In this document: positions 1 through 64,000 of the stretch, one piece after another
Position numbering within the stretch: position 1 is the stretch's first letter
Layout: each line of letters opens with the position of its first letter
From: an uncultured Mycoplasmatota bacterium
GTDB lineage: Bacteria; Bacillota_I; Bacilli_A; RF39; UBA660
Assembly: GCA_947652325.1 (NCBI GenBank)
Contig: CANTCQ010000005.1
Coordinates: forward strand, 4,727-68,726
Direction of reading: 5' to 3'
Length of the DNA: 64,000 nt
Notes under the pieces: model-generated
Told to the model about the DNA's origin: nothing
Databases searched by the model: none
Seen by the model: the letters and a program-made list of their open reading frames with translations, nothing else
Position numbers and translations under genes: made by a program

Positions 1-833
1 TTGCTACTCACATTAGCGCTTTCTTTTTTGTTTTTCTTTTCTTTTTTCTTCTTCTTTTTACCAGTGTTTTCTTCAGGAGGAACAGGAACTGAAAAGAAAT
101 CATCTTGTTGCATTTGTGGATTCGAATTTATAGTTTCTTCATGCATAACTGTTGTATTTTCAAGTTTCTCAACAGGTATTATTCCTTCTTTTGTACTATT
201 TTCTTCATTATATATATCTTTAATGGTATTTATGTTATTTTGTGTTTGCATTTCTATTTGACTTCTATCTACAACATAATTTAATGATTCTGTTGTATTT
301 AAACTTGAAGTTTTTGGAATACTTTCTAGTGTTGATACAGTATTCGAGTTTTGATTTAATGTATCTAATGTGTTTATAGATGGACTACTATTATTAGAAA
401 TTATTGTATTTACGTTTTCTATGGGCTTACTTTCTAATGTTCCATTTTCAAAATTATTTGGTGCAACATTAAGAGTAGAATCTACTTGTATATTATTTTC
501 ATTATTTAAAACAGTAGTTTCTAAAGGTCTATTTGTTGTATTACCAGAAATTGTTTCATTTCCCTGTTGCATTCCGACTTCACTATTTCCATTTAAAATA
601 GAATCCAATGTTGGTTTTATAACAGGTTGTGGCTCTATTCTATTTTCAGATGGATTTACAAAAGCTGTATTTCCGCTTTCTTCTTCCTCTTTTTGAAATA
701 AATTACTCTGTGGTGTTACCGAAGTTATTATGTTATTATTTGATTGTAATTCTGGATTGGTATTTGGTAGTGGATTATTGTTATTTTCCACATGAGTACC
801 TCCATTAAATCCATTTGTATTTTGATTATCCAT
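1..833 (-). CDS. Asn/Thr/Gln-rich low-complexity protein, C-terminus outside window
   Basis: ATG at 831-833 (rc) with an AAAGGGGA Shine-Dalgarno just upstream. The frame stays open to position 1 (MDNQNTNGFNGGTHVENNNNPLPNTNPELQ...). It is absent from the ORF track only because no stop lies in the window. Confidence 0.5.
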   Translation of the reverse strand, partial: MDNQNTNGFNGGTHVENNNNPLPNTNPELQSNNNIITSVTPQSNLFQKEEEESGNTAFVNPSENRIEPQPVIKPTLDSILNGNSEVGMQQGNETISGNTTNRPLETTVLNNENNIQVDSTLNVAPNNFENGTLESKPIENVNTIISNNSSPSINTLDTLNQNSNTVSTLESIPKTSSLNTTESLNYVVDRSQIEMQTQNNINTIKDIYNEENSTKEGIIPVEKLENTTVMHEETINSNPQMQQDDFFSVPVPPEENTGKKKKKKEKKNKKESANVSS

Positions 834-942
834 TGATATCAATCCCCTTTATCATAAAAATATTATAACTTTACTGTCTAAAAAATTCAAGAAAAAACAA
901 AATTCAACAAAAAAAGTGTAAAGAAAAAGTTAAGATAGTCTC

Positions 943-1611
943 TTAACTTTTCTTTATTATTTGCATATAATAGCGAATTTTTGATGCCCAAGTTGAACTT
1001 TCCGCGTATTTTCTTCCAATTTTTTCTGGAGTGGTTAACCCTTTTTGGTAATAATTTTGGGATAAGTTTTTATAAAAGGCTTCTATTCCACTTTCTAAAG
1101 ATTTAAATTTGGCATAACCCGTTGTTCCACATTGTATATTGCCTTTCATCCCACCAACATTATTACATGCACTCGTTAGCCCGCTACATTTTCCTGAATT
1201 ACATCCAGTTTCATGTAAAACAATAGCTAAAGATAAATAAGGGTCTACATTGTATTTTACTGCATACTTGGCAAAAACTCGCCCATACCCTTTTAAGGTT
1301 GATTTTAGATGTTTATCTAATTTTTTTCCTAGCTCTTCTAAAGTTAATCCATCATAGACTCTTTTTTCTTGTTCTTTTAAAAGAGCTTCTTTTTTCTTCT
1401 CATTTTCTTGAATCGCTAATAATTCTCTATTAGCTTTGTCCTCAAATAGTGTTTCGTGAATATATCCATTGCTTGCTACTAGTACGCTTGCAACCGATTT
1501 TTCCGATTGACTACTTTTTTCGTTCCCATCTATTAAATTTGCGGATAAGATGGTTATCAAAAAGATTGCGATTATGGCCGAAATGGCCTTAACCGACGGT
1601 AATTTTTTCAT
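943..1611 (-). CDS. membrane-anchored peptidoglycan hydrolase with glucosaminidase (LytD/FlgJ-type) domain
   Basis: N-terminal TM helix. The C-terminal part follows the glucosaminidase-domain pattern: LAIVLHETG (cf. AQAxLESGWG), NNVGGMKG (cf. NNLFGIKG), YAKFKSLESGIEAF, KYAESSTWASKI (cf. YATDPxYaxKl). Confidence 0.65.
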   Translation of the reverse strand: MKKLPSVKAISAIIAIFLITILSANLIDGNEKSSQSEKSVASVLVASNGYIHETLFEDKANRELLAIQENEKKKEALLKEQEKRVYDGLTLEELGKKLDKHLKSTLKGYGRVFAKYAVKYNVDPYLSLAIVLHETGCNSGKCSGLTSACNNVGGMKGNIQCGTTGYAKFKSLESGIEAFYKNLSQNYYQKGLTTPEKIGRKYAESSTWASKIRYYMQIIKKS

Positions 1612-1769
1612 TTTTACTCTACCTCTTTTTTTGCGGAACGGTTTCTATGTTATCATATTCGAAGAAAAGAGTCAAATTGTGGGCAAAATTTTTTGCGTAT
1701 ATTTGTTCTTATTTTTTATCATTTTCTCCTTTTTTTAGGGAAAGAAAACAAAATCAAAATTTTTTTATT

Positions 1770-2294
1770 TTATGTTCCAAAAAACCAAGAAACAATGATA
1801 AAACTGGCAATAATTCCCACAAAATCTGCAAAAAGACCAGTGGATAGGGCATGCCTTGTTTTGCTAATTTTAACACTTCCAAAATAAAGCGCTAAAACAT
1901 AAATTGTTGTATCTGTACATCCTTGAATAGTAGATGCAAGTCTTCCTGCAAAAGAGTCTGGCCCGAATTTTACAAATATATCGTTCATAATAGCTAGAGA
2001 TGCAGTTCCTGATATGGGTCTTACAAAAGCCATAGGCAAAATAGGAATGGGAATATGAAAACGATTTAAAATAGGTGTGAAAAGACTAAAAATGGTTTCT
2101 AAAATGCCACTATTTAAAAAAATATTAATGGCAAAAACCATTGCAATAATGGAAGGAAATATGTTAAAAACAGTAATAATTCCTTCTTTTGCTCCTTCCA
2201 AAAAAGTATCATAAATAAAAACTTTTTTCTTAAGTCCATATAAAATAACGCTTAAAACAAATAATGGTATGATGATTTTGGAAATGGTATTCAT
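1770..2294 (-). CDS. spmB: spore maturation protein B
   Basis: 174-aa polytopic nucleoside-recognition-type membrane protein whose start overlaps the spmA stop. The order dacB-spmA-spmB matches Bacillus subtilis. Confidence 0.8.
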   Translation of the reverse strand: MNTISKIIIPLFVLSVILYGLKKKVFIYDTFLEGAKEGIITVFNIFPSIIAMVFAINIFLNSGILETIFSLFTPILNRFHIPIPILPMAFVRPISGTASLAIMNDIFVKFGPDSFAGRLASTIQGCTDTTIYVLALYFGSVKISKTRHALSTGLFADFVGIIASFIIVSWFFGT

Positions 2295-2869
2295 CTTTTT
2301 TTTCTCCTTCTTATTTTGTCCAAAGTTAGACCTGCTACACTAGAGCAAATGGTTGCTAAAATAGCTGTCAAAATAATTTCTTCAGGATTTGCACTTTGAT
2401 GCATTAACCTTAAAGCTATAACGGTAGTTGGAATAATGGTAACACCACTTGTATTTAAAACTAGAAAAGTAATCATCGCATCGCTTGCTGTGTCCTTTTT
2501 TTGATTTTCTTTCTGCATTTCTTCCATTGCTTTTAATCCAAAAGGAGTTGCTGCACTTCCAAGTCCTAAAGCATTTGCACAAATATTTGAGGTGATATAA
2601 CCTAAGGCTTTGCTATCTTTTTTTAAAGAGGGAAATAATTTACTTAATAGAGGTCTAAATAATTTAGAAATATTAGCCAAAACTCCACTTTTTTCAGCTA
2701 TTTTCATGATTCCAGACCAAAGAACGAGAATCGGAATTAAATCCAAAACCATTTTAACTCCAGAAGAAGCACTGGTTAAAATCGTATCATTTAGACTAGT
2801 ACTATCTCCAAAAAAAAGAGTAAATAGTATACCAATAATTATAAAAAATCCCCATATTTTATTTATCAT
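2291..2869 (-). CDS. spmA: spore maturation protein A
   Basis: 192-aa polytopic membrane protein overlapping the end of dacB and the start of spmB; conserved operon context. Confidence 0.8.
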   Translation of the reverse strand: MINKIWGFFIIIGILFTLFFGDSTSLNDTILTSASSGVKMVLDLIPILVLWSGIMKIAEKSGVLANISKLFRPLLSKLFPSLKKDSKALGYITSNICANALGLGSAATPFGLKAMEEMQKENQKKDTASDAMITFLVLNTSGVTIIPTTVIALRLMHQSANPEEIILTAILATICSSVAGLTLDKIRRRKKR

Positions 2870-3944
2870 GTTTGAACCATCCTAATATTTTTTTTAGAAG
2901 ACTTTCTTTTTTTTCTTTTGCTTTCTCTAATTCTACATATACATTTACTTCCTTTATCACTTGCTCTTTTAATTTGACTTTTATAGTACCTACTCTATCG
3001 CCATTTTCAAATTTGTTTAACTTTTGTAAATTAATATCAAAAGAAATTTCTTCTTTTTCCCCTTCTTTTAGTAAAAGAAATACATCTTCTTTAAGGTATA
3101 ATTTCTCTTTTTTATAATAATTTTCATTTTCAATTGTAAATGTATTTTTGTCGATTACTTTAATTCGTTCATATTCATTAAATAATCGTTCATATAAATC
3201 TTTGTGGTCTGCCCAATCGTTTCCATCATTTAAAGTAACAATGGTAATATTTTTTTCCTCTTTGCATGCCGTTGTCACAAGGGTACGCCTTGCTTTTTCT
3301 GTAAAACCTGTTTTCCCACCTGTTGTGTAATCATATGTGGATAAAAGCTTGTTTTTATTGGTCCAACTGTAAGTTTTTTTATCACTTTTGGCCACATAAT
3401 TTTTGGTTCCCACCATTTCTTTATAAATCGGATTTTGCATTGCATAACTAGATAAAAGAGCCATATCATATGCTGTAGAAGTATTCCCTTCTCCTTTATT
3501 ATTTTCAAGTCCATGTGGATTTATAAACTTCGTATGATTCATTCCTATTTCTTTTGCCTTCTGATTCATGAATTCAACAAATGTATTAATATCATGTCCA
3601 ACGAATTCTGCTATAGCTAGTGCTGCATCGTTTCCACTACGCATCATAAGCCCATAAAGCAAATCTTTTAATTTCATTGTTTCTCCCACTTCTATATATA
3701 TTCCACTTCCAAAAGCTTTTAATATACTATTCGTTGTTGTAACTTCACTTTCAATATCGGCATTTTCTATTGCAACAATCGCTGTCATGATTTTTGTAAT
3801 ACTTGCAATTAAATGCTCATCGTATGCTTTTTCTTCATAAAGAATACGATTCGTATCAATATCCATAGCTACGATATTTCTTGCAGAATAGGCCTGTACA
3901 TGCATAGGAATAAAAAAAAGTAGAAATAAGAATATCTTTTTCAT
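2859..3944 (-). CDS. dacB: D-alanyl-D-alanine carboxypeptidase (PBP5*-type, sporulation)
   Basis: Signal peptide plus the three penicillin-binding motifs SITK (SxxK), SGN and KTG in the correct order. It lies upstream of spmAB. Confidence 0.9.
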   Translation of the reverse strand: MKKIFLFLLFFIPMHVQAYSARNIVAMDIDTNRILYEEKAYDEHLIASITKIMTAIVAIENADIESEVTTTNSILKAFGSGIYIEVGETMKLKDLLYGLMMRSGNDAALAIAEFVGHDINTFVEFMNQKAKEIGMNHTKFINPHGLENNKGEGNTSTAYDMALLSSYAMQNPIYKEMVGTKNYVAKSDKKTYSWTNKNKLLSTYDYTTGGKTGFTEKARRTLVTTACKEEKNITIVTLNDGNDWADHKDLYERLFNEYERIKVIDKNTFTIENENYYKKEKLYLKEDVFLLLKEGEKEEISFDINLQKLNKFENGDRVGTIKVKLKEQVIKEVNVYVELEKAKEKKESLLKKILGWFKHDK

Positions 3945-3972
3945 ATTGTTTCACCTAAAAAATTGTATGAAA

Positions 3973-4013
3973 AAAACTAGAAATAAATTCACTTTTGCTC
4001 TATTTCTAGTTTT
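3973..4013. terminator. AT-rich perfect 13-bp hairpin, probable terminator of the lipoprotein gene
   Basis: AAAACTAGAAATA (3973-3985) and TATTTCTAGTTTT (4001-4013) form a perfect inverted repeat flanked by A/T runs on both sides. Confidence 0.45.
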
Positions 4014-4128
4014 AAAATTCATTTTATAAATTTTTTTGCCATACTTTTTCTTAAATATTCATTACGAATTAAAACGAATTTATCCACATTTTCATATCTT
4101 CTAATTTCACTAAAAAAGGACTTATGTC

Positions 4129-4674
4129 TTAATCATTTTGATAATTGTAAATTCCATGAATTTTTTCTATATCTTCTGTTTTTACACTATCCAATGTCCA
4201 TTTTCCTTCTTTTTTTACGACTTTAAATTCTATCGTATATTCTATTCTAGTATCTGTTTTTTTCATTTGTTCTAATTTGTATTCTAAAAACTTTTCCGTA
4301 TCATAACTTTTGTCTTCTTTTAAAAACTCTTCTTTGTGCATATTTTTATAATCCTCTGCTTCCTTTTGAGCTTTATATAAATCATAAACGGTTACTTTTG
4401 TTGTTACTATTGCTTCTTCTCCATTATATTTTTCTTCTTCTATTTCATATTTTAAATCCTTATATTGTTTTTTCATAGTGGCTTCATAAATTTCTTTTTG
4501 TTTATCATTTAAATTTTCTTCTTCCATTATATGATTTAATTCAGTAAGTATTTGGGGATTATGATTGTTATATTTTCCTAAGTATTCTTTTACGGCATCA
4601 CTTGCTTTATCGTTTGTACACGCACAACCTACTACAACACTTATTATAATCAATATTGCTATTATTTTTTTCAT
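4129..4674 (-). CDS. lipoprotein, unknown function
   Basis: Lipobox-like N-terminus MKKIIAILIIISVVVGC followed by a charged soluble domain. Confidence 0.6.
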   Translation of the reverse strand: MKKIIAILIIISVVVGCACTNDKASDAVKEYLGKYNNHNPQILTELNHIMEEENLNDKQKEIYEATMKKQYKDLKYEIEEEKYNGEEAIVTTKVTVYDLYKAQKEAEDYKNMHKEEFLKEDKSYDTEKFLEYKLEQMKKTDTRIEYTIEFKVVKKEGKWTLDSVKTEDIEKIHGIYNYQND

Positions 4675-4717
4675 TTTTTATTCTCCTCATCTTTTATTTT
4701 TATATTTCTCAATATTT

Positions 4718-4746
4718 TTCAAAATATACTTTTTATGTGATACAAT
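4718..4746 (+). promoter_or_regulatory. sigma-A-type promoter of trpS
   Basis: TTCAAA (4718-4723), 17-nt spacer, then TG-extended -10 TGATACAAT (-10 hexamer at 4741-4746). The RBS AGGACAGGTGA follows. Confidence 0.4.
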
Positions 4747-4766
4747 AAAGGACAGGTGATGCAAAA

Positions 4767-5750
4767 ATGAAAAGACTTTTAACTGGTTTACAACCGAGTG
4801 GAGAATTAACTTTAGGAAGTTTAATTGGAGGAATAAGACAAAGTGTAGCGTTTCAAGAAGAATATGATTCTTTTATTTTTGTTCCTGATTTACATGCGAT
4901 TACGGTTCCCCAAGACCCTACTCTTTTAAGAGAAAGAATTAAAAAAAATGTTGCTCTTTATCTTGCTTGTGGCATTGACCCTGCTAAAAACACAATTTAT
5001 TTACAATCTCAAAATCTATACCATACCAATCTTTCATGGATTTTAGAGTGCAATACGTATATGGGTGAAGCAAGTCGTATGACCCAATTTAAAGACAAAA
5101 GTAAAAAGCAACAAAATGTTGCTGTTGGACTTTTTACTTATCCTATTTTGATGGCTGCAGATATTCTTCTTTATGATGCTGATTTTGTTCCCGTTGGAAT
5201 TGACCAAAAACAACATGTCGAACTGGCACGTGATATCGCCATCCGATTTAATCATAAATACGAAGATATTTTTACCGTGCCTGCTCCTTTAATTCCAGAA
5301 ATTGGAGCTAAAATTATGAATTTACAAGACCCAACTCGTAAGATGAGCAAATCCGATACAGATACAAAAGGAATCATTTTTCTTTTAGATAGTGAAGAAG
5401 TAATTCGTAAAAAAATAATGGCTGCTGTAACCGATAGTGAAAATAAAGTTTACTATGATATTGAAAAAAAGCCAGGCATTTCAAATCTTTTAACGATTTA
5501 TTCTGCTTTGTCTCACATGAAAATCAATGAGGTAGAAGAAAAATATAAAGAGTATAACTATGGTACTTTAAAAAAAGAAGTTGCTGATTTAGTTGTTTCT
5601 ACTCTACTTGCAATACAAAAAAAATACCAAGAATTTATGGCTGGAAAAGTAGTGGAAAACATCCTAAAAGAAGGTCTTTTAAAAACTAATAAAATTGCAA
5701 AAGAAAAATATGATGCTGTTTTAGAAAAAATAGGCCTTGGTCGTGTTTAG
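4767..5750 (+). CDS. trpS: tryptophan--tRNA ligase
   Basis: 327 aa, class I aaRS. N-terminal GLQPSGELTLGSLIG signature region and a KMSKS motif (KMSKSD), with typical TrpRS length. Confidence 0.95.
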   Translation: MKRLLTGLQPSGELTLGSLIGGIRQSVAFQEEYDSFIFVPDLHAITVPQDPTLLRERIKKNVALYLACGIDPAKNTIYLQSQNLYHTNLSWILECNTYMGEASRMTQFKDKSKKQQNVAVGLFTYPILMAADILLYDADFVPVGIDQKQHVELARDIAIRFNHKYEDIFTVPAPLIPEIGAKIMNLQDPTRKMSKSDTDTKGIIFLLDSEEVIRKKIMAAVTDSENKVYYDIEKKPGISNLLTIYSALSHMKINEVEEKYKEYNYGTLKKEVADLVVSTLLAIQKKYQEFMAGKVVENILKEGLLKTNKIAKEKYDAVLEKIGLGRV

Positions 5751-6388
5751 TTTACTTTATTGTAAGATAGTTTAATCAAATTGTAAATGTTTACCAAAGA
5801 GGTGTTATAGCCTTTTTTTATTGCACTTTTCATTTCTTCATACATGCCATGGATATCTTCACTTGTTTTATTAAACCACTCATAGTATAAATATTTTAAT
5901 TTGCTTGTATTTTGTTTTTGATAAAGTGTTTCAATCTCACATTCAATTAATTTTTGAACTTCTTCCATTTGCCTTACATTTTTTCTTCTAAAATATTTTT
6001 CTTTTTTTTCATACTCCAAATGACTTTCTTTAATGGTAAACATCATTTCAAGTAAATTGGCTTCATCGGAAAGTAATAATTTACTCCGACTAATAACATC
6101 TCCTTCTTTATTGAGTTCTAGAGCTAGTGCGTTTTTAGCATCGCTTATAATACAAGCATACAAAAAAGTATCCGTTGTTGATTTTACAATGGTTTTTTCT
6201 TTTATCATTTCGACTAAGTCTTGGTTAAATTTTGTTTTGTATTTTAATTGGTCTTTTAAAGTTTCTGTCGATACTCGAAATAAAGGAATTTTTTTAATAA
6301 AATCAATAGCATCTTCACTCTTCCATTCGTAAAATTCATACAATTCTTCACTTCCAAAATTTAGTAATACATCGTAATAATAGTACAT
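5747..6388 (-). CDS. conserved hypothetical cytoplasmic protein
   Basis: 213-aa ORF with a GAAAGGCGGA RBS, convergent with and overlapping the trpS stop. No motif I can assign. Confidence 0.55.
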   Translation of the reverse strand: MYYYYDVLLNFGSEELYEFYEWKSEDAIDFIKKIPLFRVSTETLKDQLKYKTKFNQDLVEMIKEKTIVKSTTDTFLYACIISDAKNALALELNKEGDVISRSKLLLSDEANLLEMMFTIKESHLEYEKKEKYFRRKNVRQMEEVQKLIECEIETLYQKQNTSKLKYLYYEWFNKTSEDIHGMYEEMKSAIKKGYNTSLVNIYNLIKLSYNKVN

Positions 6389-6584
6389 TTTTTATCCGCC
6401 TTTCTATTGTCAAAAGAATTAGAATCATTCCAAAAAGAAACAACAAACATTCAAACCTCGTACTAATAAATTTTACAAATTCTAAAAAACTATACCCCAT
6501 TGTGAGTAAATTGGTATAGAGAATGATAAACATGAAGCCAATACTAGAAAGTAAAATACCTAAAAAAACACTTATTATATTCAT
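6348..6584 (-). CDS. small membrane protein (two TM helices)
   Basis: Strong RBS AAAGAGGAG 7 nt before the ATG; two hydrophobic helices. Confidence 0.5.
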   Translation of the reverse strand: MNIISVFLGILLSSIGFMFIILYTNLLTMGYSFLEFVKFISTRFECLLFLFGMILILLTIERRIKNVLLLRCITKFWK

Positions 6585-6653
6585 TTTTGACTCCTCTTTA
6601 TTATTTTATTTCTTATTTCCTATTTTTATTATATAATTAATTAGGTGATAATA

Positions 6654-7463
6654 ATGAAATATGTAATTTATATACTTTTGGGTATTTTACAAGGATTTAC
6701 GGAACCACTTCCTATTTCTTCTAGTGGACACTTATTTCTATTTAAAAATCTTTTTAACACCAACATGTTGAATGATTTAAATTTTGAAATTTTTGTCAAT
6801 TTTGGTTCTTTTTTGGCAATTCTTCTTATTTTTTGGAAAGACATTGTTAAACTTGTGCATTCTTTTTTTACTTATCTTTTTCACAAGAAAAAAAGAGAAA
6901 GTGTTAAAAATGATTTTAAGTATTGTATGTTAATTTTGGTCGGAAGTATTCCCGTTGGCATTACAGGAGCTCTTTTTAAAGATAAATTAGAAAGTGCTTT
7001 ACATATTAAATTATTGGGTATTGCTTTTTTAGTAACAGCTATTTTTTTATTTTTAGTAAAGAATGTAAAGGGAACAAAAGAAGATAAAGACATAACTTAT
7101 AAAGATGCTATTCTTATTGGACTTTTGCAAATGGTAGCCTTATGTCCTGGCATTAGTCGTAGTGGTACTGTTTTAGTAGGTTGTTTATTTTGCAAATTAA
7201 AACGGGAGACGGCTTTAAAATATACGTTTATGCTATATTTTCCAGTTAGTGTAGCTTCGATGGGACTTGGTGTTCTTGACTTTATAGAAAATCCTTTAAG
7301 TATAAGTTTATTTTTCCCTTATGTTTTAGGAATGCTTTTTGCAGGAATAGTTACTTATTTCTCTTATAAATGGTTGAGCGAACTTGTAAAAAAAGGAAAA
7401 CTTTGGAAATTTTCTATTTATTGTTTAGTCTTGGCTTTGTTTATTTTTATTTATTTTAGGTAA
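6654..7463 (+). CDS. uppP: undecaprenyl-diphosphate phosphatase
   Basis: BacA/UppP signature GFTEPLPISSSGHL and a second PGISRSG motif; polytopic. The ATG at 6654 is preferred because the track's GTG at 6645 sits inside the AGGTGA RBS. Confidence 0.9.
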   Translation: MKYVIYILLGILQGFTEPLPISSSGHLFLFKNLFNTNMLNDLNFEIFVNFGSFLAILLIFWKDIVKLVHSFFTYLFHKKKRESVKNDFKYCMLILVGSIPVGITGALFKDKLESALHIKLLGIAFLVTAIFLFLVKNVKGTKEDKDITYKDAILIGLLQMVALCPGISRSGTVLVGCLFCKLKRETALKYTFMLYFPVSVASMGLGVLDFIENPLSISLFFPYVLGMLFAGIVTYFSYKWLSELVKKGKLWKFSIYCLVLALFIFIYFR

Positions 7464-7470
7464 CATTGAA

Positions 7471-7500
7471 AAGGAAACTCAAAATTCAGTTTCCTTTTTT
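7471..7500. terminator. bidirectional rho-independent terminator
   Basis: AAGGAAACT (7471-7479), loop, AGTTTCCTT (7488-7496), then a T-run. It lies between uppP and the convergent thrS remnant. Confidence 0.65.
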
Positions 7501-7505
7501 CTCTT

Positions 7506-7799
7506 TTACTTGCACTCTTTTTTGATTTGGATTATAAATTCTTCAAAACTTATATTTCCATTCTTTTCACTGCCTAACTTTTTATAGTTTACTTTTTTAT
7601 TCTCTTTTTCTTTATCTCCAATAATTAAAGTATAGGGGGTTTTTAAAAGATTGCTTTCTCTTATTTTCTTTCCTAAGCTTTCTTCTCTATTATCATATTC
7701 TACCCAGATATCTTCTTCTCGTAATCTTTTTTTTATTTGCAAACAGTATTCTTCATGATATTTTTGATTTATAGGAATAATATTTACTTGTACGAGAGA
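7506..7799 (-). pseudogene. thrS: 3' remnant of a threonyl-tRNA synthetase gene (anticodon-binding domain only)
   Basis: Open frame SLVQVNIIPINQKYHEEYCLQIKKRLREEDIWVEYDNREESLGKKIRESNLLKTPYTLIIGDKEKENKKVNYKKLG... follows the ThrRS C-terminal pattern (PxQVxVIP...IRVExDxRxEKxGYKIREAQxxKIPYxLVVGDxE). There is an in-frame stop at 7800-7802 and no catalytic-domain coding upstream. Confidence 0.6.
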
Positions 7800-7864
7800 T
7801 TATCTTGAGAACTTTAGTAATTTGTGTTTTTTACACTTTTTTTATTTTTCAGCGAGATTTGAAA

Positions 7865-8953
7865 TTACCTTACTTTTTCTCTTTCTTTTTCAATTTCTTT
7901 TACATCTACTCTGTTTATTGAATCAAAACGTTTGGTTATTTTTTCAGTGGTAATATTTATATCACGCACATCTTTTGAAACAGTATCAATACTTCTAGAA
8001 AGTTTATCCCAACGTTCTTTATATCTTCCAAATTCAAAAGATAATTTATTTAATTCCTCATGGATTACTTTTGCATATTTATCTCTTTCTATATTTTTTA
8101 AAATCATGCCAATTGTAGTTAAAGTACTCATTAAAGTAGTAGGACTCGTTATCCATATTCTTTTGTGGTAAGCCTCTTCTATTAATTCTGTATGATAAGC
8201 ATTTAATTCAGCAAAAATAGCTTCAGCTGGTAAGAAAAGAATCGCTTCATTTGCCGTTTCTCCTGGTAAAATATATTTTGAACTAATAGCACCAATGTGT
8301 TTTTTGACATCCAATTTAAATTGTTTAGTAGCTATATCTCTTGCTTCTTTGGATAATGTTTTATCTGTCATTTTTTGGTAGTTTTCTAAAGGAAATTTAG
8401 AATCAATACAAATTGTTCCTAAAGGACTAGGAGCATAAAGAATCGCATCAGCAATAAAACCATTGGATAGTTTGTGTTGGAGTTCAAAAATACCCGTTGC
8501 ATTTTCTCCAAATACACTATTTAAAATGTAATTTAAATTTACTTCTCCAAAAATACCTCTTGTCTTTTTATCTGTTAAAACACTTTGTAAAGAGACAATC
8601 TCTGTAGATAAACCATCTATTTTCTTTTGGGCTTCATCGATTTTAGAAAGTCTTTCTAAAATATTATTAAAAGTACGATTTGATTTTTGAAAATTATCTT
8701 CAAGACGTTCATTTACTTTATCATTCATATAATTTATTTTATTTAGAATTTGTTCATTTAGATGGTCAAAATCTTTTCTTAAGTCACTTGCAAAGCTTAC
8801 TTTAAATTCTCCTATTTCTTTTGTAACATTTGTTTCAAATCTTCCCATCCGCTCAATCATTTCACTATTGTTCTCAGAATCCTTTCCACGCATAAAAAAA
8901 AGCAATTGCAATACAAAGATTCCAATTAATAGTCCTAGAACTATATATTCCAT
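7865..8953 (-). CDS. rmuC: DNA recombination protein RmuC
   Basis: N-terminal TM, long coiled coil and a C-terminal RmuC-type nuclease-like region (ILFLPAEAIFAEL...WITSPTTLM). The ATG at 8953 follows a GGAGG RBS. Confidence 0.8.
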   Translation of the reverse strand: MEYIVLGLLIGIFVLQLLFFMRGKDSENNSEMIERMGRFETNVTKEIGEFKVSFASDLRKDFDHLNEQILNKINYMNDKVNERLEDNFQKSNRTFNNILERLSKIDEAQKKIDGLSTEIVSLQSVLTDKKTRGIFGEVNLNYILNSVFGENATGIFELQHKLSNGFIADAILYAPSPLGTICIDSKFPLENYQKMTDKTLSKEARDIATKQFKLDVKKHIGAISSKYILPGETANEAILFLPAEAIFAELNAYHTELIEEAYHKRIWITSPTTLMSTLTTIGMILKNIERDKYAKVIHEELNKLSFEFGRYKERWDKLSRSIDTVSKDVRDINITTEKITKRFDSINRVDVKEIEKEREKVR

Positions 8954-8968
8954 TTTTACCTCCAAAAA

Positions 8969-9589
8969 TTATTCTAAATTAAATTTTTTACTTATAATTT
9001 TACTTGAAATATAAGCAATTGTTATTAATATAACTACTTTTATAAGTGCTACTGGATGCGTTATGCTTTGCACCAAACTAGTGCCAACAAACCCCCAAAA
9101 TAAAACCAAAAATATTTTGCCAATCACAAGAGCAAAAGCAAATTTCTTAAATGACATATTGGATAATCCAGAGGCAATATTTACCATAAAAGCTGGGGTA
9201 AATGGTACAGCCATTATACTACATAATTGTTCTACCTTTACTTTATCCACAACATGCATTACTTTTTGAAAACGAGGTCTTTTGTTTATTTTTTGTTTAA
9301 ACCATCCTTTAATTTTTTTTCGAAATAGAAAAAAAGAAAGCAAACAGCCAAGAATGGTAAAGAGCCAAGAAAGAAAAAAACCAAGAATAGGACCAAAAAC
9401 TAAAAAATTTAAGGTAATGAAAACAAATAAAGGAAGTATCGGAACAATAGATTCAATTAAAATGAAAAAACATCCAAGTATTGGACCATAAATTCCCATG
9501 TTCACTAAAAAACTATTGATTATATTGTCTAAATTACCCATAAATTCTTGCATATTCATCACTTTATTATTATAGCATAAACAATACAT
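8969..9589 (-). CDS. TVP38/TMEM64 (DedA-related) family membrane protein
   Basis: Polytopic, with the characteristic VPFTPAFMVNIASGLSNMSFKKFAFALVIGK segment. The true start is probably an internal Met. Confidence 0.65.
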   Translation of the reverse strand: MYCLCYNNKVMNMQEFMGNLDNIINSFLVNMGIYGPILGCFFILIESIVPILPLFVFITLNFLVFGPILGFFLSWLFTILGCLLSFFLFRKKIKGWFKQKINKRPRFQKVMHVVDKVKVEQLCSIMAVPFTPAFMVNIASGLSNMSFKKFAFALVIGKIFLVLFWGFVGTSLVQSITHPVALIKVVILITIAYISSKIISKKFNLE

Positions 9590-9614
9590 TTTATTTTATC
9601 AATATTTGGTTATT

Positions 9615-10541
9615 TTACAAATCTGATTTTTTTCTTTGTAAATACTTTTTCTTTTTTACTAAAAGTAATTCTTTTTCTTCAAAACTAGCGTTTTTTTCAG
9701 GCATTTTATCTGTCAATTGATGCATTACAAGCCACAAATCATCAATAATACCTTTTTTTTCAATTTTTTCTATCAAATCTAAATCTTTTATATCGATTAA
9801 ATATCCATTTTCAAAATAAATAACCAATCCTGTTGTCTGGAATTTTGCATTATAAGAATACTTATATTTTGGATTCAAAAATATGTGTGTATTTATATAC
9901 ATACGAATGATTTTTACTATATTTTGTATGTCTTTCTCTTCTATTGCATATTTTGTTTTTTTATAATAATATCCTAATTGATTTTGTATTCTTTTATGAT
10001 AGTTATCATATTCTTCGTTGTCTTCTATATATAAAATAGAACTTCTATCATCTACTGAAGGATAGAAAACTATACGCTCTACCGTTTGTTCCTTAATGTT
10101 TTTTTCACCATATTTTAAAAAGTCTTTTTGTTTTTTCTTTTCAATTTCTTTTTTCATTTCATTATAGAGAAATAAAGCGTTTCCAGAATAATAAAGATTT
10201 AAAATTTCACCCTTTTCATTTTGCAAACACATTCCTAAATAAGCATCATTCCCATGGCCTATTTGCTTGGTATTATCTTTATAAAAAATAAGCAATTTAT
10301 CTTCTAAAAATTCGTGAATTATTTGTTTATATAAGTCTTTTGTATTTTGAAAATCTTTTTTTTGTAATGGTTTGTTTCGAATTCTACCTTCTTTAGATAA
10401 TAAAAAACGATAATAAGCATATATCTCTCCTTCTTTTGGTTTTAAAGTATTGATACTTATACTTATAAAAATACTAATTTCTTTTGGAATTCTTTTTATA
10501 ATTTCATCACGAACCAATATCTGATTTTGAAATTTATTCAT
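9615..10541 (-). CDS. hypothetical protein
   Basis: 308-aa ORF in the dominant coding frame; no recognisable motif. Confidence 0.5.
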   Translation of the reverse strand: MNKFQNQILVRDEIIKRIPKEISIFISISINTLKPKEGEIYAYYRFLLSKEGRIRNKPLQKKDFQNTKDLYKQIIHEFLEDKLLIFYKDNTKQIGHGNDAYLGMCLQNEKGEILNLYYSGNALFLYNEMKKEIEKKKQKDFLKYGEKNIKEQTVERIVFYPSVDDRSSILYIEDNEEYDNYHKRIQNQLGYYYKKTKYAIEEKDIQNIVKIIRMYINTHIFLNPKYKYSYNAKFQTTGLVIYFENGYLIDIKDLDLIEKIEKKGIIDDLWLVMHQLTDKMPEKNASFEEKELLLVKKKKYLQRKKSDL

Positions 10542-10615
10542 ATTAAAACCTCCCTATTTTGTGTATAAATTTATATTAGTATACTTTTACACATCTGTCA
10601 AATAGAGAGGTTATA

Positions 10616-10849
10616 TTATTTTTCTTCACTATTACGTATAACTTGGGTTACATCATATCCATAAAATTCTAAAATACTGACGACTTTTTGACTATGAAGA
10701 CCTTTTTTGCACATAATATAGTATTTGCTATTTTTGTTCAATAATTCTTTATAATTTAAAAGTAATTTTTCATAAGGAATATTGATGCTTCCTGGATATG
10801 GATTTTCTTTGTAAGTTAAAGTATCTGATACATCAATCAATGTTCCCAT
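10616..10849 (-). CDS. rhodanese-like domain protein (short)
   Basis: LIDVSD...GSINIPYEKL...YYIMCKKGLHSQ matches a rhodanese fold with an active-site Cys loop CKKGLHS. The frame is open further upstream without a canonical start, so the N-terminus is uncertain. Confidence 0.6.
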   Translation of the reverse strand: MGTLIDVSDTLTYKENPYPGSINIPYEKLLLNYKELLNKNSKYYIMCKKGLHSQKVVSILEFYGYDVTQVIRNSEEK

Positions 10850-10948
10850 TGTTTTATTGTAAATATTTATGTCTATTCTTTTTATTTTACATCACCACTA
10901 TATTATATGATGTAAGTTAATAAAGCAAAAAGGACATATATACCAATT

Positions 10949-10974
10949 AAAAAAAATCTACCTTCTATAAGGTA
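10949..10974 (-). terminator. rho-independent terminator after the coupling-protein gene
   Basis: On the minus strand: TACCTT-ATAG-AAGGTA hairpin followed by a T8 run. Confidence 0.45.
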
Positions 10975-10985
10975 AACTTTTTTCT

Positions 10986-13343
10986 TTATTCGTCACTAAA
11001 AAAGTCATCAAAAAATTCATCATCTGTAATAATATTATCATTTACTATAACACTGTCTACATCTATGTTAATTTTTGGTTTATTGGGTAATTCTTCTTGT
11101 GCTTTTGTTTTTTTCATCTTTTTTTCATTTATGAAGTCATTTGATTTCTTTTTGCTTTCTTGTACTTCTTCTTTGTTTAAAGGGGTATCTAAATCTAAAT
11201 TTGGAAATAAACTCATTTGTTCTATATTACTTTTTGCTGGTTCTTTCTCCTCTTTTATTGAATCAAGAATTTTATTTTCAAATTCTTCATTTTCAATTTT
11301 TGGATTTAATTTTGGTTCTATTTCCTCTCCAGAAGTATTTTTCGCTTTTTCCATTTTTTCTTTTTCTCTTGCTTCTTCTTCATCTAGTTCTTTTAATTTT
11401 TTATCAATGTCTGCAATCATTCGGTCAATGTCTTCATTAGACATTGGACCATTTTTTAAGAATGGATTTGGCATTCCTCCAAAAGGGTTTGCACCATTAT
11501 TATCTTTCATAAAGGGATTAGATGATGGCCCTGGAAAAGGAGGCATACCACTCATAGGATTCGACATATTTGGCATTCCAGGAAGTCCCATCCCTGGCAT
11601 ATCTTTGTTTTTTTCCAAATCTTCCATCATGTGTTTTCTTTTTTCTTCTGATACGTATTTTTTTACATCAAACAACGCAACTTCCCTAGTTTGTCTTTGT
11701 GGTAACTCGGCAGGCTCTCTTTTGATTCCCCAGTCCATTTTATAATCCGGTTCTAGCTTTGTCTTAAACGGATATTTCCGTAAACGAATAATGATAGCTT
11801 CAAAAAGTTTAAGCTTTTGTAAATCGGTTACGGTTACAAGTGGAGTAGATGCTGTTTTGTCTTTTTCTTTTGATTTGACTTCTCCACACATTTTACTAAT
11901 TTCTTCTAACGCTGCCATTTCAGTACTAATTAAATAAACCCAGTTTCCGCAGTTTCCTTTAATAACTTCTGCCACTTCTTTTCCATAAACATCATTTAAT
12001 TGGGCAAAGTTTTGAATAATAAAAGTAAATCGTATATCACGACTTCTAGCAGCACTTACCATAGAATCAACATCTTTTAAAGGTGGCATATTGGCAAACT
12101 CATCTAAAATAAAGTTTGTACGATAAGGTAGTTTTCCACCGTTTTCTTTGGCAACATCAATTAAAGTTTCATAACACTGTTTAATAAAAATAGTAAGTAA
12201 ACTATGATATGTTGTTTTTTCATCATGAATAATCATAAAAACCGCTGTTTTTTCTTTTCCTATTTCTCGCATATCAAAATCGCTATAAGAAAGCATTTCA
12301 CTTAAAATTTCACGAGAAGCAAAGGTACGAATCTTTTGTCTAAAAGTAGAAGTAATTCCACCTTGTGTGTCTTTCGGTGCATTAATTGTTCCAGATGCGA
12401 AAATATAAGCACTTGATGATTCACCCTTTAAATGGAAATATTCTTTAATATACGTACTGGCAGCAAATCTTTCTTCTCCTATACTACTCATATAATTGAT
12501 AGAGTTCATATTTACTTCTTCTTCTTTAGCATCCATAAATAGACCCAATGCAAGTCCAGAAAAATAATCTGCGGCACTGTTTTCCCAAAAAGGTTCTCCT
12601 TTATTATTAGGGTCACGAATAATATTTAAACCCACATCATCCAGAAGTTCGGTGGATTTATCCATATTGCCATTTTGGTAATATCGATATGGGAGAGTTA
12701 ATGGATTCCAAGCATTTCCATTTTTAGGGTCACGAAAGTTTAGAACAATAATTTTATAGCCCTGTTTTTTCAAATATTCGGCACTATATTCATAAATTTC
12801 TCCTTTAGGGTCGGTGATAATCATCGATTCTCCCTTTTTGGCAAGTAAATTTACCATTGGTTTTACAATCGTTTGGGTTTTACCAGAACCAGTAGAACCT
12901 ATGACCAAGTTGTGATAATCACCATTATCTACCCAAATATCTGTTCCATTGTTGATAAGAGGAATACCAGCAGCATCAACGTGTTTTTCATGGGCTGTTA
13001 CATGCTCTACGTTTTTATCTTCTTTAATTTCCTTGTCTTTACTCCAACGAGAGTATCCTTTTTCTTCTTTTTCCTTTACTTTTAAACCTATTCCATGCCC
13101 TTTTTCACGGTCAAAAATATAAGAAGAAACGGATGTAAAAATAACGATAAGAGCTGTAAAAAACATGAGCATAGTAAGTCCTAAATTACTTCCTACAAAA
13201 GCTGGAAAAGGATTTAATCCAGCAAACACTCCTTCGTTAAAAAAAGATGTAAAATTGACTACCGCAATTGCGCATAAATATAGCAAAAATAAACAAAATA
13301 CTATAAACGTTATAAAGTCTTTCGGTGATACTCTAAATTTCAT
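10986..13343 (-). CDS. type IV coupling protein (VirD4/TraG/TcpA-like) with long disordered C-terminal tail
   Basis: Two N-terminal TM helices, Walker A GSTGSGKTQT and Walker B-like FILDEFANMPP, then RSRDIRFTFIIQNFAQL. The ATG at 13343 follows a GGAGGAG RBS. Confidence 0.85.
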   Translation of the reverse strand: MKFRVSPKDFITFIVFCLFLLYLCAIAVVNFTSFFNEGVFAGLNPFPAFVGSNLGLTMLMFFTALIVIFTSVSSYIFDREKGHGIGLKVKEKEEKGYSRWSKDKEIKEDKNVEHVTAHEKHVDAAGIPLINNGTDIWVDNGDYHNLVIGSTGSGKTQTIVKPMVNLLAKKGESMIITDPKGEIYEYSAEYLKKQGYKIIVLNFRDPKNGNAWNPLTLPYRYYQNGNMDKSTELLDDVGLNIIRDPNNKGEPFWENSAADYFSGLALGLFMDAKEEEVNMNSINYMSSIGEERFAASTYIKEYFHLKGESSSAYIFASGTINAPKDTQGGITSTFRQKIRTFASREILSEMLSYSDFDMREIGKEKTAVFMIIHDEKTTYHSLLTIFIKQCYETLIDVAKENGGKLPYRTNFILDEFANMPPLKDVDSMVSAARSRDIRFTFIIQNFAQLNDVYGKEVAEVIKGNCGNWVYLISTEMAALEEISKMCGEVKSKEKDKTASTPLVTVTDLQKLKLFEAIIIRLRKYPFKTKLEPDYKMDWGIKREPAELPQRQTREVALFDVKKYVSEEKRKHMMEDLEKNKDMPGMGLPGMPNMSNPMSGMPPFPGPSSNPFMKDNNGANPFGGMPNPFLKNGPMSNEDIDRMIADIDKKLKELDEEEAREKEKMEKAKNTSGEEIEPKLNPKIENEEFENKILDSIKEEKEPAKSNIEQMSLFPNLDLDTPLNKEEVQESKKKSNDFINEKKMKKTKAQEELPNKPKINIDVDSVIVNDNIITDDEFFDDFFSDE

Positions 13344-13601
13344 ACTAACTCCTCCATTTGTCTTCCCTATTATACAATAAAAAAATATGAAATCAAAGTA
13401 CATTTCATACTAATTTTTGACAAATTTTTTTTTCCAATTTTTGTTTATCTAGGCATTTGTTTTCAAATAATACTTTTTTCTTAAATTATAGGGAATTTTC
13501 ATGATTAATTACAAGTACCTAATCATTTATAAAGTACGGTCTTTTACTTATCTCTTCTACAATTTCTAAACAAAGCTATTATATTTTCCTTTATACTTTT
13601 T

Positions 13602-14474
13602 TTACTTATTAACAGAAACTCTATAATCTAAAATCTTTTCTTCAGTAAAAGTATATTTATTATTGTTGATATCCACTATTTGATAAACTCTTTTTTCATC
13701 TTCGTTTACACTTTGATTACATGATTTTATTTCACTTGTAATATTATTTTCAAATATGTATGCTTTAAAATTTTCTAAGGAAGAAAAATTAGTTATTAAA
13801 GAATATGCGGTTTCTAATTCGTTATATACTTTCCAAATAAAATCGGAAATATACATAGAGCATATACTTGTATAATCTATTACGTCAATTTGCCTTATTT
13901 TATTGTCGTTATTAAAAAATATTTCTTTTTCTTTATTTTTTGTTTTTATAAAACTTTTTTCGTCTAAAGGAGAGTTTAATATACTTAAACTCATGGTCAT
14001 ATTTTCATAATCTACGAAAAGTAAATAATAAGCTTTTTCTTGAACAATTGTTGTTTTTTCATAGCCTTCATTCACAATTTTTCCTTCTGTATAATAAACT
14101 TCTACTTTATCGTTTATGCTTAAATATTTGGTTAATTCTGCTTGGTAAATATCATTTTGGTTATAAAATTTTATAGAATTAAGAAGGGTCGTTCTATTGA
14201 TATTTTTTTCTTGTTTATAACTTGTATCTAAAACGTTCAAAATTGCTTCTGTATTATTCTCTATTGTATTATTTATAAAATTATTTATATTTTTATTTAC
14301 AAAGAAAAATATATTATAATTGTTTACTATCGTAAATGTATTGTTTTCTTCTATAATTAAATCATCTTTCTTTTCTTTTTTATAAATATAAACACTGAAA
14401 ATTACTACGATGATTAAAAAAATTATCATTACAATTCCTAATTTATATACATCTTCTTTTCCAATTTTATTCAT
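13602..14474 (-). CDS. membrane-anchored protein, positional analogue of VirB8/TcpC-type channel components
   Basis: Single N-terminal TM plus a ~250-aa external domain. It sits directly after the wall hydrolase, as Orf13/TcpC does in Tn916/pCW3-type systems. The functional assignment is positional only. Confidence 0.35.
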   Translation of the reverse strand: MNKIGKEDVYKLGIVMIIFLIIVVIFSVYIYKKEKKDDLIIEENNTFTIVNNYNIFFFVNKNINNFINNTIENNTEAILNVLDTSYKQEKNINRTTLLNSIKFYNQNDIYQAELTKYLSINDKVEVYYTEGKIVNEGYEKTTIVQEKAYYLLFVDYENMTMSLSILNSPLDEKSFIKTKNKEKEIFFNNDNKIRQIDVIDYTSICSMYISDFIWKVYNELETAYSLITNFSSLENFKAYIFENNITSEIKSCNQSVNEDEKRVYQIVDINNNKYTFTEEKILDYRVSVNK

Positions 14475-14483
14475 TTTTTCTCC

Positions 14484-16583
14484 TTATTTACAACCATTAT
14501 TTGCATAGGCTAAAAATTCATTTGCCAATGATTCGTTTCTTCTTCCTTGACAAGCTTTTTGAATTGATGTCATGTCTGTTCCAGGTCGTTCATAATAAAC
14601 ACAAAAATTATAAGATGCCTCTACTGCAGAAGTTGTAGATAATACATGGGTTTTAGCATTTGCTTCAGAACCATTTAATTCACTTATAGCAAAAGCAACC
14701 TGTACTTCTGGTTTTGTGTAGTCATTTAGTGCTTTTAAGTTTTTTTGCCTTCCACCTCGCCATTGAAATAAACCATAAGCGCCCATTCCTCCACCACTTG
14801 GATTAAAAGCATTAGGGTTAAACCCTGATTCTCCATTTACATTCACCATTATACCTGCTGTTTGTGCTGGAGTATACCCAGCATTTAAAAAACCAACACA
14901 AACACTTTCCTTTCCAGAACCAGAACCTGAGGGAATAACATTGGGTAAATTTAATCCACAATTGGATGGTCTTGGATTACTTGGAGAAACATAGTTTAGA
15001 GGATTTACTGCCTTCCCATTTACTTTTACTTGGAAGTCCAAATGTACTCCATTTGATGCTCCAGTACTTCCCATTTTTCCAATAACTTGACCTCTTTTTA
15101 CTTGCATTCCTTTGGTAACATCGACTCGACTCATATGTCCATAGCGAGTAACTATACCTCCACTATGCTCTATGTAAATACCATTTCCTAATCCTGTTCC
15201 ACTAGAAACTTGTATTACTATACCATCTGCTACTGCAATAATATTAATATTTGTACCGCCTTCTTGGCCTCCTCCAATATCTATAGCTTGATGGTCTGTA
15301 GTTGCATTAGCAACTCCTTCTACTTGTCCTCGAAAACCAAATTGACTTGTTATTCTTGTAGATGCGGGAGTCCCAATAGCAAAAGTAATTCCATTTTCCG
15401 TTGTTGTTTCATTACTTCCTATTGGCCAAAACATACATCCATTTACTATAGCAATTAGATTTTTATTTCCTAAATTAGCATTTATATCAATCGTATTAAA
15501 CTCAATATCATAGCCAAAGTAATAATTTAATATACGATAGATATCATATTCTGCATTTTCTTTTTCTAAATTATATTTTGCACCGTATAAACTCATTGAT
15601 TCCAAATATTTCACTGTTATATTTCTTTGTTTTGGAATTTTTACATTTTTTTCTTTTTCTAAATTTTCTATCCATTTTGCAGGAATTCGTTGTATTTCTT
15701 CGTTATTTTTATGTGCCATATGATAATAATATAAACCATCTTGAGATGAATCTCCTTCATACTTTTTAGCCGTATAACTAAATGATTCATATTTTGCCGA
15801 AATAGCTTTTTTTTCTTTTGTCATAATTATTCCTTTAGATGCAACTACTGCCTGTGTAATTTCTGTATATTTTTCTTCAGTTCCATCTAATTCTTTAAAG
15901 CTTTTTGCTTGGTCATTATAATATTTTAATACAACACAGTTATCTGGTAAATTAGCAATCAGTCGACTTCTAGCCACTATTCCCATAGCTTGATATACAA
16001 TTTCATTATCTACATCTTTTGCATTATTATTATCTGTCCAAATAATCCCAGCAATATATTCATCAAATTCGTATTCTTTATAATCGTATCTATTCGAATC
16101 ATTAATATCTACTAATGTAGGGTCAGTTACTATGTGATACTCTTTATCTTTTTCATGAGCTTTTCTGTATGATTCTTTTTCCCAGGTTAAATATACTTTC
16201 CCACAAGCTGGTGTATCTTTATAATAAGCAGGTTGTGGATTTCCAATTCCCATAAAATCAAAATCCAATTGAAAGGAAAGAATACCAAGTAAAATTACAA
16301 AAATCATCAATCCTACGCCTACAACGACTCCTGCATGTTTTTTTAGAAAGTTTTTTAAACCACTTTTTACTTTTGCTTTTCCTTTTTTTATCGGAATATC
16401 TGTTAGTTTTGTATGTTTTGTTTTATTATCAATATCAGCATTTTGTGAATTTACTACTTCGGCATTTGCAGCGTTATTTATGGTAACATCTGCAGCTTTT
16501 CCTGTTTCTTTTAAAGCTTGTTCTAATAGTTCATCTTCTACCCCAAGTCTTTTTTCTTCTAATTCTTCCTCATTGAAATCCAC
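14484..16583 (-). CDS. three-domain cell-wall hydrolase (SpoIID-like + M23 peptidase + phage-tail-lysozyme-like)
   Basis: TM anchor, then a SpoIID-like segment YIAGIIWTDNN...IVYQAMGIVARSRL. The M23 motifs are HQAIDIGGG, GHMSRVDV and GSTGASNGVHLDFQV. The C-terminal GESGFNPNAF...GAYGLFQWRGGR is lysozyme-like. Confidence 0.8.
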   Translation of the reverse strand: MDFNEEELEEKRLGVEDELLEQALKETGKAADVTINNAANAEVVNSQNADIDNKTKHTKLTDIPIKKGKAKVKSGLKNFLKKHAGVVVGVGLMIFVILLGILSFQLDFDFMGIGNPQPAYYKDTPACGKVYLTWEKESYRKAHEKDKEYHIVTDPTLVDINDSNRYDYKEYEFDEYIAGIIWTDNNNAKDVDNEIVYQAMGIVARSRLIANLPDNCVVLKYYNDQAKSFKELDGTEEKYTEITQAVVASKGIIMTKEKKAISAKYESFSYTAKKYEGDSSQDGLYYYHMAHKNNEEIQRIPAKWIENLEKEKNVKIPKQRNITVKYLESMSLYGAKYNLEKENAEYDIYRILNYYFGYDIEFNTIDINANLGNKNLIAIVNGCMFWPIGSNETTTENGITFAIGTPASTRITSQFGFRGQVEGVANATTDHQAIDIGGGQEGGTNINIIAVADGIVIQVSSGTGLGNGIYIEHSGGIVTRYGHMSRVDVTKGMQVKRGQVIGKMGSTGASNGVHLDFQVKVNGKAVNPLNYVSPSNPRPSNCGLNLPNVIPSGSGSGKESVCVGFLNAGYTPAQTAGIMVNVNGESGFNPNAFNPSGGGMGAYGLFQWRGGRQKNLKALNDYTKPEVQVAFAISELNGSEANAKTHVLSTTSAVEASYNFCVYYERPGTDMTSIQKACQGRRNESLANEFLAYANNGCK

Positions 16584-16605
16584 AAAATCACCTACTTCTT
16601 AAGTG

Positions 16606-18390
16606 CTATAGTCCTCCTCCAGAACCAAACGAGTCAAGTTCTTCTTGAGTAACTACAACATTAATTCGCATTCTTCTATTACCACAAATAAATAGTGCTT
16701 CCCCTTGATTATAGTATTTAATACTTTCTTTTTCTGCATCATTTAAATCAATTAATTTGCCTAAATCATCTGTTGCTTGTTTACGTAGTCCCATGATTAA
16801 GTAATATGAAGCATTATCAAATATTGCTTTTCCATGTACAAGCACATTTGGCGCTGCAAAGTCGGTTGGTTGTTGCGTAATGATAATTGTACCTGTATTG
16901 TATTTACGACTACGTCTTTGAATTTGTGCTAAGAATTCCGCACCTAATTCATTACGTGTTGATAAAAGTACATGTGCCTCATCCACGCACATTACAGTAT
17001 CAATATCTTTGTCTAAACACAAGCCCCATGCATATTTTAAAATGTTAAAGAATAATGCATTTTTGATATTTTCATCACTGTTCATAAGTTCACGAATATT
17101 AAATACAATAAAGTCGCTTTCAATATGCAAAGTCGTATGTCCTGTAAAATAATAACGCAGTTCTTTTACAAGCGGTCTTATTTTTAACTCTAAGCGCTCC
17201 ATAACATCTTTTTCATGTGTTTTTTCAGGCATTGATAAGAGTCTACCTTTAATTGTGGCATAAACATCATCAAATGTTGGATAATCGGCAGATGTTAATT
17301 TTGTATAATCGGTTTCGTAATCAATTTTATAACGTTTGTAAGTATCTTGTACGACTTCACTAAACATCGTTAAAACATCTTCTTCAATGGAAGGAGTATA
17401 GTATTTCATAAAAGCTTTTAGTTGTTGTAATGTTCTCGTTAAAACGGTATAACCAAGACCACTCTCAATTTCTTCAGCATCTGCATCTACAACTATTTCA
17501 AGAGGATTAATCATACCAAACTCTCCACCCTTACCAAGGTCTAGAAAGTCTCCTCCGACATTACGGGTCATTTCAGCAAGTTCACCTTCTGGGTCGATAC
17601 ATACCACTTTATATCCGTTTCTTAGGTGTCCTCGGATTAATAATTTTGCAGCGGTTGATTTACCACTACCACTTGTTCCTAGAATGATAATATTCGCATT
17701 ATTACGGTTATTCTCTTTTTTGATTTTAAATAAGAATTGGTTAAATAAAACCACTCCACCAGAGAAATCAACTCCAAATAAAATACTATTTCCTGGGTCT
17801 TTAATACTATCAAAAATAAAGGGGTACATGGCTGCAATCGTAACAGAAGGAATAGGAGTTCCTACACGATTTTCCACATCTTGTTTTGGAAAAATTGGAA
17901 TAATTGATTTTAATACTTTTTCTTGTTCGAACATTAAAGGAATACCACGCATGCCAAGCCCATCCAAGTAATTTCGAACTTGCATTTTTTTTAGTTCCAA
18001 TTCTTCTTTATTATCCGCAGAAATAAACAAATGCATTTGAAAATCAAAAATTCTTGCTTGTGTTGCTGCAAGCATTTGAATAAATTGTTCAAGAGATTCA
18101 TAATCCTGTCTAATACGTTCTTGAATCGTTCTATCATTTTCCGTTTGAAATCGTTGCTTTAAATCAGCAATTTCTTTATTTAACATTCTCTGTAAAGTAG
18201 AAAATTCAATGGGAATATGTTTTATCGCTACTTTTACGCCAGATATATTGGTAATATTAGCTAAATATCCTTCTGAAATAAATTTAGGATAAGAAACAAT
18301 GGTTAAAATCGCACAATATTTACCACTAATCATCATTTCTGTTGGTTTAAATTCTATGCCTTTCGGCGCTAATTGTGATTTTATATTCAT
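16606..18390 (-). CDS. VirB4-type T4SS ATPase (C-terminal and ATPase part)
   Basis: Walker A GTSGSGKST, Walker B VMCVDEAHVLL and RRSRKYNTGTIIITQQ, an architecture typical of TcpF/PrgJ/Orf16. Confidence 0.85.
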   Translation of the reverse strand: MNIKSQLAPKGIEFKPTEMMISGKYCAILTIVSYPKFISEGYLANITNISGVKVAIKHIPIEFSTLQRMLNKEIADLKQRFQTENDRTIQERIRQDYESLEQFIQMLAATQARIFDFQMHLFISADNKEELELKKMQVRNYLDGLGMRGIPLMFEQEKVLKSIIPIFPKQDVENRVGTPIPSVTIAAMYPFIFDSIKDPGNSILFGVDFSGGVVLFNQFLFKIKKENNRNNANIIILGTSGSGKSTAAKLLIRGHLRNGYKVVCIDPEGELAEMTRNVGGDFLDLGKGGEFGMINPLEIVVDADAEEIESGLGYTVLTRTLQQLKAFMKYYTPSIEEDVLTMFSEVVQDTYKRYKIDYETDYTKLTSADYPTFDDVYATIKGRLLSMPEKTHEKDVMERLELKIRPLVKELRYYFTGHTTLHIESDFIVFNIRELMNSDENIKNALFFNILKYAWGLCLDKDIDTVMCVDEAHVLLSTRNELGAEFLAQIQRRSRKYNTGTIIITQQPTDFAAPNVLVHGKAIFDNASYYLIMGLRKQATDDLGKLIDLNDAEKESIKYYNQGEALFICGNRRMRINVVVTQEELDSFGSGGGL

Positions 18391-18950
18391 TCTGGCATCA
18401 CCGTTCCTAATGTTGTTGGCTGTCCCCCATTAAAGAAATTATCAATAAGCATACGTAAATCATTATTTGATACTTGTGTCGCATTTAAACTACAACTTGC
18501 TAAATTGCTAATTAAATTATGAATTCGTTTTTGAACGATTTCAAGTTTCTTTTCTTTAAATAAAATAAAGTATTCTGTATCTACTACACTGTACTCAGCA
18601 CTCATAAACATATTGGCTTTATTAATATCTTGCATAATTAATTTTCGTATGGCAGAACTTGTTGAATTGTTATATAAGATTTGTAATTGTGATAAATAGG
18701 CATTGATATCTACAGGCCTATCTGCCACAATCAACCAAAATTCATAATCAATTGTATTGTAAAAATTTCTTAAATTATAAATAACATTGTCTTGTGTGTC
18801 TTTATCTAAAATAAATATATTTTTAGGGGCAACTTTTACTCCTGTCACATATTCTCCTGAATCAAGTTGTATCATCCCATTCATAATTTGTTTGATTGGA
18901 ACCCAATCTTCTGTATACTTACTTACAACATTTTTTTTCTTATTTGCCAT
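18387..18950 (-). CDS. VirB4 N-terminal-domain-like protein (separate ORF)
   Basis: EDWVPIKQIMNGMIQLDSGEYVTGVKVAPKNIF resembles the N-termini of Gram-positive VirB4 proteins. Its TGA overlaps the ATG of the ATPase ORF (ATGA). Confidence 0.55.
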   Translation of the reverse strand: MANKKKNVVSKYTEDWVPIKQIMNGMIQLDSGEYVTGVKVAPKNIFILDKDTQDNVIYNLRNFYNTIDYEFWLIVADRPVDINAYLSQLQILYNNSTSSAIRKLIMQDINKANMFMSAEYSVVDTEYFILFKEKKLEIVQKRIHNLISNLASCSLNATQVSNNDLRMLIDNFFNGGQPTTLGTVMPE

Positions 18951-19251
18951 CTCTTATACACCAGCCCTTCCAATAAAATCTTTTTCTTTTAATAAAAAAT
19001 AATATTATATTTGTTAATAATTGTAACACGTTATGATAATTTGGAACTGGCAGTACTAAGAATGCAGAAAGTAATGCTGGTGATAATATTAGTAGTAATG
19101 ACCCTATTTCTACTTTGTTATTAAATATAAATAACAATGTTAATGTAATAGTACAGCCTATTCCAAAAATAATTAAATCAATAGGGGTAAAAAAACCTAA
19201 AATCATCATTGATTTTTTGGAATTGGCTGGTATTAAATAATTTTGATTCAT
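18940..19251 (-). CDS. VirB3-like small membrane protein (PrgI/TcpE type)
   Basis: 103 aa with two TM helices. N-terminal YLIPANSKKSMMILGF and C-terminal KRKRFYWKGW follow the PrgI/TcpE pattern. It lies immediately upstream of VirB4. Confidence 0.6.
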   Translation of the reverse strand: MNQNYLIPANSKKSMMILGFFTPIDLIIFGIGCTITLTLLFIFNNKVEIGSLLLILSPALLSAFLVLPVPNYHNVLQLLTNIILFFIKRKRFYWKGWCIRDGK

Positions 19252-19317
19252 CCCTTTTTATCCTCCTTTTTTCTCTTCAAAAATTCAAAAAATATTCAAA
19301 TAATTTACTTAATTTTT

Positions 19318-20499
19318 CTATTTTTTATTTTCTTGTTCTTTTAAAATTTTAGCATTCAATTCTGTACGCAATTTTCTATTTGCATTTTCAATAGCGTCAT
19401 TTCCATCAAACAATTTACTTACATTGCCACTTGTAATGAAATCATTGATTTTTTGTGATGCAGCAGCATTTGCAATCTCTAAATTATTCATAGCATCATT
19501 TACTTTAGTATTACTTCTGTCAACATTTCGTAAAATGCTATTATAATTCAATGATAATTTAGTTCTATATGTAGTAATTGCACTCATTAAATCTCCATCA
19601 TATTTAGTCATTTCTAATGTTCCATCATCACTTATTCCAGCAACAATATCTTTTTGTAGTTGTTTTTCTAAATCAACTTTTGCTTGTTGCAATTTACGAA
19701 GTGTTTCAGCATCTATTCTATATCTACCATCCATGGTTTTACCATGCTGTTGTGCATAGGCAATCTCATTTTCTATATCTGCTAAATTATCATAATATTG
19801 ACCCCAAGCGGTTGTTACTCCAGATGTAGCAGTACGTTTTGCTTTTTGCTTTTCCATAATTGCTTTAGCTCTATCAGCAACGGCTTTACGCGCGTCAGCT
19901 ATTTCTTGTGCTCTTGCTTGTTCAGCTTTTATTTGTTCTCCAGAAGATATTCCTGCCCAACTAGCCAAAGCCTTTAGTGTATCATTAACATGACCTTGCA
20001 TCGCTCCTGGTATTCCTCCATGCGTAGCTCGATAGTTTTCTCTTTTATCACGTGCTGTTGTGGCTGCTTGTGCTGCTTGTCCTGCAGCGGTACGCATATC
20101 TTTAAAATTTTTAGCAGAAAAACCACTTTTTATGCTTCTAATTCCTCCACTTACACCACCAGCTGGTATACTTACTATTCCTCCTGTACCATGAAAAGCA
20201 GTTGAAACTAAAGCTCCTCCAAATGTTTTTATTTTATTACCAAATCCCTGTGCATTTCTAAATCGGTTCCAACTCGCAGCTGACTTTCCAAGTCCATGCG
20301 TTAAATTTCGGATAGCTGCAGTTGTAGCACCTCCTAAAACAGCAGCAGCTCCAAAGGCTCCTCCTGCTGCTAATTTTCCACCAATTCCTAATTTCATATT
20401 ACTGGAGTCAATTCCTATAACATCCCCAATAAGTTTTGGAGCTTGTTTAGCAAAAGCAAAAAGTCCCATAACTACTATCACCTTTTCAAAGCCATTCAT
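19318..20499 (-). CDS. Gly/Ala-rich plus coiled-coil protein, possibly a detached TrbL/VirB6 C-terminal region
   Basis: The ATG at 20499 follows a GAAGGTGA RBS, and the track's longer N-terminus overlaps the upstream gene. Gly/Ala-rich first half, coiled-coil second half. Confidence 0.6.
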   Translation of the reverse strand: MNGFEKVIVVMGLFAFAKQAPKLIGDVIGIDSSNMKLGIGGKLAAGGAFGAAAVLGGATTAAIRNLTHGLGKSAASWNRFRNAQGFGNKIKTFGGALVSTAFHGTGGIVSIPAGGVSGGIRSIKSGFSAKNFKDMRTAAGQAAQAATTARDKRENYRATHGGIPGAMQGHVNDTLKALASWAGISSGEQIKAEQARAQEIADARKAVADRAKAIMEKQKAKRTATSGVTTAWGQYYDNLADIENEIAYAQQHGKTMDGRYRIDAETLRKLQQAKVDLEKQLQKDIVAGISDDGTLEMTKYDGDLMSAITTYRTKLSLNYNSILRNVDRSNTKVNDAMNNLEIANAAASQKINDFITSGNVSKLFDGNDAIENANRKLRTELNAKILKEQENKK

Positions 20500-20522
20500 A
20501 TAATCACCTTCTTTTTTTAAAA

Positions 20523-21398
20523 TTAAAATATTGCTTGTGCAAGAAATACCACACCAAACATTACAAACAAACGAATAAATACTTCCATATAAGTTGCAAT
20601 GGTTGCTTTTATCCAATTATCAAAAACCGATTTCTTTTCGGGTATAATAAACATTAAAATTGGTATAGGCGCAATTATTTGGTAAAATGCAAGTTTGGCC
20701 ACACGAATTCCTAAATCAATGCAAAATGATATTAAAACATATATTAAAAATAAACCACAAGCTGTTGCAACTAAAGGAGTGTATTTAACTCCATTTTCTC
20801 CTTCTTTTACTTCTTCTATCATAATTGTAATATCAGTAAAACTTCCATTTCTCATAATTGCCTCTCGAATACCATTCTCACCACTCCAATTTACTCCATC
20901 TTTACTCTGAGTTCCTTCTGGTATCACTAAAAAAACTTCTAAAATATTCAAAGCTGTTTCATAACCAATTTTATCAACAGAAGGAGTATCTCCTTTGCTT
21001 CCAAATAACAATTTTTCTATAACATGCTCTGATATTATTAAATTTTGCAATTTAAAGGCATAATCAAATATGACAGGTACTATTCCTAATAGCACTATAG
21101 ATATTATACAGTTTTTGACTATTTTCCCAGCACCTTTATTTATATTGTCAGGATCTACAATCGCTTTTAACAACGCACTGGCTACAAAAAAAAGCATAAC
21201 AACTCCAATAACAACTTCTACTCTATCAGCAATTTCTTTATATAAATGTTGTTGTATTAATTCTTCACTTGCGAGGAAAGTAAAACTATTAAATAGTTGA
21301 GCAATTACCCAATAAACAATACTATCAATAAAAAGAAAAACACCTGTTAAACCAAAATCAAATACATTAAAAATTTTAGCGTCTATTAATGTTATCAT
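20523..21398 (-). CDS. polytopic membrane protein, TrbL/VirB6-like
   Basis: 291 aa with 5-6 predicted TM helices and a central external loop. Its position between pilin-like genes and VirB3/VirB4 fits a VirB6 analogue. Confidence 0.5.
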   Translation of the reverse strand: MITLIDAKIFNVFDFGLTGVFLFIDSIVYWVIAQLFNSFTFLASEELIQQHLYKEIADRVEVVIGVVMLFFVASALLKAIVDPDNINKGAGKIVKNCIISIVLLGIVPVIFDYAFKLQNLIISEHVIEKLLFGSKGDTPSVDKIGYETALNILEVFLVIPEGTQSKDGVNWSGENGIREAIMRNGSFTDITIMIEEVKEGENGVKYTPLVATACGLFLIYVLISFCIDLGIRVAKLAFYQIIAPIPILMFIIPEKKSVFDNWIKATIATYMEVFIRLFVMFGVVFLAQAIF

Positions 21399-21413
21399 TT
21401 TTGAATACTCCTT

Positions 21414-22448
21414 CTATTTAATATTACAAGTTCCAAATTCAATTCCAGCCATGTGTAATAAAAACTCTATTATTGTTGGCAAAACAAATACCAAAACTCC
21501 TATTATTAATCTTTTTAACAACTTATTAGTTGCTTTTTTTATTTCTGATTCATCATGTGCTGATATAGATTTTATAAAATCTACAATCGATAAAGCAATA
21601 ATTAAAATGGGAACAGCAAATTTTATTAATTTCCAAATTTCTTTTAAAAAGTCTCCAAAAGGTCCTTGAAATATTCCATTACAATCTAAAGGACCAGTTT
21701 CTATTTCGACTGGTGGAAGTGGAGTATATGGTTCATCCCCTTCTATTCCGTTTATTCCCGAGTAATTATTGTCAATATTACCACCAGAGTCTAAAATTTC
21801 ACATTCAAGTCTGCCACCTCTAAATTCAGTACATTGATAATATATATAAGTAGGACATTTAATAGTTGCTGTTCCATTATAAAAATGTGCTCCACTACTA
21901 TTTGATAATTTACAAAGTGGTTTTGAAGAATCTGATATACATAAAAATGCTGGCCTATAAGTACGTCCATCTTCTGATTTGACTTTAAAAGTAATTTTAT
22001 CTGAATTATAAATACCTTCATATGTACAACTTGTATCAGAATGTTCTACTAAAACTACTTGAGGCATTCCAATTATATTTCCCGAAGATAATTGCTCCGT
22101 TAATAAAGTCCCCTCTGTTTCACTGCATTCTCCTACTCTTGGCACATTTCCTATGCATTCTCTAAAAGAACTATATATTTTATTTCCTTCTATAGACCCA
22201 TGATAAAAAGAAATAATTGGACAAGAATTTTCTTGTTCTGCTTTTATTTCTTCTCCTTCAGCTATAGAAATATCAATATTTGCTATTATTTTATCAAAAA
22301 AATTTGCATTATCTTTTTTTTCTAAAATAATGGTTTCTCCATTCCAATTATAAGAGCATCTAGTTGATGCTTCTACATCTTGATAAAGAAAAAACAAAAA
22401 AAATAAAGTTAAACTAAATAATATGTATATCTTCTTTTTCATAAACAT
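21414..22448 (-). CDS. secreted Cys-rich protein with C-terminal VirB2/TrbC-like two-helix module
   Basis: Signal peptide, about 14 Cys in the ectodomain, and a C-terminal FAVPILIIALSIVDFIKSISAHDESEIKKATNKLLKRLIIGVLVFVLPTIIEF shared with two paralogues. Confidence 0.65.
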   Translation of the reverse strand: MFMKKKIYILFSLTLFFLFFLYQDVEASTRCSYNWNGETIILEKKDNANFFDKIIANIDISIAEGEEIKAEQENSCPIISFYHGSIEGNKIYSSFRECIGNVPRVGECSETEGTLLTEQLSSGNIIGMPQVVLVEHSDTSCTYEGIYNSDKITFKVKSEDGRTYRPAFLCISDSSKPLCKLSNSSGAHFYNGTATIKCPTYIYYQCTEFRGGRLECEILDSGGNIDNNYSGINGIEGDEPYTPLPPVEIETGPLDCNGIFQGPFGDFLKEIWKLIKFAVPILIIALSIVDFIKSISAHDESEIKKATNKLLKRLIIGVLVFVLPTIIEFLLHMAGIEFGTCNIK

Positions 22449-22521
22449 CCCTTCTTTTTTTGTTTTCTTTTATTATAACATTAATTTACTTTTTATGTAT
22501 AAATTAAAAAAGTAAACATAT

Positions 22522-23652
22522 TTAATCACAATTTCTAATATCTAATACGCAAATCCGACAATTCTTAAATGCATTTTCATCATTACCTGCTATTTTAAAT
22601 ACATAATTTATAATTGTGGGTAATAAAAAAATAACTATTCCTATAATAATTCTAATAATTAATATTTTAGAAGTTTTTTGAATGGCATCTTGATTTGAAG
22701 AAACGATAGCTTTTCCAAAATCAATTGAACCAAATATTATAAGTAAAATTGGAACCATAATTTTAACTATGTATAGCCCATATCCTAAAAATTTTACAGT
22801 CTTGTGTACGCCTTCTTCGTTACAAAAATTATTAAAGTCTATATTCGTATCTAAATTCAAATTGGTATCTGCATCTTGGGCTGCATTCTTTATAAATTCA
22901 TTTGCCTTGTTCACAGCTTCTCTATATTCTTCTATTACTATGCTTTTTCCACTAAAATAACCTTGATTTATATAATTATCAACTCTAGTATTCCAAACGG
23001 AAGTTGCTGAAGAGATCTTGTTTTTTAATTCTGCAATCATCTTTTGACACTTTTCTGCTCCAACAGCTTTACATTCATCCATTTTAAAATTATTTACTAA
23101 ATCATTTAATCCTCGGGTATAAGACTGTATTTCCTCTATAACTTCTTCTACATCCGAATTTGGATTAGTACTTGTATTATTTTTATTTTGTAGTTCTTGT
23201 TCAACCTTCTTTATATATTCATTTGCCTTATTAGCAGCTTCTTTATAGCTGTTGATTACAATATTTTGACCTGTAAAGTATCCTCGATTTACAGCATCAT
23301 TTACTTTTGCATCCCAACTGAATATTCTATCTTTTAATGTTTGAACTAAATTTTGACATTGTGTTATATCTGCATCTTCTAGTTTTGTACACCTATCTAA
23401 TGGAAAACTATTTATAGCATCATTTATTCCTCTAGTATATGATTTTATTTCTTCTTCTATTTCTTTCTGCTTTTCTTCTAATGTTTGTGCTATTTTTATG
23501 ACTGGCGCTTTTTTTACGTTCTCTTTATTTAAATTAATTATTATAGCTTTTTTATTATTTATTTCATAATTATTTTTTAATGTTATGTCTTTTGCGTTTA
23601 CAAAACTTATGCTTACTAAAAATACTATTATTGAAAATATTACCTTTTTCAT
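22522..23652 (-). CDS. secreted protein with internal duplication and C-terminal VirB2/TrbC-like two-helix module
   Basis: Signal peptide, two ~90-aa repeats, and a C-terminal IMVPILLIIFGSIDFGKAIVSSNQDAIQKTSKILIIRIIIGIVIFLLPTIINY. Confidence 0.65.
   Translation of the reverse strand: MKKVIFSIIVFLVSISFVNAKDITLKNNYEINNKKAIIINLNKENVKKAPVIKIAQTLEEKQKEIEEEIKSYTRGINDAINSFPLDRCTKLEDADITQCQNLVQTLKDRIFSWDAKVNDAVNRGYFTGQNIVINSYKEAANKANEYIKKVEQELQNKNNTSTNPNSDVEEVIEEIQSYTRGLNDLVNNFKMDECKAVGAEKCQKMIAELKNKISSATSVWNTRVDNYINQGYFSGKSIVIEEYREAVNKANEFIKNAAQDADTNLNLDTNIDFNNFCNEEGVHKTVKFLGYGLYIVKIMVPILLIIFGSIDFGKAIVSSNQDAIQKTSKILIIRIIIGIVIFLLPTIINYVFKIAGNDENAFKNCRICVLDIRNCD
22876..23463 (-). repeat. intragenic tandem duplication (protein level, two ~90-aa units)
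   Basis: Unit 1: IKSYTRGINDAINSFPLDRCTKL...NRGYFTGQNIVINSYKEAANKANEYIK. Unit 2: IQSYTRGLNDLVNNFKMDECKAV...NQGYFSGKSIVIEEYREAVNKANEFIK. Confidence 0.75.
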
Positions 23653-23700
23653 AAAATCACGTCCATTTTTTTATATATTTATTATAACAGTAAAATTCTA

Positions 23701-23731
23701 AAATAAAAAGGTAAAATGTTTTATTTTACCT
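23701..23731 (-). terminator. rho-independent terminator overlapping the stop of the 376-aa gene
   Basis: On the minus strand: AGGTAAAAT-loop-ATTTTACCT followed by TTTTTATTTT. The stop codon lies in the left arm. Confidence 0.55.
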
Positions 23732-24856
23732 CACAATATAAGGGTCTTCTTTTGTTCCTACTCCACTTTTATATAAAACATCACTACTTAATGCTATGAC
23801 ATACCTCAAAATTGAATTTCCGGAAGTATATTCTGAATATACTTCTCCACTGTAAGAAACAGAGTAAGCAGAATACGTATCTTTCATATCTGCAGTCATT
23901 GTCCACCACTTATAATCATTGTCTGTTAAATAATTATAATTTTGGCATTCTCTACTTAAAGAAGTACTACATAAAGCATCCAAACTAGCATTCATAAAAT
24001 CATATATTGGTAATAGACCTATGTCTTGGTCTTTTATTATTTCATTACATTCTAAACTTCCATCTCGGTTTGTACTTGCTTCTCCTCTTTTACCAATACA
24101 TAAATCAAATTTTGATAAATATTCTTTGTTTTCTAAATATTTTTTTTGGAATAAATCTTTTGTAGTAATTAGTGCTCTACTTAAAGCGTAATTGTTTATT
24201 CCATAATTTGATTCCATCTCGGAATTATATCTATCATCCCAAGTTCCATAAATATTATCATCTTCTGTTTCTGTTAAAATTATATGAATATTGTTATTTC
24301 TGTCAATCTTTACTATTCTCCAAAGTTCATTTGCAAAAGATATATAATTATTGGGATTCTGGCCTCTAAAAACAAGCTCATTATTCATTTCATAAAGTCC
24401 TTCTCCTACTTGAGATATTTTATTATTATTTTTAATTGTATCCATAAACTTTTCTGTATGAAAGTTATTACAAGTTAAATATGCTTGATATTTATAATCA
24501 TTTTCTATAACATAATCTACTAAAATATCGGCTGTACATGAAGAATCTTTTACATATTTTTTTAAATCTTTTATATATTTATTTTCTATTAAAGTATTTG
24601 TACTTACTGCAATTGTTGGATTAGTACTCGTAGGTCTTATATCTGGATTTTCCTCTAAATACTTTACAGTTGCTTGCTCTAAAATTTCTTCCAATTTTTC
24701 ATAACTCATATTTGTTCCTACAAATTTTACGGCAATTGCTATAACAATAATAATAATCAGCATAATCAAAGCTGCACTTCCAAAAAAATTTACTTTTTGT
24801 TTGTTGTTATTATAAAAAGATTTTAATTTTTCTATTTGTTCTTTCATTTGTTTCAC
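23726..24856 (-). CDS. membrane-anchored extracellular protein, unknown function
   Basis: One TM helix near residue 30. The C-terminal KWWTMTAD...LRYVIALSSDVLYKSGVGTKEDPYIV pattern is common in clostridial surface proteins. Confidence 0.55.
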   Translation of the reverse strand: MKQMKEQIEKLKSFYNNNKQKVNFFGSAALIMLIIIIVIAIAVKFVGTNMSYEKLEEILEQATVKYLEENPDIRPTSTNPTIAVSTNTLIENKYIKDLKKYVKDSSCTADILVDYVIENDYKYQAYLTCNNFHTEKFMDTIKNNNKISQVGEGLYEMNNELVFRGQNPNNYISFANELWRIVKIDRNNNIHIILTETEDDNIYGTWDDRYNSEMESNYGINNYALSRALITTKDLFQKKYLENKEYLSKFDLCIGKRGEASTNRDGSLECNEIIKDQDIGLLPIYDFMNASLDALCSTSLSRECQNYNYLTDNDYKWWTMTADMKDTYSAYSVSYSGEVYSEYTSGNSILRYVIALSSDVLYKSGVGTKEDPYIVR

Positions 24857-24883
24857 CTATGTTGTTATGATACCATAGCCATT

Positions 24884-24906
24884 AAAAAAAAGCAATTTAC
24901 ATTGCT
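24884..24906 (-). terminator. short hairpin plus T8 directly after the 131-aa pilin-like gene
   Basis: On the minus strand: AGCAAT-GTAA-ATTGCT followed by TTTTTTTT, starting right after the TAG stop. Confidence 0.5.
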
Positions 24907-25302
24907 CTATTTCCATGCATTACTGGCTTTTGACTTACACGTATTTCCGTTTGGACTTGTAATACAATCTTTACAAACATTAAAGTCAGCTTGTGCATTG
25001 TTTGTAAAATCTGTTATTATAGTCATTATAAAACCAATTATGGTTGGGAGTAAAAATATAAAAACGGATGCAATGGCTCTTTTCACTAAAGCAGTAGTTG
25101 CTTTTTTTATTTCATCATCTTTACTAGCTATTACTGCTTTACCTAAGTCAATCATCCCAAAAATAATTAATAAAACTGGAATAGCAATTTTAAAAATTAA
25201 TAAAATATACCCGATTATTTGCCAAAGATTTGCTGTTCCATTACAAAACCCATTAGCTGTACCTATACCTGGCTCTCCGGTCATTGTTAAAAATAAATCC
25301 AT
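24907..25302 (-). CDS. VirB2/TrbC-like two-helix pilin candidate
   Basis: 131 aa. The core IAIPVLLIIFGMIDLGKAVIASKDDEIKKATTALVKRAIASVFIFLLPTIIGF is two hydrophobic helices joined by a short charged loop. Confidence 0.55.
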   Translation of the reverse strand: MDLFLTMTGEPGIGTANGFCNGTANLWQIIGYILLIFKIAIPVLLIIFGMIDLGKAVIASKDDEIKKATTALVKRAIASVFIFLLPTIIGFIMTIITDFTNNAQADFNVCKDCITSPNGNTCKSKASNAWK

Positions 25303-25332
25303 ATTTGTAAACCTCCTTGTTTCTATAATACT

Positions 25333-25361
25333 ATTTTATCTGTTTAATTCTATAATGTCAA
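25333..25361 (-). promoter_or_regulatory. internal sigma-A-type promoter upstream of the 131-aa pilin-like gene
   Basis: On the minus strand: TTGACA (25356-25361), 17 nt, TAAAAT (25333-25338), then an AAGGAGG RBS. Confidence 0.55.
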
Positions 25362-25364
25362 GTT

Positions 25365-26360
25365 TTACGATTTAAATATGTTAAATAGTTTACTATTTTT
25401 TTGCTCTTCTCCTGAATTTTCATCAAAACGAGCAAATCCCAAGTTGATTAAGAATTCTTCTATTTCTTTGTGATGGTCTAATTTGTCATCTAAATACGGC
25501 ATATTAAAGAAGACTTTACTTTTACTCTCATACTCAAAATCTTTAACATCTCTTCCATTTAATATACTTCTATTTAATACAATTTTTTTGTCTTTTAATT
25601 TTTCAAATGTTCGTTTGTCTTTACGAATCAGCTTATTAAGTTTAATAAGTCCTGGTTCTATTAAATAGATAACTTCGGTACATGCACTAATACTTCCTCT
25701 ATCGTTTAAATCAACCAATATGACTTCTACATCACTATTAGTGGCAATAAAAGCTGGCAAGTCTAAACTTGATGTTGTTCTTAAAGTTTTATCATTAAAA
25801 TAAATGAAATCATGTTCATCTACTTCAACTGCCATAACATTGTATTTGCGCGCTAGTTGTTTTTTTAGTAAATAGGTAAGTGTTGTAGAACCAGCGTGAT
25901 TGGTTACATTTTTAATGCCAATAACACGTAGTCCTAATTTGTCGTAATCCCCTCCACCAGAATCTTCTGTTTCTGCAGCATTTAATTGATGGTATTGTGC
26001 TACATCTTTATAAGTATTTGGATTATTAATTAAAAATTTTACAGCATCAATATTTCGCGTAAAATTATAAATTCCCATCGAAATTAAGCTAGATAAAAAT
26101 TTGGGTGAATTTACTACTTCTGAATCATCTAATAAGATAATAATATTACTTACATCCATACTTACCGATAAGTTTTGTAAAGTTGCTATATCTTGATAGT
26201 TTTGTAATGCTGTAATATCCAAAATCATTTTGTTGTAATAAAAGTTAGTAAATTGATTCACTAAATCCTCTACTTCAAACTCTCCATTAATGCTTTTTAT
26301 GATATCTATATCAAGTGTAGCAAGTAGTGATTGATATTTATTTGATACGATTACGTTCAT
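25365..26360 (-). CDS. CpaE/TadZ-like ParA/MinD-fold protein with degenerate Walker A
   Basis: N-terminal receiver-like region, then VIGIKNVTNHAGSTTLTYLLKKQLARKYNVMAVEVD aligned to the ParA pattern (xKGGxGKTT...DxD). Both Lys residues are missing. Confidence 0.55.
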   Translation of the reverse strand: MNVIVSNKYQSLLATLDIDIIKSINGEFEVEDLVNQFTNFYYNKMILDITALQNYQDIATLQNLSVSMDVSNIIILLDDSEVVNSPKFLSSLISMGIYNFTRNIDAVKFLINNPNTYKDVAQYHQLNAAETEDSGGGDYDKLGLRVIGIKNVTNHAGSTTLTYLLKKQLARKYNVMAVEVDEHDFIYFNDKTLRTTSSLDLPAFIATNSDVEVILVDLNDRGSISACTEVIYLIEPGLIKLNKLIRKDKRTFEKLKDKKIVLNRSILNGRDVKDFEYESKSKVFFNMPYLDDKLDHHKEIEEFLINLGFARFDENSGEEQKNSKLFNIFKS

Positions 26361-26363
26361 AAT

Positions 26364-26852
26364 TTATTCCTCCCTTGCGATTAAATTATCTGCGGGATTT
26401 ACAATATCCCCAGTCGCCCCATTTATATCAAAGGTAAATATGTCTCCTAAAACAGGTAAATTAAAATAGAAAAACATATTTACTTTATAAAAAACTTTTC
26501 CTTCATGATTACTTGAAGGGGAAGCTATTTTTCTTATACAATAATAATATTTTTTACGATTATTCGTGACAAGTTCTATTGTATTATTATCTAAATCTGC
26601 TACTCCATAAGAATCAACTTCGCAGGTTTTCATAATGTTATAACGATTTGTTTTTAGATAATTATTGATAATTCCTAGTGTTCCATCATTTCCGGTTGTT
26701 ATGCCTTCTCTTTTTTCAATAATCGACAACATTTCATTTTTTACTTTAAATGCTTTGGTGTAATTTAAAGAAAGGGCTAAAAATGCCACAAATATAAGCA
26801 TAAAGATAATCACAAGTTGTGTTATCCAAGTACCACCAATAGCTTCTCTCAT
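26364..26852 (-). CDS. minor pilin-like protein (paralogue 2)
   Basis: MREAIGGTWITQLVIIFMLIFVAFLALS N-terminus, a ~130-aa globular part with a Cys pair, and a 4-nt overlap with its paralogue. Confidence 0.55.
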   Translation of the reverse strand: MREAIGGTWITQLVIIFMLIFVAFLALSLNYTKAFKVKNEMLSIIEKREGITTGNDGTLGIINNYLKTNRYNIMKTCEVDSYGVADLDNNTIELVTNNRKKYYYCIRKIASPSSNHEGKVFYKVNMFFYFNLPVLGDIFTFDINGATGDIVNPADNLIAREE

Positions 26853-27325
26853 CTTTGCATCACCCCACTATTTTTCGAGTGACTTAAAATTTTTGTATCC
26901 CCCGAAATTTTAAAGTTAAAGACACTTCTAAATATAGGTAAATCCAGTTGATAAAATACAACTACACGATAATAACTCATATCTGGTAATTCTGCATTGT
27001 TTCTAGTGGCTTGTTTAGCTATACAAAATGCGGCATTACGACTATCAAGTTGCCCTTCTCTATTAAAACCACTATATCCTTCTGGACATCTTCCAGTTGT
27101 TCTATAAGATGCTTTTTTTAAATAATCGACAATTTTTAAAATAGCAGGGTCATTTTCGGGACTCGCCAAATCTGCTCCTTCTTCTCTTTCAATTGCTTTG
27201 ATAATTGTATTTTTTACATTAAATGCCTTGGACTGGTTAATTGATAAGCACATATATCCTGTAAATAGTAGGACAAAAAAGATTACGATTTGAAATATCC
27301 AAGTACCACCGATTGCCTCTCTCAC
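26849..27325 (-). CDS. minor pilin-like protein (paralogue 1)
   Basis: MREAIGGTWIFQIVIFFVLLFTGYMCLS N-terminus and a globular part with a Cys pair. Confidence 0.55.
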   Translation of the reverse strand: MREAIGGTWIFQIVIFFVLLFTGYMCLSINQSKAFNVKNTIIKAIEREEGADLASPENDPAILKIVDYLKKASYRTTGRCPEGYSGFNREGQLDSRNAAFCIAKQATRNNAELPDMSYYRVVVFYQLDLPIFRSVFNFKISGDTKILSHSKNSGVMQR

Positions 27326-27338
27326 TCTATCACCTCAA

Positions 27339-27578
27339 TTAGCCTTTCCAAGCACATTTAAAGTCTGGTCCTTCTTGATGTCCGTTTTTATAATATTTGC
27401 AATCAACCATTCCATCTTGAAGTGTATTTTTATCACATATAGCATCACTACATTTGTTGTTTGCAATAAACGTATTTTTAATGCTTGGCCATAGAATAGC
27501 AAAGAAAAAGACCGATAGGATTGCTACCGCTATAACGATTACAACTGTCATATTTAGTTCTCCTGTCGCCTCTTTCAT
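27339..27578 (-). CDS. small Cys-rich pilin candidate (paralogue 2)
   Basis: 79 aa: MKEATGELNMTVVIVIAVAILSVFFFAILWPSIK, then a 45-aa tail with 4 Cys. Confidence 0.6.
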   Translation of the reverse strand: MKEATGELNMTVVIVIAVAILSVFFFAILWPSIKNTFIANNKCSDAICDKNTLQDGMVDCKYYKNGHQEGPDFKCAWKG

Positions 27579-27601
27579 AGTTTTAAACTCCTATTCTAAA
27601 A

Positions 27602-27853
27602 TTATCTAGTTACTGTTCCATTACCCGTATTTGGACAAGTAATTGTATCTGTTGAACCATCATCTTTAATGTATGTACATGTACATGTATCCGTTGTACA
27701 AGTACTTGGACAAGTTGCGTTTGCGCAAAGTGTATTTCTATTAATACTGCTTTTTATACCTGGCCATACAAATGCATAAAAGAATGCAGCGACGGCAGCA
27801 ATAGCAACAACAGTTACAACGGTCATATTTAATTCTCCAGTTGCTTCTTTCAT
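27602..27853 (-). CDS. small Cys-rich pilin candidate (paralogue 1, probable major subunit)
   Basis: 83 aa: MKEATGELNMTVVTVVAIAAVAAFFYAFVWPGIK, then a tail with 6 Cys. It has its own near-consensus promoter and an AGAGGAGG RBS. Confidence 0.6.
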   Translation of the reverse strand: MKEATGELNMTVVTVVAIAAVAAFFYAFVWPGIKSSINRNTLCANATCPSTCTTDTCTCTYIKDDGSTDTITCPNTGNGTVTR

Positions 27854-27881
27854 TAATATATACCTCCTCTATTATATTTTT

Positions 27882-27910
27882 ATTATAGCTTTTTTTCTTT
27901 AATATATCAA
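27882..27910 (-). promoter_or_regulatory. near-consensus sigma-A promoter in front of the pilin genes
   Basis: On the minus strand: TTGATA (27905-27910), 17 nt, TATAAT (27882-27887). Confidence 0.6.
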
Positions 27911-27926
27911 TATTTATTCCTGTTTC

Positions 27927-28715
27927 TTACAGTCCCATTAACATTAATACTGCAAATATTAAAAGAACCATAACTCCTAAACCTGTCGTAATTAACATAC
28001 TCATGGTTTTAGATTCCATTTTTTCAAGTCTTTCCTTATATCTTGTATCTCTAGCTTTTTGTTGCAAATTGGAAATGGTTTTCGAAAATGCAAGCAATTG
28101 GTCTTGTTTATGTTCTTGTCTTCCTAAACTCAAACGATATAGCAAACGCATCATCCGCATAGAATCTCTTACAGGGTATTCTCTTGCAAAATTTACATAA
28201 GGGTCTATTTTATCATTACCTGCATTGATTTCATTGATTAACTCTTGCAAACCTTCTCTAAATATAGGAGGTGCATCCGTAATAGATTTTCCAATTGCAA
28301 CAGGTACGGTATAATGTTGAATTAAGATTTCTAAACTTTTTAAATAGTGTGGTAACATCGAATTAATTTCATGTAAATGAGCTTTATAATATTTTTTAAT
28401 ATTGAAATAATCCAATTTAAATACTAAAAATCCTCCTAAAAAACAGAATAAAATGGTTACATAGTTTAGCTTTGAAATAAAACAAAATACTAACACCACA
28501 ATCATAATTAATCCATTTCGAATTCTTTTATTAAATAGGATATCTGCATTAACCCCTTCTCCATATTTTGCTCTTACATAAAAGTCCCAATCCTCTTCCT
28601 TTAATTTACGAAAATAAACTTCATTATCCGCAATAAAACGATTGGCGCTGATTCTTCCTGTGTAGTTCATAACATAAAGAATAATAATCCCAATAATTAA
28701 TATTTCAATTGCCAT
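27927..28715 (-). CDS. TadC-like type II secretion system F-family platform protein
   Basis: N-terminal TM helices, a cytoplasmic helical domain (LPHYLKSLEILIQHYTVPVAIGKS...) and a C-terminal TM, paired with a second F-family gene. Confidence 0.65.
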   Translation of the reverse strand: MAIEILIIGIIILYVMNYTGRISANRFIADNEVYFRKLKEEDWDFYVRAKYGEGVNADILFNKRIRNGLIMIVVLVFCFISKLNYVTILFCFLGGFLVFKLDYFNIKKYYKAHLHEINSMLPHYLKSLEILIQHYTVPVAIGKSITDAPPIFREGLQELINEINAGNDKIDPYVNFAREYPVRDSMRMMRLLYRLSLGRQEHKQDQLLAFSKTISNLQQKARDTRYKERLEKMESKTMSMLITTGLGVMVLLIFAVLMLMGL

Positions 28716-28716
28716 G

Positions 28717-29610
28717 TTATTCTACCCCCACATCTGCATTATAGTATTTCTCTCCACTTAATAAGAAATAACTATTAATGATAATAATCATATGAAGAAT
28801 AATTTTTACATACCAAACCTCTAAAAGTTCAATATAACTGTCCGTTCCGAGTAAAAATTGCATTGCCATCACAAGTAAAAACAGGGCAAGACCAAATGTA
28901 ATAAATCTTTTATGGAAATTTTTACGGTCGGCTTGGTCACGATAAACACCTTCTACTAAAGCATCAATATCTTGGCTCATATTTTCCAAAGCTTCTCCTG
29001 AATCCTTTGCTCCTTCTTTTGTGATTTGTAAAAAAAGTTGGTTCATATTTTTTACCATATAAAACGGATATTTTTCATTAAAGAATTCAATAGATTCGTC
29101 AATGGTTCCATTTTGATAAGACATTTCAATCATAGTTTTTACATCTTGCAAAACTGGGTCTTCTAAAATACCAGAATCTCTTACTCCTTCAAGACTTTTA
29201 ACAAAACTTTGTGTCGTTGTAAATTCCATAATGACATTGGTTGTATAAATTTGAATTTGTTCAAATATGAATTCACTGTATATTTTTTGATAGCGTAAAT
29301 ATGCAAGATAAGGAATAAAGGCAACAGCGATTAAAGCATAAATAATGGCTATAACAATATTATAGAAATAAAGATAAGAAATCCCTCCTGCAATACCTGC
29401 AAACATCACAATTTGACTTGTGTATTGTCTTACCGTAAATTCTTGCCCTAAGGATTTTACTTTTTCTCTTACTTCCTTATAACTGTAGGGTGCAAATTTT
29501 TCGTATGTGTCACGCACTTGCGTAATAAAGAAACGATATACATTTTCACCATTGTTTTGCCTGTAAGAAATAACATATATTCCTATGATACATAAAATTA
29601 TTAATTCCAT
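28717..29610 (-). CDS. TadB-like type II secretion system F-family platform protein
   Basis: Same topology as its neighbour. The ATG at 29610 follows an AGGTG RBS. Confidence 0.65.
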   Translation of the reverse strand: MELIILCIIGIYVISYRQNNGENVYRFFITQVRDTYEKFAPYSYKEVREKVKSLGQEFTVRQYTSQIVMFAGIAGGISYLYFYNIVIAIIYALIAVAFIPYLAYLRYQKIYSEFIFEQIQIYTTNVIMEFTTTQSFVKSLEGVRDSGILEDPVLQDVKTMIEMSYQNGTIDESIEFFNEKYPFYMVKNMNQLFLQITKEGAKDSGEALENMSQDIDALVEGVYRDQADRKNFHKRFITFGLALFLLVMAMQFLLGTDSYIELLEVWYVKIILHMIIIINSYFLLSGEKYYNADVGVE

Positions 29611-29630
29611 GTATAGCACCTACTTTCTTC

Positions 29631-30782
29631 TTATATGTTTTGTGCCATCGGATTTTTTGGCATGATTGGAGTTGTATTAACATTTAGGTTAGTATTTATC
29701 ATTCCTGTAGAGACTCCCATTGGCTTTTTTGTTCTAAATATATTTTCAGGAAGTATAATTCCTTGGATAGATAAATAATCTCTTAAATGTTTGGTTGGAT
29801 TATTTAAAGACATTTTTCCATCCATTGATTTTTGGTAGATAGTATTAGTTTTTGGATTGTTTTGTTCATCTACATAAAATTCACAGATTTCCATAATTTC
29901 TCTTTGAAATCTTCCTAATTCTTTGCTCATATATCCTTTTACATAAACTCCAATTTGCACATAACGATGAACCGTTGTTAAAAATTGTTCTACATCTTGA
30001 TTTGTTTCTAATAGACTGTACATACGCATTGGTATACTTGATGCTTTATCCGAATGAATAGTAGACAAAATATGATGTCCAGAAGATATGGAATTTCGAA
30101 CAGCAAGAACTGCCTCGGCACTACGAACTTCGGATAACAATATCCAAATGGGATTTTGCCTCATACAAGTAACTAATACATCTGTATAGGATGCAATATT
30201 ATTGGTTTTCATAGCTACTATATCACGGTGTGGAAAAATTCTATCCAAATGAAGTTCTAATGTATCTTCAATGGATATAATTTTTTCGTCTTCCTTTGTA
30301 GTACTCGCTAGGTATTTTACGAGTTCTGTTTTCCCAGAACCTGTTTCTCCACTTACAATAATATTGGCATGACCTTGTACACATTGTAATAAAAAATCAA
30401 GCAAATCTTCTGAAACGTATTGTTCATTTAATAATTTTTCTCGATTCAAGCGAATTTTTGCAGGTGTTTTCCGAATCAAACAAGCAATTCCATTGGTGGC
30501 AATCGAATCGTGTACAAAATTCAAACGTAATTCTGTTGATTCTGCATCTAAAAAAGGATGTGCCATATTGAATGTTTTTCCCATAACATTAGAGCATTGA
30601 AAAGCAAGTTTTTCCATTAAAGCATTGTTTATATCAGGTCGTTCTACTTTAAAAACACCACGAGAAAGGGTTTTTAACCAAACTTGTCCACCATTGCTAT
30701 AGGAAATATCTGTAACATCATCTTGTCTTAAAAATTCATCGATTGGTCCAAAGTCTAATTGCGAAAATATAGCATCATCCAT
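29631..30782 (-). CDS. CpaF/TadA (VirB11-superfamily) secretion ATPase
   Basis: Walker A GETGSGKT, Asp box IISIEDTLEL, Walker B PIWILLSEVR and His box GHHILSTIH. Confidence 0.85.
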   Translation of the reverse strand: MDDAIFSQLDFGPIDEFLRQDDVTDISYSNGGQVWLKTLSRGVFKVERPDINNALMEKLAFQCSNVMGKTFNMAHPFLDAESTELRLNFVHDSIATNGIACLIRKTPAKIRLNREKLLNEQYVSEDLLDFLLQCVQGHANIIVSGETGSGKTELVKYLASTTKEDEKIISIEDTLELHLDRIFPHRDIVAMKTNNIASYTDVLVTCMRQNPIWILLSEVRSAEAVLAVRNSISSGHHILSTIHSDKASSIPMRMYSLLETNQDVEQFLTTVHRYVQIGVYVKGYMSKELGRFQREIMEICEFYVDEQNNPKTNTIYQKSMDGKMSLNNPTKHLRDYLSIQGIILPENIFRTKKPMGVSTGMINTNLNVNTTPIMPKNPMAQNI

Positions 30783-30816
30783 AATTTTCTTTCCCCTCTC
30801 TTTGTTCTTTTATTCT

Positions 30817-31665
30817 TTATTGTCCACTATTATTGTTATTATTATCATTATTGTTATTATCTTGTGGTAAATTAGGCATTATATTTTGAGGAATAACAGC
30901 AGCTTTTGATAAAATGAAATCTTTAATGTAATCACTTGAAACGTTTGTATCTCCTGGATTTTCACTATAAGATGCATTTCTTGGAACTGGAATTATTTCT
31001 ACTGATGCCCCTGTAATATAGCCAGCTTTCATAAGTAGGTCATACATATCGTTTGGTACTGCAAATAATAATTCTGATGGTGTACGACTTTCTACAGTAG
31101 TTTCAAATACATGATTTCCTTGGCTGTCTTTCACGGCAAGTACTTCAATACTTTCGATTAATTTTCCAAACATAATCTTATTGGTTTCGTCTACTCCTTT
31201 AAAATACAAATCAATGTAGTTTCCAGGGTAAATAGAATTTCCATATGTTGTATGTTGATTCACTCCTAAACTAAAAATTGTATATTTATCTGGAATGTCT
31301 GCAAATGCACTGTCTGGCATTTCGTTGCCAGCTAAAATTTGTGAGGAATAGAACATACTGTTTGCTGGAATTGTTGTTCCAAAAGCAACATAGTTGTTAA
31401 TAAGCTGATTTGCGTTCGTTATTAAGTTTTTGCTATTTTTTACAACACTACTTGATACTTCCATGTATCCAATCATATCACTCGTAATCAATGTACGAGA
31501 AGATAGTTCCTCTTTTGCATAAGGTACTGTTACTGGTGTTGTTGCTTGTTTCACACGATAATTGTATCCTATGTATAAAACCAATATACCAAGTAACACC
31601 CCTAAAATTGTTACAGTATTTTTGTTTGCCAAAAATCTTTTTACTGTAGTTAAAATATTTCCCAT
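30817..31665 (-). CDS. CpaB/RcpC-like pilus assembly protein
   Basis: N-terminal TM, a SAF-like segment, and a beta-clip pattern IFSLGVNQHTTYGNSIYPGNYIDLYF...IESIEVLAVKD (cf. PGDxVDV...VxVLAV). Asn-rich tail. Confidence 0.65.
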   Translation of the reverse strand: MGNILTTVKRFLANKNTVTILGVLLGILVLYIGYNYRVKQATTPVTVPYAKEELSSRTLITSDMIGYMEVSSSVVKNSKNLITNANQLINNYVAFGTTIPANSMFYSSQILAGNEMPDSAFADIPDKYTIFSLGVNQHTTYGNSIYPGNYIDLYFKGVDETNKIMFGKLIESIEVLAVKDSQGNHVFETTVESRTPSELLFAVPNDMYDLLMKAGYITGASVEIIPVPRNASYSENPGDTNVSSDYIKDFILSKAAVIPQNIMPNLPQDNNNNDNNNNNSGQ

Positions 31666-31681
31666 TTTTATTTCCTCCTAT

Positions 31682-32452
31682 TTATAATAATGTATTTCTA
31701 GCAATTTCTAGAAAAGCATTTTTTTCTGATTCAGTAAATGTTATTCCTTGCCATCTTTGCCAATCAGCTAAAATTTCATTTAAATAATGTGTCGAATTAT
31801 TTTTATATTCTCCATATAAATCATTTTTTATATTAAAATTATTCCTACACCATCCATTAGAATCTTTTGGACAATTTATATATTTTGATTGATACCAATT
31901 TTGTGCAGTAATAGACAATAAATCTGTTCTATTTGGAACTCTGGAATTTGAATTTTGATTATTATTTTGATTTGTCGAATTGTTGTTATTACTGCTCCAA
32001 TTATTACTATTCAAATCATTATCACCACTAGCGTTACTAGAATTACTTCCTTGTGCGCTCAATTCTAAAATTGCATCCACTTTATTTACAATATCAAATG
32101 TTGTTTGGTCTCCTGCTATAATGAATGTTTTTGTTTTGCTAGCTACCCTTACACTTACTTTTGGTGGTGCTTCGTAAATTCCATAAAAAGAGATTTCATA
32201 TGTATTTAAACTTACATTTTCTGAAAATCTTCTTAAAAAAGATTCAATAAATTTTTCTCTATCTATCTTTAGTTCTCCATATTCGCGATAATATCCATAA
32301 TTTACAGCATCTACCATTGCAGCTTCTGTAACCTCTTGAATCAAATAGTAATCTTCTGTATTTTGCGTTGTCACATTAGATATTAACATCATAATAACAA
32401 CGACAAATACTCCTAACATGATTAACCAATAACCCCAATATGTTTCTTTCAA
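31682..32452 (-). CDS. larger pilin-like protein with Asn/Ser-rich linker
   Basis: MKETYWGYWLIMLGVFVVVIMMLISN N-terminus related to the other pilin-like leaders. A ~110-aa domain is followed by an N/S-rich region and a C-terminal domain. Confidence 0.5.
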   Translation of the reverse strand: MKETYWGYWLIMLGVFVVVIMMLISNVTTQNTEDYYLIQEVTEAAMVDAVNYGYYREYGELKIDREKFIESFLRRFSENVSLNTYEISFYGIYEAPPKVSVRVASKTKTFIIAGDQTTFDIVNKVDAILELSAQGSNSSNASGDNDLNSNNWSSNNNNSTNQNNNQNSNSRVPNRTDLLSITAQNWYQSKYINCPKDSNGWCRNNFNIKNDLYGEYKNNSTHYLNEILADWQRWQGITFTESEKNAFLEIARNTLL

Positions 32453-32468
32453 ATTTTAGTCCACCTTT

Positions 32469-35258
32469 CTACTTCCAAGCAGGACCAATACTAGAACCTA
32501 TTGCACCTGTCCACAAAGTCCAATTCGGATTTCGTTTTACTTCAGTGAAAAATCCTCTCGCTTGTCCTTCATCTAAGAATTTACTTGTACCATAAGCATT
32601 GGTTATATTATTTTGTGAATGATATGTTAAATCCTCTCTAACATATGTACCTGTTTCTTTGTTATAATCGCGAAGTTTTTTCATATTATTTGCATCCAAT
32701 ACATACGTATATTCTGCTTCTATATATATATTCTCACCTGTTGATTCTATTTCATTTCGAGTAAATTCACCTTTTTCACTAGTCCAGTTAGCTCCTAAAG
32801 TACGATTATTTGGATTAAATTCATTTCCAATTTTTCGATATACATATGTATCTTCTCCATTAAATATACAATTAATACAATATACATCACATTCTGGACA
32901 TTTTGGTTCAGGAGGAGTGTAATCACAATATTCTCCTACACATTCATAATCACATTCTGGACAATCTACTACATAAACGCAAACGTATTCTGTATCCACT
33001 CCTGTGGTTGCACCTATGGCATTGACAACTGTATCTAGACGTCCATTTCGACATCCTACATAATCATTGTATTGTCCTAAATTAGTGAAATTCAATTTCC
33101 ACTTGTAAACACCTGTTGGTGTATTCAAAGCAACCGGGAATACAGCACCTAAATAACTATAATTTTCTCTTATATTTTCTGGATTTGATACCGTATCAAT
33201 CGTACCATGTGGATAATTTGTTTGAAACTCTTGTTTATTAGCGTACTCGGCGGTTCCTTCTACTTCAATTTTACGATAATATAGATGGCTATTTAAAGTT
33301 GATATTTCTTCTGCTAGTGTTGCTTCATTGGTATTATTACATCCGTTTGCATCACAATATAAATAATTAACATTCTCTAAACCACCACTTGTATTCGTAG
33401 TATATTCATTATCAAGTGTTTTATTAGTACTATAAGTTGCGTTCTCACCTGTTATTGTTCCACCACCTGCAACTAATTCATAATTAATATTTGTACTATA
33501 TTGTTCTTGATAATCGAAATTAACAATTGCATCCAAACAAAGATTATTCACCCAATGATAACACTCATTCATATAAGCAATTGTTTGTTTTAAATCATTT
33601 AAAGCATTTGTTAAATTTTCTTTGGCTGTAGACACTTTTCCATCCCAATTTGGCTCTTCTATTGTTGATGGGTTAGCACTACATCCAGTATGTCTAACTC
33701 CATTTTCATAATAAGTAAATGATGTTTTATTAGCTTTTGTTCCCCATTCGTATTGGTCAGTATCTCTTTGTATTGGTCTTTGAATGCATTTTCCAGTATT
33801 ATTATCGCAGTCCAAAGTATATCCAGTATAATTTGATGATTTTAATTTATACATTGTATATGTATTATCATTGCAATCTGTTGTATCTGTTGTATCGTAT
33901 TCATTTGCCTCTCTTTGCGCTTTTTCCTTTTCTGCTTTTTTATATAAATTATAAGCATTTACTAAAGCTTCTTGCTTTGTTTTTACATCTTGTATAAAAT
34001 TTTCAATTAAAATTTGTGCTTCTTCTGAGTTTTTATTTGGATTTGTAGCATAACATGTTTTTTTAGCTTTTATTACTGTATTTTCTAATTCAAAATATCT
34101 TCCACTATCTGTATATTTGGCACCTGGCATAGTCATTTCATAATCTTCTTTACAATAAACTGTACAATATGGATTCTCTTGGCTTATTTGTCCGTCTAAC
34201 ATTTGATAGGTATTACCAGCTTCATCTTTATTGTTTAAAATACAACATTTAATATCTGTTGGTGCTTTTATTGACATATATTGACTATTTGGACTATCAC
34301 AATAGTTAGGTTTACTAATTGTTGTTTGTTGTTCACATTCACATAAATTTTCATTTGGTTCTTCATCACAATACGTTTTGTAATAATTACCACCAGTATT
34401 AGGTTCAATTACATCGCTAAATGTTTGTACAACTCTTCCACCAGAAATACTACTTGAATTATTTATACTATTTGATGAATTTGAAGTGTTTGTATTGATA
34501 TCTGTTATATAATAAGTATTTTGAATATTTTGTCCCGAACACTGTACTACTTTTTTTGGAATTCTTTGTGAATCACCATTTGGTGTACTACCATTTCCAT
34601 TATATATAGCATTGATTGTAAATTCGCAATCTCCTGGAATTGCAGATACAGTTATAGTTCCTGAGTAACCATTCCAATTTTGATTTGTTACTGTACATCC
34701 TGAACTGCAGGTAAACTCTACACTTTCTATAAAAGAGGACGCATGCACATTATATGTGACATTGGCTTCACTAGCACTTATTCTAAAAAATGACAAAGAA
34801 GAACTTGTATTTCCAGCATAAACTTGTGCTTCAGCAATTAAAGCATTTACTCTATTGGCAGCATTTCCTGAAACCGTAAGTCCTCCTGTATGATAACGCA
34901 ATGCCGCTGTTTTTTCTGCTTGTGTATAATTGGAACTTAAAATATATTCTATTGTCGCATCAGCAATTTCTTGGCATGTGAATGAATCTCCTCTCCAAGC
35001 TCCTCCTAAATGTTTATTTAAATCTCCACAATATGCATCATAATTTTTTCCGTCAACATTCATTGTTATACCATAATCTGAATGACATTGTCCCTCAACA
35101 GGATTTCCATTGGCATCTATTCCTGTATATTGAATATCACAATTTTGTGTACCATCTGTTGTTACTCCACCAGTTCCTGAAGCAGCAAAAACTTCTTCTG
35201 TACTTAAGTTTATTATTGTCAAACAAATTATAAACAAATATTTTATATTTTTAATCAT
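32469..35258 (-). CDS. 929-aa secreted Cys-rich protein (candidate adhesin or tip protein)
   Basis: Signal peptide ending VFA-AS. Many Cys, including CPECDYECVGEYCDYTPPEPKCPECDVYCINC. No wall-sorting or TM anchor. Confidence 0.6.
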   Translation of the reverse strand: MIKNIKYLFIICLTIINLSTEEVFAASGTGGVTTDGTQNCDIQYTGIDANGNPVEGQCHSDYGITMNVDGKNYDAYCGDLNKHLGGAWRGDSFTCQEIADATIEYILSSNYTQAEKTAALRYHTGGLTVSGNAANRVNALIAEAQVYAGNTSSSLSFFRISASEANVTYNVHASSFIESVEFTCSSGCTVTNQNWNGYSGTITVSAIPGDCEFTINAIYNGNGSTPNGDSQRIPKKVVQCSGQNIQNTYYITDINTNTSNSSNSINNSSSISGGRVVQTFSDVIEPNTGGNYYKTYCDEEPNENLCECEQQTTISKPNYCDSPNSQYMSIKAPTDIKCCILNNKDEAGNTYQMLDGQISQENPYCTVYCKEDYEMTMPGAKYTDSGRYFELENTVIKAKKTCYATNPNKNSEEAQILIENFIQDVKTKQEALVNAYNLYKKAEKEKAQREANEYDTTDTTDCNDNTYTMYKLKSSNYTGYTLDCDNNTGKCIQRPIQRDTDQYEWGTKANKTSFTYYENGVRHTGCSANPSTIEEPNWDGKVSTAKENLTNALNDLKQTIAYMNECYHWVNNLCLDAIVNFDYQEQYSTNINYELVAGGGTITGENATYSTNKTLDNEYTTNTSGGLENVNYLYCDANGCNNTNEATLAEEISTLNSHLYYRKIEVEGTAEYANKQEFQTNYPHGTIDTVSNPENIRENYSYLGAVFPVALNTPTGVYKWKLNFTNLGQYNDYVGCRNGRLDTVVNAIGATTGVDTEYVCVYVVDCPECDYECVGEYCDYTPPEPKCPECDVYCINCIFNGEDTYVYRKIGNEFNPNNRTLGANWTSEKGEFTRNEIESTGENIYIEAEYTYVLDANNMKKLRDYNKETGTYVREDLTYHSQNNITNAYGTSKFLDEGQARGFFTEVKRNPNWTLWTGAIGSSIGPAWK

Positions 35259-36013
35259 AATACTCTACTCCTTTTCTTTTTAATAAGAATCACAGTAGTA
35301 GCAACCCCCGAAATCAATACTACACTACCCACTAAATTGATAATTATAGCATTTTCTTGATATATTTTCTTTATTTTATTCCAGAAATTCTTATTTTCAA
35401 TTTCCTCTTCTTTTCTTTTTTCTTCTTTTTCTATTTTATAATCTTTCAATTTTGTTCTAAATTCATTTATAGATATATTTTCTACAGATAGATATTCTTG
35501 GCAATAATAGAATTCAGGGTTTTCTTTACAATCTCGCCATTCTGAAAACAAATTATATATTGGTGTTGTAAGAGAAATTTTACGAAATAATTCTCCTATG
35601 CAAGCTCCTTTATTAGAATAAATCTCCACTGTATAGGTAATTAATTGGTTTACATTTCTCGTTTGAAAGGAAGCAACTCCATCTTTTGTATCTTCATATT
35701 TAAATGTTACAACATTATTATCTATACTATTTTTTATTTGGACATATATATCTTCTGTTATATTTAGCACAGTAATATTAAAGCCTTTTATGTAATAATC
35801 TACTTCTGGAATCTTTCCATCAGCTCCTGGGTTATCAATATCCAAAACTTTCCCATCATAAATATCAACAGTTTCATAATTTGCTTTTACATTAGCAACT
35901 ATATTATTTATTTCTGCTTGTTCACTATAACTGCATGCACTTTCTGCTTGCACTATATTTGGAGTCAAAAATACAATCGCTAGTAAAAACAATTTTTGCA
36001 AATTTGTTTTCAT
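35255..36013 (-). CDS. first gene of the locus: secreted protein with C-terminal TM anchor
   Basis: Signal peptide (..NIVQA-ES), C-terminal hydrophobic helix plus a KKKRSRVL tail, and a 4-nt overlap with the next gene. Confidence 0.55.
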   Translation of the reverse strand: MKTNLQKLFLLAIVFLTPNIVQAESACSYSEQAEINNIVANVKANYETVDIYDGKVLDIDNPGADGKIPEVDYYIKGFNITVLNITEDIYVQIKNSIDNNVVTFKYEDTKDGVASFQTRNVNQLITYTVEIYSNKGACIGELFRKISLTTPIYNLFSEWRDCKENPEFYYCQEYLSVENISINEFRTKLKDYKIEKEEKRKEEEIENKNFWNKIKKIYQENAIIINLVGSVVLISGVATTVILIKKKRSRVL

Positions 36014-36044
36014 CTAATCCACCAACCTAAATAAATCTGCCATG

Positions 36045-36073
36045 ATTGTATCATATAAGTATTGAAAATACAA
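36045..36073 (-). promoter_or_regulatory. candidate promoter of the T4SS/Tad locus
   Basis: On the minus strand: TTGTAT, 17 nt, then TG-extended -10 TGATACAAT, about 30 nt before the GGTGGA RBS of the first gene. Confidence 0.4.
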
Positions 36074-36116
36074 GGAAAACTTTAGTTACTTTACTTCATG
36101 AAATTTTTTTCATAAA

Positions 36117-36145
36117 TTGCGATTTTTTTTAAACTATGCTATATT
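36117..36145 (+). promoter_or_regulatory. divergent promoter of the thioredoxin-like gene
   Basis: TTGCGA (36117-36122), 17 nt, TATATT (36140-36145). Confidence 0.45.
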
Positions 36146-36161
36146 TAATATGGTGATTTAA

Positions 36162-36614
36162 ATGAAAAATAAAAATAGGAATATTTACCTTTATAGTCTT
36201 ATCATTATTGTTATTTTATTAGGTGCTTTTTTAATTTATAAACTTGCATTTGCTCAAAAAAATACAGGTACGAGATTACTAAATATCCAAGTTTCTGAAT
36301 TAGAAGAAAAAATAAATGCTCAAGAAAACTTTGTTTTGGTAATTAGCCAAACTGGGTGTAGTCATTGCGAACAATATTTGCCAGAGCTTGATAGAGCTTT
36401 ACAAGAAGTGAATTTTAATGCCTATGTATTAAATATAACGGGACTTGATAAAACAAATTCTGATACACTTGCCAAATACGTGAATTTTTCAGGAACTCCC
36501 ACAACCATATTTTTTCATGAAGGAATAGAAAAAACGACATTAAATCGTATTGTTGGGTATGCTTCTAAAACAAAGATTATAGAAAGACTTAAATCATTGG
36601 GGTATGTTGATTAG
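36162..36614 (+). CDS. membrane-anchored thioredoxin-fold thiol-disulfide oxidoreductase
   Basis: N-terminal TM helix and a CxxC active site in ISQTGCSHCEQYLPEL. The size is typical of a thioredoxin fold. Confidence 0.75.
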   Translation: MKNKNRNIYLYSLIIIVILLGAFLIYKLAFAQKNTGTRLLNIQVSELEEKINAQENFVLVISQTGCSHCEQYLPELDRALQEVNFNAYVLNITGLDKTNSDTLAKYVNFSGTPTTIFFHEGIEKTTLNRIVGYASKTKIIERLKSLGYVD

Positions 36615-37338
36615 TATGGAAAAAGGAAAAAAATTTATTAAAGGTATTTTATTTAGTGTTTTATTGTTTGTTTTATATTATTTTATTTGCCCTAATTTAC
36701 TGGCAATGCTTTTTCGAAATGGATTATTAAGTAATAATTTTTGGATACAAAATCTTTCTTTTCTTACCATTTATATTTTAACTTTATTTATTATTCTTAT
36801 TATTATTCGGAAAGATTTAGTACAACAATTTAAAACATTTTTAAAAGAACCAAAAAAAGTATTAAATAAAGGATTTACCTACTGGGTATATGGAATAATT
36901 GTGATGATTGCTTCTAATCTAATTATTACTTCTATTTTAGGCGATATCGCCGTTAACGAGCAATCAACAAGAGAAATTTTATTTGCTACTCCTATTTATG
37001 CAATTCCTACAATTATTTTTATTGGTCCTTTTTTAGAAGAAATTGTATTTCGGTATGGATTTAGAAAAGCTTTTACTAAAAAAATTCCTTATGCTTTATT
37101 CTGTGCTATTATTTTTGGTGGAATTCATGTTGTAACAGCAATTGATGAATGGACTATCACAAATATTATAAGCCATGCTAGCGAAATTCTATTTATTGTT
37201 CCCTATGGTTCTTTAGGATTTTTCTTTGCCAAAGCTTATTACGAAACCGAAAATATTTTCTCTTCTGTTATTCCGCATATGTTACATAATACTCTTTCTG
37301 TTTCCCTTATTTTATTGATGCACTTTTTAGGAATGTAG
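36604..37338 (+). CDS. CPBP (CAAX/Abi) family intramembrane metalloprotease
   Basis: Motifs EEIVFRYGF (EExxxR), FGGIHV and PHMLHN in a polytopic protein. The start may be the ATG at 36616. Confidence 0.8.
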   Translation: MLISMEKGKKFIKGILFSVLLFVLYYFICPNLLAMLFRNGLLSNNFWIQNLSFLTIYILTLFIILIIIRKDLVQQFKTFLKEPKKVLNKGFTYWVYGIIVMIASNLIITSILGDIAVNEQSTREILFATPIYAIPTIIFIGPFLEEIVFRYGFRKAFTKKIPYALFCAIIFGGIHVVTAIDEWTITNIISHASEILFIVPYGSLGFFFAKAYYETENIFSSVIPHMLHNTLSVSLILLMHFLGM

Positions 37339-37345
37339 GTGTTTT

Positions 37346-38239
37346 ATGGAGAAAGAAAGTTTGGAAAAAGAAATCGACAAAAGACCAAAAAAAAGAAGTA
37401 TTCTGAAAAAAGTGCTTTTTCTTTTTTCTTTATTCCTTATTTTATTTTATATTTATATAAGATATATAGAAACAAGTACACTTGTTGTACATGAACATCC
37501 TATTTATGATAATCATCTTCCTTCTTCTTACGATGGTACAAAAATTGTTCATTTTTCTGATATTTTATACGGAAGTACAGTTGGAGAAAAAATGCTTACT
37601 AAAACAGTAAAAAAAATAAATGAATTAAAAGGTGATATTGTTGTATTTACAGGAGATTTATTCAATGATACTCTTCATTTAACTGAAAAAGATAATGTTT
37701 ATTTAAAAGAAAAATTAAGTGAAATAGAAGCAACTTATCGCAAATATGCTGTCGTTGGAAATTGTGATGTTTCTAATCTTGCTCTGTATAAAGATATTAT
37801 GGAAAATGCTGGATTTACAGTTTTGGAAAATAAAAATGAACTTCTTTATTTTAAAGGAAACGAACCCTTACTTTTTGTGGGTACTTCTTCTTTGATAGAA
37901 AATCAAGATGACATTGCTTCTGCTTTTCAAACAAAAGAAGATACAACAACTGCTTACAAAATACTTTTACACCATGAACCCACTATAATAGATGAATTAC
38001 AAGTTCACAATATACATCCAAATCTTATTTTAGCGGGACATAGTTTATATGGTTTATCTTGGTTTCCTTTTGGTGGTACACTTTTAAAGCAAAAAGGTGT
38101 TGATTCTTATACATCATTTTATTATGAAAATGAAAATACAAAAATGTTTGTTTCTAATGGAATAGGAACTTATAAATTAAATATTCGCTTTTTAAATTAT
38201 TCTTCTATTCATTTATATCGTTTGTATAGTCATCTTTAA
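37346..38239 (+). CDS. membrane-anchored metallophosphoesterase (YkuE-like)
   Basis: Calcineurin-like motifs HFSD, GDLFND, GNCD, HHEP and GHS in order, after an N-terminal TM. Confidence 0.75.
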   Translation: MEKESLEKEIDKRPKKRSILKKVLFLFSLFLILFYIYIRYIETSTLVVHEHPIYDNHLPSSYDGTKIVHFSDILYGSTVGEKMLTKTVKKINELKGDIVVFTGDLFNDTLHLTEKDNVYLKEKLSEIEATYRKYAVVGNCDVSNLALYKDIMENAGFTVLENKNELLYFKGNEPLLFVGTSSLIENQDDIASAFQTKEDTTTAYKILLHHEPTIIDELQVHNIHPNLILAGHSLYGLSWFPFGGTLLKQKGVDSYTSFYYENENTKMFVSNGIGTYKLNIRFLNYSSIHLYRLYSHL

Positions 38240-38279
38240 TGGATGACTTTTTTGTAAGAAAAAAAGACCCTAAGGCCTT

Positions 38280-38720
38280 TTAAACACATTCAACAAATGT
38301 ATCTGTTAAACAACGAATGGCACAAATGCAATCAAGACTCATTGTAAAGAAAGAATTTGTTGCAATGTATGGATTAAGACTTGTAGAATCCGGATTGTCT
38401 TCTAACACACGGCAAGTACAGCAATTTCCATCTACTTTTTCAACTCTAAATACTCTTGAGCAGTTGGCAGTGCCTTCTACACAAGTAGCTGTAGAATCTT
38501 TACTTGTTGGCATACTCCAAGGAGTTCCATTTCCACAACAAGTATAAAGCATAATTGGTCTTGTGTTACAAATAAGACAATTTGGTCCTCCACCAAGCAT
38601 TGGACGGTCACAAGTATCTAAACAATTATCTGGACAAGCATTTTGTTGAAGTACTAAAATAACATTTAGAATTTCGGCAATGCAATTGGTGTCTTTTTCT
38701 TTGTTGTTATTATTACACAT
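38280..38720 (-). CDS. CotY/CotZ-family Cys-rich spore coat protein
   Basis: 146 aa and Cys-rich. FRVEKVDGNCCTCRVL and SLDCICAIRCL parallel B. subtilis CotZ FRVERVHGSC and DLDCFCAINCL. Confidence 0.7.
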   Translation of the reverse strand: MCNNNNKEKDTNCIAEILNVILVLQQNACPDNCLDTCDRPMLGGGPNCLICNTRPIMLYTCCGNGTPWSMPTSKDSTATCVEGTANCSRVFRVEKVDGNCCTCRVLEDNPDSTSLNPYIATNSFFTMSLDCICAIRCLTDTFVECV

Positions 38721-38844
38721 AACATTTTTCCCCTTTCCTATATTCTCATTAATAATTTATGTGAAGGCTTGCAGAAGTGTTCTTCAATTTAAAAAGGTTT
38801 TAAAAATTATTTTTTTGTTGTATAATTTTAATAGGTGATATTTT

Positions 38845-39162
38845 ATGAATACATATTTACAATATTTCATAATTCTTGTAGTTCTTGTTTTAATTTCTTT
38901 GGTTGTTATAAAATTAATGAGAAGAGATTTTAGCGTTGAAGCTAATAAATTAATTAATTATTTAGGTGGAAAAGAAAATATCGTAAATGCTGAGTGTAAC
39001 ATGTCTCGATTTAAAGTTATTTTAAAAGATGTTACCATTGTAGATAAAGATAATATTCAAAAATTAGGTGCTAAAGGAATTGTGGAAATTGACAATCAAT
39101 TAAAAATTATATTTGGAAAAGATGCAAGACAATTAAAAAAATATATTGATGAAATTATTTAG
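38845..39162 (+). CDS. TM-anchored stand-alone PTS EIIB(Glc)-like domain protein
   Basis: LINYLGGKENIVNAECNMSRFKVILKD...LGAKGIVEIDNQLKIIFG follows the EIIB pattern (LGGxxNI..xxHCxTRLRxxxxD...GVxGV...QVIxG). Confidence 0.6.
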   Translation: MNTYLQYFIILVVLVLISLVVIKLMRRDFSVEANKLINYLGGKENIVNAECNMSRFKVILKDVTIVDKDNIQKLGAKGIVEIDNQLKIIFGKDARQLKKYIDEII

Positions 39163-39169
39163 TGTATTC

Positions 39170-39466
39170 TTACACTTTTTTTATTTCTTCAATATCTTCT
39201 ACTTTTATTTTTTCTCCATGAAGTGTTAATAAAGCATCACTTGTTTTTCCTACAATTTCGACTTCTATTTCTTTATTTTTTGTTTTAATTTTTGTTCTTG
39301 TTTTATATACATGGTCTTTGGCATTAAAGATTTTATCAATTTCTTCCTTTGAAATCGAGTTTTTACTAGTTCTTTCTTCTTTTAAAGAACTTATGTAAGT
39401 TTCTTTGTTATTTGTTATTTTTTTTTCGATTGGAACCGCATAAACATTTGGTAAATTTTTATTCAT
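39170..39466 (-). CDS. hypothetical Lys/Glu-rich protein
   Basis: 98-aa ORF; no motif assigned. Confidence 0.4.
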   Translation of the reverse strand: MNKNLPNVYAVPIEKKITNNKETYISSLKEERTSKNSISKEEIDKIFNAKDHVYKTRTKIKTKNKEIEVEIVGKTSDALLTLHGEKIKVEDIEEIKKV

Positions 39467-39506
39467 TTTAGGACACCTCGTTACATTTTATGATAAAGTT
39501 TTTAAT

Positions 39507-40619
39507 TTGTTGCATACTAAAACTATGAAAAAGTTAGTGAGAAAATACAATTTGCTTTTGTTTATTCCACTAGGAATTCTCATGATTGCTAGTTTTTTTT
39601 GCATGTATCAAGCTACCTTTATTAAAAGTATATATACTTATCATCTATATAAACAAATTTTATGGTTTATCATAGGATTTTTCTTATTATTTATTATATC
39701 TAAATTAAAAATACTTTTTTTCTTTCAATATAGTTTTCTTTTTTATATATTCGGTATATTTCTTCTTATTTTGGTTTTATTTTTTGGGGATGTTACGAAT
39801 GGAGCTAGAGCTTGGTTTCATTTAAAGTTTTTCAATTTGCAGCCAAGTGAATTTATGAAAATTGCTTTGCTCCTTTATCTTGCTAAAATAACCAATGATT
39901 TTAAATTAGGAAACATAAAGGAAATTTTTTATATTGGAAAATGTATTTTAATTACTTTTCTTCCTTCTTTTTTGGTGTTTTTGGAACCTGATACAGGAGC
40001 CATTGTCATTTTTTTACTATTATTACTTTCTACTTTTCTTTTATCTGGTATTCGTAAACGTTGGTTTGTTCTTTCTTTTTTGGTTCTTTTTCTTATTTTA
40101 GGTGGATTTTTCTATCTCTATTTTTGGAAACAAGATTTATTAATTCAACTTATAGGTACAAGTTTTTTTTACAGAATGGACCGCATTTTACATTTTCGCG
40201 ATGGAACAGGCATGCAACTTAATAATGCTTTAGCAACCATTGGAAATACAAGTTTTTTAGGAAATGGGATTCAAAAAGATTTACTCTATGTACCAGAATT
40301 TCCTACTGATTTTGTTTTTACTTTAAGTATTTCTATTTTTGGTTTTTTAGGTGCATTTATTATACTATTTTGTTATTTTATTTTAAATGTTTATTTCTTG
40401 TCTCGATTGTTCTTAGTTAAAAGTTTAGAAGGAAAAATTTTTATTCATGGTTTTTTATATATTTTTGTCTACCAACAGTTACAAAATATTTTCATGAACT
40501 TAGGATTACTTCCTATTATGGGAATTCCTCTCCCTTTTTTATCTTATGGTGGTTCAAATATGATTGTTTATTTTATTTTATTGGGATTTATTTTAAATTT
40601 AATCAAAAAAAAAGATTAG
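39507..40619 (+). CDS. FtsW/RodA/SpoVE-family peptidoglycan glycosyltransferase
   Basis: Polytopic, with QPSEFMKI, FPTDFVFT and LLPIMGIPLPFLSYGGS signatures. The start is uncertain (TTG 39507 or ATG 39525). Confidence 0.85.
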   Translation: MLHTKTMKKLVRKYNLLLFIPLGILMIASFFCMYQATFIKSIYTYHLYKQILWFIIGFFLLFIISKLKILFFFQYSFLFYIFGIFLLILVLFFGDVTNGARAWFHLKFFNLQPSEFMKIALLLYLAKITNDFKLGNIKEIFYIGKCILITFLPSFLVFLEPDTGAIVIFLLLLLSTFLLSGIRKRWFVLSFLVLFLILGGFFYLYFWKQDLLIQLIGTSFFYRMDRILHFRDGTGMQLNNALATIGNTSFLGNGIQKDLLYVPEFPTDFVFTLSISIFGFLGAFIILFCYFILNVYFLSRLFLVKSLEGKIFIHGFLYIFVYQQLQNIFMNLGLLPIMGIPLPFLSYGGSNMIVYFILLGFILNLIKKKD

Positions 40620-40756
40620 AATAAGAATTTTGTAATAATCTTTTTTGAATCTAAACTTACTTGCTATTTTCTTTTTATGTATTAGATTTTTGAGTATTTG
40701 TCATTGTTCTGCTCTTGGAGTTTTTTCAACTAAAGTATAAGTAATGCATAGTACAC

Positions 40757-40793
40757 AAAAAATTGTTTAGATTCTTTTTCTAAACAATTTTTT
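40757..40793. terminator. bidirectional terminator (perfect 14-bp inverted repeat)
   Basis: AAAAAATTGTTTAG (40757-40770), 9-nt loop, CTAAACAATTTTTT (40780-40793), between convergent genes. Confidence 0.6.
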
Positions 40794-40821
40794 TTAGTTT
40801 TACACTATTGAATTAGAATTC

Positions 40822-41037
40822 TTATCTTCCATAAGGAAAGTAATAATTGTAAGATGAATATCCGTAAGGACCTGGTCCCATTGGTGGATATGGTCTTTGT
40901 GGTGCAACATTATAAATTGGTCTTGGTCTTGTTAAACCCACTGCTGCTCCACCAACTAAAGCTCCTGTTAAAAATGGAAAGAAAAATTGACGGTCTCCAT
41001 TATTAACTGTTTGATAATTATAAGAATTTTGATACAT
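40822..41037 (-). CDS. small Gly/Pro/Tyr-rich protein
   Basis: 71-aa ORF with one hydrophobic segment and Y/P/G-rich ends; a GAGGAGGAAAAC RBS lies upstream. Confidence 0.5.
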   Translation of the reverse strand: MYQNSYNYQTVNNGDRQFFFPFLTGALVGGAAVGLTRPRPIYNVAPQRPYPPMGPGPYGYSSYNYYFPYGR

Positions 41038-41084
41038 AAAGTTTTCCTCCTCTCAAATTATTTTATGAGAAAAGTGCTTTTTGT

Positions 41085-42311
41085 TTATTTATAAAAGCCC
41101 AAATAATATCTCTTCTTTCCTTTTTTTATTAAAATAATTTTATTTTCAATAAAGTCTTCCTTAGTTATTTGCTTTTCTAAATTCATTTCTTTTTTATTAT
41201 TTATAGCAATCGCGCCGCTACTTATCATTTCTCTTGCTTCCCTTTTACTTGTACAAATGGATGCCTCTACTAATAAATCTACTAAAAATGTATCTTCTTT
41301 TGCAATAAAGGTTGGAATGTCTTTTAAACTGGATATGATGTCATTAGCTGGAAGTTTGGTAATATCTTCACTAAATAAAGCTTCACTCATTATTCTTGCT
41401 CTTTCATATTCTTCTTTTCCATGTAAATCCGTAATAATTTCTTCCGCCAAACGTTTATGTGCTTCCCGTTTTTCAGGATTTTCATTATGTCGTTTTTCAA
41501 TCTCTTCAATTTCTTCTTTCGATAAAAATGTAAGTTTCTTTAAGTATTCAATAATCATAGAATCTTCTAAATTAATTAAATATTGATACATTTCATAACT
41601 TGACGTTTTATTTTTATCAAGCCATAAAGCATTTCCTTCTGTTTTTCCAAACTTAACTCCATTAGAATCTGTTACTAAAGGCATTACCATTCCATAAGCT
41701 GTTTTGTCACATTTTTTACGGATAAGCTCAATTCCAGCTGTAATATTTCCCCATTGGTCACTTCCTGCTACTTGTAAAGTACAATTGCGCGTTTTAAATA
41801 AATGTAGGAAATCAAGAGCTTGTAGTATCATATAAGAAAATTCTGCAAAAGTAATTCCTGTTTCAATTCTTGATTTTACTTTATCTTTTGCAAGCATATA
41901 ATTAATATTAAAATGTTTTCCATAATCTCTTAAAAAATCAATTATATTAATTTCTTTTGTCCATTCATAATTATCAACCACTTCAAATCCAAAAATACTT
42001 TCTGCTTGGGCTTTTAATCCTTTAATATTTTTTTCTACTTCACTTTTTGAAATCATTGGTCGCTCACTTGTTGGTTTTGGGTCCCCAATTAAACCTGTAG
42101 CTCCTCCGATTAAAAGAATCGGATGATGCCCTGCACGCTCCAATCTTTTAGAAATCAAAAATGAAGAGTAATGCCCTATATGCATTGAATCTGCTGTTGG
42201 GTCTGTACCAATATAAAAAGTTAAACCTCCCTTATTTATTTTTTCAATTAATGCCTCATCACTAATATCTTGTACTAAACCTCGCCATTTTAAATCTTCA
42301 AATACTGTCAT
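41085..42311 (-). CDS. tyrS: tyrosine--tRNA ligase
   Basis: HIGH motif (MHIGHY), KMSKS-equivalent KFGKT and a C-terminal S4-like domain; 408 aa. Confidence 0.95.
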   Translation of the reverse strand: MTVFEDLKWRGLVQDISDEALIEKINKGGLTFYIGTDPTADSMHIGHYSSFLISKRLERAGHHPILLIGGATGLIGDPKPTSERPMISKSEVEKNIKGLKAQAESIFGFEVVDNYEWTKEINIIDFLRDYGKHFNINYMLAKDKVKSRIETGITFAEFSYMILQALDFLHLFKTRNCTLQVAGSDQWGNITAGIELIRKKCDKTAYGMVMPLVTDSNGVKFGKTEGNALWLDKNKTSSYEMYQYLINLEDSMIIEYLKKLTFLSKEEIEEIEKRHNENPEKREAHKRLAEEIITDLHGKEEYERARIMSEALFSEDITKLPANDIISSLKDIPTFIAKEDTFLVDLLVEASICTSKREAREMISSGAIAINNKKEMNLEKQITKEDFIENKIILIKKGKKRYYLGFYK

Positions 42312-42851
42312 TTTCTATTTTCCTCCAATTCTAAAATTTTTATTTTATTTAACTCTATGCCATAATCTTTATAAATCGACTCAACATCTTTCACTGTTAT
42401 ATCACTTTTTTTATACCCTAGCCTATCAACAATCTTATAAACCTCCTCTTCATTTTTCCTTCAATTTCAATATAATCTGGAATCATCGGCCAAGAATCAA
42501 TATCTATTTCAACATCTTCAAGAATGTAATGGCATCGTTTATTTTCCTGTACTGCTCTTGGCATATAACCTAGCTCTTTTAATATCAAATGAGTTTTTTC
42601 TAAATTATCTACTTTTATTTCTAATTCTTCTGTACCCGCAATATTATGGCTTTTTACATTTTTAATAGTTAAAGTTGTTTCTATGCCATTGGTTCGTAAA
42701 CGTATCCATTTATTGGAAATAATGGGATGAAAATCGTAAATATAGCGTTTTTGAAGATGCTCCCATTTAAAAGTAGCATTTAAATCTTCTAATTTTTTTT
42801 TAACTCTTTTTTATTTATATTTAATATTCTTACTTCATATTCAATATTCAT
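42308..42851 (-). pseudogene. CYTH-domain (triphosphate tunnel metalloenzyme) gene interrupted by two homopolymer frameshifts
   Basis: ATG at 42849-42851 after a GGAGGAAAAG RBS. MNIEYEVRILNINKKELKK then hits a stop at an A9 run (42793-42801). The next frame gives LEDLNATFKWEHLQKRYIYDF...IEIEGK. A second shift at an A5 run (42453-42457) restores EEEVYKIVDRLGYKKSDITVKDV..., ending in a TGA that overlaps the tyrS ATG. Confidence 0.65.
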
Positions 42852-42864
42852 TTCTTTTCCTCCA

Positions 42865-43070
42865 ATAAAAAACGCAATCTTTCTCCTCCATAAGGACGAA
42901 AAAAATCGCGGTACCACCTTAATTCATAACATAAGCTATGCACTTTCATCGACTATAAAGCATCACCTATCAAGTTCATAAAATGTACTTCGTTATTTAT
43001 TCTTTATTAGTTTTCACCTAACACTAACTCTCTTAAAAATGAAATAAATCACTACTTTTTTTAATCATTA
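42865..43070 (-). promoter_or_regulatory. T-box riboswitch leader, Tyr (UAC) specifier
   Basis: On the minus strand: AGAGAG bulge and GGTGAAA distal loop, specifier GAAG-UAC-A (codon at 42985-42987), conserved AATTAAGGTGGTACCGCG (42907-42924), then a terminator hairpin plus a T-run. Confidence 0.85.
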
Positions 43071-43134
43071 CTTGATTCCTTTTTAGTGTAACAAAATACA
43101 TTTATTTAGTCAAATACTTTTAAATGATAAAAGT

Positions 43135-43614
43135 TTAAGCTGTTTTTGAATTCGTAGTTTTAGATGCTTTTTTCTTTTTAGAATTTTCTTTATTTATTGT
43201 TTTTTTCTTGTTATTTTCTAATTTATCAACAGTATTTTTTAAAACTGTAATTGTTTTTTCTTTGATTTCATTTGCAGCATGCTCAATAATTGGTGCACTT
43301 TTTTCTTTTGCAACACTTATTACATCTTCTGTTTTTTCTAAAAGTGCCGTTCCTTTTTCTTTTATTAAAGTAACAGCTGTTTCTTTATTTAAATTTTCTA
43401 AATCTTTTTTCAATTCTTTTACTTTTTGATTTAATTTTTCTTTAATTTCTTCTTTATCTATATTTTTGATATTATCTGCAAGTTGTCCTGCTTTTTCTTT
43501 TAAATCTTTTCTAGTTTCACTACCTTTTTTTGGTGCAAATAAAACACCTAAGCCAGCACCTATAAGAGTCCCTGTAATAAATTTACCCATTCCTTTTTTG
43601 CTCATTTTTTTCAT
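43135..43614 (-). CDS. YtxH-domain general stress-type protein
   Basis: GKFITGTLIGAGLGVLFAPKKGSETRKDLKEK is the YtxH signature, followed by a Lys/Glu-rich coiled coil. Confidence 0.75.
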   Translation of the reverse strand: MKKMSKKGMGKFITGTLIGAGLGVLFAPKKGSETRKDLKEKAGQLADNIKNIDKEEIKEKLNQKVKELKKDLENLNKETAVTLIKEKGTALLEKTEDVISVAKEKSAPIIEHAANEIKEKTITVLKNTVDKLENNKKKTINKENSKKKKASKTTNSKTA

Positions 43615-43897
43615 CTCTTTCTATTTTTTTCTTTTTTTTACTGAATAACATTTTGTTAAATAAGGATGTTATTTTTCCAATAACTTTATCTGTTGCCATG
43701 GAAATTTTATCCGTTGTATAATCTATAATATGAAAAAAACCATTCAATGTTTGTATCTTATCGTTTACATCTTCAATTACTTTTTCTGCTTTTGTTAATA
43801 AATTTATTGTCTTTACACCTAATATTATACCTATAATTAAAATAATTATGAGTAAAATATAAATCATTATGGGTAAAAATTCTAGCCAAAAACTCAT
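43583..43897 (-). CDS. DUF948-like membrane protein
   Basis: N-terminal TM plus a helical region. It is adjacent to the YtxH gene, as in the Bacillus ytxG-ytxH arrangement. Confidence 0.6.
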   Translation of the reverse strand: MSFWLEFLPIMIYILLIIILIIGIILGVKTINLLTKAEKVIEDVNDKIQTLNGFFHIIDYTTDKISMATDKVIGKITSLFNKMLFSKKKKKIERDEKNEQKRNG

Positions 43898-43900
43898 TTT

Positions 43901-44857
43901 TTATTCTTCCTCTCTATTGTCATACATCGAATCAATTAAATCAAATAAATCACTTTCTAAAGTATTTTCTTCTAGATATTTTTCATTTTCTTCTTTTTCT
44001 CTTGGTTTTTCATCTAACTGCTGCAAACTTTCTTTTTCTTTTTTAAATTCTTCTTCTAAATTGATTTCAAAATCTTCAGGTTCTTCTAAAACACGGTGGG
44101 CAGTACTTCTTTTAGGAGTTGATGTACTTCTTTGTAAATTTTTACTTCTTGATTGATATTCTACTTCAATACTATCATCAATTGCATTATTCAATAAATC
44201 ATCTCTGTTTTTTTGCTCGCGATAAAACTTTTCAATTGGTTTGTCATTAAATGTATTTTCAATGTCATCCTCTAGGGTACCAAATGCTTTTTTACGAACC
44301 ATGTCTACATCCATTTTTGGAATTACTTTGGATGGTTTTTCAACGGTAACAATATCTTCTTTTCTATAATTTTTATCGAGTACACCATATACAGGAGAAA
44401 TTACAGGGGATGGTTTAAAAGTGGATGCTATGTTTTCACTAGATACAGTTCTTTTTTCTTTTCTTGTTGTTTCTTTATGAATTGGTTTTGTTTTTCTTTC
44501 ATAGTTGTGCGTAGTTGAGGAAACGGTATCTGTTGCTTTTTTTTGCGTGTATTCTGATTTATGAACAATAATTGGTTCTTTTTCTTTAGGTTCTTCTTCC
44601 CTTTCTTGTTCGATTGGAGGTTTATAATTGCTTACAAATTCTTCTTCATCAAACTCTGGAAATTTAAAAGTACTTTCGGCTTTAAATAAATCTCTTTCAT
44701 TTTCTTCTTCTGGTACTTCTTTTACTGTTATATTTTCTTTTTTTTGTTCTATATTAAAGTCATTTGAAGCTCCTTTATTTGGTGCTGCACTTACTTCTAT
44801 TTCTTCTTCCTCAAATAAGGCATTTTTTAATTTTCCAAATAATCCCATTCTATTCAC
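43901..44857 (-). CDS. acidic Glu/Lys-rich protein with N-terminal amphipathic helix
   Basis: 318 aa, N-terminus MGLFGKLKNALFEEEE, central SPVISPVYGVLDKNY motif. Function unknown. Confidence 0.5.
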   Translation of the reverse strand: MNRMGLFGKLKNALFEEEEIEVSAAPNKGASNDFNIEQKKENITVKEVPEEENERDLFKAESTFKFPEFDEEEFVSNYKPPIEQEREEEPKEKEPIIVHKSEYTQKKATDTVSSTTHNYERKTKPIHKETTRKEKRTVSSENIASTFKPSPVISPVYGVLDKNYRKEDIVTVEKPSKVIPKMDVDMVRKKAFGTLEDDIENTFNDKPIEKFYREQKNRDDLLNNAIDDSIEVEYQSRSKNLQRSTSTPKRSTAHRVLEEPEDFEINLEEEFKKEKESLQQLDEKPREKEENEKYLEENTLESDLFDLIDSMYDNREEE

Positions 44858-44861
44858 CTTC

Positions 44862-45509
44862 TTAATTAATTAAATCCATGTCTGGAATCTCTTCTTTTTT
44901 ATTATTTGTGGTTGCATTTTCATCATATCGAATTAAATTACTTTCATTTTTAGCTGTTTCAAAAATATTAAATTCTATTTCACTTGCATTTAATATGTCT
45001 TCTCCAATCATACTTGCAATTATAGTATCATTATAAGTAATAGAACTAAGTAAAGACATCGCGTAACTTAACATTTCTTTTATATCCCTATTTTCTACTA
45101 TCACTTCTATTTTAGCATAATTATACATAATTTCAATTAAATATTTGTTTTTTTCTTTCAAATTTATTTCCAAATATCCAAATTTATCTCCATTTGTTAT
45201 TTTTTTTGAAAAATAAGTGGTATTATTTTCCAAATAGTTTTCTTTTACTTTGTTGTAATAACTTACTAAATCTAAATACAAATAAAGAGTATATTTATCA
45301 CTTTTTAAAATAACATTGTTATGGTTATCCTCTAAAATATTTAATCCTTTTGGCAAATAATAACTATATCCTTGTGAAGTTTTATTTTTAAAAGGCTCTG
45401 TTTCGTTATTTAATGCAAAAGCAATTATTCCCTCATAATTACTTTGATTTACATTGATGCATCCTGTAAGAAAAAAGAAAAGTAAGAAAAGCAACAGAAC
45501 TTTTTTCAT
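44862..45509 (-). CDS. lipoprotein, unknown function
   Basis: The ATG at 45509 follows an AAGGAGGG RBS; lipobox LFFFLTGC. Confidence 0.6.
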   Translation of the reverse strand: MKKVLLLFLLFFFLTGCINVNQSNYEGIIAFALNNETEPFKNKTSQGYSYYLPKGLNILEDNHNNVILKSDKYTLYLYLDLVSYYNKVKENYLENNTTYFSKKITNGDKFGYLEINLKEKNKYLIEIMYNYAKIEVIVENRDIKEMLSYAMSLLSSITYNDTIIASMIGEDILNASEIEFNIFETAKNESNLIRYDENATTNNKKEEIPDMDLIN

Positions 45510-45569
45510 AAGTTCCCTCCTTATGCTAAATATCATTATAACAAAAAAATGTTTTTTTTAAAACATCTT

Positions 45570-47414
45570 TTATTTTCTCCACACTTTGTCCAATTTTTCC
45601 TTTAGTCCACTTTTATTAAATGGCTTAGCTAAGTAGTCGGTAAATCCAAGACTTAGGTATTTTTCTTCTGCACCTTCTACTGCATCGGCGGTTAAAGCAA
45701 GAACAGGCGTGTTAAATTCTTTATTTTCTTGTAATTTTTTTATTGTTTCTTCTCCACCCATTACAGGCATCATGATATCTAAAAGAATTAAATCAAAGGG
45801 TCCTGTTTTTTCGACTGCTTCTAATGCTTCTACTCCATTGGTACATTCTATAATATCAAAATGAAATGGTTCTAATGCTTTTTTAGCTACTTTAATGTTT
45901 AGCTTGTTATCATCTACTAAAAGAATTCGTTTTTGGCCATAATCTGAAACTGGTTCAACTTTTTTTAGCGCACTTTCTTCTGCTGGAATGTTTAATTTGC
46001 TTATCTTTTGCGGAATTTGCACCATGAATAAGGAACCACTACCAAATGTACTTTGCACATTTATTTTGCCACCCATCATTTCTACTAAGTTTTTCGTAAT
46101 AGCAAGTCCTAATCCTGTTCCCTCAATCGTTGTATTTTTTTCGACATCTAAGCGGTCAAATTTATTAAATAATCTTTTAATACTTTCTTCTTTTATTCCT
46201 CTTCCTGTATCTTTGACACTTATAAACAGTAAGCAAATTTCTTTTTTATTGATAGCATTAATATTTAAAGAAATGCTTCCAGATTCCGTATATTTAATTG
46301 CATTGGTAAGCAAGTTATTTATAATTTCTTTTACGTGTATTTTATCTCCAATAAGTTCGTAAGGTATATCTTTTGCTATATTTAATTGAAATGTAATCGG
46401 TTTGGAACCAATTCGAGTAGTTGTAACACTTACTAATTTTTTTACTTCTTCTACGAAGTGATAAGGGGTATTTACAAGTTCCATTTTTCCACTTTCAATT
46501 TTGTTGATATCGAGTATATTTCCCACAATTTCTACCAATGTTTGTGAAGCGTTTTTTATGTCTTCAATATCCTCTAAAACTTCTTTTGGTACTTGCTCTT
46601 TGTAACTTTCAATATCTTCTGATAAGCCCACAATAGCATTTAAAGGTGTCCTAATTTCATGAGACATAGAAGATAAAAAGTTACTTTTGGCATGGTTCGC
46701 TTTTTCTGCTGCATCTTTTGCATACTGCAATTCATTTATTAATTTTAAATCAGGATTTTCGATTGTATTGTACATAAAAACCACAATAAAACTTGTTAAA
46801 GAAGTTACTAATAATAGTTGTGGAAAAAGTATTTGTAAACTAACGATTGGTATACAAAGTACTATAAATGTAACTATTGGTATTATCTTTTTTTTCGAAA
46901 TAGATTTAAAATCTTTCCAAATCCAGATTAACCATAATATTATACTTATGCCTGCTATTGCGTACAAATAATACGCATTAACACCATATATATAAACTAT
47001 ATTCTCTTCTTTAAAATAGTTAAAAGGTAAAACCATATTCAATAATGCTAATATTATATAAATAGTTAGGTAAGTCTTTGCATTCTTATGTTCTAAAAGA
47101 TTTTTTGTTTCTCCCTTTTCCACCTCTATATTTTTGCCTAAACAAATAATATAAATAGTAATTAAAAATATAAAAGTTAATAAATAAAGCATATAAAATT
47201 TTACAATAAACCATCTAACAATGCTTTGTTCTGATAAATACAGGTGAGCATAGATACCTGCAATATCCAAAATGATTCCTAATACTGTAACAAGCAATAG
47301 AAATAAATAAATCTTATTTTCTATTGTTTTTATTTTTGGTTTAGTAAAAAACTGCCAGCAAGTTACAATTAAATATATTAAACTTGCAATCAATAAAGGT
47401 ATACTAAAATGCAT
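45570..47414 (-). CDS. hybrid sensor histidine kinase/response regulator
   Basis: Six or seven N-terminal TM helices, H-box [17 protein letters not shown] and [11 protein letters not shown]-binding boxes, and a C-terminal receiver (LLVDDNKLN...[10 protein letters not shown]). Confidence 0.9.
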
Positions 47415-47489
47415 TTTTATTCCTCCTATTAAATCAAAAAAGTAGAAGATGTATATTCTATCTTCTACTTGATTTTACCACTTTTTTTA

Positions 47490-48887
47490 TTATTTTAACA
47501 TTTTTTTTGATAATTTCAAATTTCCTTCTGTTAATTCACTATATACTTTTTTATTTTCTTCTAATGATTGTTTTTGAATTTGAAGAAAATAGGTCATTGC
47601 ATCTTCTATATTTTTATTTCCTACTTTAAAAGCCTCTCCATAATTTACTATTAGTTTATTTTTTAAATCTAATTCTTTTATCCATAATGAAGTAATTGGC
47701 TGTATCCAAGCATTATTTCTTTTCGCCAAAGTTAGAAATGCTGGGTCAAAAGTGCCAAAATCACTCCCCTCTGGTCGCCTTGTTGTTCCTTCGGCAAATA
47801 TGCCTATTTGACTATTTATTTTTAAAAAGCTATCCATATCTTTCATAGATTGCAGATTATTTGCTTTTGGATTATCGCTAGTACGTTCAATTGGAAAGTA
47901 TTCTAAAGATTTAAACATATCCGCTGTTATTTTACATAAAATTGAATTTTTACTATTATTAAAAATACTATCTTCTCCAGCAAAAAATCTTAGTAAAGCT
48001 GCCCAATGAATATTTTTATTAATTAGTGAAGTTATTATTAATGGGTCTAAAGTACTTCTATGATTTGGTGCGTAAATAACAGGCTCATTGTTAACTCTTA
48101 TTAAGTTTTCAGAGTGTATTACATAAGGTTTAAATTTTGATAAAATAATTGGAATAACAAACTTTATTTTTTCATAAAATATATCTGATTTTGCTGTTCT
48201 ATTGTAATAAACTAATTTTTTATTTAACAACAAGTTTATTTTTTTATCTAAATCATCTTCTGTAAATTTACTTATCTTTTGCACATATTTTGCTTCTGTT
48301 ACCTTAATATTGTGATTTCCATTTACACAAACAGTTCTTATCTCAACTTGACTTAATTCATCAATAATACCTTTTTTATCTTCAAATACTAAATCAGGAT
48401 GTTCTGCAATTATTCCTTTTATTTTTTCTTCGTCATTGGGATAAAAATGAAAATGATTTCTTGGCAAAAAAATACCATTTCTATAATATTGCCATATTGT
48501 AAAATTACGAGCAATTTTTCCAATAATATCATTTCTACATGTCTTAGCTCGAGAAGTATGTACATGTATATCATGTCCTTGTTTCATATATTCATTTATC
48601 TTTTCTGAAACACCATCTCTAAATTTTGATAATAAAGAGAATTTTACAAATCGCATACTTATCCAAAATTCATCAAGCATTTTTTTCATTGCTTCTTCAG
48701 CTTCTTTTTCACTACAATTTTTATCTCTTATTATAGTTTCTTTCATATCAAAAATATCTTCTATTTCTAATTCATTAGGATAAATAACTTTCATTCCATA
48801 TTTCTCTTGAAAATAAGGAATGGCATTTTCTTTTATCCATTCATTAAAATCAGTTAAAGTCCCATCTGTATCTAAAATAATTTTCAT
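47490..48887 (-). CDS. fusion protein: HAD-like phosphatase domain + PlsC-type acyltransferase domain
   Basis: N-terminal ILDTDGTLTDF (HAD motif I). The C-terminal half has APNHRSTLDP (HxxxxD-type acyltransferase box) and FAEGTTRR. Confidence 0.65.
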   Translation of the reverse strand: MKIILDTDGTLTDFNEWIKENAIPYFQEKYGMKVIYPNELEIEDIFDMKETIIRDKNCSEKEAEEAMKKMLDEFWISMRFVKFSLLSKFRDGVSEKINEYMKQGHDIHVHTSRAKTCRNDIIGKIARNFTIWQYYRNGIFLPRNHFHFYPNDEEKIKGIIAEHPDLVFEDKKGIIDELSQVEIRTVCVNGNHNIKVTEAKYVQKISKFTEDDLDKKINLLLNKKLVYYNRTAKSDIFYEKIKFVIPIILSKFKPYVIHSENLIRVNNEPVIYAPNHRSTLDPLIITSLINKNIHWAALLRFFAGEDSIFNNSKNSILCKITADMFKSLEYFPIERTSDNPKANNLQSMKDMDSFLKINSQIGIFAEGTTRRPEGSDFGTFDPAFLTLAKRNNAWIQPITSLWIKELDLKNKLIVNYGEAFKVGNKNIEDAMTYFLQIQKQSLEENKKVYSELTEGNLKLSKKMLK

Positions 48888-49110
48888 AAAAATTCCCCCT
48901 TCGTATGGGTTTGTTATTTTAAATAGAAAGTTTTATTTTCATAAAAAAATGTTTTGAAATAGACGTTTTTTTGTTCTAAACTTCTCTTTTTGCTGTTTTT
49001 CTACGCTTCTTTCTATTTTCTTCATTATATTTCGAAGAATCTTCTATTTCAAGAAAAAGAGAAAATACAGTAACAAATATGATACATAAATAAAAAAAAG
49101 AAAAAGTTTG

Positions 49111-49749
49111 TTATTCTTTTTCTACGCTCAAATAATTAATTTTCATGCCTTTGCTTTTAAACTTTGCTTCATACTCAGTTTCAATGTTTGATATATCTGT
49201 ACTTGCTAAATCTAAGGAAACATCTTTGAAAGTATATCTAGCGTTATTAAAGTTTTTCAAACTGCTTGCAAATAAAATTATGTTATCTGTTTTTTGAATA
49301 ATTCTCTTTTTCTTTACAAATAAGTTTTCGTAAATAGCTAAAAAGATAGGACTTGTAAGTCTTCTATTAGCATGTCTATTTTTAGGCCATGGGTCTGAAA
49401 AGTTTAAGTAAATACAAGAAATTTCATGGTCAAAAATATCCTCTAAATTTTTAGCATCGACACACATAAAACGTAAATTAGGAAGTGGTTCTTCTTTTAT
49501 TTTTTCTACGGCTCTTATAAGTATACTCGCATATTTTTCGATACCAATAAAGTTAATTTGCGGATTATTTTTGGCCATTTCGTATAGGAATTTGCCTTTT
49601 CCCATACCGATTTCAATATGAATTTCTCCTTCTTTGTCAAATATACTTTGAAAATTTCCTTTAAAATTTTCCGGATTTTTAATTACATATTCACAAGAAG
49701 AAATTATCTCACTTGCATTTTTTACATTTCGAAGTCGCATATTTATCAC
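49111..49749 (-). CDS. trmB: tRNA (guanine46-N7)-methyltransferase
   Basis: EIGMGKGKF SAM-binding loop and FSDPWPKNRHANRR signature. The start may be the internal ATG at 49740. Confidence 0.85.
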   Translation of the reverse strand: MINMRLRNVKNASEIISSCEYVIKNPENFKGNFQSIFDKEGEIHIEIGMGKGKFLYEMAKNNPQINFIGIEKYASILIRAVEKIKEEPLPNLRFMCVDAKNLEDIFDHEISCIYLNFSDPWPKNRHANRRLTSPIFLAIYENLFVKKKRIIQKTDNIILFASSLKNFNNARYTFKDVSLDLASTDISNIETEYEAKFKSKGMKINYLSVEKE

Positions 49750-49796
49750 TACTTTCTAAACTTTTACATATAATGGTACAAAGGGATGTGTTTTGA

Positions 49797-50144
49797 ATGA
49801 AAAAAGACCGTAATACATTTTTTAACGAGGCAAATTTTTCACAATCCAGTTATATGGGAATGCCAAATGTTCCCAATAATATGATGGGAGGAAACTACAC
49901 AGGAATGCCAGCTACTTATGGAGGTTCACAAGCAAGCCAAAGTTTTTATGCTGGACCAGCACCTACTCCTAATTTTCAAGGAAATACTGGAATGGGAAAC
50001 GACTATATGAGCGATTTTGAATCTCGTATGGCCAAAATGGAACGTCAACTAAATCGAATGGATGCACGTATTAGTAAACTAGAATCAAAAGGACTCGTTA
50101 CCACCGAAAATTATGACAATACAACCAATATGTACATGCTTTAA
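49797..50144 (+). CDS. Gly/Met/Asn/Pro-rich protein with C-terminal coiled coil
   Basis: 115-aa ORF with a low-complexity N-half and SDFESRMAKMERQLNRMDARISKLE. Function unknown. Confidence 0.45.
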   Translation: MKKDRNTFFNEANFSQSSYMGMPNVPNNMMGGNYTGMPATYGGSQASQSFYAGPAPTPNFQGNTGMGNDYMSDFESRMAKMERQLNRMDARISKLESKGLVTTENYDNTTNMYML

Positions 50145-51790
50145 TCTTTACTTACCTTTGGGGTAAGTTTTTTTGTGATTTTTTCTACCATGGCAGACCC
50201 AAATACTTTTTTTATTAATCCACTTTTATAAGTGATACCTAAATACACGCACCCACCTATTATACTGATAATTCCCACATAAATACAACAAGAAATTTTG
50301 CTACTTAAATTTAATGGAATTATCATTTTAAGAAGAACTACTACTAGTGCCATAACAAAGGTTGGAAGTAGTAACTTTTCTACTAATTTTAAAGTTTCTT
50401 TGTAATGGAAACCATGGTCTTTTTTTAATTTTTTTAAGGATAATGTAAAGGCTAGAATATATCCTATTACGGTTGATAGTATGGCACCTAGGTAAGGCGC
50501 GATTCCTAGTTTAGAGAACAAATACATAAAAGGTATGTTTAAGGTTACATTCGTTAAAAGTCCAATAATAACACTTTGGTACACGACTTTTGATTTGTTT
50601 AGTCCATGAAGCGTTGAATTGGTCACTAAAAATAAATTGTAAAATAGAGAAACTAGAATTTGATTAGCAAAGATTAAAGACCCTACCACACTATATCCAT
50701 AAAATATACTCCATACACTTTTGGAAAGAAGAGATAATCCTATACACATTGGAAGACAAATAATAATGATTAGTTGTAAGGCTTTATTAAATTTTTGATT
50801 AACATCTTCCCAGTTTTTTAAGGTATAAGCTCCGACAATTGTAGGAATAAGACTTGTTACCATACCTGTTGCAACAGCGTTTACTATCATACTAATTTTA
50901 GTAGACCAAGTCGTAATCGCAGTTGTTGCAAATTCGACTTCTGCTGTGTCTAACCCTAAATGTCCAAGTGTACGTAACATCATTGTCATATCTAAAAAGT
51001 TATTAATCGAAAATGCAATGGTAATAATGATAAAAGGAATGGCATAAGAGATAATTTTTTTTCCTATTTCTTGATTTGTTACACCATCTTCTTTATTTGT
51101 TTTTGTGAGACTTAATTCTTTTTTGCTTTTGGACATTTTGAGAAGCAAATAAAAGACACCAATTAAACCTCCAACACTTGCTCCAAATACAGCAATCGCA
51201 ATCGCATATTTCATCGGGATATGAAATAAATATAAGGCAAAATAACATCCAAGTAGAATGGTCAAAATCCGAAAAACTTGTTCTAATACTTGGCTAATAC
51301 TTGAAATTCCTATAATGTTATGCCCTTGTAGATACCCTCTTGTGACACTTAAAAAGGGAATAATCAAAAGAGCAAAAGAAGTTGCACGAATCACAAATGT
51401 TGCTTCTTCTATTGTGGTTCCACCACTTAGGCTTCCTAATAAAAGAGAGGCAATGGGTTTTGCAAAAAGAAATAAAAGAAAAAAAATGAAAATGGATAAA
51501 AAGCTTATCATTTTTATTCCAATAATAAAAGCTCTTTTTTTAGCATCCATTAGTCCTAATGTATTGTATTCTTTGATTATTTTACTTAAAGCCAGAGGAA
51601 GACCTGCTGTTGATATGTCTAAGAATATTGCATAGATGTTGTATCCATAAGAATATAAAGCACTTCCTTCATTTCCCACCATTGCATAAAAGGGAATTAC
51701 GTAAAGTATTCCCATTATTTTGGTTATGACAATCGCAAGAGTTGCAATAATTGTTCCTTCTACAAATGAACTTTTTTTCAATCTAACCAC
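50141..51790 (-). CDS. MOP-superfamily flippase (SpoVB/MurJ/YtgP-like)
   Basis: 549 aa with about 14 TM helices. The N-terminus FVEGTIIATLAIVITKIMGILYVIPFYAMVG is typical of the SpoVB/YtgP group. GTG start abuts the cse60 stop. Confidence 0.75.
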   Translation of the reverse strand: MVRLKKSSFVEGTIIATLAIVITKIMGILYVIPFYAMVGNEGSALYSYGYNIYAIFLDISTAGLPLALSKIIKEYNTLGLMDAKKRAFIIGIKMISFLSIFIFFLLFLFAKPIASLLLGSLSGGTTIEEATFVIRATSFALLIIPFLSVTRGYLQGHNIIGISSISQVLEQVFRILTILLGCYFALYLFHIPMKYAIAIAVFGASVGGLIGVFYLLLKMSKSKKELSLTKTNKEDGVTNQEIGKKIISYAIPFIIITIAFSINNFLDMTMMLRTLGHLGLDTAEVEFATTAITTWSTKISMIVNAVATGMVTSLIPTIVGAYTLKNWEDVNQKFNKALQLIIIICLPMCIGLSLLSKSVWSIFYGYSVVGSLIFANQILVSLFYNLFLVTNSTLHGLNKSKVVYQSVIIGLLTNVTLNIPFMYLFSKLGIAPYLGAILSTVIGYILAFTLSLKKLKKDHGFHYKETLKLVEKLLLPTFVMALVVVLLKMIIPLNLSSKISCCIYVGIISIIGGCVYLGITYKSGLIKKVFGSAMVEKITKKLTPKVSKD

Positions 51791-51970
51791 TCATTCTTTT
51801 TTGCTATACACTACCATTGCAGAAAAACAATAGATTTGCTCTTCTCCACAAACGGCAATAGCCACGTTGTACTTGATATCTATTATATCACTATTTGTTT
51901 CAGATAGAAAAGCATTTATTGCGGCTTCTAAGTCTTTTTCATGTGATTCATCAAAACATTTTACACGCAT
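51791..51970 (-). CDS. sporulation protein Cse60 family
   Basis: A 59-aa ORF below the track cutoff: MRVKCFDESHEKDLEAAINAFLSETNSDIIDIKYNVAIAVCGEEQIYCFSAMVVYSKKE. The (V/I)KxFDExHEKDLExAxNxFL pattern and ~60-aa size match Cse60/YteV. A GAGGAG RBS lies upstream. Confidence 0.65.
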   Translation of the reverse strand: MRVKCFDESHEKDLEAAINAFLSETNSDIIDIKYNVAIAVCGEEQIYCFSAMVVYSKKE

Positions 51971-52095
51971 AAAACATCTCCTCTTTTTTCATTAAAACAC
52001 AAAAAGTTTAAAAATTTCGGCGAATTTTGGGAATACCAATTTGACAAATAAAGAAAAATACACTATTATATACAGTCAAAAGAAGGGGTTAAATA

Positions 52096-52932
52096 ATGGA
52101 TTATCAAGAAATATATTATCGAAATGAGAAACAATATCATTCCATAAATCAACAACATTTTCAAAAATTTTTGAATGTTTTTAAAAAAGAAACAGGAATT
52201 GATACTAGTCATTTAGCTACTAAAAGAGGCATACCTACAAATGATTATCGTAAACAATTTTATTATTTAAAATATATGGTATTTATTAATTACCCTAAAT
52301 ATATTAAAGAATTCTATCGTATATTAGAAAATAGTAAATTTGATATGAGTTCAGAAATAGTGGATGCTATGAAACTAATTGGTAAAAATACTATTTATAC
52401 TTTAGATGAAGATATTAGACGATATATTTTGTTATCTCCACTTATAGATGATGTGGTTAATGATAATGGAAATATATCAATTTATAGTGATGAATTAGGA
52501 GATTATAATTTTTGTTCTACCAGAAAATACTTATACAAAAATAAAAGAGCTCTTTATTTGATTCAAAATTATCTTACCCAAGGATATTGCCATCAAATGT
52601 CATGGGAACTGATGTCTTTTTTAGAGCAAGCCAATTTAATTACAACTCTATTGCCAGCTTATTTTGAAGGAACTTATTATCACACAGTTGTACAAAATCA
52701 AGATAATTTTATTATTGATATCGCTAATGAAATTGTAATTGATAGCAATGTTCGCGATTCTTTATTTAAAGGACAAATTATAAGTAGCACTAAAAAACAA
52801 GATTTATTTTCTAAATTAAAGGAAGCAAAAATAAAGGAAGCAAAAATAAAGGAAGCAAAAAATTATGAAAATGAAGATAGTTTTACTAATTCTTTATTAT
52901 TAGCTTTATATTCTGAATCAAAAAAATTATAA
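52096..52932 (+). CDS. hypothetical protein with candidate transglutaminase-like Cys-His-Asp core
   Basis: QGYCHQMSWELM (Cys165), YYHTVVQ (His196) and FIIDIAN (Asp208) have transglutaminase/papain-like spacing. The tail contains a KEAKI repeat. Confidence 0.45.
   Translation: MDYQEIYYRNEKQYHSINQQHFQKFLNVFKKETGIDTSHLATKRGIPTNDYRKQFYYLKYMVFINYPKYIKEFYRILENSKFDMSSEIVDAMKLIGKNTIYTLDEDIRRYILLSPLIDDVVNDNGNISIYSDELGDYNFCSTRKYLYKNKRALYLIQNYLTQGYCHQMSWELMSFLEQANLITTLLPAYFEGTYYHTVVQNQDNFIIDIANEIVIDSNVRDSLFKGQIISSTKKQDLFSKLKEAKIKEAKIKEAKNYENEDSFTNSLLLALYSESKKL
52818..52862 (+). repeat. 15-bp tandem repeat, about 3 copies, in-frame
   Basis: GGAAGCAAAAATAAA occurs twice in perfect copies, followed by a partial third. 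It encodes KEAKIKEAKIKEAK. Confidence 0.85.
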
Positions 52933-52956
52933 AATTTTTTGAAAGGAGATATGGAT

Positions 52957-53757
52957 ATGGATTTTTTTGTTGATTACGAAACTTTACAGAAAATGGCTGT
53001 TTTCAGAGAGTTTCATTTTCATAAAAACGGAGATATTTTTTTAGAAAACTCTTCTACTCTTTTAAAAGCAATTCCAGAAGATATAACAAAAATGCTTTTT
53101 TATTTAAAAGAAATACCAGAACACCCTCATATTGTAAAACCTAAAGAAGTTGGAAAAATAATTTATCCTTCTTCTAAAAATATAGATATTTATCAAAGTG
53201 CTTATCGAATGGAACATTTAATAAATGCTCAAAATTTATATTCTTTAAATAAAAAAGATATTCCCTATGAAGAAAAATTAAAATATAACAAACAATTTTT
53301 TGAAGCTTTACAATATTTACATCAATATATTGTTCTTGGAGATATACAACCTGGAAATTTACTTATTGCAAATCAAAATGCTTATATTTGTGATTTAGAT
53401 AATTCTCAAAAACTTCAAAATTTTTTGACTCCTATTTTTTGTGATTATTATATTACAAATTTAAAATGGCTTGGAAATACCAAATATACGGATATTGTCA
53501 AAATGTATTTGGAGTGTTTGGCATTTATTTTAGGTATTCGTTTTGAAGGATATATTAAAAAGTTCGGATACAAAAAATTTTATAAAGTACTTACTTCTTA
53601 CCCTTTACCCCCAGAAGTTTCTTCTTTTTTAAAATATTGTAAGCATCCAAGTCATTTAAAATCTCTAGAAGAAAATGCTTATAACTTTGAGCAATTTATG
53701 ACTGAAGATGTACTTAGTTTAAAAAAGACTTTAAGTTTTTTTGATTATTATGAATAG
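52957..53757 (+). CDS. atypical protein-kinase-like fold protein
   Basis: YLHQYIVLGDIQPGNLLI (catalytic-loop-like D..N) and ICDLDNS (DFG-like). No glycine-rich loop was recognised. The ATG at 52957 has the best spacing from the AAAGGAGA RBS. Confidence 0.5.
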   Translation: MDFFVDYETLQKMAVFREFHFHKNGDIFLENSSTLLKAIPEDITKMLFYLKEIPEHPHIVKPKEVGKIIYPSSKNIDIYQSAYRMEHLINAQNLYSLNKKDIPYEEKLKYNKQFFEALQYLHQYIVLGDIQPGNLLIANQNAYICDLDNSQKLQNFLTPIFCDYYITNLKWLGNTKYTDIVKMYLECLAFILGIRFEGYIKKFGYKKFYKVLTSYPLPPEVSSFLKYCKHPSHLKSLEENAYNFEQFMTEDVLSLKKTLSFFDYYE

Positions 53758-53806
53758 AAAAAGTGAATTAAAATATTAAAAGAAGATGTAAAAATTCTCT
53801 TCTATT

Positions 53807-54557
53807 ATGCTTTTAATGATGAAAAGTATTCCTAATTTTAATATAGAAGCACGTATTAATTCTGCTTTTCCTATCCAAAATGTAGAAGAAATTCTAATTC
53901 CTCTTTCAAGTGTTTATGAACATAATTTTTTTTGTGGGTTATACTATGCCACCAGCAACAGGAAAAGAATTGTCTAATTGTAATCGTTTTAGGAATAAAA
54001 GTCAATTTACTAATTTAAAAATATATACAAAAGATTATTTAAAATTAGAAGATGTTGTAAAAAGAGCAAACGCACAAGATGTTATTTTCCCAGACTTTTT
54101 GACTTTAGACAATATTTTTATAGATGAACAGGGTAACTATCAGTTTATAGACTATGAAGGAATACAAATTAAAGATAATTTTGTTATGGCTATGTCTACT
54201 TCCTTAGGAAATCAAAAATTGTATGACAACCCAAAATATAAAATAAATCAAAAGTTATTTACAAATAATCTAGATAAAAAAAGTTTACTTTATTATTATT
54301 TTTTAAATACTTTAAATGTTAATTTAGCTAACGTAGGAATTTTAGATTCTTATGGTAATCCTATTACATTAGATTATATTTTTTATAAAATAAATCTTAC
54401 TGACTATGATTTTATGCAAAAGATTCGGGTTGCGATGCAAAATACAGGAACAAATGAATATATTGGCGAAGATGTCTTAAGAATGAGTGAAAAATATACT
54501 TTAGATGCTATTCCTATCGGAAATGGCCTATATTTAAAAAGATACAGAAAAAAATAG
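53807..54557 (+). pseudogene. second kinase-like paralogue, frameshifted in a T8 run
   Basis: The frame from the ATG at 53807 gives MLLMMKSIPNFNIEARINSAFPIQNVEEILIPLSSVYEHNFF. It shifts at T8 (53926-53933) into VGYTMPPATGKEL...VIFPDFLTLDNIFIDEQGNYQFIDYEG, which is the track ORF 53910-54557. Confidence 0.5.
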
Positions 54558-54579
54558 TTTCAAAAAAGAAAACTATTTT
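54551..54579. terminator. bidirectional terminator between convergent genes
   Basis: AAAATAGTTT (54551-54560), loop, AAACTATTTT (54570-54579), with A/T runs on both sides. Confidence 0.55.
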
Positions 54580-56976
54580 TTATTTTATAACAATGTTTAC
54601 AATTCGATTTGGAATTACAATTACTTTTACAATTTCTTTATCCATTGTGTATTTTTTTACATTATGTTCCTGTAAAGCCTTTTCTTTTATAATGTTTTCA
54701 CTTTCTTCTTTCGAAATGGTAATAGTTCCTCTTAATTTTCCATTAACTTGTACACCAATTGTCATTTCATTATCACTTGTTTTTTCTTCATCATATTCTG
54801 GGTATTTTTGTTTATGAACACTATATTCGTTTCCAATACTACACCACCATTCTTCTGTTAAATGGGGCGCAAATGGAGCAAGTAATAAAATTAAATTTTC
54901 AATGTACTTTCTTGGTATACCATGACTTTCAAATTTTGTTAAAGTATTGGTGTATTCCATAACTCTGGAAATACAGGTATTAAATTGAAATTTTTCAATG
55001 TCTATTCTTATGGCTTTTATTGTTTTATGTAAAGATTTTTCTAACTCTTCTATTTCTTTTTGTTCTTCTTTTAGGCTTCTAACAAGTCTTTCTACTTTGG
55101 TATAAAATTTATTGATGGATTTTATACCATCATCAGTCCAAGGACCTCCATCTACATAATTGAAACCAAACATTAAATATCCTCTTAATACATCTGCACC
55201 ATATTCCTCGACATATGCCTCAGGACTTACAGTATTTCCTTTGCTTTTGCTCATTTTTTCTCCATCAGGACCTAAAATGGTTCCTTGATGAACAAGAGAT
55301 TTGAATGGTTCATCAAAGTTTAAGTATCCCATGTCTCTTAACGCTTTTGTAAAGAACCTAGCATAAAGCAAATGCATACAAGCATGTTCAATACCTCCAA
55401 CATATTTGTCAACGGGAAGTATTTTGTTGATAAGTGCTTTGTCAAAAGGAACTTTACTATTTTTATTGTCCGGATATCTTAAAAAATACCAACTAGAACA
55501 TACAAAGGTATCTAAGGTATCGGCTTCTCTTGTTGCAGAACCTCCACATTGTGGACATGTTGTATGCATAAAGGAATCGCATTTTTTAAGTGGACTTTCG
55601 CCATCTGGTGTAAATTCCACATCTTCTGGTAATATGACAGGTAAATCACTAACTGGCACTGGAACCACTCCACATTTATCACAATAAATAATTGGAATTG
55701 GTGCTCCCCAATACCGTTGGCGAGACACTAACCAATCACGAAGCTTATAAGTAGTTGTTTTTTTACCCTTTTTATTTTCTTCTAGCCAAGCATACATTTT
55801 TAATAATGCATCTTCTTTATTTAAATCATTTAAAAATTCGGAATTAATGTGGATACCATCTCCTATGTAAGGTAGTTCTGTATTTTTTCCATTTGTTAAT
55901 ACTGGAATAATTTCTAAATTAAATTTTCGGGCAAAATCATAATCTCTTTCATCATGAGCGGGAACGGCCATGATAGAACCTGTTCCATAGGATGCTAGAA
56001 CATAATCACTAATGTAAATCGGTATTTCTTTGTTGTTTACTGGATTAATGGCATAAGCGCCTGTAAATACACCTGTTTTTTCTTTTACAGTACTTGTTCT
56101 TTCAATTTCACTTTGTTTGGCAGCTTCTAACTTGTATCTTTCTACCGCTTCTTTTTGTTCTTCTGTTGTAATCTTATCTACTAGTTCATGTTCAGGAGCT
56201 AAAACACAATAAGTAGCTCCAAATAACGTATCGGCACGGGTTGTAAATACCGTAAATATTTCATTTGTACCAGAAACTTTAAAATCTACATAAGCACCAT
56301 TTGATTTTCCAATCCAATTTCTTTGTAACATTTTGGTTTTTTCTGGCCAATCCAATTTATCTAAATCGTTTAAAAGTTCTTCAGCGTAATCTGTAATTTT
56401 GAAGAACCATTGGCTCATTTTTTTACGAATTACGGTACTATCACATCTTTCACATAAACCTTGAATGACTTGTTCATTTGCTAAAACAGTATTACAAGAT
56501 GGACACCAATTGACTGGAGCTTCCTTTTTGTAAGCAAGACCCTTTTTGTAAAGTTGTAAAAACATCCATTCTGTCCATTTATAATAGTCTTCTCTACAAG
56601 TTACGACTTCATAATTCCAGTCCCAAGAACCACCAATTCTTGCAAGTTGACCCTCCATCGTTTCAATATTTTGTTCTGTAGAAACCTTTGGATGCACACC
56701 TGTTTTAATGGCATAATTCTCTGCAGGTAAACCAAAAGCATCAAATCCCATAGGGTGAAATAAATTGTAGCCATCCATATTCTTGAATCTCGCCCAAGTA
56801 TCTGCAACTCCAAAATTATACCAATGCCCCATATGCAATTTAGCGCCACTCGGATAACTAAACATTTCTAAACAATATAATTTTTCTTTCTTGCTTTGCT
56901 TATCAAAAGCATACAAATTAGTATTTTTCCATTTTTCTTGCCATTTTTTTTCAATCTCTTTAAAATTCATTTTCAT
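54580..56976 (-). CDS. leuS: leucine--tRNA ligase
   Basis: 798 aa with a HIGH motif (LHMGHW), KMSKSKGN, and CP1 editing-domain length. Confidence 0.95.
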
Positions 56977-57337
56977 CTCTCCTTAGTTTATTTTTTAAAT
57001 GTCTTCCATAAATTTCGTATAACGAATAAATAAGGGCAAAAAGTAAGATAAACCCAAGACCCAATTGCAATATAATCATGATATCTAAACTGGTTACAAA
57101 TGTTCCTACACTTGCTATAATGAAACTATCTAATAATGCAATTATGCGTATTTCCTTTTTATAATTGATTTTTTTCCTATCCAATTTAAACTTTTTAATC
57201 ACATAGTTCATTTCTCCAATGGTATCGTATTTTTTATTATTTACTTTGCATAAATTTACAATATAAATTACAAGAAATACCAGAAAAAATACCACCAGAA
57301 AAAAGTATAAAATAAATGTGGGACTATTCAAATCCAT
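56960..57337 (-). CDS. small membrane protein co-transcribed with leuS
   Basis: 125 aa with three hydrophobic helices. AAAGGATGAATAAAAAATG context; it overlaps the leuS start by 17 nt and lies downstream of the T-box terminator. Confidence 0.55.
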
Positions 57338-57356
57338 TTTTTATTCATCCTTTCTA

Positions 57357-57557
57357 AAATAAAAACGACATCTCTTCCTAAGGACGAAAATGTCGTGGTA
57401 CCACCTTAATTCCTAGTAAAATACTAGCTTCTATCTTTTATAGGAGATTAACCTTTTTTCGCTCCAAAAGCAAGTTCATAAATTTCATCTGTTCATTTCC
57501 AACAACCATGAACTCTCTATAAAATGATAATTCACTACTACTCTTTTTTCATTGCGC
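57357..57557 (-). promoter_or_regulatory. T-box riboswitch leader, probable Leu (CUU) specifier
   Basis: On the minus strand: GCGCAATGAAAAAAG stem I base, AGAGAG bulge, GAA-CUU-G directly before the CTTTTGGAGCG closing strand (codon at 57472-57474), AATTAAGGTGGTACCACG (57394-57411), then terminator ACGACAT..ATGTCGT plus TTTTT. Confidence 0.8.
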
Positions 57558-58074
57558 TTTCCTGTATTATAGTAAATTTTTATTTCTTTTTCAATCGTTT
57601 TTTAAAATAAGATTTCATTTAGTCTAAAAAATCTTAAACTTGTATCAATCAAATCTGTTATTTTTCAATCAACTATTTTATTATTCTTTTAATATCCAAG
57701 TCCCCAATATTTATCTTTGTAATTTCATTGTAACCAAATTCACAATCCATTTCTAATGTTGATAAATAATTAGGATAATTTCTATTTATTTTTCGAAGTG
57801 AAGTGCTGCTAATTCTCCAAACATATAAGCATTTAAACAAATTATGTATCAAAATTCTTTTTTATATAAGACTATTTATTGCTTTCTGAAATTCAGAAAT
57901 ATTTTTTCTTTTTGTATCTATTTTTTTATGATATCATTCCTTATAGTTTTTAAAACCATACTCTGCATCTTCTAAATTTACTTGTATGATTTGTTTTTCC
58001 TTTACACCATTTTCTTTTTTCATTATATATTAATTGTGTAACAATTCAATATTGTGAAGTAAAAATTATATTTT

Positions 58075-58965
58075 TTAATGTTTCCTTCTTTCATTTTCTT
58101 CATGATAAATACTATTAATCTCTTGAATATCAATATTTGCTGATAATTGTTCTAAAAATGCTGCATCTGTTAATTGTTTTTCAGTATTTGAAATTATTTT
58201 TGCTTTTGTGGGTAAATTTTGAGTATTATATGTATCTAAACCGGCATATACCTCTGTGTAAGAAGCTATTTTATTCAAACTAAAAAGAGCATCTTCTCTC
58301 TTTTTAACTTGTAAAAGATAATAAGAGCACCATCCTGCCTCTACTTTTTTAAAAGAGGTAATTTCTGCAACTTTATTATAAAAATTATTCTTAGTTAACA
58401 TTGCATATCCATATTCTCCCTCATTTTTTTTGTAACATAATCGAAAACCTTCTCCTAATAAATGTATTTTAGTATTTCCTTTTGTAGTATTTAAAAATGA
58501 ATTATTTTTAGCAATTTTTATAATATCTATATATTTTTTTAAATCGATAGGTAATTCTTCATAATAATCCCTATTGGGATTAAAATCAAGAATTATTTCA
58601 TTTATTTCTTGGAATAAAGAAGTTGGTGTTTGAAAAGTGTAGGTACTTTTTTCTTGAACAATAAAAGTATTAGGGCTATTAGGATTTTGCATATAATCAA
58701 AACTGTACCCTTTATCTTTTAGCTTCGATAATATGGCAAGCAAATAAGGGATATTTTCTTCTGTATATAAAAAAGAAATAAAAGGTAAATCTTTTCCAGT
58801 ATGTCCTCCATCTGCACAACAACCACGTGTTTGAATTTTTTTATAAAAACAACTTAGCAGTAAGTTTTCTAAGTCCTTATTTCCTTCTGCAAAATCTTTT
58901 GCAGCTTGTTCATAATCTTTTATATTATCAAAAGCAACTGGCTTTCCGTGGTTATAACTTGACAT
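58075..58965 (-). CDS. hypothetical protein
   Basis: 296-aa ORF with an AAGGAGAGA RBS; no assignable motif. Confidence 0.5.
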   Translation of the reverse strand: MSSYNHGKPVAFDNIKDYEQAAKDFAEGNKDLENLLLSCFYKKIQTRGCCADGGHTGKDLPFISFLYTEENIPYLLAILSKLKDKGYSFDYMQNPNSPNTFIVQEKSTYTFQTPTSLFQEINEIILDFNPNRDYYEELPIDLKKYIDIIKIAKNNSFLNTTKGNTKIHLLGEGFRLCYKKNEGEYGYAMLTKNNFYNKVAEITSFKKVEAGWCSYYLLQVKKREDALFSLNKIASYTEVYAGLDTYNTQNLPTKAKIISNTEKQLTDAAFLEQLSANIDIQEINSIYHEENERRKH

Positions 58966-59260
58966 ATTTAATCTCTCCTTAGTTTAAGGATAGCATAAAA
59001 ACTCTCTCTTTTATATTTTATTATTTCACTATTAGTCATCCTCTATACATTTATACAAAAACTATTTTTATTAATAAATCGTTTTATAAAATAATATTTT
59101 CATCTAATTTTGACAAATTTCTGTACAATCTTCCAAAATACTTATAATTCAGTCTTTGTTGCCAATTAATAATCCTACTTCGTTTTTTAAGTATCTACTT
59201 CTTTCATTTTCACACTTTTTCTATATTTTATTATACCTAAAATATAATTATTTTAGATAG

Positions 59261-59283
59261 AAAAAGAGCTTTTTTAAAGCTCT
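59261..59283 (-). terminator. rho-independent terminator of the GH31 gene
   Basis: On the minus strand: AGAGCTTT-AAA-AAAGCTCT followed by TTTTC. The left arm includes the TAG stop. Confidence 0.6.
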
Positions 59284-61684
59284 AAATTTCTTTAATATAT
59301 TCAAGTAGTTTTAAAAACATACGAATAAATAGATTATCTAACCCCTCTTTTTTTAATTTACGTATTTGAAGCCTTTTTTTGCGAATATCTGATTCACTAA
59401 AGAAAATAGTAGCGATTTTTTCTTTTAACCGCGTTTCTATTTTTAAATCACTAATAATCGAATCGACTTCTTCATTAATAATACGTACTGCATCTATTTC
59501 AATATCTCTTCCTTTACAATTTATTGTTAATTGATTAGTCGTTGACACATCTTTAACTTCTACTATAAAATCGTTTTCATCTACATAATTATTGGTAAGT
59601 ATTACATCTTTGCCAATGTAAGCAATGACTTCATCTGCTTCTCTTGTATTTCGAAAACGAATTTTATAATCTCTTTTTGGAGGAATTATTCCTGTTTTTC
59701 CTTCGACTGGGCGGATAATTAAGGTATAATTGTTTTGTAAATAATTATAATCAATATGAGTCATGATATAAAAACCTTGTTCAAACAAAGAAGAATAACC
59801 ATCATCCTCGTATAATTGAAAAGTGTTATTTTTTCCAGGAAACACATGAACTTCTAATTTTTTGGGTGGATTTGTTACATTTCTATTTTCTTCTAATATA
59901 GCAAGCGGAATGATAGACCCCGCTTTTGCAAATACTGGATAGTCTTCATCTTTATAGAAAGTAACATATCTCTTGTTTCCTGGAAACTTTTTACCTGTTG
60001 TGAACTCATACCACATACCAGAGGGCAAAAATATTTTTTCTACTGCTCTATTCATAACTGCATCTTTTTTATTGGTAATCGGTGCCACAAATAATTCACC
60101 GCCAAAATAGTATTCATTTTTATAATTGGGTTCATCATAAGTTTCTGGATGCATATAGTAAAGAGGTTGTATTAAAGGAAGTCCTGTTTTGTGATATTTG
60201 TATGCTTCTGCATATAAATAAGGAATTAAACGGTGCCGTAAATTACAATAATCGCGAACAATATTCAATGTTTTTACATCCCAACGCCATGGTTCTCTTT
60301 TATAAAAATGGCCATGTTTGGCACTAAATCGAAAAATAGGGCTAAACGTTGCAAGTTCTACATGCCGAAGATAAAGTTCACTATCTTCTATTCCCTCTTT
60401 GTATCCTCCTACATCATGACTCCACCAAGAAACTCCAATATTACTTGCTGTTGAATTAAAATAAGGTAAAAATTTCAAAGTATCCCAACTAACTTTTGTT
60501 TGTCCTGAATAGTGAACTGGAACTCGATGCGGAGCAACAAGTCCATTTCTAGATAAAAGCATTCCTCTTCTTGTAGTATACTTTTTATAGTCATTAAAAT
60601 GATAATAATTTAATGCTCTTAAAGTATTTAAATCCCCTTTATTGTAATAATCAACAAAATAAAAATCAACTCCTAATTCATTTAGAGGATTAATTAAATG
60701 ATGAAAATATTCCATTAACAAATTTGTATCAAAAACATTAAAAGGAATATTATTTTCCTCTTCTATTTTTAAATTTTCTTTTATTAAAGAATAATTTGCT
60801 TCTTCTTTACTGATTCCTTCACTGGGGTCAATAGCAAGCCCTACACGAACTCCACGTTCATGCATATAAGAAATAAAACTTTTAGGGTCTGGAAATAAAC
60901 TATGATTAAAAGTATAACCAGTTTTGGGTAAATCAGTTTTCACATGCCACTCATTTCCAAGTAATAAAATAGAGTATGGAATTTTATTTTTGGCAAACTG
61001 CATAAGTAATTTTTTTAAATCTTCAAAACTATAAATATCTTCTTTGTTCCACCATATTCCCAAAGCATATCTTGGAATTAATGTAGGTTTTCCAGTCAAT
61101 GTAAAATAATCTCTTAAACAAAGTCCAAAATCTCTTCTGTAAATAAAAAGATAAGTATCGACTCTATCTATTGTGGGTTCAACAAGTGCTCCTTTTTCAT
61201 TTATTAAAAGCGATTTTGAATCATCAATTGATACAAAACCATCAGTAGAAAAAAGGCCTTTTTCTAATTTTGTTTTGATTCCATTTTCATCTAGGCTTGT
61301 ATTGGTTCCTTTAAAATTTCTTGCCTCTGGATGATTAAAATACCAAATTTTATCAGTGTTTTGTAAAATTACTTTTAAATTTGCATCAGGCGCTACTCTA
61401 CTAGAGACAAAAGAGCGTTCCTTAGCATAAGTTAATTTAAAATATTTTGAAGATATTTCTAAATACTTGTTATCTTCTTTTACTTTGTATTCTGGTACAG
61501 GAAAATCTCTATTAATAACTCGCTCTGTTAAACCATCATAAAATAAGCCTTCTTCGCTGTATTCAAAACGAATCAAACGTTCTGTTAATACTGTTATACG
61601 GTATTTTTTTCCTTTAAAAACTGCGTTTTCTTTTGCTTTGTTGTGTGTATAATCTATTTTAAAATGTTCGTCCATACTAGCCAT
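59282..61684 (-). CDS. glycoside hydrolase family 31 (alpha-glucosidase/alpha-xylosidase-like)
   Basis: 800 aa. YALGIWWNKE, VDFYFVDY and SWWSHDVGGY (cf. the GH31 WxGDN/DxGG region), with the overall N-domain/TIM/C-domain length typical of GH31. Confidence 0.75.
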   Translation of the reverse strand: MASMDEHFKIDYTHNKAKENAVFKGKKYRITVLTERLIRFEYSEEGLFYDGLTERVINRDFPVPEYKVKEDNKYLEISSKYFKLTYAKERSFVSSRVAPDANLKVILQNTDKIWYFNHPEARNFKGTNTSLDENGIKTKLEKGLFSTDGFVSIDDSKSLLINEKGALVEPTIDRVDTYLFIYRRDFGLCLRDYFTLTGKPTLIPRYALGIWWNKEDIYSFEDLKKLLMQFAKNKIPYSILLLGNEWHVKTDLPKTGYTFNHSLFPDPKSFISYMHERGVRVGLAIDPSEGISKEEANYSLIKENLKIEEENNIPFNVFDTNLLMEYFHHLINPLNELGVDFYFVDYYNKGDLNTLRALNYYHFNDYKKYTTRRGMLLSRNGLVAPHRVPVHYSGQTKVSWDTLKFLPYFNSTASNIGVSWWSHDVGGYKEGIEDSELYLRHVELATFSPIFRFSAKHGHFYKREPWRWDVKTLNIVRDYCNLRHRLIPYLYAEAYKYHKTGLPLIQPLYYMHPETYDEPNYKNEYYFGGELFVAPITNKKDAVMNRAVEKIFLPSGMWYEFTTGKKFPGNKRYVTFYKDEDYPVFAKAGSIIPLAILEENRNVTNPPKKLEVHVFPGKNNTFQLYEDDGYSSLFEQGFYIMTHIDYNYLQNNYTLIIRPVEGKTGIIPPKRDYKIRFRNTREADEVIAYIGKDVILTNNYVDENDFIVEVKDVSTTNQLTINCKGRDIEIDAVRIINEEVDSIISDLKIETRLKEKIATIFFSESDIRKKRLQIRKLKKEGLDNLFIRMFLKLLEYIKEI

Positions 61685-61755
61685 TTTTACACCTTCTATT
61701 CTAGAATGTATTGTAACATAAAGAAATTAAGGATGCAAATGGTCGGAGGGAAAAA

Positions 61756-63276
61756 TTATCTTCTTTTTTTTGTATCAACAAAATTTTCTATATATTCTTT
61801 TACCTCTTGTTCGAGTTTATTTCCATTTGTCAATTCTATCATCTGTTTAAACCAATCTCTTAAATCATTTCTGTGGTCATGACAAATCTTTTTTATTTCT
61901 GCGCTATTTTTTTCTTTTATTAGCAAATGCAAACGGTGTATTTTAGACATTTCTACAAAATTATCAAAACGCATTTTATATGTAGCATTTTCAAGAGCTG
62001 GTAAACCTGTTTTGCTATTTTGATAAAATTTTTCAAAAATAACATTTCCATTACCATAAATATAACCAATATATCCTTCAAATAAATTTTTTCCCACAAT
62101 TCGAAATAAAAAATTAGTTTGGTCCAAAAATAATTTACATCTTCTAATATTTTGATATTGTTTTTCTTTGTTTCTATTTCTAATATTAAGTATTTTTTTA
62201 GTATTTTCTTTTTCAATGCTTAATTTTTTTCCTGGCGGTAAAAATTCCCAATTGGATTGTAAATAGTTTAGTCTGTCTGAAAATTTATTTCTTAATTCTT
62301 CAATATATTTATGTTTTTTCATTTGGTCTAAATCTATATTTTCTTGGGATAAATCTTTTAAAATAAAATTGGGGGCTAAAAAGCTAATCTCTTGATATTT
62401 TTTTAAAAAATCTTCTGTTGTATATGAAATTCTATTACTTTCTACTGACATAATTTCTGTTTTATAAATAAAGGATGCATTTTTTCTTTTTATTTCTTCT
62501 ATTTTAAAAGCTAAATAGCTACAATAAATAAAACTATTATGTACTTCTTTTTGCGTTTGTAAACTTTTTATAGAGATAATATTTAATATATATCCAAAAA
62601 TTAAATAAAATTTATCTAAATCAAAGCATTCTTCTAATTCTTGTAAATCTATAGGAGTTTCTAAGTATAATACAAATGCCTCTAAGTTTAGTATTATATT
62701 TTTTATAAATTGTTCCCAATTATCTACAAGATATTCTAACGTTAAATAGGGATTCTTTTTTTCTTTTCGAAACCATTCTAAATCAGACATTAATTTATCA
62801 TATACTTGACTATTTTTTTTTAATAATAATGCTTCTTTATAAGATTTTCTTATTTCTTTTAATTTTATTTTGGTAAATTTTATTTTTTCCTCTCTTTTCT
62901 CTAAAGATGCTAAAATAGTTTCTATTTCTTTTATTTCATAAGATTCAGAATAAAAAAAATGTAACGTTAAAAATAAAAAATAATTTATATCCCATATAAG
63001 TTTTCTTCCTCCACCTAATGTATCTGATACATCTATTGTTTTAAATGTTGGAGGATATTCTTTTATATACGTTGTAAATCCTTTATGAAAATAATCTCCT
63101 ATTTTGCTGTAATATCTTTTAAGTAAAAATTGCTTGAATAAATTGGTATTGTTTTTAACTTTTGCCGCTGGCATTAAAAGCTGACTATCAATACTAAAAC
63201 TTCCTTCATATGTAATCGTTGGATTAATTATTTCTTCCATAGATAAAAAATCATTGAAAATTTTTATTTTTTCCAT
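61756..63276 (-). CDS. hypothetical protein
   Basis: The ATG at 63276 follows a GGGAGAGGGG RBS. 506 aa, helical and Lys-rich; no motif assigned. Confidence 0.5.
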   Translation of the reverse strand: MEKIKIFNDFLSMEEIINPTITYEGSFSIDSQLLMPAAKVKNNTNLFKQFLLKRYYSKIGDYFHKGFTTYIKEYPPTFKTIDVSDTLGGGRKLIWDINYFLFLTLHFFYSESYEIKEIETILASLEKREEKIKFTKIKLKEIRKSYKEALLLKKNSQVYDKLMSDLEWFRKEKKNPYLTLEYLVDNWEQFIKNIILNLEAFVLYLETPIDLQELEECFDLDKFYLIFGYILNIISIKSLQTQKEVHNSFIYCSYLAFKIEEIKRKNASFIYKTEIMSVESNRISYTTEDFLKKYQEISFLAPNFILKDLSQENIDLDQMKKHKYIEELRNKFSDRLNYLQSNWEFLPPGKKLSIEKENTKKILNIRNRNKEKQYQNIRRCKLFLDQTNFLFRIVGKNLFEGYIGYIYGNGNVIFEKFYQNSKTGLPALENATYKMRFDNFVEMSKIHRLHLLIKEKNSAEIKKICHDHRNDLRDWFKQMIELTNGNKLEQEVKEYIENFVDTKKRR

Positions 63277-63380
63277 AACCCCTCTCCCTAATAGTTTTTT
63301 TATTATAATCCTCTTTTTTTTCTCTGTCAAATTATTATGATTTTGCTATTTATGTTATAATATTTTTGAGGTAAAATTAG

Positions 63381-64000
63381 ATGAAAAAAAGAATCATAAT
63401 TTTAGGAATTTTATTTTTTCTTTTTGATATTGTTCTTTTTCTTTATGAAAAAATCATTTTTATAAATAATGTTCCTATTCTCGCTTACCATGATGTTTTA
63501 GAAAATCCTATAAAAGAAACCGATATAAGTATTACAAATTTTGAAGCACAAATGGCTTATTTAGCAAAACACCATTATAAAACTTTATCTCTCGATGAAT
63601 TCTATGATTGGAAAAACGGAAAAGAATTAAAAGGAAAAAAAATAGTTTTAACTTTTGATGATGGCAAGGAAAGCTTTTATACTACCATCTTGCCTATATT
63701 AGAAAAATACCAATTAAAAGCGATTGTTTTTGTTATACAATCTGCTATTAATGAACCAGGGTATTTAACTGAAGAAATGCTTTCAAATTTAAAAAAGAAA
63801 AATTTTATAGAAGTAGAATCGCATTCTTTCAATTTACATGGAGAAGATACTGCAAAAGCAAATGATTATACCATTTATAATTTTGATATGCAAAAAAATA
63901 GAGAAAACAATTATAGCTATTATGCTTATCCGTTTGGTATTACAAATGAAAGCTATATTTCTGCTTTGCAAGATAATAATTATAAACTTGGTTTTTTATT
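63381..64000 (+). CDS. polysaccharide deacetylase (NodB domain), 3' end outside window
   Basis: ATG at 63381, N-terminal TM, VPILAYHDV and the NodB motif IVLTFDDGKESFY. The frame is open to the window end. Confidence 0.75.
   Translation, partial: MKKRIIILGILFFLFDIVLFLYEKIIFINNVPILAYHDVLENPIKETDISITNFEAQMAYLAKHHYKTLSLDEFYDWKNGKELKGKKIVLTFDDGKESFYTTILPILEKYQLKAIVFVIQSAINEPGYLTEEMLSNLKKKNFIEVESHSFNLHGEDTAKANDYTIYNFDMQKNRENNYSYYAYPFGITNESYISALQDNNYKLGFL

What the first reader, a model, noticed from the sequence alone, without database searches (positions are those of the whole stretch)
10986..36013. Contiguous T4SS plus complete Tad-like type IV filament locus with no relaxase or integrase in view
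Twenty-four same-strand genes have short or overlapping junctions.

The promoter-distal half encodes a coupling protein (GSTGSGKT; FILDEF), a VirB4 ATPase (GTSGSGKST; VDEAH), a PrgI/TcpE-like protein, a TrbL/VirB6-like polytopic protein and a SpoIID+M23+lysozyme-like hydrolase.

The promoter-proximal half encodes a CpaB-like protein, a CpaF/VirB11-family ATPase (GETGSGKT, IISIEDTLEL, GHHILSTIH), two T2SS-F platform proteins, a TadZ/CpaE-like ParA-fold protein, two small pilins and three larger pilin-like proteins.

I could not find a relaxase, recombinase, replication or partition gene, or a phage structural gene, in the whole 64 kb. The flanks are housekeeping genes, and no flanking direct repeats were seen by eye.

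Gram-positive T4SSs are generally described as lacking a pilus. The classic precedent for a T4SS paired with a type IV pilus is the thin pilus of the Gram-negative IncI plasmid R64. Tad pili have been linked to DNA uptake in Micrococcus luteus.

This locus could therefore be a pilus-assisted conjugation, DNA-uptake or effector-delivery machine of a kind I do not recognise as described.
Basis: partly seen in the sequence, partly recalled or inferred. Interest (0 to 1): 0.9.

Follow-up and report, generated by a model that had tools for sequence, protein, structure and literature searches.

The report
Chromosomal conjugation-type machine with Tad-like module
An uncultured, small-genome gut bacterium carries in its chromosome, between housekeeping genes, a relaxase-less copy of the DNA-transfer apparatus of Bacillus conjugative plasmids (pLS20, pAW63/pXO2 families), including a divergent pilus-assembly-like module that plasmid papers list as "VirB11 plus unknown genes".

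Summary
The observation largely holds. There are 24 co-directional genes. They include a CD1115-family coupling protein, a split VirB4, an M23+lysozyme hydrolase, a CpaB-like protein, a CpaF/VirB11-family ATPase, two paralogous T2SSF-like proteins (seen only by profile-profile comparison), a degenerate ParA/MinD-fold protein and five proteins sharing an M[KR]E..G leader. The 64 kb contain no relaxase, integrase, Rep/Par gene, tRNA, flanking repeats or prepilin peptidase, so "complete Tad" is overstated.

The pairing is not unprecedented. The same modules occur in the same order in the pLS20-family operon and both are present in pAW63/pXO2-type pBMB67. Papers on those plasmids call the ATPase "VirB11" and leave its neighbours unknown.

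What is new is the context. The locus sits at a conserved chromosomal site in hundreds of species-level genomes of uncultured gut Bacilli (probably order RF39), with host-like codon usage. Its proteins are as conserved as the neighbouring housekeeping genes.

The halves are separable in relatives. Some keep the pilus-like half plus hydrolase and coupling protein without VirB4. Others keep only the pilin-like genes.

Best reading: a vertically inherited, domesticated conjugation-type contact and transfer machine. Its substrate is unknown. It is a new variant of a known kind.

The parts
35255..36013 (-). 252-aa protein with an N-terminal signal peptide and a C-terminal membrane anchor; first gene of the array
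   Evidence: Sequence. No family hit. Orthologue in 19 related loci.
32469..35258 (-). 929-aa secreted, Cys-rich surface protein at the position held by the Tie adhesin or large surface protein in plasmid operons; putative adhesin (inferred)
   Evidence: Signal peptide and Cys clusters in the sequence. No family hit. Fast-evolving, 22-47% identity across relatives. Positional analogy with pBatNRS213, P. bifermentans and pBMB67.
31682..32452 (-). DUF5411 protein with an MKE..WGYW leader and hydrophobic helix; candidate minor pilin-like subunit
   Evidence: Pfam DUF5411 1.9e-55. Conserved N-terminus in 27 of 37 homologues. A similarly placed small N-terminal-TM protein lies in the plasmid operons.
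30817..31665 (-). CpaB/RcpC-like protein (SAF-type)
   Evidence: Pfam RcpC 1.6e-5 and TIGR03177 CpaB 1.5e-7, both below cutoff. BLASTp 4e-27 to the pBMB67 SAF-domain protein.
29631..30782 (-). CpaF/VirB11-family secretion ATPase
   Evidence: Pfam T2SSE 2.5e-26. NCBIfam VirB11 1.7e-30 and TadA conjugal-transfer-associated 1.3e-27. PDB: CpaF 1.8e-16, about equal to VirB11 at 9e-16. Best plasmid matches are Firmicutes conjugative plasmids.
28717..29619 (-). T2SSF-like (TadB/TadC-like) platform protein 1; the start is probably at 29610
   Evidence: hhalign of diverse family alignment A8 against TadB/TadC alignment A5: Prob 92.7%, E 4e-7. No Pfam, NCBIfam or PDB hit. BLASTp 8e-7 to the pBMB67 neighbour of the ATPase.
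27927..28715 (-). T2SSF-like platform protein 2, paralogue of the previous gene
   Evidence: hhalign against TadB/TadC: Prob 73%, E 3e-5. Against the g06 family: Prob 95%, E 3e-8.
27602..27853 (-). 83-aa pilin-like protein (MKEATGELNMT leader, hydrophobic helix, Cys-rich tail)
   Evidence: Sequence. The N-terminus is near-invariant in 125 of 132 homologues. No family hit.
27339..27578 (-). 79-aa pilin-like protein, paralogue of the previous gene
26849..27325 (-). 158-aa protein with an MREAIGGTW leader; DUF4320-like candidate pseudopilin
   Evidence: hhalign against plasmid DUF4320 proteins: Prob 64%, E 7e-5. No similarity to canonical TadE.
26364..26852 (-). 162-aa paralogue of the previous gene
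25365..26360 (-). Two-domain protein with a C-terminal SIMIBI (MinD/ParA-like) fold and a degenerate Walker A; TadZ/CpaE-like by position
   Evidence: AlphaFold2 pLDDT 72; Foldseek finds MeaB, HypB, MinD, ParF and FlhG. 5685 homologues found. 573 confirmed stretches in a collection holding one genome per species.
24907..25302 (-). 131-aa protein with a two-helix membrane hairpin; weak VirB2/T4SS-pilin-like
   Evidence: Pfam T4SS_pilin 6e-4, below cutoff. Mycoplasma ICE Mbov_0396 and MMCAP2_0566 families at 1.6e-4 and 4.6e-4. Alignment with the C-termini of two paralogues.
23726..24856 (-). 376-aa N-terminally anchored extracellular protein of unknown function
   Evidence: Sequence. No family hit. 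Conserved in 26 related ORFs.
22522..23652 (-). 376-aa secreted protein with a duplicated coiled-coil segment and a C-terminal VirB2-like hairpin
   Evidence: (123-nt internal repeat).
21414..22448 (-). 344-aa secreted Cys-rich protein with a C-terminal VirB2-like hairpin
   Evidence: (Mbov_0395 pilin-like family, 0.025).
20523..21398 (-). Polytopic membrane protein at the VirB6 position (N-terminal part of a gene that is fused in relatives)
   Evidence: Topology from the sequence. Fused 671-782 aa ORFs in L010, L011, L021 and L026. No TrbL/VirB6 profile match.
19318..20499 (-). C-terminal part of the split VirB6-position protein (393 aa with its own RBS and ATG)
18940..19251 (-). 103-aa VirB3/PrgI-like membrane protein
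   Evidence: Matches positions 2-96 of the Mycoplasma ICE VirB3-VirB4 fusion model (E 0.0055). pBMB67 has a PrgI-family gene at the same position.
18387..18950 (-). VirB4 N-terminal domain encoded as a separate protein (TraC-like)
   Evidence: PF26593 TraC-like. NF045975 positions 93-276, 3e-15. BLASTp 3e-17 to pBMB67.
16606..18390 (-). VirB4 ATPase
   Evidence: Pfam P-loop_TraG and AAA_10. NF045975 9e-105 and CD1110 family 1.7e-50. 81-94% identity among relatives.
14484..16583 (-). Cell-wall hydrolase (M23 endopeptidase plus lysozyme-like domain)
   Evidence: Pfam M23 2e-25, Phage_lysozyme2 5e-26, SLT 0.0024.
13602..14474 (-). 290-aa protein of unknown function between the hydrolase and the T4CP
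   Evidence: No family hit. A gene of similar size holds this position in Type II relatives.
10986..13403 (-). Type IV coupling protein (VirD4-like, CD1115 family) with a TraG-D_C domain
   Evidence: Pfam 1.5e-56 and TraG-D_C 8e-24. NF045973 at 302 bits, above the 250 cutoff. 62-64% identity in Type II relatives.

Best explanation
The locus is a chromosomally fixed, vertically inherited derivative of the conjugation apparatus of Firmicutes plasmids of the pLS20 and pAW63/pXO2 types. It has lost, or never had nearby, its relaxase, oriT, regulatory and maintenance functions.

It has two linked modules.
1. A divergent type-IV-filament-like module. It holds a CpaB-like protein, a CpaF/VirB11-family ATPase, two paralogous T2SSF-like platform proteins, two small pilin-like proteins, DUF4320-like and DUF5411 pseudopilin-like proteins that share an M[KR]E..G leader, and a degenerate MinD/ParA-like protein. 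Two secreted surface proteins precede it.
2. A monoderm T4SS closest to those of Mycoplasma ICEs. It holds three proteins with VirB2-like hairpins, a split VirB6-position protein, a VirB3-like protein, a VirB4 split into an N-domain and an ATPase, a peptidoglycan hydrolase and a CD1115-family coupling protein.

Inferred mechanism:
- The ATPase and platform proteins assemble a short filament or pseudopilus through the wall. It presents or supports the adhesin and makes contact with a target cell.
- The hydrolase opens the peptidoglycan.
- The coupling protein feeds a substrate to the VirB4/VirB6/VirB3 channel.

What is shown is the gene content, the homology to the plasmid operons, the conserved chromosomal site and the conservation. 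Filament formation, the substrate (DNA with a relaxase encoded elsewhere, or proteins) and the direction of transport are inferred.
For: Homology of both halves to plasmid conjugation regions:
- BLASTp to pBMB67: CpaB-like 4e-27, ATPase 3e-33, platform-like 8e-7 and 0.006, VirB4 N-domain 3e-17, VirB4 8e-91, T4CP 1e-71.
- phmmer to pLS20-family pBatNRS213: ATPase 2.5e-44, T4CP 1.7e-54, VirB4 2.8e-36.
- In the pLS20-family and P. bifermentans operons the order matches the window: adhesin, small N-terminal-TM protein, ATPase, two membrane proteins, DUF4320 or its unannotated counterpart, small proteins, then the T4SS genes. pBMB67 has both modules but with the T4SS block first.

Platform proteins and T4SS type:
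- T2SSF-likeness of the two membrane proteins.
- T4CP above the curated cutoff; VirB3, VirB4 N-domain and VirB4 tile one Mycoplasma ICE VirB4 model.

Chromosomal fixation:
- The flanks are TrpRS, TyrRS, LeuRS, UppP, PBP5, FtsW/RodA, RmuC and similar genes, with no mobility genes.
- No tRNA or att-like repeats.
- GC3 is 0.182 in the locus against 0.171 in the flanks. Codon-usage correlation is r 0.945.
- The same flanking genes adjoin the locus or its remnants in distant relatives.
- The ATPase is 75-93% and VirB4 81-94% identical across species. In the five Type II relatives the ATPase is 75-83% identical where flanking RmuC and UppP are about 70%.
Against: - No prepilin peptidase lies in the window. 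The pilin-like proteins lack the Flp G/xxxxEY motif and any Pfam pilin or TadE hit, so a filament is not demonstrated.
- The ATPase is equidistant from CpaF and VirB11.
- The VirB6 and VirB2 assignments are weak.
- In the window species the VirB6-position gene is split. This could be early decay.
- The T4SS block is missing next to the Tad-like half in many relatives, so the halves are not obligatorily linked.
- The rest of the genome could not be examined for a relaxase.
- The RF39 assignment rests on my memory of the GTDB placement of the named MAGs.
Confidence: 0.6

Rival explanations
1. The two halves are independent systems that merely lie side by side. One is an adhesion or colonisation pilus native to the lineage. 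The other is a separate T4SS cassette inserted between the pilus genes and the hydrolase/T4CP genes.
For: - Relatives keep the pilus-like half without VirB4. Of 27 long-flank loci that have the ATPase, 12 show no recognisable T4SS within about 10 kb and 3 show only the T4CP.
- Other relatives keep only the pilin-like genes and TadZ-like gene at the same site.
- Promoter-like 11/12 consensus matches lie in the g07-g08 and g12-g13 gaps.
Against: - Both modules also co-occur in unrelated plasmid families: pLS20-type, a P. bifermentans plasmid and pAW63-type pBMB67. This is hard to explain by chance adjacency.
- In Type II relatives the hydrolase and T4CP stay attached to the pilus-like half.
- The ATPase's closest plasmid-borne relatives are all in conjugative plasmids.
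- The promoter scan is not above the shuffle expectation (134 found against 115 expected).
Confidence: 0.2
2. The ATPase module builds no filament. It is a VirB11-type accessory sub-complex of a Gram-positive T4SS, and the small hydrophobic proteins are channel or stalk components.
For: - The ATPase scores slightly higher on the VirB11 model than on the TadA model. It matches VirB11 structures as well as it matches CpaF.
- There is no prepilin peptidase, no Flp motif and no Pfam TadE domain.
- Plasmid papers treat the ATPase as VirB11 and state that Gram-positive elements make no conjugative pili (PMC8557374).
Against: - Classical VirB11 has no T2SSF-type partner. Here two paralogous T2SSF-like proteins follow the ATPase and a CpaB-like protein precedes it.
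- Five proteins share a short charged leader ending in Gly followed by a hydrophobic helix, as in class III signal peptides.
- In relatives lacking the ATPase module, the pilin-like genes persist within a few kb of a canonical Tad cluster.
Confidence: 0.2
3. The locus is part of an active integrative conjugative element or integrated plasmid. Its relaxase, integrase and att sites lie outside the 64-kb window.
For: - The coupling protein retains the TraG-D_C (relaxosome-recognition) domain.
- All plasmid homologues of the system are accompanied by a MOBP relaxase.
- Only 64 kb could be inspected.
Against: - About 11 kb on one side and 28 kb on the other are core housekeeping genes with T-box leaders.
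- The same flanking genes adjoin the locus or its remnants across species that are 60-90% identical.
- There is no compositional difference from the flanks, no tRNA or repeats, and no relaxase match in 80 related loci.
Confidence: 0.08
4. The locus is a DNA-uptake (competence) organelle, like Flp-pilus-dependent transformation in Micrococcus luteus or the ComB T4SS of Helicobacter. It would serve a nucleotide-poor, genome-reduced lineage.
For: - The pilin-like genes are conserved across the lineage.
- The lineage is described as auxotrophic with reduced genomes (PMC12306168, citing Nayfach 2019).
- Flp-pilus-dependent transformation has a precedent (PMC4322843).
Against: - A conserved VirD4-type coupling protein is typical of export. 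It is absent from the known T4SS uptake system ComB; that statement is from my own knowledge.
- No ComEA, ComEC or DprA genes lie in the window.
Confidence: 0.1

Closest known systems
Conjugation operon of the pLS20 family (B. subtilis group plasmids, e.g. pBatNRS213; related plasmid in Paraclostridium bifermentans)
   Same: - Same order of parts: surface adhesin, small N-terminal-TM protein, 'VirB11-like' ATPase, two membrane proteins, DUF4320 protein or its unannotated counterpart, small hydrophobic proteins, then the T4SS genes (VirD4, VirB6-like, VirB3-like, a small protein and VirB4, wall hydrolase).
- ATPase, T4CP and VirB4 are homologous.
- The platform-like families are related.
   Different: - The plasmids carry a MOBP relaxase, auxiliary relaxosome proteins, quorum-sensing control and surface exclusion. 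The window has none of these.
- The T4CP lies at the far end here, not before VirB6.
- A CpaB-like gene and a MinD-like gene are present here but not in pLS20.
- No VirB8-like gene was recognised here.
- The locus is chromosomal and conserved across a whole lineage.
tra region of the pAW63/pXO2/pBT9727 family (seen here in B. thuringiensis pBMB67)
   Same: - It contains the SAF/CpaB-like protein, an AAA (ParA-type) ATPase, a T2SS/T4P-family ATPase, two membrane proteins, a small protein and DUF4320. It also has a CD1115-family VirD4, TrbL, PrgI and VirB4.
- Seven window proteins have BLASTp matches to it.
   Different: - The plasmid has a MobP3 relaxase, plasmid maintenance genes and insertion sequences.
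- The module order is reversed, with the T4SS first.
- Identities are only 21-31%.
Canonical Tad/Flp (type IVc) pilus systems
   Same: - A CpaF-family ATPase is followed by two paralogous T2SSF-like proteins.
- There is a CpaB-like protein, a MinD/ParA-fold protein, and several small proteins with a short leader and a hydrophobic helix.
   Different: - None of the platform-like, pilin-like or TadE-like proteins hit the Pfam or NCBIfam Tad models.
- There is no Flp G/xxxxEY motif, and no TadV/CpaA peptidase in the window.
- The Walker A of the MinD-like protein is degenerate.
- Relatives carry a separate, clearly canonical Tad cluster, so this module is a distinct family.
Mycoplasma ICE T4SS (Mbov_0395/0396/0397 families)
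   Same: - The best NCBIfam model for VirB4 is the Mycoplasma ICE VirB4 (9e-105).
- The VirB3-like protein and the VirB4 N-domain map onto the N-terminus of the same model.
- The hairpin proteins weakly match the ICE pilin-like and transmembrane families.
   Different: - The scores are below the curated cutoffs.
- VirB4 is split into three genes here.
- From my own knowledge, Mycoplasma ICEs carry a DDE transposase and no Tad-like module.
T4SS paired with a type IV pilus in Gram-negatives (IncI R64 thin pilus; PAPI-1)
   Same: In concept, a T4SS is linked to a type-IV-filament machine for mating contact (review PMC12857230).
   Different: - Those are type IVb pili in diderms, with secretins and PilS/PilV pilins. 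They are not homologous in detail.
- The 2025 review does not mention a Tad-like module, pXO2 or pAW63.

Membership tests
Canonical Tad/Flp pilus system | TadA/CpaF-subfamily ATPase | tested here: inconclusive
   T2SSE superfamily membership is clear. VirB11, TadA-like, TrbB and FlaI models all score below cutoff and close to one another. PDB CpaF and VirB11 match equally well.
Canonical Tad/Flp pilus system | Two T2SSF-domain platform proteins (TadB, TadC) | tested here: met
   Met only at the profile-profile level: Prob 92.7% (E 4e-7) and 73% (E 3e-5) against a TadB/TadC alignment, and the two families are paralogous at 95%. Pfam T2SSF is not hit by these proteins or by 10 distant homologues.
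Canonical Tad/Flp pilus system | Flp pilin with the G/xxxxEY processing motif | tested here: not met
   The small proteins begin MKEATGELNMTVV, with no EY motif and no pilin family hit.
Canonical Tad/Flp pilus system | TadE/TadF pseudopilins (Pfam TadE) | tested here: not met
   No Pfam hit. hhalign against canonical TadE gives Prob 0.7%. There is weak similarity to DUF4320 instead.
Canonical Tad/Flp pilus system | Dedicated prepilin peptidase (TadV/CpaA, peptidase A24) | tested here: not met
   No A24 family appears in any scanned ORF of the 64-kb window. The rest of the genome could not be tested.
Canonical Tad/Flp pilus system | TadZ/CpaE ParA-type protein | tested here: inconclusive
   Foldseek finds a SIMIBI fold (MinD, ParF, FlhG, HypB, MeaB) on a pLDDT-72 model. 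There is no sequence-profile hit and the Walker A lacks the lysine.
Gram-positive conjugative T4SS (pLS20 / pAW63 type) | VirB4 ATPase | tested here: met
   Pfam and NCBIfam hits. BLASTp 8e-91 to pBMB67 VirB4.
Gram-positive conjugative T4SS (pLS20 / pAW63 type) | VirD4-type coupling protein | tested here: met
   NF045973 (CD1115 family) scores 302 bits against a cutoff of 250.
Gram-positive conjugative T4SS (pLS20 / pAW63 type) | Cell-wall hydrolase (VirB1 analogue) | tested here: met
   M23 plus a lysozyme-like domain. The domain types differ from the SLT+NlpC/P60 of the plasmids.
Gram-positive conjugative T4SS (pLS20 / pAW63 type) | VirB6/TrbL-like polytopic channel protein | tested here: inconclusive
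   A polytopic protein sits at the right position, but no profile hit was found and hhalign to the pBMB67 TrbL shows nothing.
Gram-positive conjugative T4SS (pLS20 / pAW63 type) | 'VirB11-like' ATPase module with two membrane proteins and a DUF4320-type protein in the same operon | tested here: met
   Synteny and homology to the plasmid operons.
Gram-positive conjugative T4SS (pLS20 / pAW63 type) | Relaxase and oriT (self-transmissibility) | tested here: not met
   No relaxase family or tBLASTn match in the window or in 80 related loci. oriT was not searched for. The rest of the genome could not be tested.
Integrative conjugative element | Integrase or recombinase plus flanking att repeats, often at a tRNA | tested here: not met
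   No recombinase family, no tRNA, and only AT-rich chance repeats. The housekeeping flanks are conserved across species.

The most novel reading that the evidence does not exclude
Two linked claims remain possible.

1. The 'VirB11 plus unknown genes' block of pLS20-, pXO2/pAW63- and related Gram-positive conjugation systems may be a cryptic type-IV-filament machine that builds a mating filament. That would overturn the view that Gram-positive conjugation is pilus-free.

2. A whole order of uncultured, genome-reduced gut Bacilli may have domesticated this machine as a lineage-wide organelle for obligate cell-to-cell interaction. Possible roles are DNA or nutrient acquisition, or effector delivery to neighbouring bacteria. 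The parallel is Saccharibacteria, where both the T4SS and the type IV pili are essential for epibiotic growth.
Probability: 0.2. Interest if true: 0.85.

Novelty: new variant of a known kind. Interest (0 to 1): 0.6.

Why it matters
The finding gives a testable hypothesis in a tractable model. pLS20 genes 37-41 in B. subtilis may encode a Tad-like filament module and not a lone VirB11. pLS20-family work states that Gram-positive conjugative elements form no conjugative pili.

It also shows that an abundant, never-cultured gut lineage keeps a conjugation-type machine as a conserved chromosomal trait. That machine is a candidate organelle for how these auxotrophic bacteria contact and exploit other cells or exchange DNA. 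The RF39-focused papers I opened do not mention secretion systems, pili, conjugation or competence.

Tried and rejected
- The clostridial Pcp/Cst conjugation locus as the identity: rejected. The Cst paper lists no pilus genes or VirB11, and the best plasmid matches for VirB4 are Bacillus plasmids, not clostridial ones.
- Sequence-profile searches of the two platform-like proteins and the TadZ-like protein against the PDB gave nothing.
- The AlphaFold2 model of platform-like protein 1 reached only pLDDT 52, so it was not used for a fold search.
- A HMMER search of 1.84 billion representatives with the g06 profile found only 296 clusters. None of 10 distant full-length ones hit Pfam T2SSF.
- Shallow alignments of g06 and g07 against TadB/TadC were inconclusive: Prob 0.3% and 24%. 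Only the more diverse alignments gave signal.
- The hhalign results are inflated, because the pBMB67 sequence sat in both alignments. The clean g06 comparison gives Prob 48%.
- The VirB2-like hairpin family against pLS20 gene 45 showed no similarity. The VirB6-position family against the pBMB67 TrbL also showed none.
- The promoter scan is uninformative in this AT-rich DNA.
- One literature search was badly posed and wasted.
- I could not confirm with the tools that the named MAGs belong to GTDB order RF39.
- My first iterative-search script timed out.

Full report
**1. What is in the sequence**

The window has about 28% G+C. Between 10986 and 36013 lie 24 co-directional minus-strand ORFs. Their junctions range from -11 to +198 nt, and most are under 75 nt.

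The promoter-distal half gives firm profile hits:
- A coupling protein with Pfam T4SS-DNA_transf at 1.5e-56 and TraG-D_C at 8e-24. It scores 302 bits on the NCBIfam CD1115-family VirD4 model, above the 250-bit cutoff.
- A VirB4 ATPase.
- An M23 plus lysozyme-like wall hydrolase.

VirB4 is encoded in pieces. The 103-aa, 187-aa and 594-aa products map onto positions 2-96, 93-276 and 294-891 of a single model, the Mycoplasma ICE VirB3-VirB4 fusion.

Three proteins share a two-helix membrane hairpin: one of 131 aa and the C-termini of two secreted proteins. The hairpin hits Pfam T4SS_pilin and Mycoplasma ICE pilin-like families only weakly.

The polytopic protein at the VirB6 position has no profile support. 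In this species it is split into two ORFs with their own ribosome-binding site. Relatives have one fused ORF of 671-782 aa. No SpoIID domain was detected.

**2. The promoter-proximal half**

The ATPase is a clear T2SSE-superfamily member. It sits equidistant from CpaF and VirB11. The CpaB-like protein has specific hits, but they fall below the curated cutoffs.

The two following membrane proteins hit nothing in Pfam, NCBIfam or the PDB. The family is small: 296 clusters among 1.84 billion representatives. Ten distant full-length members also fail to hit T2SSF.

I therefore assembled bona fide TadB/TadC sequences from six proteobacterial plasmids. I compared them, profile against profile, with diverse alignments of the two families.
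- The first family gives Prob 92.7%, E 4e-7, over the T2SSF cytoplasmic domain.
- The second family gives 73%, E 3e-5.
- The two families are paralogous at 95%, as TadB and TadC are.

The 'TadZ-like' protein models, at pLDDT 72, as a two-domain protein whose C-terminal domain matches SIMIBI NTPases such as MinD, ParF, FlhG, HypB and MeaB. Its Walker A lacks the lysine.

Five proteins share a short M[KR]E..G leader followed by a hydrophobic helix. They are the two small ones, two of about 160 aa, and the DUF5411 protein. The leader is almost invariant across more than 100 homologues.
- They have no Flp motif and no Pfam TadE domain.
- The 160-aa pair resembles plasmid DUF4320 proteins weakly.

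No prepilin peptidase is present in the window. The module is thus type-IV-filament-like, but it is not a canonical, complete Tad system.

**3. No mobility functions**

Flank ORFs encode TrpRS, TyrRS, LeuRS, UppP, a PBP5-type carboxypeptidase, FtsW/RodA, a MurJ-like flippase, RmuC, thioredoxin and similar proteins. Two T-box leaders are also present.
- No relaxase, recombinase, Rep or Par family was found. A few flank ORFs had no family hit at all.
- tBLASTn with the pBMB67 MobP3 relaxase and the pLS20-type relaxase finds nothing in the window or in 80 related loci.
- There are no tRNAs and no credible flanking repeats.
- GC3 is 0.182 in the locus against 0.171 in the flanks. Codon usage correlates at r 0.945.

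**4. The pairing already exists in known plasmids**

The best plasmid matches of VirB4 are B. thuringiensis plasmids. One of them, pBMB67 of the pAW63/pXO2 family, carries two gene sets:
- a MobP3 relaxase, a CD1115-family VirD4, TrbL, PrgI and VirB4;
- a block made of a SAF/CpaB-like protein, an AAA ATPase, a T2SS/T4P ATPase, two hypothetical proteins, a small protein and DUF4320.

Seven window proteins match pBMB67 ORFs by BLASTp.

The ATPase's best plasmid matches are all in Firmicutes plasmids: the pLS20 family, Paraclostridium, Enterococcus, Listeria, Lactococcus and Bacillus. The annotated pLS20-family operon has the same order as the window: Tie adhesin, small protein, 'VirB11-like' ATPase, two membrane proteins, DUF4320, small proteins, then VirD4, VirB6, a VirB3-like protein, VirB4 and the hydrolase.

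How the literature describes these genes:
- The pAW63 paper calls the ATPase VirB11 (PMC1196294).
- The pLS20-family paper lists genes 38-45 as unknown and states that Gram-positive elements do not form conjugative pili (PMC8557374).
- A 2025 T4SS review mentions neither Tad nor these plasmids.

The architecture is therefore known. Reading it as Tad-like appears not to have been made in the searchable literature.

**5. The context is new**

Identical proteins occur only on metagenome contigs. The TadZ-like protein has 5685 homologues. These genomes are gut MAGs labelled uncultured Bacilli, Tenericutes, Mycoplasma sp. CAG:776, Ca. Ventrenecus and Ca. Caccenecus. From memory these belong to GTDB order RF39. 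I could not verify that with the tools.

Across the 80 closest species representatives the chromosomal site is conserved, but the content varies.
- Type I has the full array, as in the window.
- Type II has the pilus-like half followed directly by the hydrolase, one gene and the T4CP, then the same rhodanese/RmuC/UppP flank. The VirB2-to-VirB4 block is missing.
- Type III has the pilus-like half followed by other genes.
- Type IV has only the pilin-like, DUF4320-like and TadZ-like genes, next to the same CAAX-protease/phosphoesterase flank as in the window.

Some Type IV loci have a separate, clearly canonical Tad cluster about 6 kb downstream. It hits Pfam TadE at 8e-12, ParA, T2SSE at 1e-58 and T2SSF at 1.6e-10.

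Of 40 loci with long flanks on both sides:
- 12 have the ATPase and VirB4 contiguous;
- 3 have the ATPase plus the T4CP only;
- 12 have the ATPase but no recognisable T4SS within about 10 kb;
- 13 lack the orthologous ATPase.

Conservation is high. The ATPase is 75-93% and VirB4 81-94% identical across species. In the five Type II relatives the ATPase is 75-83% identical where flanking RmuC and UppP are about 70%.

**6. Interpretation**

The most economical reading is a vertically inherited, compositionally ameliorated derivative of a pLS20/pAW63-type conjugation apparatus. It is kept under purifying selection in a genome-reduced gut lineage, and different sublineages have pruned it differently.

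Mechanistically I infer three steps:
- a filament or pseudopilus plus an adhesin for contact;
- wall opening by the hydrolase;
- T4CP-fed transfer through a VirB4/VirB6/VirB3 channel.

The substrate is unknown. It could be DNA with a relaxase encoded elsewhere, or proteins.

The rival readings are listed with their tests: two independent neighbouring systems, a VirB11 accessory complex that makes no filament, an ICE whose ends lie outside the window, and a competence organelle.

**7. Verdict**

It is wrong that the kind is undescribed.

This is a new variant of a known kind. Interest is moderate to high for two reasons. It reframes a block of 'unknown' genes in model Gram-positive conjugation systems. 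It also points to a conserved contact machine in a major uncultured gut lineage.

Noticed in passing
window 19318-21398: The VirB6-position gene is split into two ORFs (291 aa and 393 aa) in different frames. The junction has an A7 run, an AAGGTGA ribosome-binding site and an ATG. The same junction occurs in contigs of the same species from other samples. Relatives have one fused ORF of 671-782 aa.
   Followed up: yes
L038, L040, L041, L043, L044 (about 11000-16500 in each): In these relatives the pilus-like half is followed directly by the hydrolase, one gene and the coupling protein. The VirB2-like to VirB4 block is absent, so a conserved T4CP (62-64% identity) has no adjacent VirB4. Whether VirB4 lies elsewhere in those genomes is unknown.
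   Followed up: partly
L053 16543-20489 (also L057, L071, L072, L074, L075, L087): Relatives that keep only the pilin-like and TadZ-like genes at this site have a separate ATPase cluster a few kb downstream. In L053, the only one scanned, it is canonical Tad (Pfam TadE, ParA/AAA_31, T2SSE, T2SSF) and is separated from the pilin-like genes by Obg and a MutS fragment. The orphan pilin-like genes might be served by that machine.
   Followed up: partly
window 22874-22996 and 23195-23317: A 123-nt internal direct repeat (71% identity) lies inside the 376-aa secreted protein with the VirB2-like tail. It corresponds to a duplicated coiled-coil segment.
   Followed up: no
window 42889-43077 (-) and 57377-57561 (-): Two T-box leaders score above the Rfam gathering threshold. 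The first is about 580 nt upstream of the TyrRS start, an unusually long distance. The second is upstream of a 125-aa ORF and LeuRS.
   Followed up: no
window 38280-38720 (-): A CotZ-like spore-coat protein (Pfam 2.8e-13) occurs in a lineage often labelled Tenericutes or Mycoplasma. This fits published predictions that RF39 may sporulate and has peptidoglycan. PBP5, FtsW/RodA, UppP and MurJ-like genes are also in the window.
   Followed up: no
window 27882-27910 and 25333-25361 (- strand): Near-consensus sigma-70-like sites (11 of 12 positions) lie in the gap before the first pilin-like gene and in the gap between the TadZ-like gene and the first VirB2-like gene. They are possible internal promoters separating the modules, but the scan as a whole is not above chance in this AT-rich DNA.
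   Followed up: no
L090 14147-14459; L091 21235-21638; L009 35728-35997: Plasmid operons carry small proteins (two 47-aa copies each in the pLS20-family and P. bifermentans plasmids; one of 89 aa in pBMB67) sharing a D[RK]xxW-hydrophobic core. They may be the plasmid counterparts of the pilin-like proteins. No similarity test to the window's small proteins was run.
   Followed up: no

Follow-up and report, generated by a model that had tools for sequence, protein, structure and literature searches.

VirB2 homologues are said to be absent from Gram-positive T4SSs, with the exception of those of Patescibacteria (PMC12857230, PMC12102498). In Patescibacteria, arrays of 2 to 11 divergent VirB2-like pilins adjoin virB4, with TrsD and PrgI, and a six-gene array of this type is essential in Ca. 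Southlakia epibionticum (PMC12102498, PMC12857230). Variable copies also occur in the VirB2/VirB5 arrays of Bartonella Trw and among the VirB2 paralogues of Anaplasma, a variation believed to broaden or alter the specificity for target surfaces (PMC12857230).

The window, the whole stretch of DNA that we analysed, comprises 64,000 nt from an uncultured Mycoplasmatota bacterium (assembly GCA_947652325.1, contig CANTCQ010000005.1, forward-strand positions 4,727 to 68,726; GTDB lineage Bacteria; Bacillota_I; Bacilli_A; RF39; UBA660). We propose that three of its genes form a T4SS_pilin (PF18895) array of a chromosomal Gram-positive-type T4SS whose products polymerise into a pilus-like structure with adhesin-like heads, a reading to which we give about an even chance. 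PF18895 has been discussed so far only for Patescibacteria and is found here in uncultured gut Bacilli. The array suggests that a Gram-positive T4SS may build a pilus-like structure bearing exchangeable adhesin-like heads. To our knowledge, a filament has never been seen for a Bacillota T4SS.

The array and its shared module

The three module ORFs were confirmed on the minus strand, and an independent gene caller predicted them again in three further samples, on contigs identical to this one. The array contains the following features.

24907..25302, minus: short pilin-like protein, 131 aa (ORF, PF18895, orthologues)
24934..25254, minus: module of the 131-aa protein, residues ~17-123 (module HMM and alignment)
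23726..24856, minus: bitopic membrane protein without the module, 376 aa, within the array (translation)
22522..23652, minus: long paralogue 1, 376 aa, with signal peptide, two repeats and module
23593..23652, minus: Sec-type signal peptide of the 376-aa paralogue, MKKVIFSIIVFLVSISFVNA|KD (direct sequence reading)
23179..23502, minus: ectodomain repeat 1 of the 376-aa paralogue, residues ~51-158 (repeat comparison, AF2)
22858..23163, minus: ectodomain repeat 2 of the 376-aa paralogue, residues ~164-265 (repeat comparison, AF2)
22525..22842, minus: module of the 376-aa paralogue, residues ~271-376 (module HMM, AF2)
21414..22448, minus: long paralogue 2, 344 aa, with signal peptide, Cys-rich ectodomain and module
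21417..21701, minus: module of the 344-aa paralogue, residues ~250-344 (module HMM)

BLASTP with compositional adjustment aligned the 131-aa protein with the 376-aa paralogue at 43% identity over 100 aa (E 7e-20) and with the 344-aa paralogue at 38% over 78 aa (E 2e-15); the two long paralogues share 38% over 73 aa (E 7e-14). The similarity spans the polar loop and the conserved Cys, beyond the hydrophobic stretches, and therefore reflects homology, not composition. The recurring module described in an earlier note on this DNA is real; the 53 to 55 aa quoted there were too short, and the actual unit of about 95 to 105 aa runs from an N-tail that contains Cys through two helices, separated by a charged turn, to a C-tail bearing one or three Cys. 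The module HMM covers residues 14-123 of the 131-aa protein (E 3e-49), 271-376 of the 376-aa paralogue and 250-343 of the 344-aa paralogue (E 2e-40). AF2 folds the module into a hairpin with two helices of about 35 residues each, and the predicted topology (N-out, loop-in, C-out) matches that of VirB2.

The 131-aa protein has no signal peptide; it has an acidic N-tail, the helical hairpin (AF2 helices 24-59 and 62-96, pLDDT 78) and four invariant Cys (C20, C110, C113 and C122). A search gave 1040 relatives, the best 120 of which measure 105 to 149 aa, and in GTDB relatives are present in 402 species genomes, from uncultured gut Bacilli. It is the best conserved member of the array and a candidate for the major subunit.

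Both long paralogues begin with a Sec-type signal peptide, as read directly from the sequence, and their ectodomains are of the kind that the earlier note had described, one internally duplicated and the other Cys-rich. The ectodomain of the 376-aa paralogue consists, in the AF2 model, of two tandem three-helix-bundle repeats of about 105 aa, which are 44% identical (E 3e-29) and visible in the DNA as well (22874-22996 versus 23195-23317). Repeat 1 has three helices (51-82, 93-122 and 131-158; pLDDT mostly ~80-97) and 2 Cys; the module helices follow at 280-317 and 321-355 (pLDDT of the model 77), with a Cys ahead of helix 1 and CxxC...C past helix 2. Foldseek searches with this model gave spectrin-type repeats as best matches, short of significance (E 0.13), and found no VirB5-like fold. 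The ectodomain of the 344-aa paralogue has 10 Cys and a 'CxY...CPxY' motif, no detectable internal repeat and no match in Pfam and PDB searches; a single Cys lies on either side of its hairpin. The protein encoded at 23726-24856 has an N-terminal TM segment and a Cys-containing ectodomain, and gave no match in Pfam, NCBIfam and PDB searches. It occupies the same position in 25 of 80 related loci and is 49-68% identical to its close relatives.

Neighbouring genes and related loci

Downstream of the array lie the genes of a T4SS.

19318..21398, minus: VirB6-like polytopic membrane protein, two ORFs (position and topology)
16606..19251, minus: T4SS energising core (Pfam, NCBIfam)
18940-19251, minus: PrgI/VirB3-like (Pfam PrgI E 0.02, below cut-off)
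18387-18950, minus: TrsD-like VirB4 N-domain ORF (NCBIfam VirB4_plasma E 3e-15)
16606-18390, minus: VirB4 ATPase (NCBIfam VirB4_plasma E 9e-105)
10986..16583, minus: other T4SS genes (Pfam, NCBIfam, translation)
14484-16583, minus: M23 peptidase and lysozyme cell-wall hydrolase (Pfam)
13602-14474, minus: bitopic protein, function unassigned (translation)
10986-13403, minus: VirD4-type coupling protein (NCBIfam conju_CD1115, 301.8 bits versus cut-off 250)

The core also matches Pfam P-loop_TraG and AAA_10, and PF26593 (TraC-like) is precomputed. The VirB6-like label comes from position and topology; Pfam and NCBIfam searches gave no above-threshold family match. The gene directly follows the array and is split into ORFs of 291 aa (20523-21398) and 393 aa (19318-20499), the second of which has a separate RBS and ATG. 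Three independent assemblies show exactly this split; most relatives have a single ORF, mostly of ~680-1000 aa.

On the other side are a second cluster and, farther away, a thioredoxin-like gene.

25365..32452, minus: Tad/type-IV-pilus-like cluster, immediately upstream of the gene for the short pilin (Pfam, NCBIfam)
36162..36614, plus: membrane-anchored thioredoxin-like protein (Pfam Thioredoxin_2 7e-8, Thioredoxin 9e-8)

The cluster encodes a CpaE-like protein, two TadE-like, two small pilin-like and two TadB/C-like proteins, a TadA/VirB11-like ATPase, a CpaB-like protein and DUF5411, and lies upstream of the array in 36 of 70 assessable loci. It already supplies a pilus, which counts against a pilus made by the array. 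The thioredoxin-like protein combines an N-terminal TM segment with a CSHC motif (sequence reading) and may be a candidate oxidoreductase for the many extracytoplasmic Cys of the array.

A survey of 80 related loci yielded 281 module ORFs, with 1 to 8 module genes per locus and all 278 module ORFs in 80 loci co-oriented. The array is directly upstream of VirB6/VirB3/TrsD/VirB4 in 44 of 50 assessable loci, with a median gap of 15 bp to the VirB6-like gene, and synteny continues through VirB3, TrsD and VirB4. The module forms the C-terminus (median tail 9 aa). The fusion to ectodomains noticed earlier in the window is conserved family-wide: N-terminal extensions of at least 60 aa occur in 182 of the 281 ORFs, sort into at least 43 BLAST clusters and start with a signal-peptide-like N-terminus in 173 of 182 cases (crude test). 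Among the modules of these loci, 227 of 229 have at least one Cys ahead of helix 1, 222 of 229 have one or three past helix 2, and the loop carries a net charge of +2.

Family assignment and known systems

All 28 short-protein orthologues tested match PF18895 (best E 1.4e-7) and cover positions 2-71 of its 71, and this domain is precomputed on many database relatives of the 131-aa protein. The window's own protein scores 20.2 bits (E 6e-4), below the Pfam gathering cut-off of 26.6. The matches of the orthologues and database relatives support the suggestion that the module is a secretion-system pilin module; the position in a T4SS locus and the VirB2-like predicted topology agree with the earlier note as well, and its remark that this is unusual for a Gram-positive T4SS fits what reviews say (PMC12857230, PMC12102498). 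Its proposed homology of the module to canonical TrbC/VirB2 was not supported by direct comparisons: the Pfam search gave no match to PF04956, hhalign of the short-pilin profile against nine plasmid VirB2/TrbC proteins gave a probability of 1.4% (E 0.038), a profile search of the PDB was empty, and Foldseek with the short-protein model found nothing in the PDB below E 2.8, its matches being unrelated helical hairpins. Two of the 28 orthologues match CagC, the VirB2 of H. pylori, weakly; weak matches to 7TM receptor families point to a compositional background. The module family is large, with 9,817 clusters (50% identity) at E<=1e-3 and 5,067 at E<=1e-10, and lengths from 91 to 512 aa.

Patescibacterial VirB2-like arrays (PF18895/PF04956) belong to the same Pfam family and are tandem as well, with 2-11 divergent paralogues of 25% mean identity compared with 1-8 of about 36% here. 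Both adjoin virB4 in a monoderm-type T4SS with PrgI/VirB3, TrsD and VirB6, in a chromosomal locus that usually has no recognisable relaxase, and in organisms that also use a type IV pilus system. However, the host here belongs to Bacillota (uncultured gut Bacilli), one member of the array is strongly conserved and free of an ectodomain, a Tad-like cluster directly adjoins the array, and the locus also encodes a VirD4 coupling protein and a VirB1-like hydrolase. Moreover, most members here carry large Sec-exported N-terminal ectodomains, which go unmentioned in the descriptions, as distinct from protein lengths, of the patescibacterial arrays (PMC12102498, PMC12857230).

Like VirB2, TrbC and TraA, the short member is a small protein with two long hydrophobic helices, a short basic loop and a predicted N-out/C-out topology, encoded in a T4SS operon near virB3/virB4/virB6. 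Termini are possibly joined in both, by head-to-tail cyclisation in T-pilin/TrbC and, as we infer, by Cys of the N- and C-tails in the array. The array differs in its lack of detectable sequence or profile similarity, in conserved extracytoplasmic Cys, in natural fusion to ectodomains of 50-546 aa and in a host without an outer membrane, and the long leader that is typically cleaved from VirB2/TraA is missing from the short form. It shares with Bartonella Trw and Anaplasma the multiple sequence-variable pilin copies per T4SS locus; there, the variation lies in small pilins and separate VirB5 tip proteins, whereas here it lies in a domain fused to the pilin module. For the VirB4 of the window, the best-fitting model is the one for VirB4 of mycoplasma ICEs (E 9e-105). 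The only NCBIfam families that the module matches are those of the Mollicutes ICE membrane proteins Mbov_0395 ('pilin-like conjugal transfer protein'), Mbov_0396, MMCAP2_0566 and MAG4940, and it does so weakly (best E 1.6e-4, 3-10 of 28 members, far under curated cut-offs), so that a relationship is at most putative.

Proposed assembly model, alternatives and ectodomain divergence

We hypothesize that all array members enter the membrane N-out, loop-in, C-out, like VirB2, and that predicted disulfides staple their outside tails, possibly standing in for the cyclisation of T-pilin/TrbC. The VirB4/VirB6 machinery would then extract the short protein and polymerise it, forming a pilus-like stalk or conduit that crosses the cell wall opened by the hydrolase. 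The long paralogues would join the same lattice via the common module, either at its tip or thinly spread along its length. In this way their variable ectodomains would be exposed as heads that bind targets or act as adhesins and so determine the choice of partner.

Alternatively, and quite possibly though we have our doubts, the module serves the T4SS as a membrane subunit or anchor and is never polymerised outside the cell. The hairpin would dock beside VirB6/VirB4, like the pilin-like subunits of pilus-less T4SSs, the ectodomains would span the wall as membrane-tethered adhesins or scaffold, and the short protein would be a channel or assembly subunit. The same T4SS context and PF18895 matches fit this equally, the array's filament is something we infer, and pilin subunits are required even in T4SSs making no pilus (PMC12857230). 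The 376-aa ectodomain, a rod of two three-helix bundles (AF2, Foldseek), would suit a spacer, and N-terminal domains of 250-500 aa fit poorly into a VirB2-type pilin lattice. However, a strictly conserved two-helix module of 100 aa, invariant at polar and Cys positions, would be superfluous for a plain anchor, as would a dedicated and well conserved paralogue without an ectodomain in each locus, and other proteins of the same locus use single-pass anchors.

It is improbable that the array provides accessory or minor parts of the neighbouring Tad/type-IV-pilus-like system and not of the T4SS. The short gene does directly follow the CpaE-like gene, a neighbour kept in 36 of 70 loci, but the VirB6-like gene directly follows the array in 44 of 50, and Tad genes are absent from ~10 kb upstream of the array in loci L027, L056, L064 and L073. 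In addition, a class-III/prepilin signal is missing from the module, Pfam and NCBIfam searches matched it to no family of type-IV pilins, and its family matches are all T4SS or ICE proteins. Two-helix hairpins are generic as membrane anchors, a point against the proposed pilus as well, and the sub-threshold PF18895 score of the window protein, the 7TM receptor matches and the unrelated Foldseek hairpins would also suit an anchor unrelated to secretion (a holin, a bacteriocin-immunity protein or a lineage-specific surface-protein anchor) that matches PF18895 through hydrophobic composition. We consider this very unlikely, as the same 71-position profile is matched end to end by 28 of 28 orthologues and the position within the T4SS operon is fixed across ~80 species. 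Holin and bacteriocin-immunity families, which the earlier note had named as a refuting outcome, were absent from the Pfam and NCBIfam matches.

The ectodomains proposed as heads change fast. Identity to seven close species is 91-94% for VirB4, 88-94% for TadA, 57-71% for the short pilin and 43-66% for the long modules, and each of the window's two ectodomains is undetectable in 6 of the 7. Species with VirB4 proteins at this level of identity almost never have ectodomains that are recognisably alike. The 344-aa ectodomain is common to only one relative among the 80 loci (L002, 31-32% identity). Mean identity across the 80 loci is 64% for the short pilins and 36% for the other modules.

A C-terminal module common to three array proteins

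The three array proteins are paralogues built on one C-terminal module. BLASTP with compositional adjustment aligned the three module pairs at E-values of 7e-20 (43% identity over 100 aa), 2e-15 (38% over 78 aa) and 7e-14 (38% over 73 aa). Hence, the repeated module proposed in the earlier note is real; the length quoted there (53 to 55 aa) was too short, and the conserved unit spans about 100 aa. All three ORFs that had been claimed are present, with the positions and lengths listed here.

Genes of the array (window coordinates)
24907-25302, minus strand: ORF of the short pilin-like protein, 131 aa
23726-24856, minus strand: translation of a bitopic membrane protein, 376 aa, without the module, between the array ORFs
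22522-23652, minus strand: ORF of a long paralogue, 376 aa, with a Sec signal peptide
21414-22448, minus strand: ORF of a long paralogue, 344 aa, with a Sec signal peptide

The ORFs are not assembly artefacts, since an independent gene caller placed the same genes on virtually identical contigs of three further metagenome samples. These loci are 100% identical at every gene, save for 3 mismatches in one gene of L082, one of the three, and are therefore uninformative on strain-level variation. A near-consensus sigma-70-type promoter (TTGACA, 17-nt spacer, TAAAAT) lies at 25333-25361 on the minus strand, in the 62-bp gap directly upstream of the short pilin gene. In a promoter and terminator scan of the region the counts did not rise above chance, promoter-like sites being no commoner than in shuffled sequence.

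From N- to C-terminus, the module runs through a tail bearing one Cys, a first helix in which a Lys and a Pro are invariant, a charged turn, a second helix that carries an LPTII motif, and a tail bearing one or three Cys; nearly every module keeps these cysteines before helix 1 and after helix 2. In the AlphaFold2 model of the short protein (pLDDT 78), two helices, each about 35 residues long (residues 24-59 and 62-96), form a hairpin, and two short C-terminal helices follow. The N-terminus should lie outside, because the long forms bear Sec signal peptides, and the net charge of the loop (mean +2, n = 229 modules) also constrains the topology. As in canonical TrbC/VirB2, the prediction is thus of paired hydrophobic helices joined by a short basic loop in the cytoplasm, with both termini on the outside. 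Canonical members lose a long leader and some are cyclised; in contrast, the acidic N-tail of the short form here, 22 residues long, contains no hydrophobic leader, and the signal peptides of the long forms are of the ordinary Sec type. The conserved Cys pairs suggest that disulfides may staple the tails as an alternative to pilin cyclisation.

Family assignment and gene context

Membership of the module in the Pfam family T4SS_pilin (PF18895) is well supported. All 28 orthologues of the 131-aa protein, which are 51-76% identical to it, match PF18895 (best E 1.4e-7). A search with the three-module profile retrieved 1040 database proteins. The top 120 all measure 105-149 aa, and a PF18895 match is precomputed for many, as it is for many close cluster representatives, including the long forms P0133 and P0141. 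HMMER, run exhaustively over 1.84 billion representatives, found 9,817 clusters (91 to 512 aa) at E≤1e-3, of which 5,067 reach E≤1e-10. The window's own copy is sub-threshold: the 131-aa protein covers profile positions 2-71 of 71 at 20.2 bits (E 6e-4; gathering cut-off, 26.6 bits), and the 376- and 344-aa proteins gave no match at E≤0.1.

The earlier note had read the module as a VirB2/TrbC pilin. The architectural hallmark, two helices and a short charged loop, stands as a prediction, but similarity at the sequence or profile level was not found and the homology is not borne out. In Pfam, PF04956 matched neither the array proteins of the window nor the 28 orthologues. A VirB2 query that matched annotated virB2 genes at 99% identity was used to gather nine VirB2/TrbC proteins from plasmids; hhalign compared these with the short-pilin profile at a probability of 1.4% (E 0.038, not significant) and with the module alignment at 0.1%. 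A PDB profile search with the short-pilin profile returned nothing useful. The sole link to canonical VirB2 is a weak match of 2/28 orthologues to CagC, the Helicobacter VirB2 (E 0.009).

The window has a G+C content of about 28%, and both of its ends hold housekeeping genes (class I tRNA synthetases, a PBP5-type carboxypeptidase, FtsW/RodA, a MurJ-like flippase and BacA). The array belongs to one long gene cluster, from about 10.9 to 36 kb, that lies nearly entirely on the minus strand.

Other genes of the cluster (window coordinates)
32469-36013, minus strand: first cluster genes, for a 252-aa exported protein and a 929-aa protein
35255-36013, minus strand: the 252-aa exported protein, with a C-terminal TM anchor
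25365-32452, minus strand: Tad/type IV pilus-like cluster, joined to the T4SS locus
19318-21398, minus strand: VirB6-like polytopic protein, split into ORFs of 291 and 393 aa
16606-18950, minus strand: VirB4 as two ORFs, a 187-aa N-domain (TrsD-like) and a 594-aa ATPase
9615-10541 and 13602-14474, in or near the island: proteins without a family match

Downstream of the array follow genes for the VirB6-like protein, a PrgI/VirB3-like protein, the 187-aa VirB4 N-domain, the VirB4 ATPase, a cell-wall hydrolase (M23 plus lysozyme), a bitopic protein and VirD4. The context known for PF18895, divergent copies beside the T4SS core genes virB4, virB3 and virB6, is thus borne out. It recurs in related loci: the VirB6-like gene directly follows the last module gene in 44/50 assessable loci (median gap 15 bp), with VirB3, TrsD and VirB4 behind it. 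The VirB4 ATPase matches the mycoplasma-ICE VirB4 model at E 9e-105, and the VirD4 coupling protein exceeds the NCBIfam cut-off for the CD1115 family. The 187-aa ORF shares 4 nt with the ORF that follows, and this two-ORF arrangement of VirB4 recurs in related loci where these genes were found. The VirB6-like protein is a single ORF, mostly of about 680-1000 aa, in most related species; its split is shared with the related locus L002 and is not a sequencing error, since it is identical in three independent assemblies. The 393-aa ORF has its own RBS (GAAGGTGA) and an ATG at 20499. A candidate fourth module copy at the VirB6-like N-terminus (Pfam E 0.003) was unsupported by profile-profile comparison (probability 3.9%).

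Upstream of the array, the Tad-like cluster encodes an ATPase, a CpaB-like, two TadB/C-like, four small pilin-like/TadE-like and a CpaE-like protein. VirB11 (1.7e-30) and TadA (1.3e-27) match the ATPase about equally well. The four small proteins have unusual prepilin-like N-termini (MKEATGELNMTVV twice, MREAIGGTWI twice), and no prepilin peptidase was recognisable with the cluster. The 929-aa protein has no family match, and its identity with the corresponding proteins of close relatives is just 32-50%, which makes it another fast-evolving, probably exposed component. An ectodomain common to the array and the 252-aa protein was considered and rejected; only the signal peptides align (E 0.02).

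Ectodomain turnover and a proposed pilus

As described before, one ectodomain is Cys-rich and the other internally duplicated. In the 376-aa protein, a pair of 105-aa repeats is 44% identical (E 3e-29) and is modeled by AlphaFold2 (pLDDT 77) as two three-helix bundles with a flexible linker to the hairpin, the first repeat mostly at pLDDT of about 80-97. Its top Foldseek matches, spectrin-type three-helix repeats, are not significant (E≥0.13); Pfam gave no match to VirB5/TraC and the Foldseek listing held no VirB5. The 344-aa ectodomain has 10 Cys, no detected internal repeat and no match in Pfam or PDB sequence searches; the PDB searches were equally unhelpful for the bitopic 376-aa protein and for the 290- and 308-aa proteins.

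The module HMM, run on the best 80 related loci plus the window, found 281 ORFs, 1-8 per locus and all on the same strand. The module is C-terminal in them (median 9 aa after it), and 182 carry N-terminal extensions of 60-546 aa, which form at least 43 BLAST clusters and in 173/182 cases begin with signal-peptide-like sequences. The "CxY...CPxY" motif of the 344-aa ectodomain recurs in about 67 of these 182 long members. Two database relatives, P0123 and P0124, combine a Cys domain, a helical domain and the module in that order, which points to domain shuffling onto a constant module. The opposite layout, with the module near the N-terminus and a long C-terminal extension, occurs in a few of the best 150 library representatives, and the database relatives P0144, P0202, P0264 and P0275 have it; by its look, the extension of P0144 may be an esterase.

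Gene order across related loci is kept (929-aa protein, Tad genes, array, VirB4), and rates of change differ sharply along it.

Identity to the window protein in seven close species
VirB4: 91-94%
TadA: 88-94%
TadB/C: 86-95%
Short pilin: 57-71%
Modules of the long paralogues: 43-66%
VirB6-like: 45-64%
Each ectodomain: undetectable in 6/7 species, 31-32% in the seventh

These identities indicate that the machinery is conserved, that exposed parts change fast and that ectodomains are swapped wholesale. Across all loci, mean identity is 64% among short pilins and 36% among the other modules. Determinants of specificity or adhesion that are exposed at the surface would be expected to behave in this way.

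Most economically, the locus can be read as a T4SS_pilin array in which an ectodomain-free major subunit and ectodomain-bearing paralogues join the same assembly. We hypothesize that the conserved ectodomain-free protein acts as the major subunit, that VirB4 and VirB6 would extract and polymerise the pilins, and that the variable paralogues would enter through the common module and expose exchangeable heads.

The main rival explanation, somewhat less probable, makes the hairpin a non-polymerising membrane subunit or anchor of the T4SS. The short-pilin model was compared by Foldseek with the PDB, in search of solved conjugative pilins (F, pED208, pKM101, T-pilus, archaeal Ced); the matches were generic helical hairpins and ABC-transporter helices only, with E-values of 2.8 or more, and the 30 listed included no pilin, although a bare hairpin discriminates poorly. 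The NCBIfam matches are weak and all to mycoplasma-ICE or Gram-positive conjugation membrane proteins. One of these families, NF045849, is a Mollicutes ICE pilin-like protein; it is matched by 3/28 short orthologues (best E 2.2e-4), and the 344-aa protein reaches only 14.3 bits (cut-off, 40 bits). The label "VirB2-like" rests on the Pfam family (published as VirB2-like), the two-helix architecture, the predicted topology and the gene position.

The neighboring Tad-like genes might instead claim the array for a Tad system. This is unlikely: the prepilin peptidase site and ensuing hydrophobic N-terminal helix of type IV (class III signal) pilins are missing from the three proteins, and the Pfam and NCBIfam matches include no T4P pilin family. 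A generic anchor is also unlikely, given the PF18895 matches of all 28 orthologues and the conserved position of the array in the T4SS operon. The link to holin or bacteriocin immunity families that the earlier note had named as a refuting outcome was not found in Pfam or NCBIfam at E≤0.1, either for the three proteins or for the 28 orthologues.

The earlier note called pilin-anchored display unusual for a Gram-positive T4SS, in agreement with a 2025 review (PMC12857230): VirB2 and VirB5 are absent from these systems, with Patescibacteria as the sole exception (PMC12857230, PMC12102498). Patescibacterial arrays, the closest known case, have 2-11 divergent VirB2-like genes near virB4, with TrsD, PrgI and VirB6 and mostly no relaxase (PMC12102498, PMC12857230); they share the pilin family and the PrgI-TrsD-VirB4-VirB6 layout with this Bacillota locus. 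The 187-aa ORF is the counterpart of TrsD in the Patescibacteria survey, and the TrsD and VirB4 arrangement matches one reported to typify Patescibacteria and the pGO1 subclass (PMC12102498, PMC12857230). No account of such arrays in Bacillota or in RF39-like gut Bacilli turned up in our literature searches; what is new here is the phylum of the host, the linkage to a Tad-like cluster and the fact that large, variable ectodomains are systematically fused to the module. Searches of the T4SS literature likewise gave no account of the natural design seen here, in which dozens of unrelated, fast-evolving surface domains use one conserved pilin module as their common socket. If displayed on a filament, the ectodomains would be partner-specificity determinants of a widespread, unstudied contact system of the animal gut, and would also make a ready-made surface-display scaffold.

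Because the Patescibacterial pilins are "absent in MPF-FATA", the authors of the Patescibacteria survey left open their co-option from Gram-negative systems (PMC12857230, PMC12102498). The same pilin family in Bacillota T4SS arrays, with relatives in 402 GTDB species genomes, bears on this question of origin. Tentatively, and with more doubt than confidence, we propose that the ~25-kb supercluster, from the Tad-like pilus genes through the pilin-fusion array and VirB6/VirB3/TrsD/VirB4 to the hydrolase and VirD4, is no ordinary conjugative element. It would be a chromosomal organelle without a relaxase, through which gut Bacilli of apparently small genome size interact from cell to cell; it would share ancestry with the essential T4SS of Patescibacteria and build the first VirB2-type pilus of Bacillota, with interchangeable ectodomain pilins as specificity heads. 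If so, Patescibacterial pilin arrays would be native to one branch of the monoderm (MPF-FATA) T4SS and not borrowed from Gram-negative systems.

Mobility, host range and flanking genes

No relaxase, integrase, tRNA gene or transposase was recognised in or beside the ~25-kb island (10986-36013), although VirD4 is present, and the absence of the first three speaks against a typical ICE. A plasmid origin was also rejected, as none of 72,556 plasmids gave a megablast match to the 11-kb region or a tblastn match to the short pilin. The locus looks chromosomal, unlike a typical ICE.

The 402 genomes with short-pilin relatives come from a scan of one genome per GTDB species. Almost all of the best 80 are labelled uncultured gut Bacilli, "Tenericutes", Erysipelotrichaceae, Ca. 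Ventrenecus or Ca. Coprovivens; seven MAGs among them are labelled Muribaculaceae. L064, the locus of a related Bacilli MAG, lies on a single 1.04-Mb contig (JAFYYX010000001.1), which hints at small genomes in these organisms, as in Patescibacteria with similar arrays.

Genes beside the locus (window coordinates)
36162-37338, plus strand: membrane-anchored thioredoxin-like CSHC protein and CAAX/Rce1-type intramembrane protease
38280-38720, minus strand: CotZ-like spore coat protein, near the locus

The thioredoxin-like and CAAX protease genes are transcribed divergently from the end of the locus, and their products may serve in the maturation of Cys-rich exported proteins. The CotZ-like gene suggests that the host is a spore-former, or descends from one, with a normal cell wall.

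Follow-up and report, generated by a model that had tools for sequence, protein, structure and literature searches.

The closest described counterpart of the locus analyzed here is the Tad/Flp (type IVc) system, which comprises TadA/CpaF, TadB, TadC, RcpC/CpaB, TadZ/CpaE, Flp, TadE, TadF, and TadV. In the window, by which we mean the whole 64-kb stretch of DNA that was analyzed, a minus-strand operon of 12 genes (36013-25365) matches that set one for one in gene content and protein size, with a CpaB-like protein, a CpaF-type ATPase, two single-domain platform-like proteins, two Flp-sized proteins, two TadE/F-sized proteins, and a ParA-like protein (Table 1). Moreover, the TadE/F-sized proteins carry the same N-terminal signal as the Flp-sized ones, another feature shared with Tad/Flp. 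The operon differs from Tad/Flp, however, in having no G/xxxxEY motif and no Pfam match to Flp, TadE, or T2SSF; nor do its proteins detectably resemble canonical Tad proteins from the same lineage. The leader has 6 residues instead of 15 to 30, the small pilin-like proteins have a Cys-rich head that Flp lacks, a DUF5411 protein is an extra component, and no TadV was found in the window or in related loci. On balance, we think it somewhat probable that the product of the operon is a filament machine of a highly divergent, Tad-like (type IVc-like) kind, a variant of the type IV filament family.

The same gene order occurs in plasmid modules of Bacillota, namely, the DUF5411-SAF/RcpC-CpaF-T2SSF module of Priestia koreensis NZ_CP061869 and the "VirB11" block of the pLS20 family (genes 34-41): an adhesin, DUF5411, a CpaB-like protein, the ATPase, two polytopic proteins, and small N-terminally anchored proteins. 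The ATPase is related to those of the plasmid modules at an E value of 6e-48 by tblastn, both platform proteins have profile matches in the Priestia module, and the plasmid modules also have short leaders ending in Gly (MSIPKMG, MSEG, and MRG). The pilin-like proteins of the modules, however, are not detectably homologous to those of the window, the Priestia one being a DUF4320 protein, and the similarity of the pLS20-family locus to the window operon is marginal. Megablast of the operon against plasmids returned no match. The genes of the pLS20-family block are listed as "unknown" (PMC8557374), and according to a 2025 review, VirB11 is missing from Gram-positive secretion systems (PMC12857230). 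Literature searches on DUF5411, DUF4320, and Tad-like pili in monoderm conjugation turned up no account of this system. The thin type IVb pilus of IncI plasmids (R64 and TP114) adjoins a conjugative secretion system and helps mating-pair formation (PMC9045228; PMC12857230). Type IV filament-like genes lie next to a conjugation-type secretion system here too, and any likeness in function is drawn from that adjacency; the IncI pilus differs in being Gram negative, with canonical PilS/PilV prepilins and its own peptidase, PilU, and bears no sequence relationship to the window operon.

Table 1. Features of the operon and its surroundings (window coordinates)
Feature	Coordinates	Strand	Description
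Small pilin-like protein A	27602..27853	-	83 aa, MKEATGELNMTVVTVV..., 6 Cys; candidate major subunit
Small pilin-like protein B	27339..27578	-	79 aa, MKEATGELNMTVVIVI..., 4 Cys
Larger pilin-like protein 1	26849..27325	-	158 aa, MREAIGGTWIFQIVI..., 3 Cys; TadE/F-sized candidate minor pilin
Larger pilin-like protein 2	26364..26852	-	162 aa, MREAIGGTWITQLVI..., 2 Cys
331-aa cytoplasmic protein	25365..26360	-	Weakly ParA/MinD-like, degenerate P-loop
Sigma-70-like promoter	27882..27910	-	TTGATA-17-TATAAT (11/12), in the gap before small pilin A
TadC-like polytopic protein	27927..28715	-	262 aa, 4 predicted TM
TadB-like polytopic protein	28717..29619	-	300 aa, 4 predicted TM; divergent T2SS-F/GspF-type platform by transitive evidence only
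CpaF/TadA-VirB11-FlaI group secretion ATPase	29631..30782	-	383 aa; PF00437
CpaB/RcpC-like protein, N-terminal anchor	30817..31665	-	282 aa; sub-cutoff RcpC and TIGR03177 matches
DUF5411 protein	31682..32452	-	256 aa, TTG start, MKETYWGYWLIML; candidate further minor pilin
Two Sec-signal proteins heading the operon	32469..36013	-	252 aa with C-terminal TM; 929 aa, very Cys-rich
Type IV secretion (conjugation-type) cluster	10986..25302	-	Mycoplasma-ICE-type; follows the operon
Divergent neighbors	36162..37338	+	Membrane-anchored thioredoxin (CSHC) and CPBP/Rce1-type intramembrane protease

A common N terminus and the proteins that carry it

The original prediction of four consecutive pilin-like genes and a fifth was right in position, and all five lie on the minus strand. 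The five proteins have in common an N terminus of the form M-[KR]-E-[AST]-x(1-2)-G that leads into a hydrophobic helix, including the DUF5411 protein, whose MKETYWG/YWLIML start is of the same kind as the other four. A six-frame scan of the window for M[KR][ED][AST]x(1-2)G directly before a hydrophobic 20-mer returned exactly these five open reading frames, and the same scan of 100 codon shuffles returned none. Thus, the motif is not due to chance. Across 85 related loci and 1,349 clusters taken as representatives, the motif was nearly invariant. Moreover, position 6 was limited to Gly, Ser, or Ala and position 7 was variable among representatives of the larger family, the pattern expected of residues -1 and +1 of a cleavage site. 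A short leader ending in a small residue and followed by about 20 hydrophobic residues is the architecture of a class III signal, and the prepilin-like N terminus attributed to the five proteins was borne out by both the scan and the conservation. The leader had also been called unusually short, which holds only in relation to Flp pilins. Six residues is a normal leader length for type IVa and Com pilins.

Other origins of the shared N terminus were rejected. Each open reading frame uses the earliest start codon that follows a stop codon, with a Shine-Dalgarno sequence before it, which rules out a longer leader from an upstream start. The first 13 residues of the two small proteins are identical, as predicted, and the 13 codons contain five synonymous differences; these differences and the conservation across species argue against recent gene conversion. 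A bacteriocin-like double-glycine leader was rejected as well, since GG is confined to the larger proteins, a leader of this kind would have to be longer, and the genes belong to a secretion ATPase operon.

The small proteins belong to a family of 1,912 clusters with no Pfam annotation. In protein A, the leader MKEATG is followed by ELN and a 20-residue hydrophobic helix ending in W30-P31, and the C-terminal part is variable; protein B is a paralogue with 41% identity. Among 245 unique homologues, M1, E3, G6, E7, and P31 were invariant, the first Cys was at position 43 in 240, and the number of Cys residues was even (4, 6, or 8) in 243. The even Cys numbers noted at the outset, six and four in the small proteins and one extracytoplasmic pair in each larger one, hold. 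Residues 1 to 36 had a mean identity of 73.5%, compared with 27% for the Cys-rich C-terminal part. At the level of sequence, the small proteins therefore follow the pattern of major pilins, with a conserved N-terminal part and a variable, Cys-rich C-terminal part. Counted from residue 7, the mature proteins would have Glu at +1 and Thr at +5, with no Glu or Asp at the latter position.

The larger proteins are paralogues of each other (35% identity) in a family of at least 1,349 clusters at 50% identity. Protein 1 starts MREAIGGTW and has one Cys in the transmembrane helix and an invariant C80/C101 pair. In the larger proteins, acidic residues are again lacking at +5, where Phe or Gln is found. 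Some family members are fused to extracellular modules, which fixes the topology as C-out. An AlphaFold2 model of the 158-residue protein (pLDDT, 80) has a 43-residue N-terminal helix (residues 5 to 47), a second helix (residues 60 to 72), and four strands, the part after the long helix being an alpha/beta domain with a beta-sheet, which counts toward the pilin reading. Foldseek of that model against the PDB found nothing at an E value below 0.3 and no pilin. The DUF5411 protein matched PF17424 over residues 1 to 131 with 186.9 bits (cutoff, 30), a domain family without a described function.

Known pilin families did not account for these proteins. The absence of the Flp G/xxxxEY and type IVa motifs was confirmed, with no Glu at +5 and no family match. 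Pfam and NCBIfam searches with all four proteins gave nothing significant, neither Flp (PF04964) nor the N_methyl family matched, TadE (PF07811) matched 0 of 28 members, and hhalign against the canonical TadE of L056, a locus of the same lineage, gave a probability of 0.3%. PDB profile searches with the small, larger, and 331-residue families were empty, and hhalign against the Priestia ParA-like and DUF4320 proteins gave no match. Of the HMM comparisons that had been proposed, only that with archaeal pilins returned anything: archaeal Pilin_N (PF07790) was the one pilin family with recurrent matches, weak ones to 14 of 34 small proteins (best E value, 0.01; protein B, 0.028), all below the 25.2-bit cutoff. 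Archaeal type IV pilins share with the small proteins a short leader, a small residue at -1, and no need of Glu at +5; they differ in that the proteins here have no basic residue at -2, come from bacteria, and are otherwise unrelated. The original reading of the proteins as pilins thus keeps the prepilin-like N terminus and the Tad-type operon on its side, and homology to a pilin family, by sequence or by fold, did not emerge.

The ATPase, the platform proteins, and the head of the operon

The 383-residue protein matched PF00437 with 92.6 bits, in keeping with a TadA/CpaF-type hexameric ATPase, and its best PDB match was CpaF (1.8e-16), with VirB11 nearly equal. Matches of the CpaB-like protein were below the cutoffs, with 25.2 bits to PF16976 (RcpC; cutoff, 28.8) and 30.9 bits to TIGR03177 (E value, 1.5e-7; cutoff, 71). 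The TadB-like protein, of a family of at least 7,996 clusters, and the TadC-like protein had no direct Pfam or NCBIfam match (T2SSF; PF00482). Their profiles did match the T2SS-F gene pair of the syntenic Priestia plasmid module by hhalign (93.8% and 96.8%, the latter being the TadC-like protein against the gene after the T2SS-F gene), and the Priestia T2SS-F protein that provides the link itself scores 24.2 bits against a cutoff of 25.2. The link of the platform proteins to T2SS-F is therefore a transitive one only, by profile comparison. An AlphaFold2 model of the TadB-like protein (pLDDT, 50; shallow alignment) was left out of the evidence. Comparison of the TadB-like with the TadC-like protein by hhalign was not significant, and hhalign against the canonical TadB, TadC, TadE, and CpaE of L056 gave no match. 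The operon begins with the genes of two Sec-signal proteins, which had no Pfam match and are candidate adhesins or tip proteins.

The core cassette and its possible roles

One small pilin-like protein, one larger protein, and the 331-residue protein form a core cassette. A strong promoter and a ribosome-binding site stand before the first small pilin-like gene. In 67 of 72 distinct loci, with all architectures included, a promoter-like TTGNNN-16 to 18 nt-TANNNT element (mostly TTGATA-17-TATAAT) sits at the position of the window promoter, so that, judging from this recurrence, the cassette has its own conserved promoter. In 84 of 85 loci, regardless of the other machinery there, the gene of the 331-residue protein is found together with larger pilin-like genes, and in every locus mapped it lies directly downstream of them; by position and architecture, its product may be TadZ-like. 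The ATPase and platform genes accompany the cassette in the window and in about 40 loci. At least 16 loci have the cassette inside secretion-system operons, and about 12 have it alone, in both cases with no Tad-like ATPase or platform within 10 kb, the extent of flank on which architectures were judged. Since the genes of a type IV filament ATPase or platform do not always accompany the cassette, we infer filament formation rather than read it from the locus.

Perhaps the proteins belong to the type IV secretion system itself, as pilin-like subunits or accessories, assembled or used by VirB4 and the VirB6-like protein, with the CpaF-like module as an optional VirB11-like accessory. The secretion cluster that follows the operon contains VirB2-like T4SS_pilin genes, a VirB6-like gene, a split Mbov_0397-type VirB4, an M23 hydrolase, and a CD1115-type coupling protein. 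In the secretion-system loci, the trio lies between VirB2-like genes, and the VirB4 proteins of the two that were checked (L062 and L076) are 79% and 76% identical to that of the window. Moreover, VirB11 and TadA models give the ATPase about equal scores, and the plasmid proteins nearest to it, from Gram-positive conjugative plasmids, carry the annotation CpaF/VirB11. The secretion cluster has VirB2-like pilin genes of its own, however, the trio is unmatched by NCBIfam models for Mycoplasma-ICE components, and a Tad module could lie beyond the 10-kb flank or elsewhere in the genome. Finally, the complete 12-gene operon, like the bare cassette, is also found without a secretion system within 10 kb and is thus a self-contained unit. 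We consider a role within the secretion system very doubtful.

The constancy of the trio suggests another possibility. The proteins might be uncleaved, unpolymerized bitopic proteins that, with the 331-residue protein, make up an assembly or alignment subcomplex for a Tad-like machine or a type IV secretion system, the invariant 6- to 9-residue cytoplasmic N terminus docking onto the always-adjacent 331-residue protein as PilN binds PilM. PilM-PilN-PilO likewise combines a cytoplasmic protein with two paralogous bitopic proteins that have a short conserved cytoplasmic N terminus, and the two larger proteins here are paralogous, like PilN and PilO. In the larger proteins, conservation is highest in the N-terminal peptide (73%), which three otherwise unrelated families have in common, and E3 and A4 are far more conserved than is usual for prepilin leaders, which counts against the pilin reading. 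The trio also has its own promoter, and no peptidase was found in the window or in 86 loci. The near-invariant transmembrane helix and hypervariable Cys-rich exposed part of the small proteins, however, fit a polymerizing surface subunit better than an anchor, and modular C-terminal fusions such as those of the larger proteins are typical of minor pilins. PilM-PilN-PilO shows no sequence or fold match, Foldseek having found no PilN, PilO, or GspM fold either, and the putative partner is weakly ParA-like, not actin-like as PilM is. A nonpilin subcomplex is, in our judgment, unlikely.

Alternatively, the cassette may be a portable filament-subunit module of a new class, its invariant M-K/R-E-A-x-G leader read by a dedicated partner, that is plugged into either a Tad-like or a VirB4-type machine. 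The partner could be the 331-residue protein, or else a protease outside the A24 family, for example, the CPBP enzyme encoded in synteny. We think this quite unlikely; if true, monoderm conjugation-type machines would gain a pilus that they are thought to lack.

In the Tad-like filament machine that we favor, the five proteins would be prepilins inserted N-in/C-out, and a prepilin peptidase encoded elsewhere in the genome would cut on the C-terminal side of the small residue, which is residue 6 (residue 7 in the DUF5411 protein). The CpaF-like ATPase, acting on the two TadB/TadC-like platform proteins, would then drive membrane extraction and polymerization of the pilins. The two 80-residue proteins would be major subunits, with an invariant helix and a hypervariable disulfide-stabilized head, and their invariant Glu at +1 may stand in for the usual Glu at +5. 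The two 160-residue proteins and the DUF5411 protein would be minor or tip pilins, the 331-residue protein a TadZ-like scaffold, and the Cys-rich secreted proteins displayed adhesins. Given the conjugation-type secretion system next to the operon, the filament would probably serve cell-to-cell contact in DNA transfer or adhesion, like the thin pilus of IncI plasmids.

If these proteins are real pilins, uncultured gut Bacilli with reduced genomes contain a large branch of the type IV filament superfamily that has no annotation at all, with about 1,900 small-pilin clusters, at least 1,349 larger-protein clusters (50% identity), and at least 8,000 platform-protein clusters. Their prepilin signal would break the Glu+5 rule and be missed by current pilin finders (PilFind and Pfam). 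Current reviews portray monoderm conjugation systems as lacking both VirB11 and pili; the link to a Mycoplasma-ICE-type system and to the pLS20 "VirB11" block would suggest that monoderm conjugation may use a Tad-like contact filament. The hypervariable disulfide-stabilized heads would, in that case, be candidate surface antigens or adhesins of abundant gut commensals.

Candidate peptidases and the divergent neighbors

No polytopic open reading frame of the window had an A24 motif or Pfam match, and no A24 peptidase was encoded in 86 related loci (about 1.3 Mb). Contigs of related hosts carry canonical prepilins (KKG/FTLVELL and KRG/QALVEY, the latter being the canonical Flp of L056), also with no peptidase nearby. 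This suggests that the hosts have prepilin peptidases, and one encoded elsewhere is plausible. The lack of a peptidase gene that the original prediction pointed out is real for the window and is not anomalous, since the canonical prepilins of related contigs are in the same position. Some Tad systems, such as that of Bifidobacterium breve, also have their peptidase away from the locus.

With no A24 peptidase nearby, the divergent neighbors of the operon might supply the activity: the CPBP (Rce1/MroQ-type) intramembrane glutamic protease would cut the prepilins, and disulfide formation would fall to the membrane thioredoxin. In 24 loci, a divergently oriented CPBP gene is found upstream of the operon start, mostly directly (0.1 to 0.6 kb; in four, an extra gene intervenes, at about 3 kb), with CPBP identities of 34% to 66% across those loci. 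In 10 loci that carry Cys-rich adhesins, a thioredoxin gene lies between the CPBP gene and the operon. Moreover, the best NCBIfam match of the CPBP protein, far below the cutoff, is MroQ, a leader-processing protease. However, the CPBP gene keeps company with a phosphoesterase gene and other housekeeping neighbors, such that the adjacency resembles conserved synteny of the chromosome. Bacillota commonly have CPBP genes, and none was present in any of the 18 secretion-system-only loci (no Tad module) with upstream coverage or in loci at other sites, such as L002. To our knowledge, no CPBP enzyme processes prepilins. Because the adjacency follows synteny and the gene is absent from loci embedded in secretion systems, we keep a dedicated CPBP peptidase at a very low probability only. 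The thioredoxin and the CPBP protease are uncertain members of the system. The thioredoxin itself gave weak, subthreshold NCBIfam matches, the best being to a PedC/BrcD-type disulfide isomerase.

Pilin-like genes and their conservation

The region of interest is a single long minus-strand gene array in a window of about 28% G+C. Checking the ORFs in the window bore out the coordinates and N termini that the original prediction gave for four pilin-like ORFs, and a fifth ORF begins MKETYWGYWLIML. In each of the five, no start codon lies between the preceding stop and the one used, which rules out a longer leader, and a good Shine-Dalgarno sequence lies 5' of every one. A six-frame scan of the window for M[KR][ED][AST]x(1-2)G ahead of a hydrophobic 20-mer returned exactly these five ORFs, and returned none in 100 codon shuffles that served as the control. 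The two small genes differ synonymously, as claimed, at five positions within the first 13 codons, and thus their N-terminal identity is kept at the protein level. The cysteine counts were also correct: the small proteins have 6 and 4, and each larger protein has a single extracytoplasmic pair, to which the 158-aa protein adds a third cysteine inside its helix. Flp and type IVa signatures were rightly called absent, as Pfam and NCBIfam gave no Flp, TadE, or N_methyl match. A six-residue leader, however, is normal in type IVa and Com pilins, and the leader is therefore not unusually short as had been proposed.

The families of the 158-aa protein (352 word-index matches; 1,349 representative clusters at E <= 1e-3), the small proteins (1,912 clusters), and the 300-aa protein (at least 7,996 clusters) carry no annotation. 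A genome scan gave 80 loci in uncultured gut "Bacilli," "Tenericutes," and "Mycoplasma sp." metagenome-assembled genomes from rabbit, mouse, human, goat, and chicken, Candidatus Caccenecus included. A few are labeled Muribaculaceae, Clostridia, or Ruminococcus, probably by mis-binning. We note that the contigs named "uncultured Muribaculaceae" (L011, L032, L059, L064, L065, L068, and L080-L082) carry this low-G+C Bacilli-type locus, and their label is probably a binning error in public assemblies.

Across related loci the N termini of the pilin-like proteins are nearly unchanged. All 245 unique small proteins share M1, E3, G6, E7, and P31; the first cysteine is at position 43 in 240 of them, and the cysteine count is even in 243. 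Mean pairwise identity is 73.5% over residues 1 to 36 and 27% over the remainder, which, as read from the alignment, is the classic major-pilin pattern of a constant core helix and a variable, putatively exposed head. Members of the larger family have G, S, or A at position 6 and a variable residue at position 7, as expected of prepilin -1/+1 cleavage residues. Some larger-family members are fused at the C terminus to SH3b and VanY/M15-like cell wall hydrolase modules or to Listeria-Bacteroides-type repeats (P0402, P0405, and P0407, of about 510 aa; P0469, P0497, and P0479), modules that we assigned by eye from motifs. Since these modules are extracellular, the larger family would have a C-out topology, and the fusions resemble modular minor pilins.

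Features of the operon and its surroundings, with the operon in 5'-to-3' order
Feature	Coordinates	Strand	Evidence or position
Sec-signal protein, 252 aa		minus	operon head; no Pfam match
Sec-signal protein, 929 aa	32469-35258	minus	operon head; no Pfam match
DUF5411 protein, the fifth ORF with the motif	31682-32452	minus	PF17424, 186.9 bits
CpaB/RcpC-like anchored protein		minus	sub-threshold matches only
Secretion ATPase		minus	PF00437
Polytopic protein, 300 aa (TadB-like)	28717-29619	minus	four predicted TM segments
Polytopic protein, 262 aa (TadC-like)	27927-28715	minus	four predicted TM segments
Sigma-70-like promoter, near consensus	27882-27910	minus	TTGATA-17-TATAAT; before first small pilin gene
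Small pilin-like protein, 83 aa	27602-27853	minus	prepilin-like N terminus
Small pilin-like protein, 79 aa	27339-27578	minus	prepilin-like N terminus
Larger pilin-like protein, 158 aa	26849-27325	minus	prepilin-like N terminus
Larger pilin-like protein, 162 aa	26364-26852	minus	prepilin-like N terminus
Cytoplasmic protein, 331 aa	25365-26360	minus	operon 3' end; weak CbiA/ParA similarity, degenerate P-loop
Type IV secretion cluster, Mycoplasma-ICE type	10986-25302	minus	directly downstream of operon
Genes with a VirB2-like T4SS_pilin segment	24907-25302, 22522-23652, 21414-22448, 20523-21398		PF18895, weak matches
VirB4, Mbov_0397 family	18940-19251, 18387-18950, 16606-18390	minus	split into three ORFs
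179-aa ORF	24836-25375	plus	antisense to 131-aa VirB2-like gene
Membrane-anchored thioredoxin (CSHC), CPBP/Rce1-type intramembrane protease, phosphoesterase	36162-38239	plus	divergent, upstream of operon
Cys-rich protein, 146 aa	38280-38720	minus	just past phosphoesterase

Relation to Tad and other known systems

The operon contains counterparts of the Tad components: one CpaB-like and one ParA-like protein, the ATPase, a pair of platform-like proteins, a pair the size of Flp, and a pair the size of TadE/F that bears the same signal. The gene-for-gene match has one gap, the peptidase TadV. This correspondence and the pilin-type conservation pattern lead us to favor, with moderate confidence, a divergent type IV filament over the alternatives. 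A host peptidase would cut the pilin-like proteins after residue 6, the cleaved subunits would polymerize, and the filament may provide cell contact for the neighboring secretion system. Thus, of the predicted pilin set, the prepilin-like signal and the Tad-like context stand, the short leader and off-locus peptidase are not unusual, and cleavage and polymerization are inferred.

The best solved relative of the ATPase is CpaF (1.8e-16), with VirB11 and archaeal GspE/FlaI close behind, and NCBIfam places it between the VirB11 and TadA models. Neither Pfam nor NCBIfam gave a T2SSF match for the operon proteins, and no match emerged when their profiles were compared with canonical TadB, TadC, and TadE of the related locus L056. 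The sole recurrent pilin signal was archaeal Pilin_N, which 14 of the 34 small proteins compared matched weakly, at best with E = 0.01. PDB profile searches with the 331-aa, larger, and small families were empty. The AlphaFold model of the 158-aa protein (pLDDT 80; helices 5-47 and 60-72, four strands) resembles a pilin-like "lollipop," and Foldseek found it no significant neighbor in the PDB; the model of the 300-aa protein (pLDDT 50) was unusable.

The platform-like proteins are tied to T2SS-F only indirectly. A tblastn search of plasmids with them gave one match, a Priestia koreensis "type II secretion system F family protein" whose Pfam T2SSF score of 24.2 bits falls short of the cutoff of 25.2. 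It lies in a syntenic module ordered adhesin, DUF5411, SAF/RcpC, ParA-like, CpaF/VirB11, T2SS-F, hypothetical, and DUF4320, and hhalign aligned the Priestia gene pair with the 300-aa family (probability 93.8%, E = 1.7e-7) and the 262-aa family (96.8%, E = 2.7e-10). A block in the pLS20 family shares the layout of adhesin, small anchored protein, "VirB11," two membrane proteins, and small proteins; its profile similarity to the operon is marginal, and the comparable pLS20 genes are listed as unknown (PMC8557374). Our literature search found no published description of this system. According to a 2025 review, VirB11 is absent from Gram-positive secretion systems (PMC12857230), and Imam et al. 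(2011) described distant tad-like loci without recognizable prepilins (PMC3244431).

We also note that analogous blocks in Bacillota plasmids (L087, P. koreensis NZ_CP061869, 163726-169505; L001, Paraclostridium bifermentans) contain an adhesin, DUF5411, CpaB-like, and CpaF/VirB11 proteins, and two membrane proteins. Small anchored proteins of the plasmid blocks, annotated hypothetical, have very short Gly-ending leaders (MSIPKMG/, MSEG/, and MRG/, the slash marking the leader end), and a 47-aa protein has the leader ...RASWG/.

Prepilin peptidase and cassette architecture

In line with the original prediction, we found no prepilin peptidase in the locus: no membrane protein of the window contains G-x-G-D-x-K, and its polytopic ORFs gave no Peptidase_A24 match in Pfam, falling in other families or none. 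Unannotated polytopic ORFs of the 86 fetched loci (about 1.3 Mb) form 16 clusters, and no cluster of plausible genes is A24. Canonical prepilins do occur on related-host contigs, as KKG/FTLVELL in L014 (7394-7837) and L035 (13010-14971), one of 653 aa. Moreover, L056 (14818-19668) and L057 (about 16550-19000) carry a full canonical Tad locus (Flp KRG/QALVEY, TadE KKG/QALVEF, TadF, CpaE, CpaF, TadB, and TadC) on the same contigs as the noncanonical cassette of small and larger pilin-like proteins and 331-aa protein. None of these four has a peptidase nearby either, and thus the absence of A24 is weak evidence. For a prepilin peptidase to be encoded away from the pilin locus is not unusual, and we do not regard the absence as an anomaly.

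The cassette occurs in three architectures. Type 1 (about 40 loci) matches the window in having the full operon, which may or may not be followed by a secretion system. In type 2 (at least 16 loci: L062, L063, L066, L068, L071-L076, L078-L082, L084, and L085), VirB2-like secretion genes flank the genes of a single small pilin, a single larger protein, and the 331-aa protein, and genes for an ATPase, platform, CpaB-like protein, or DUF5411 are absent within 10 kb. Type 3 (about 12 loci) is a stand-alone chromosomal set of two small proteins, two larger ones, and the 331-aa protein beside the same CPBP/phosphoesterase neighbors, with a canonical Tad locus 3 to 5 kb away in two cases. Thus, the cassette is the invariant unit. 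Moreover, 67 of 72 distinct loci carry an equivalently placed promoter-like element (TTGNNN-16 to 18 nt-TANNNT, mostly TTGATA-17-TATAAT), and with an AAGGAGG ribosome-binding site it lies about 55 to 65 nt 5' of the first small pilin gene; the cassette thus forms a transcription unit of its own. Perhaps the pilin-like proteins are never cleaved and form a PilM/PilN-like docking complex, a rather unlikely alternative that would account for the unusually conserved leader and the constant pairing with the 331-aa protein.

Neighboring genes

The secretion cluster contains VirB2-like T4SS_pilin genes, a VirB6-like gene, VirB4, an M23 hydrolase, and a CD1115-family coupling protein; it is flanked by RmuC, DedA, and UppP, and neither a relaxase nor an integrase was seen next to it. 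Monoderm secretion systems are said to lack VirB2. Related loci have two to six VirB2-like genes each, and the set here resembles the VirB2 arrays reported in Patescibacteria (PMC12102498). The secretion operons that host the type 2 cassette are closely related, and VirB4 of the two compared with that of the window (L062 and L076) is 79% and 76% identical. That the pilin-like proteins are a component of the secretion system is improbable in our judgment. The hydrophobic, low-complexity 179-aa ORF in this cluster is probably not a gene.

Processing of the leader by the CPBP protease, which is weakly MroQ-like, is more improbable still. In 24 loci the gene is divergent and sits upstream of where the operon begins, at identities down to 34% (these neighbors occur in L004, L007, L009, L010, L026, L030, L045-L061, and others), but it is missing from all type 2 loci with upstream coverage and travels with housekeeping neighbors, and we therefore attribute its position to chromosomal synteny and not to a link in function. 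The thioredoxin, with sub-threshold family matches (best, PedC/BrcD disulfide isomerase), occurs in only 10 loci, all type 1 with Cys-rich adhesins. Homologs of the 929-aa protein head the operon in 35 loci; that secreted protein itself has dozens of cysteines, with CxC and CPEC runs near the C terminus. Finally, the 146-aa protein is also very Cys rich (MCNNNNKEKDTNCIAEIL...).
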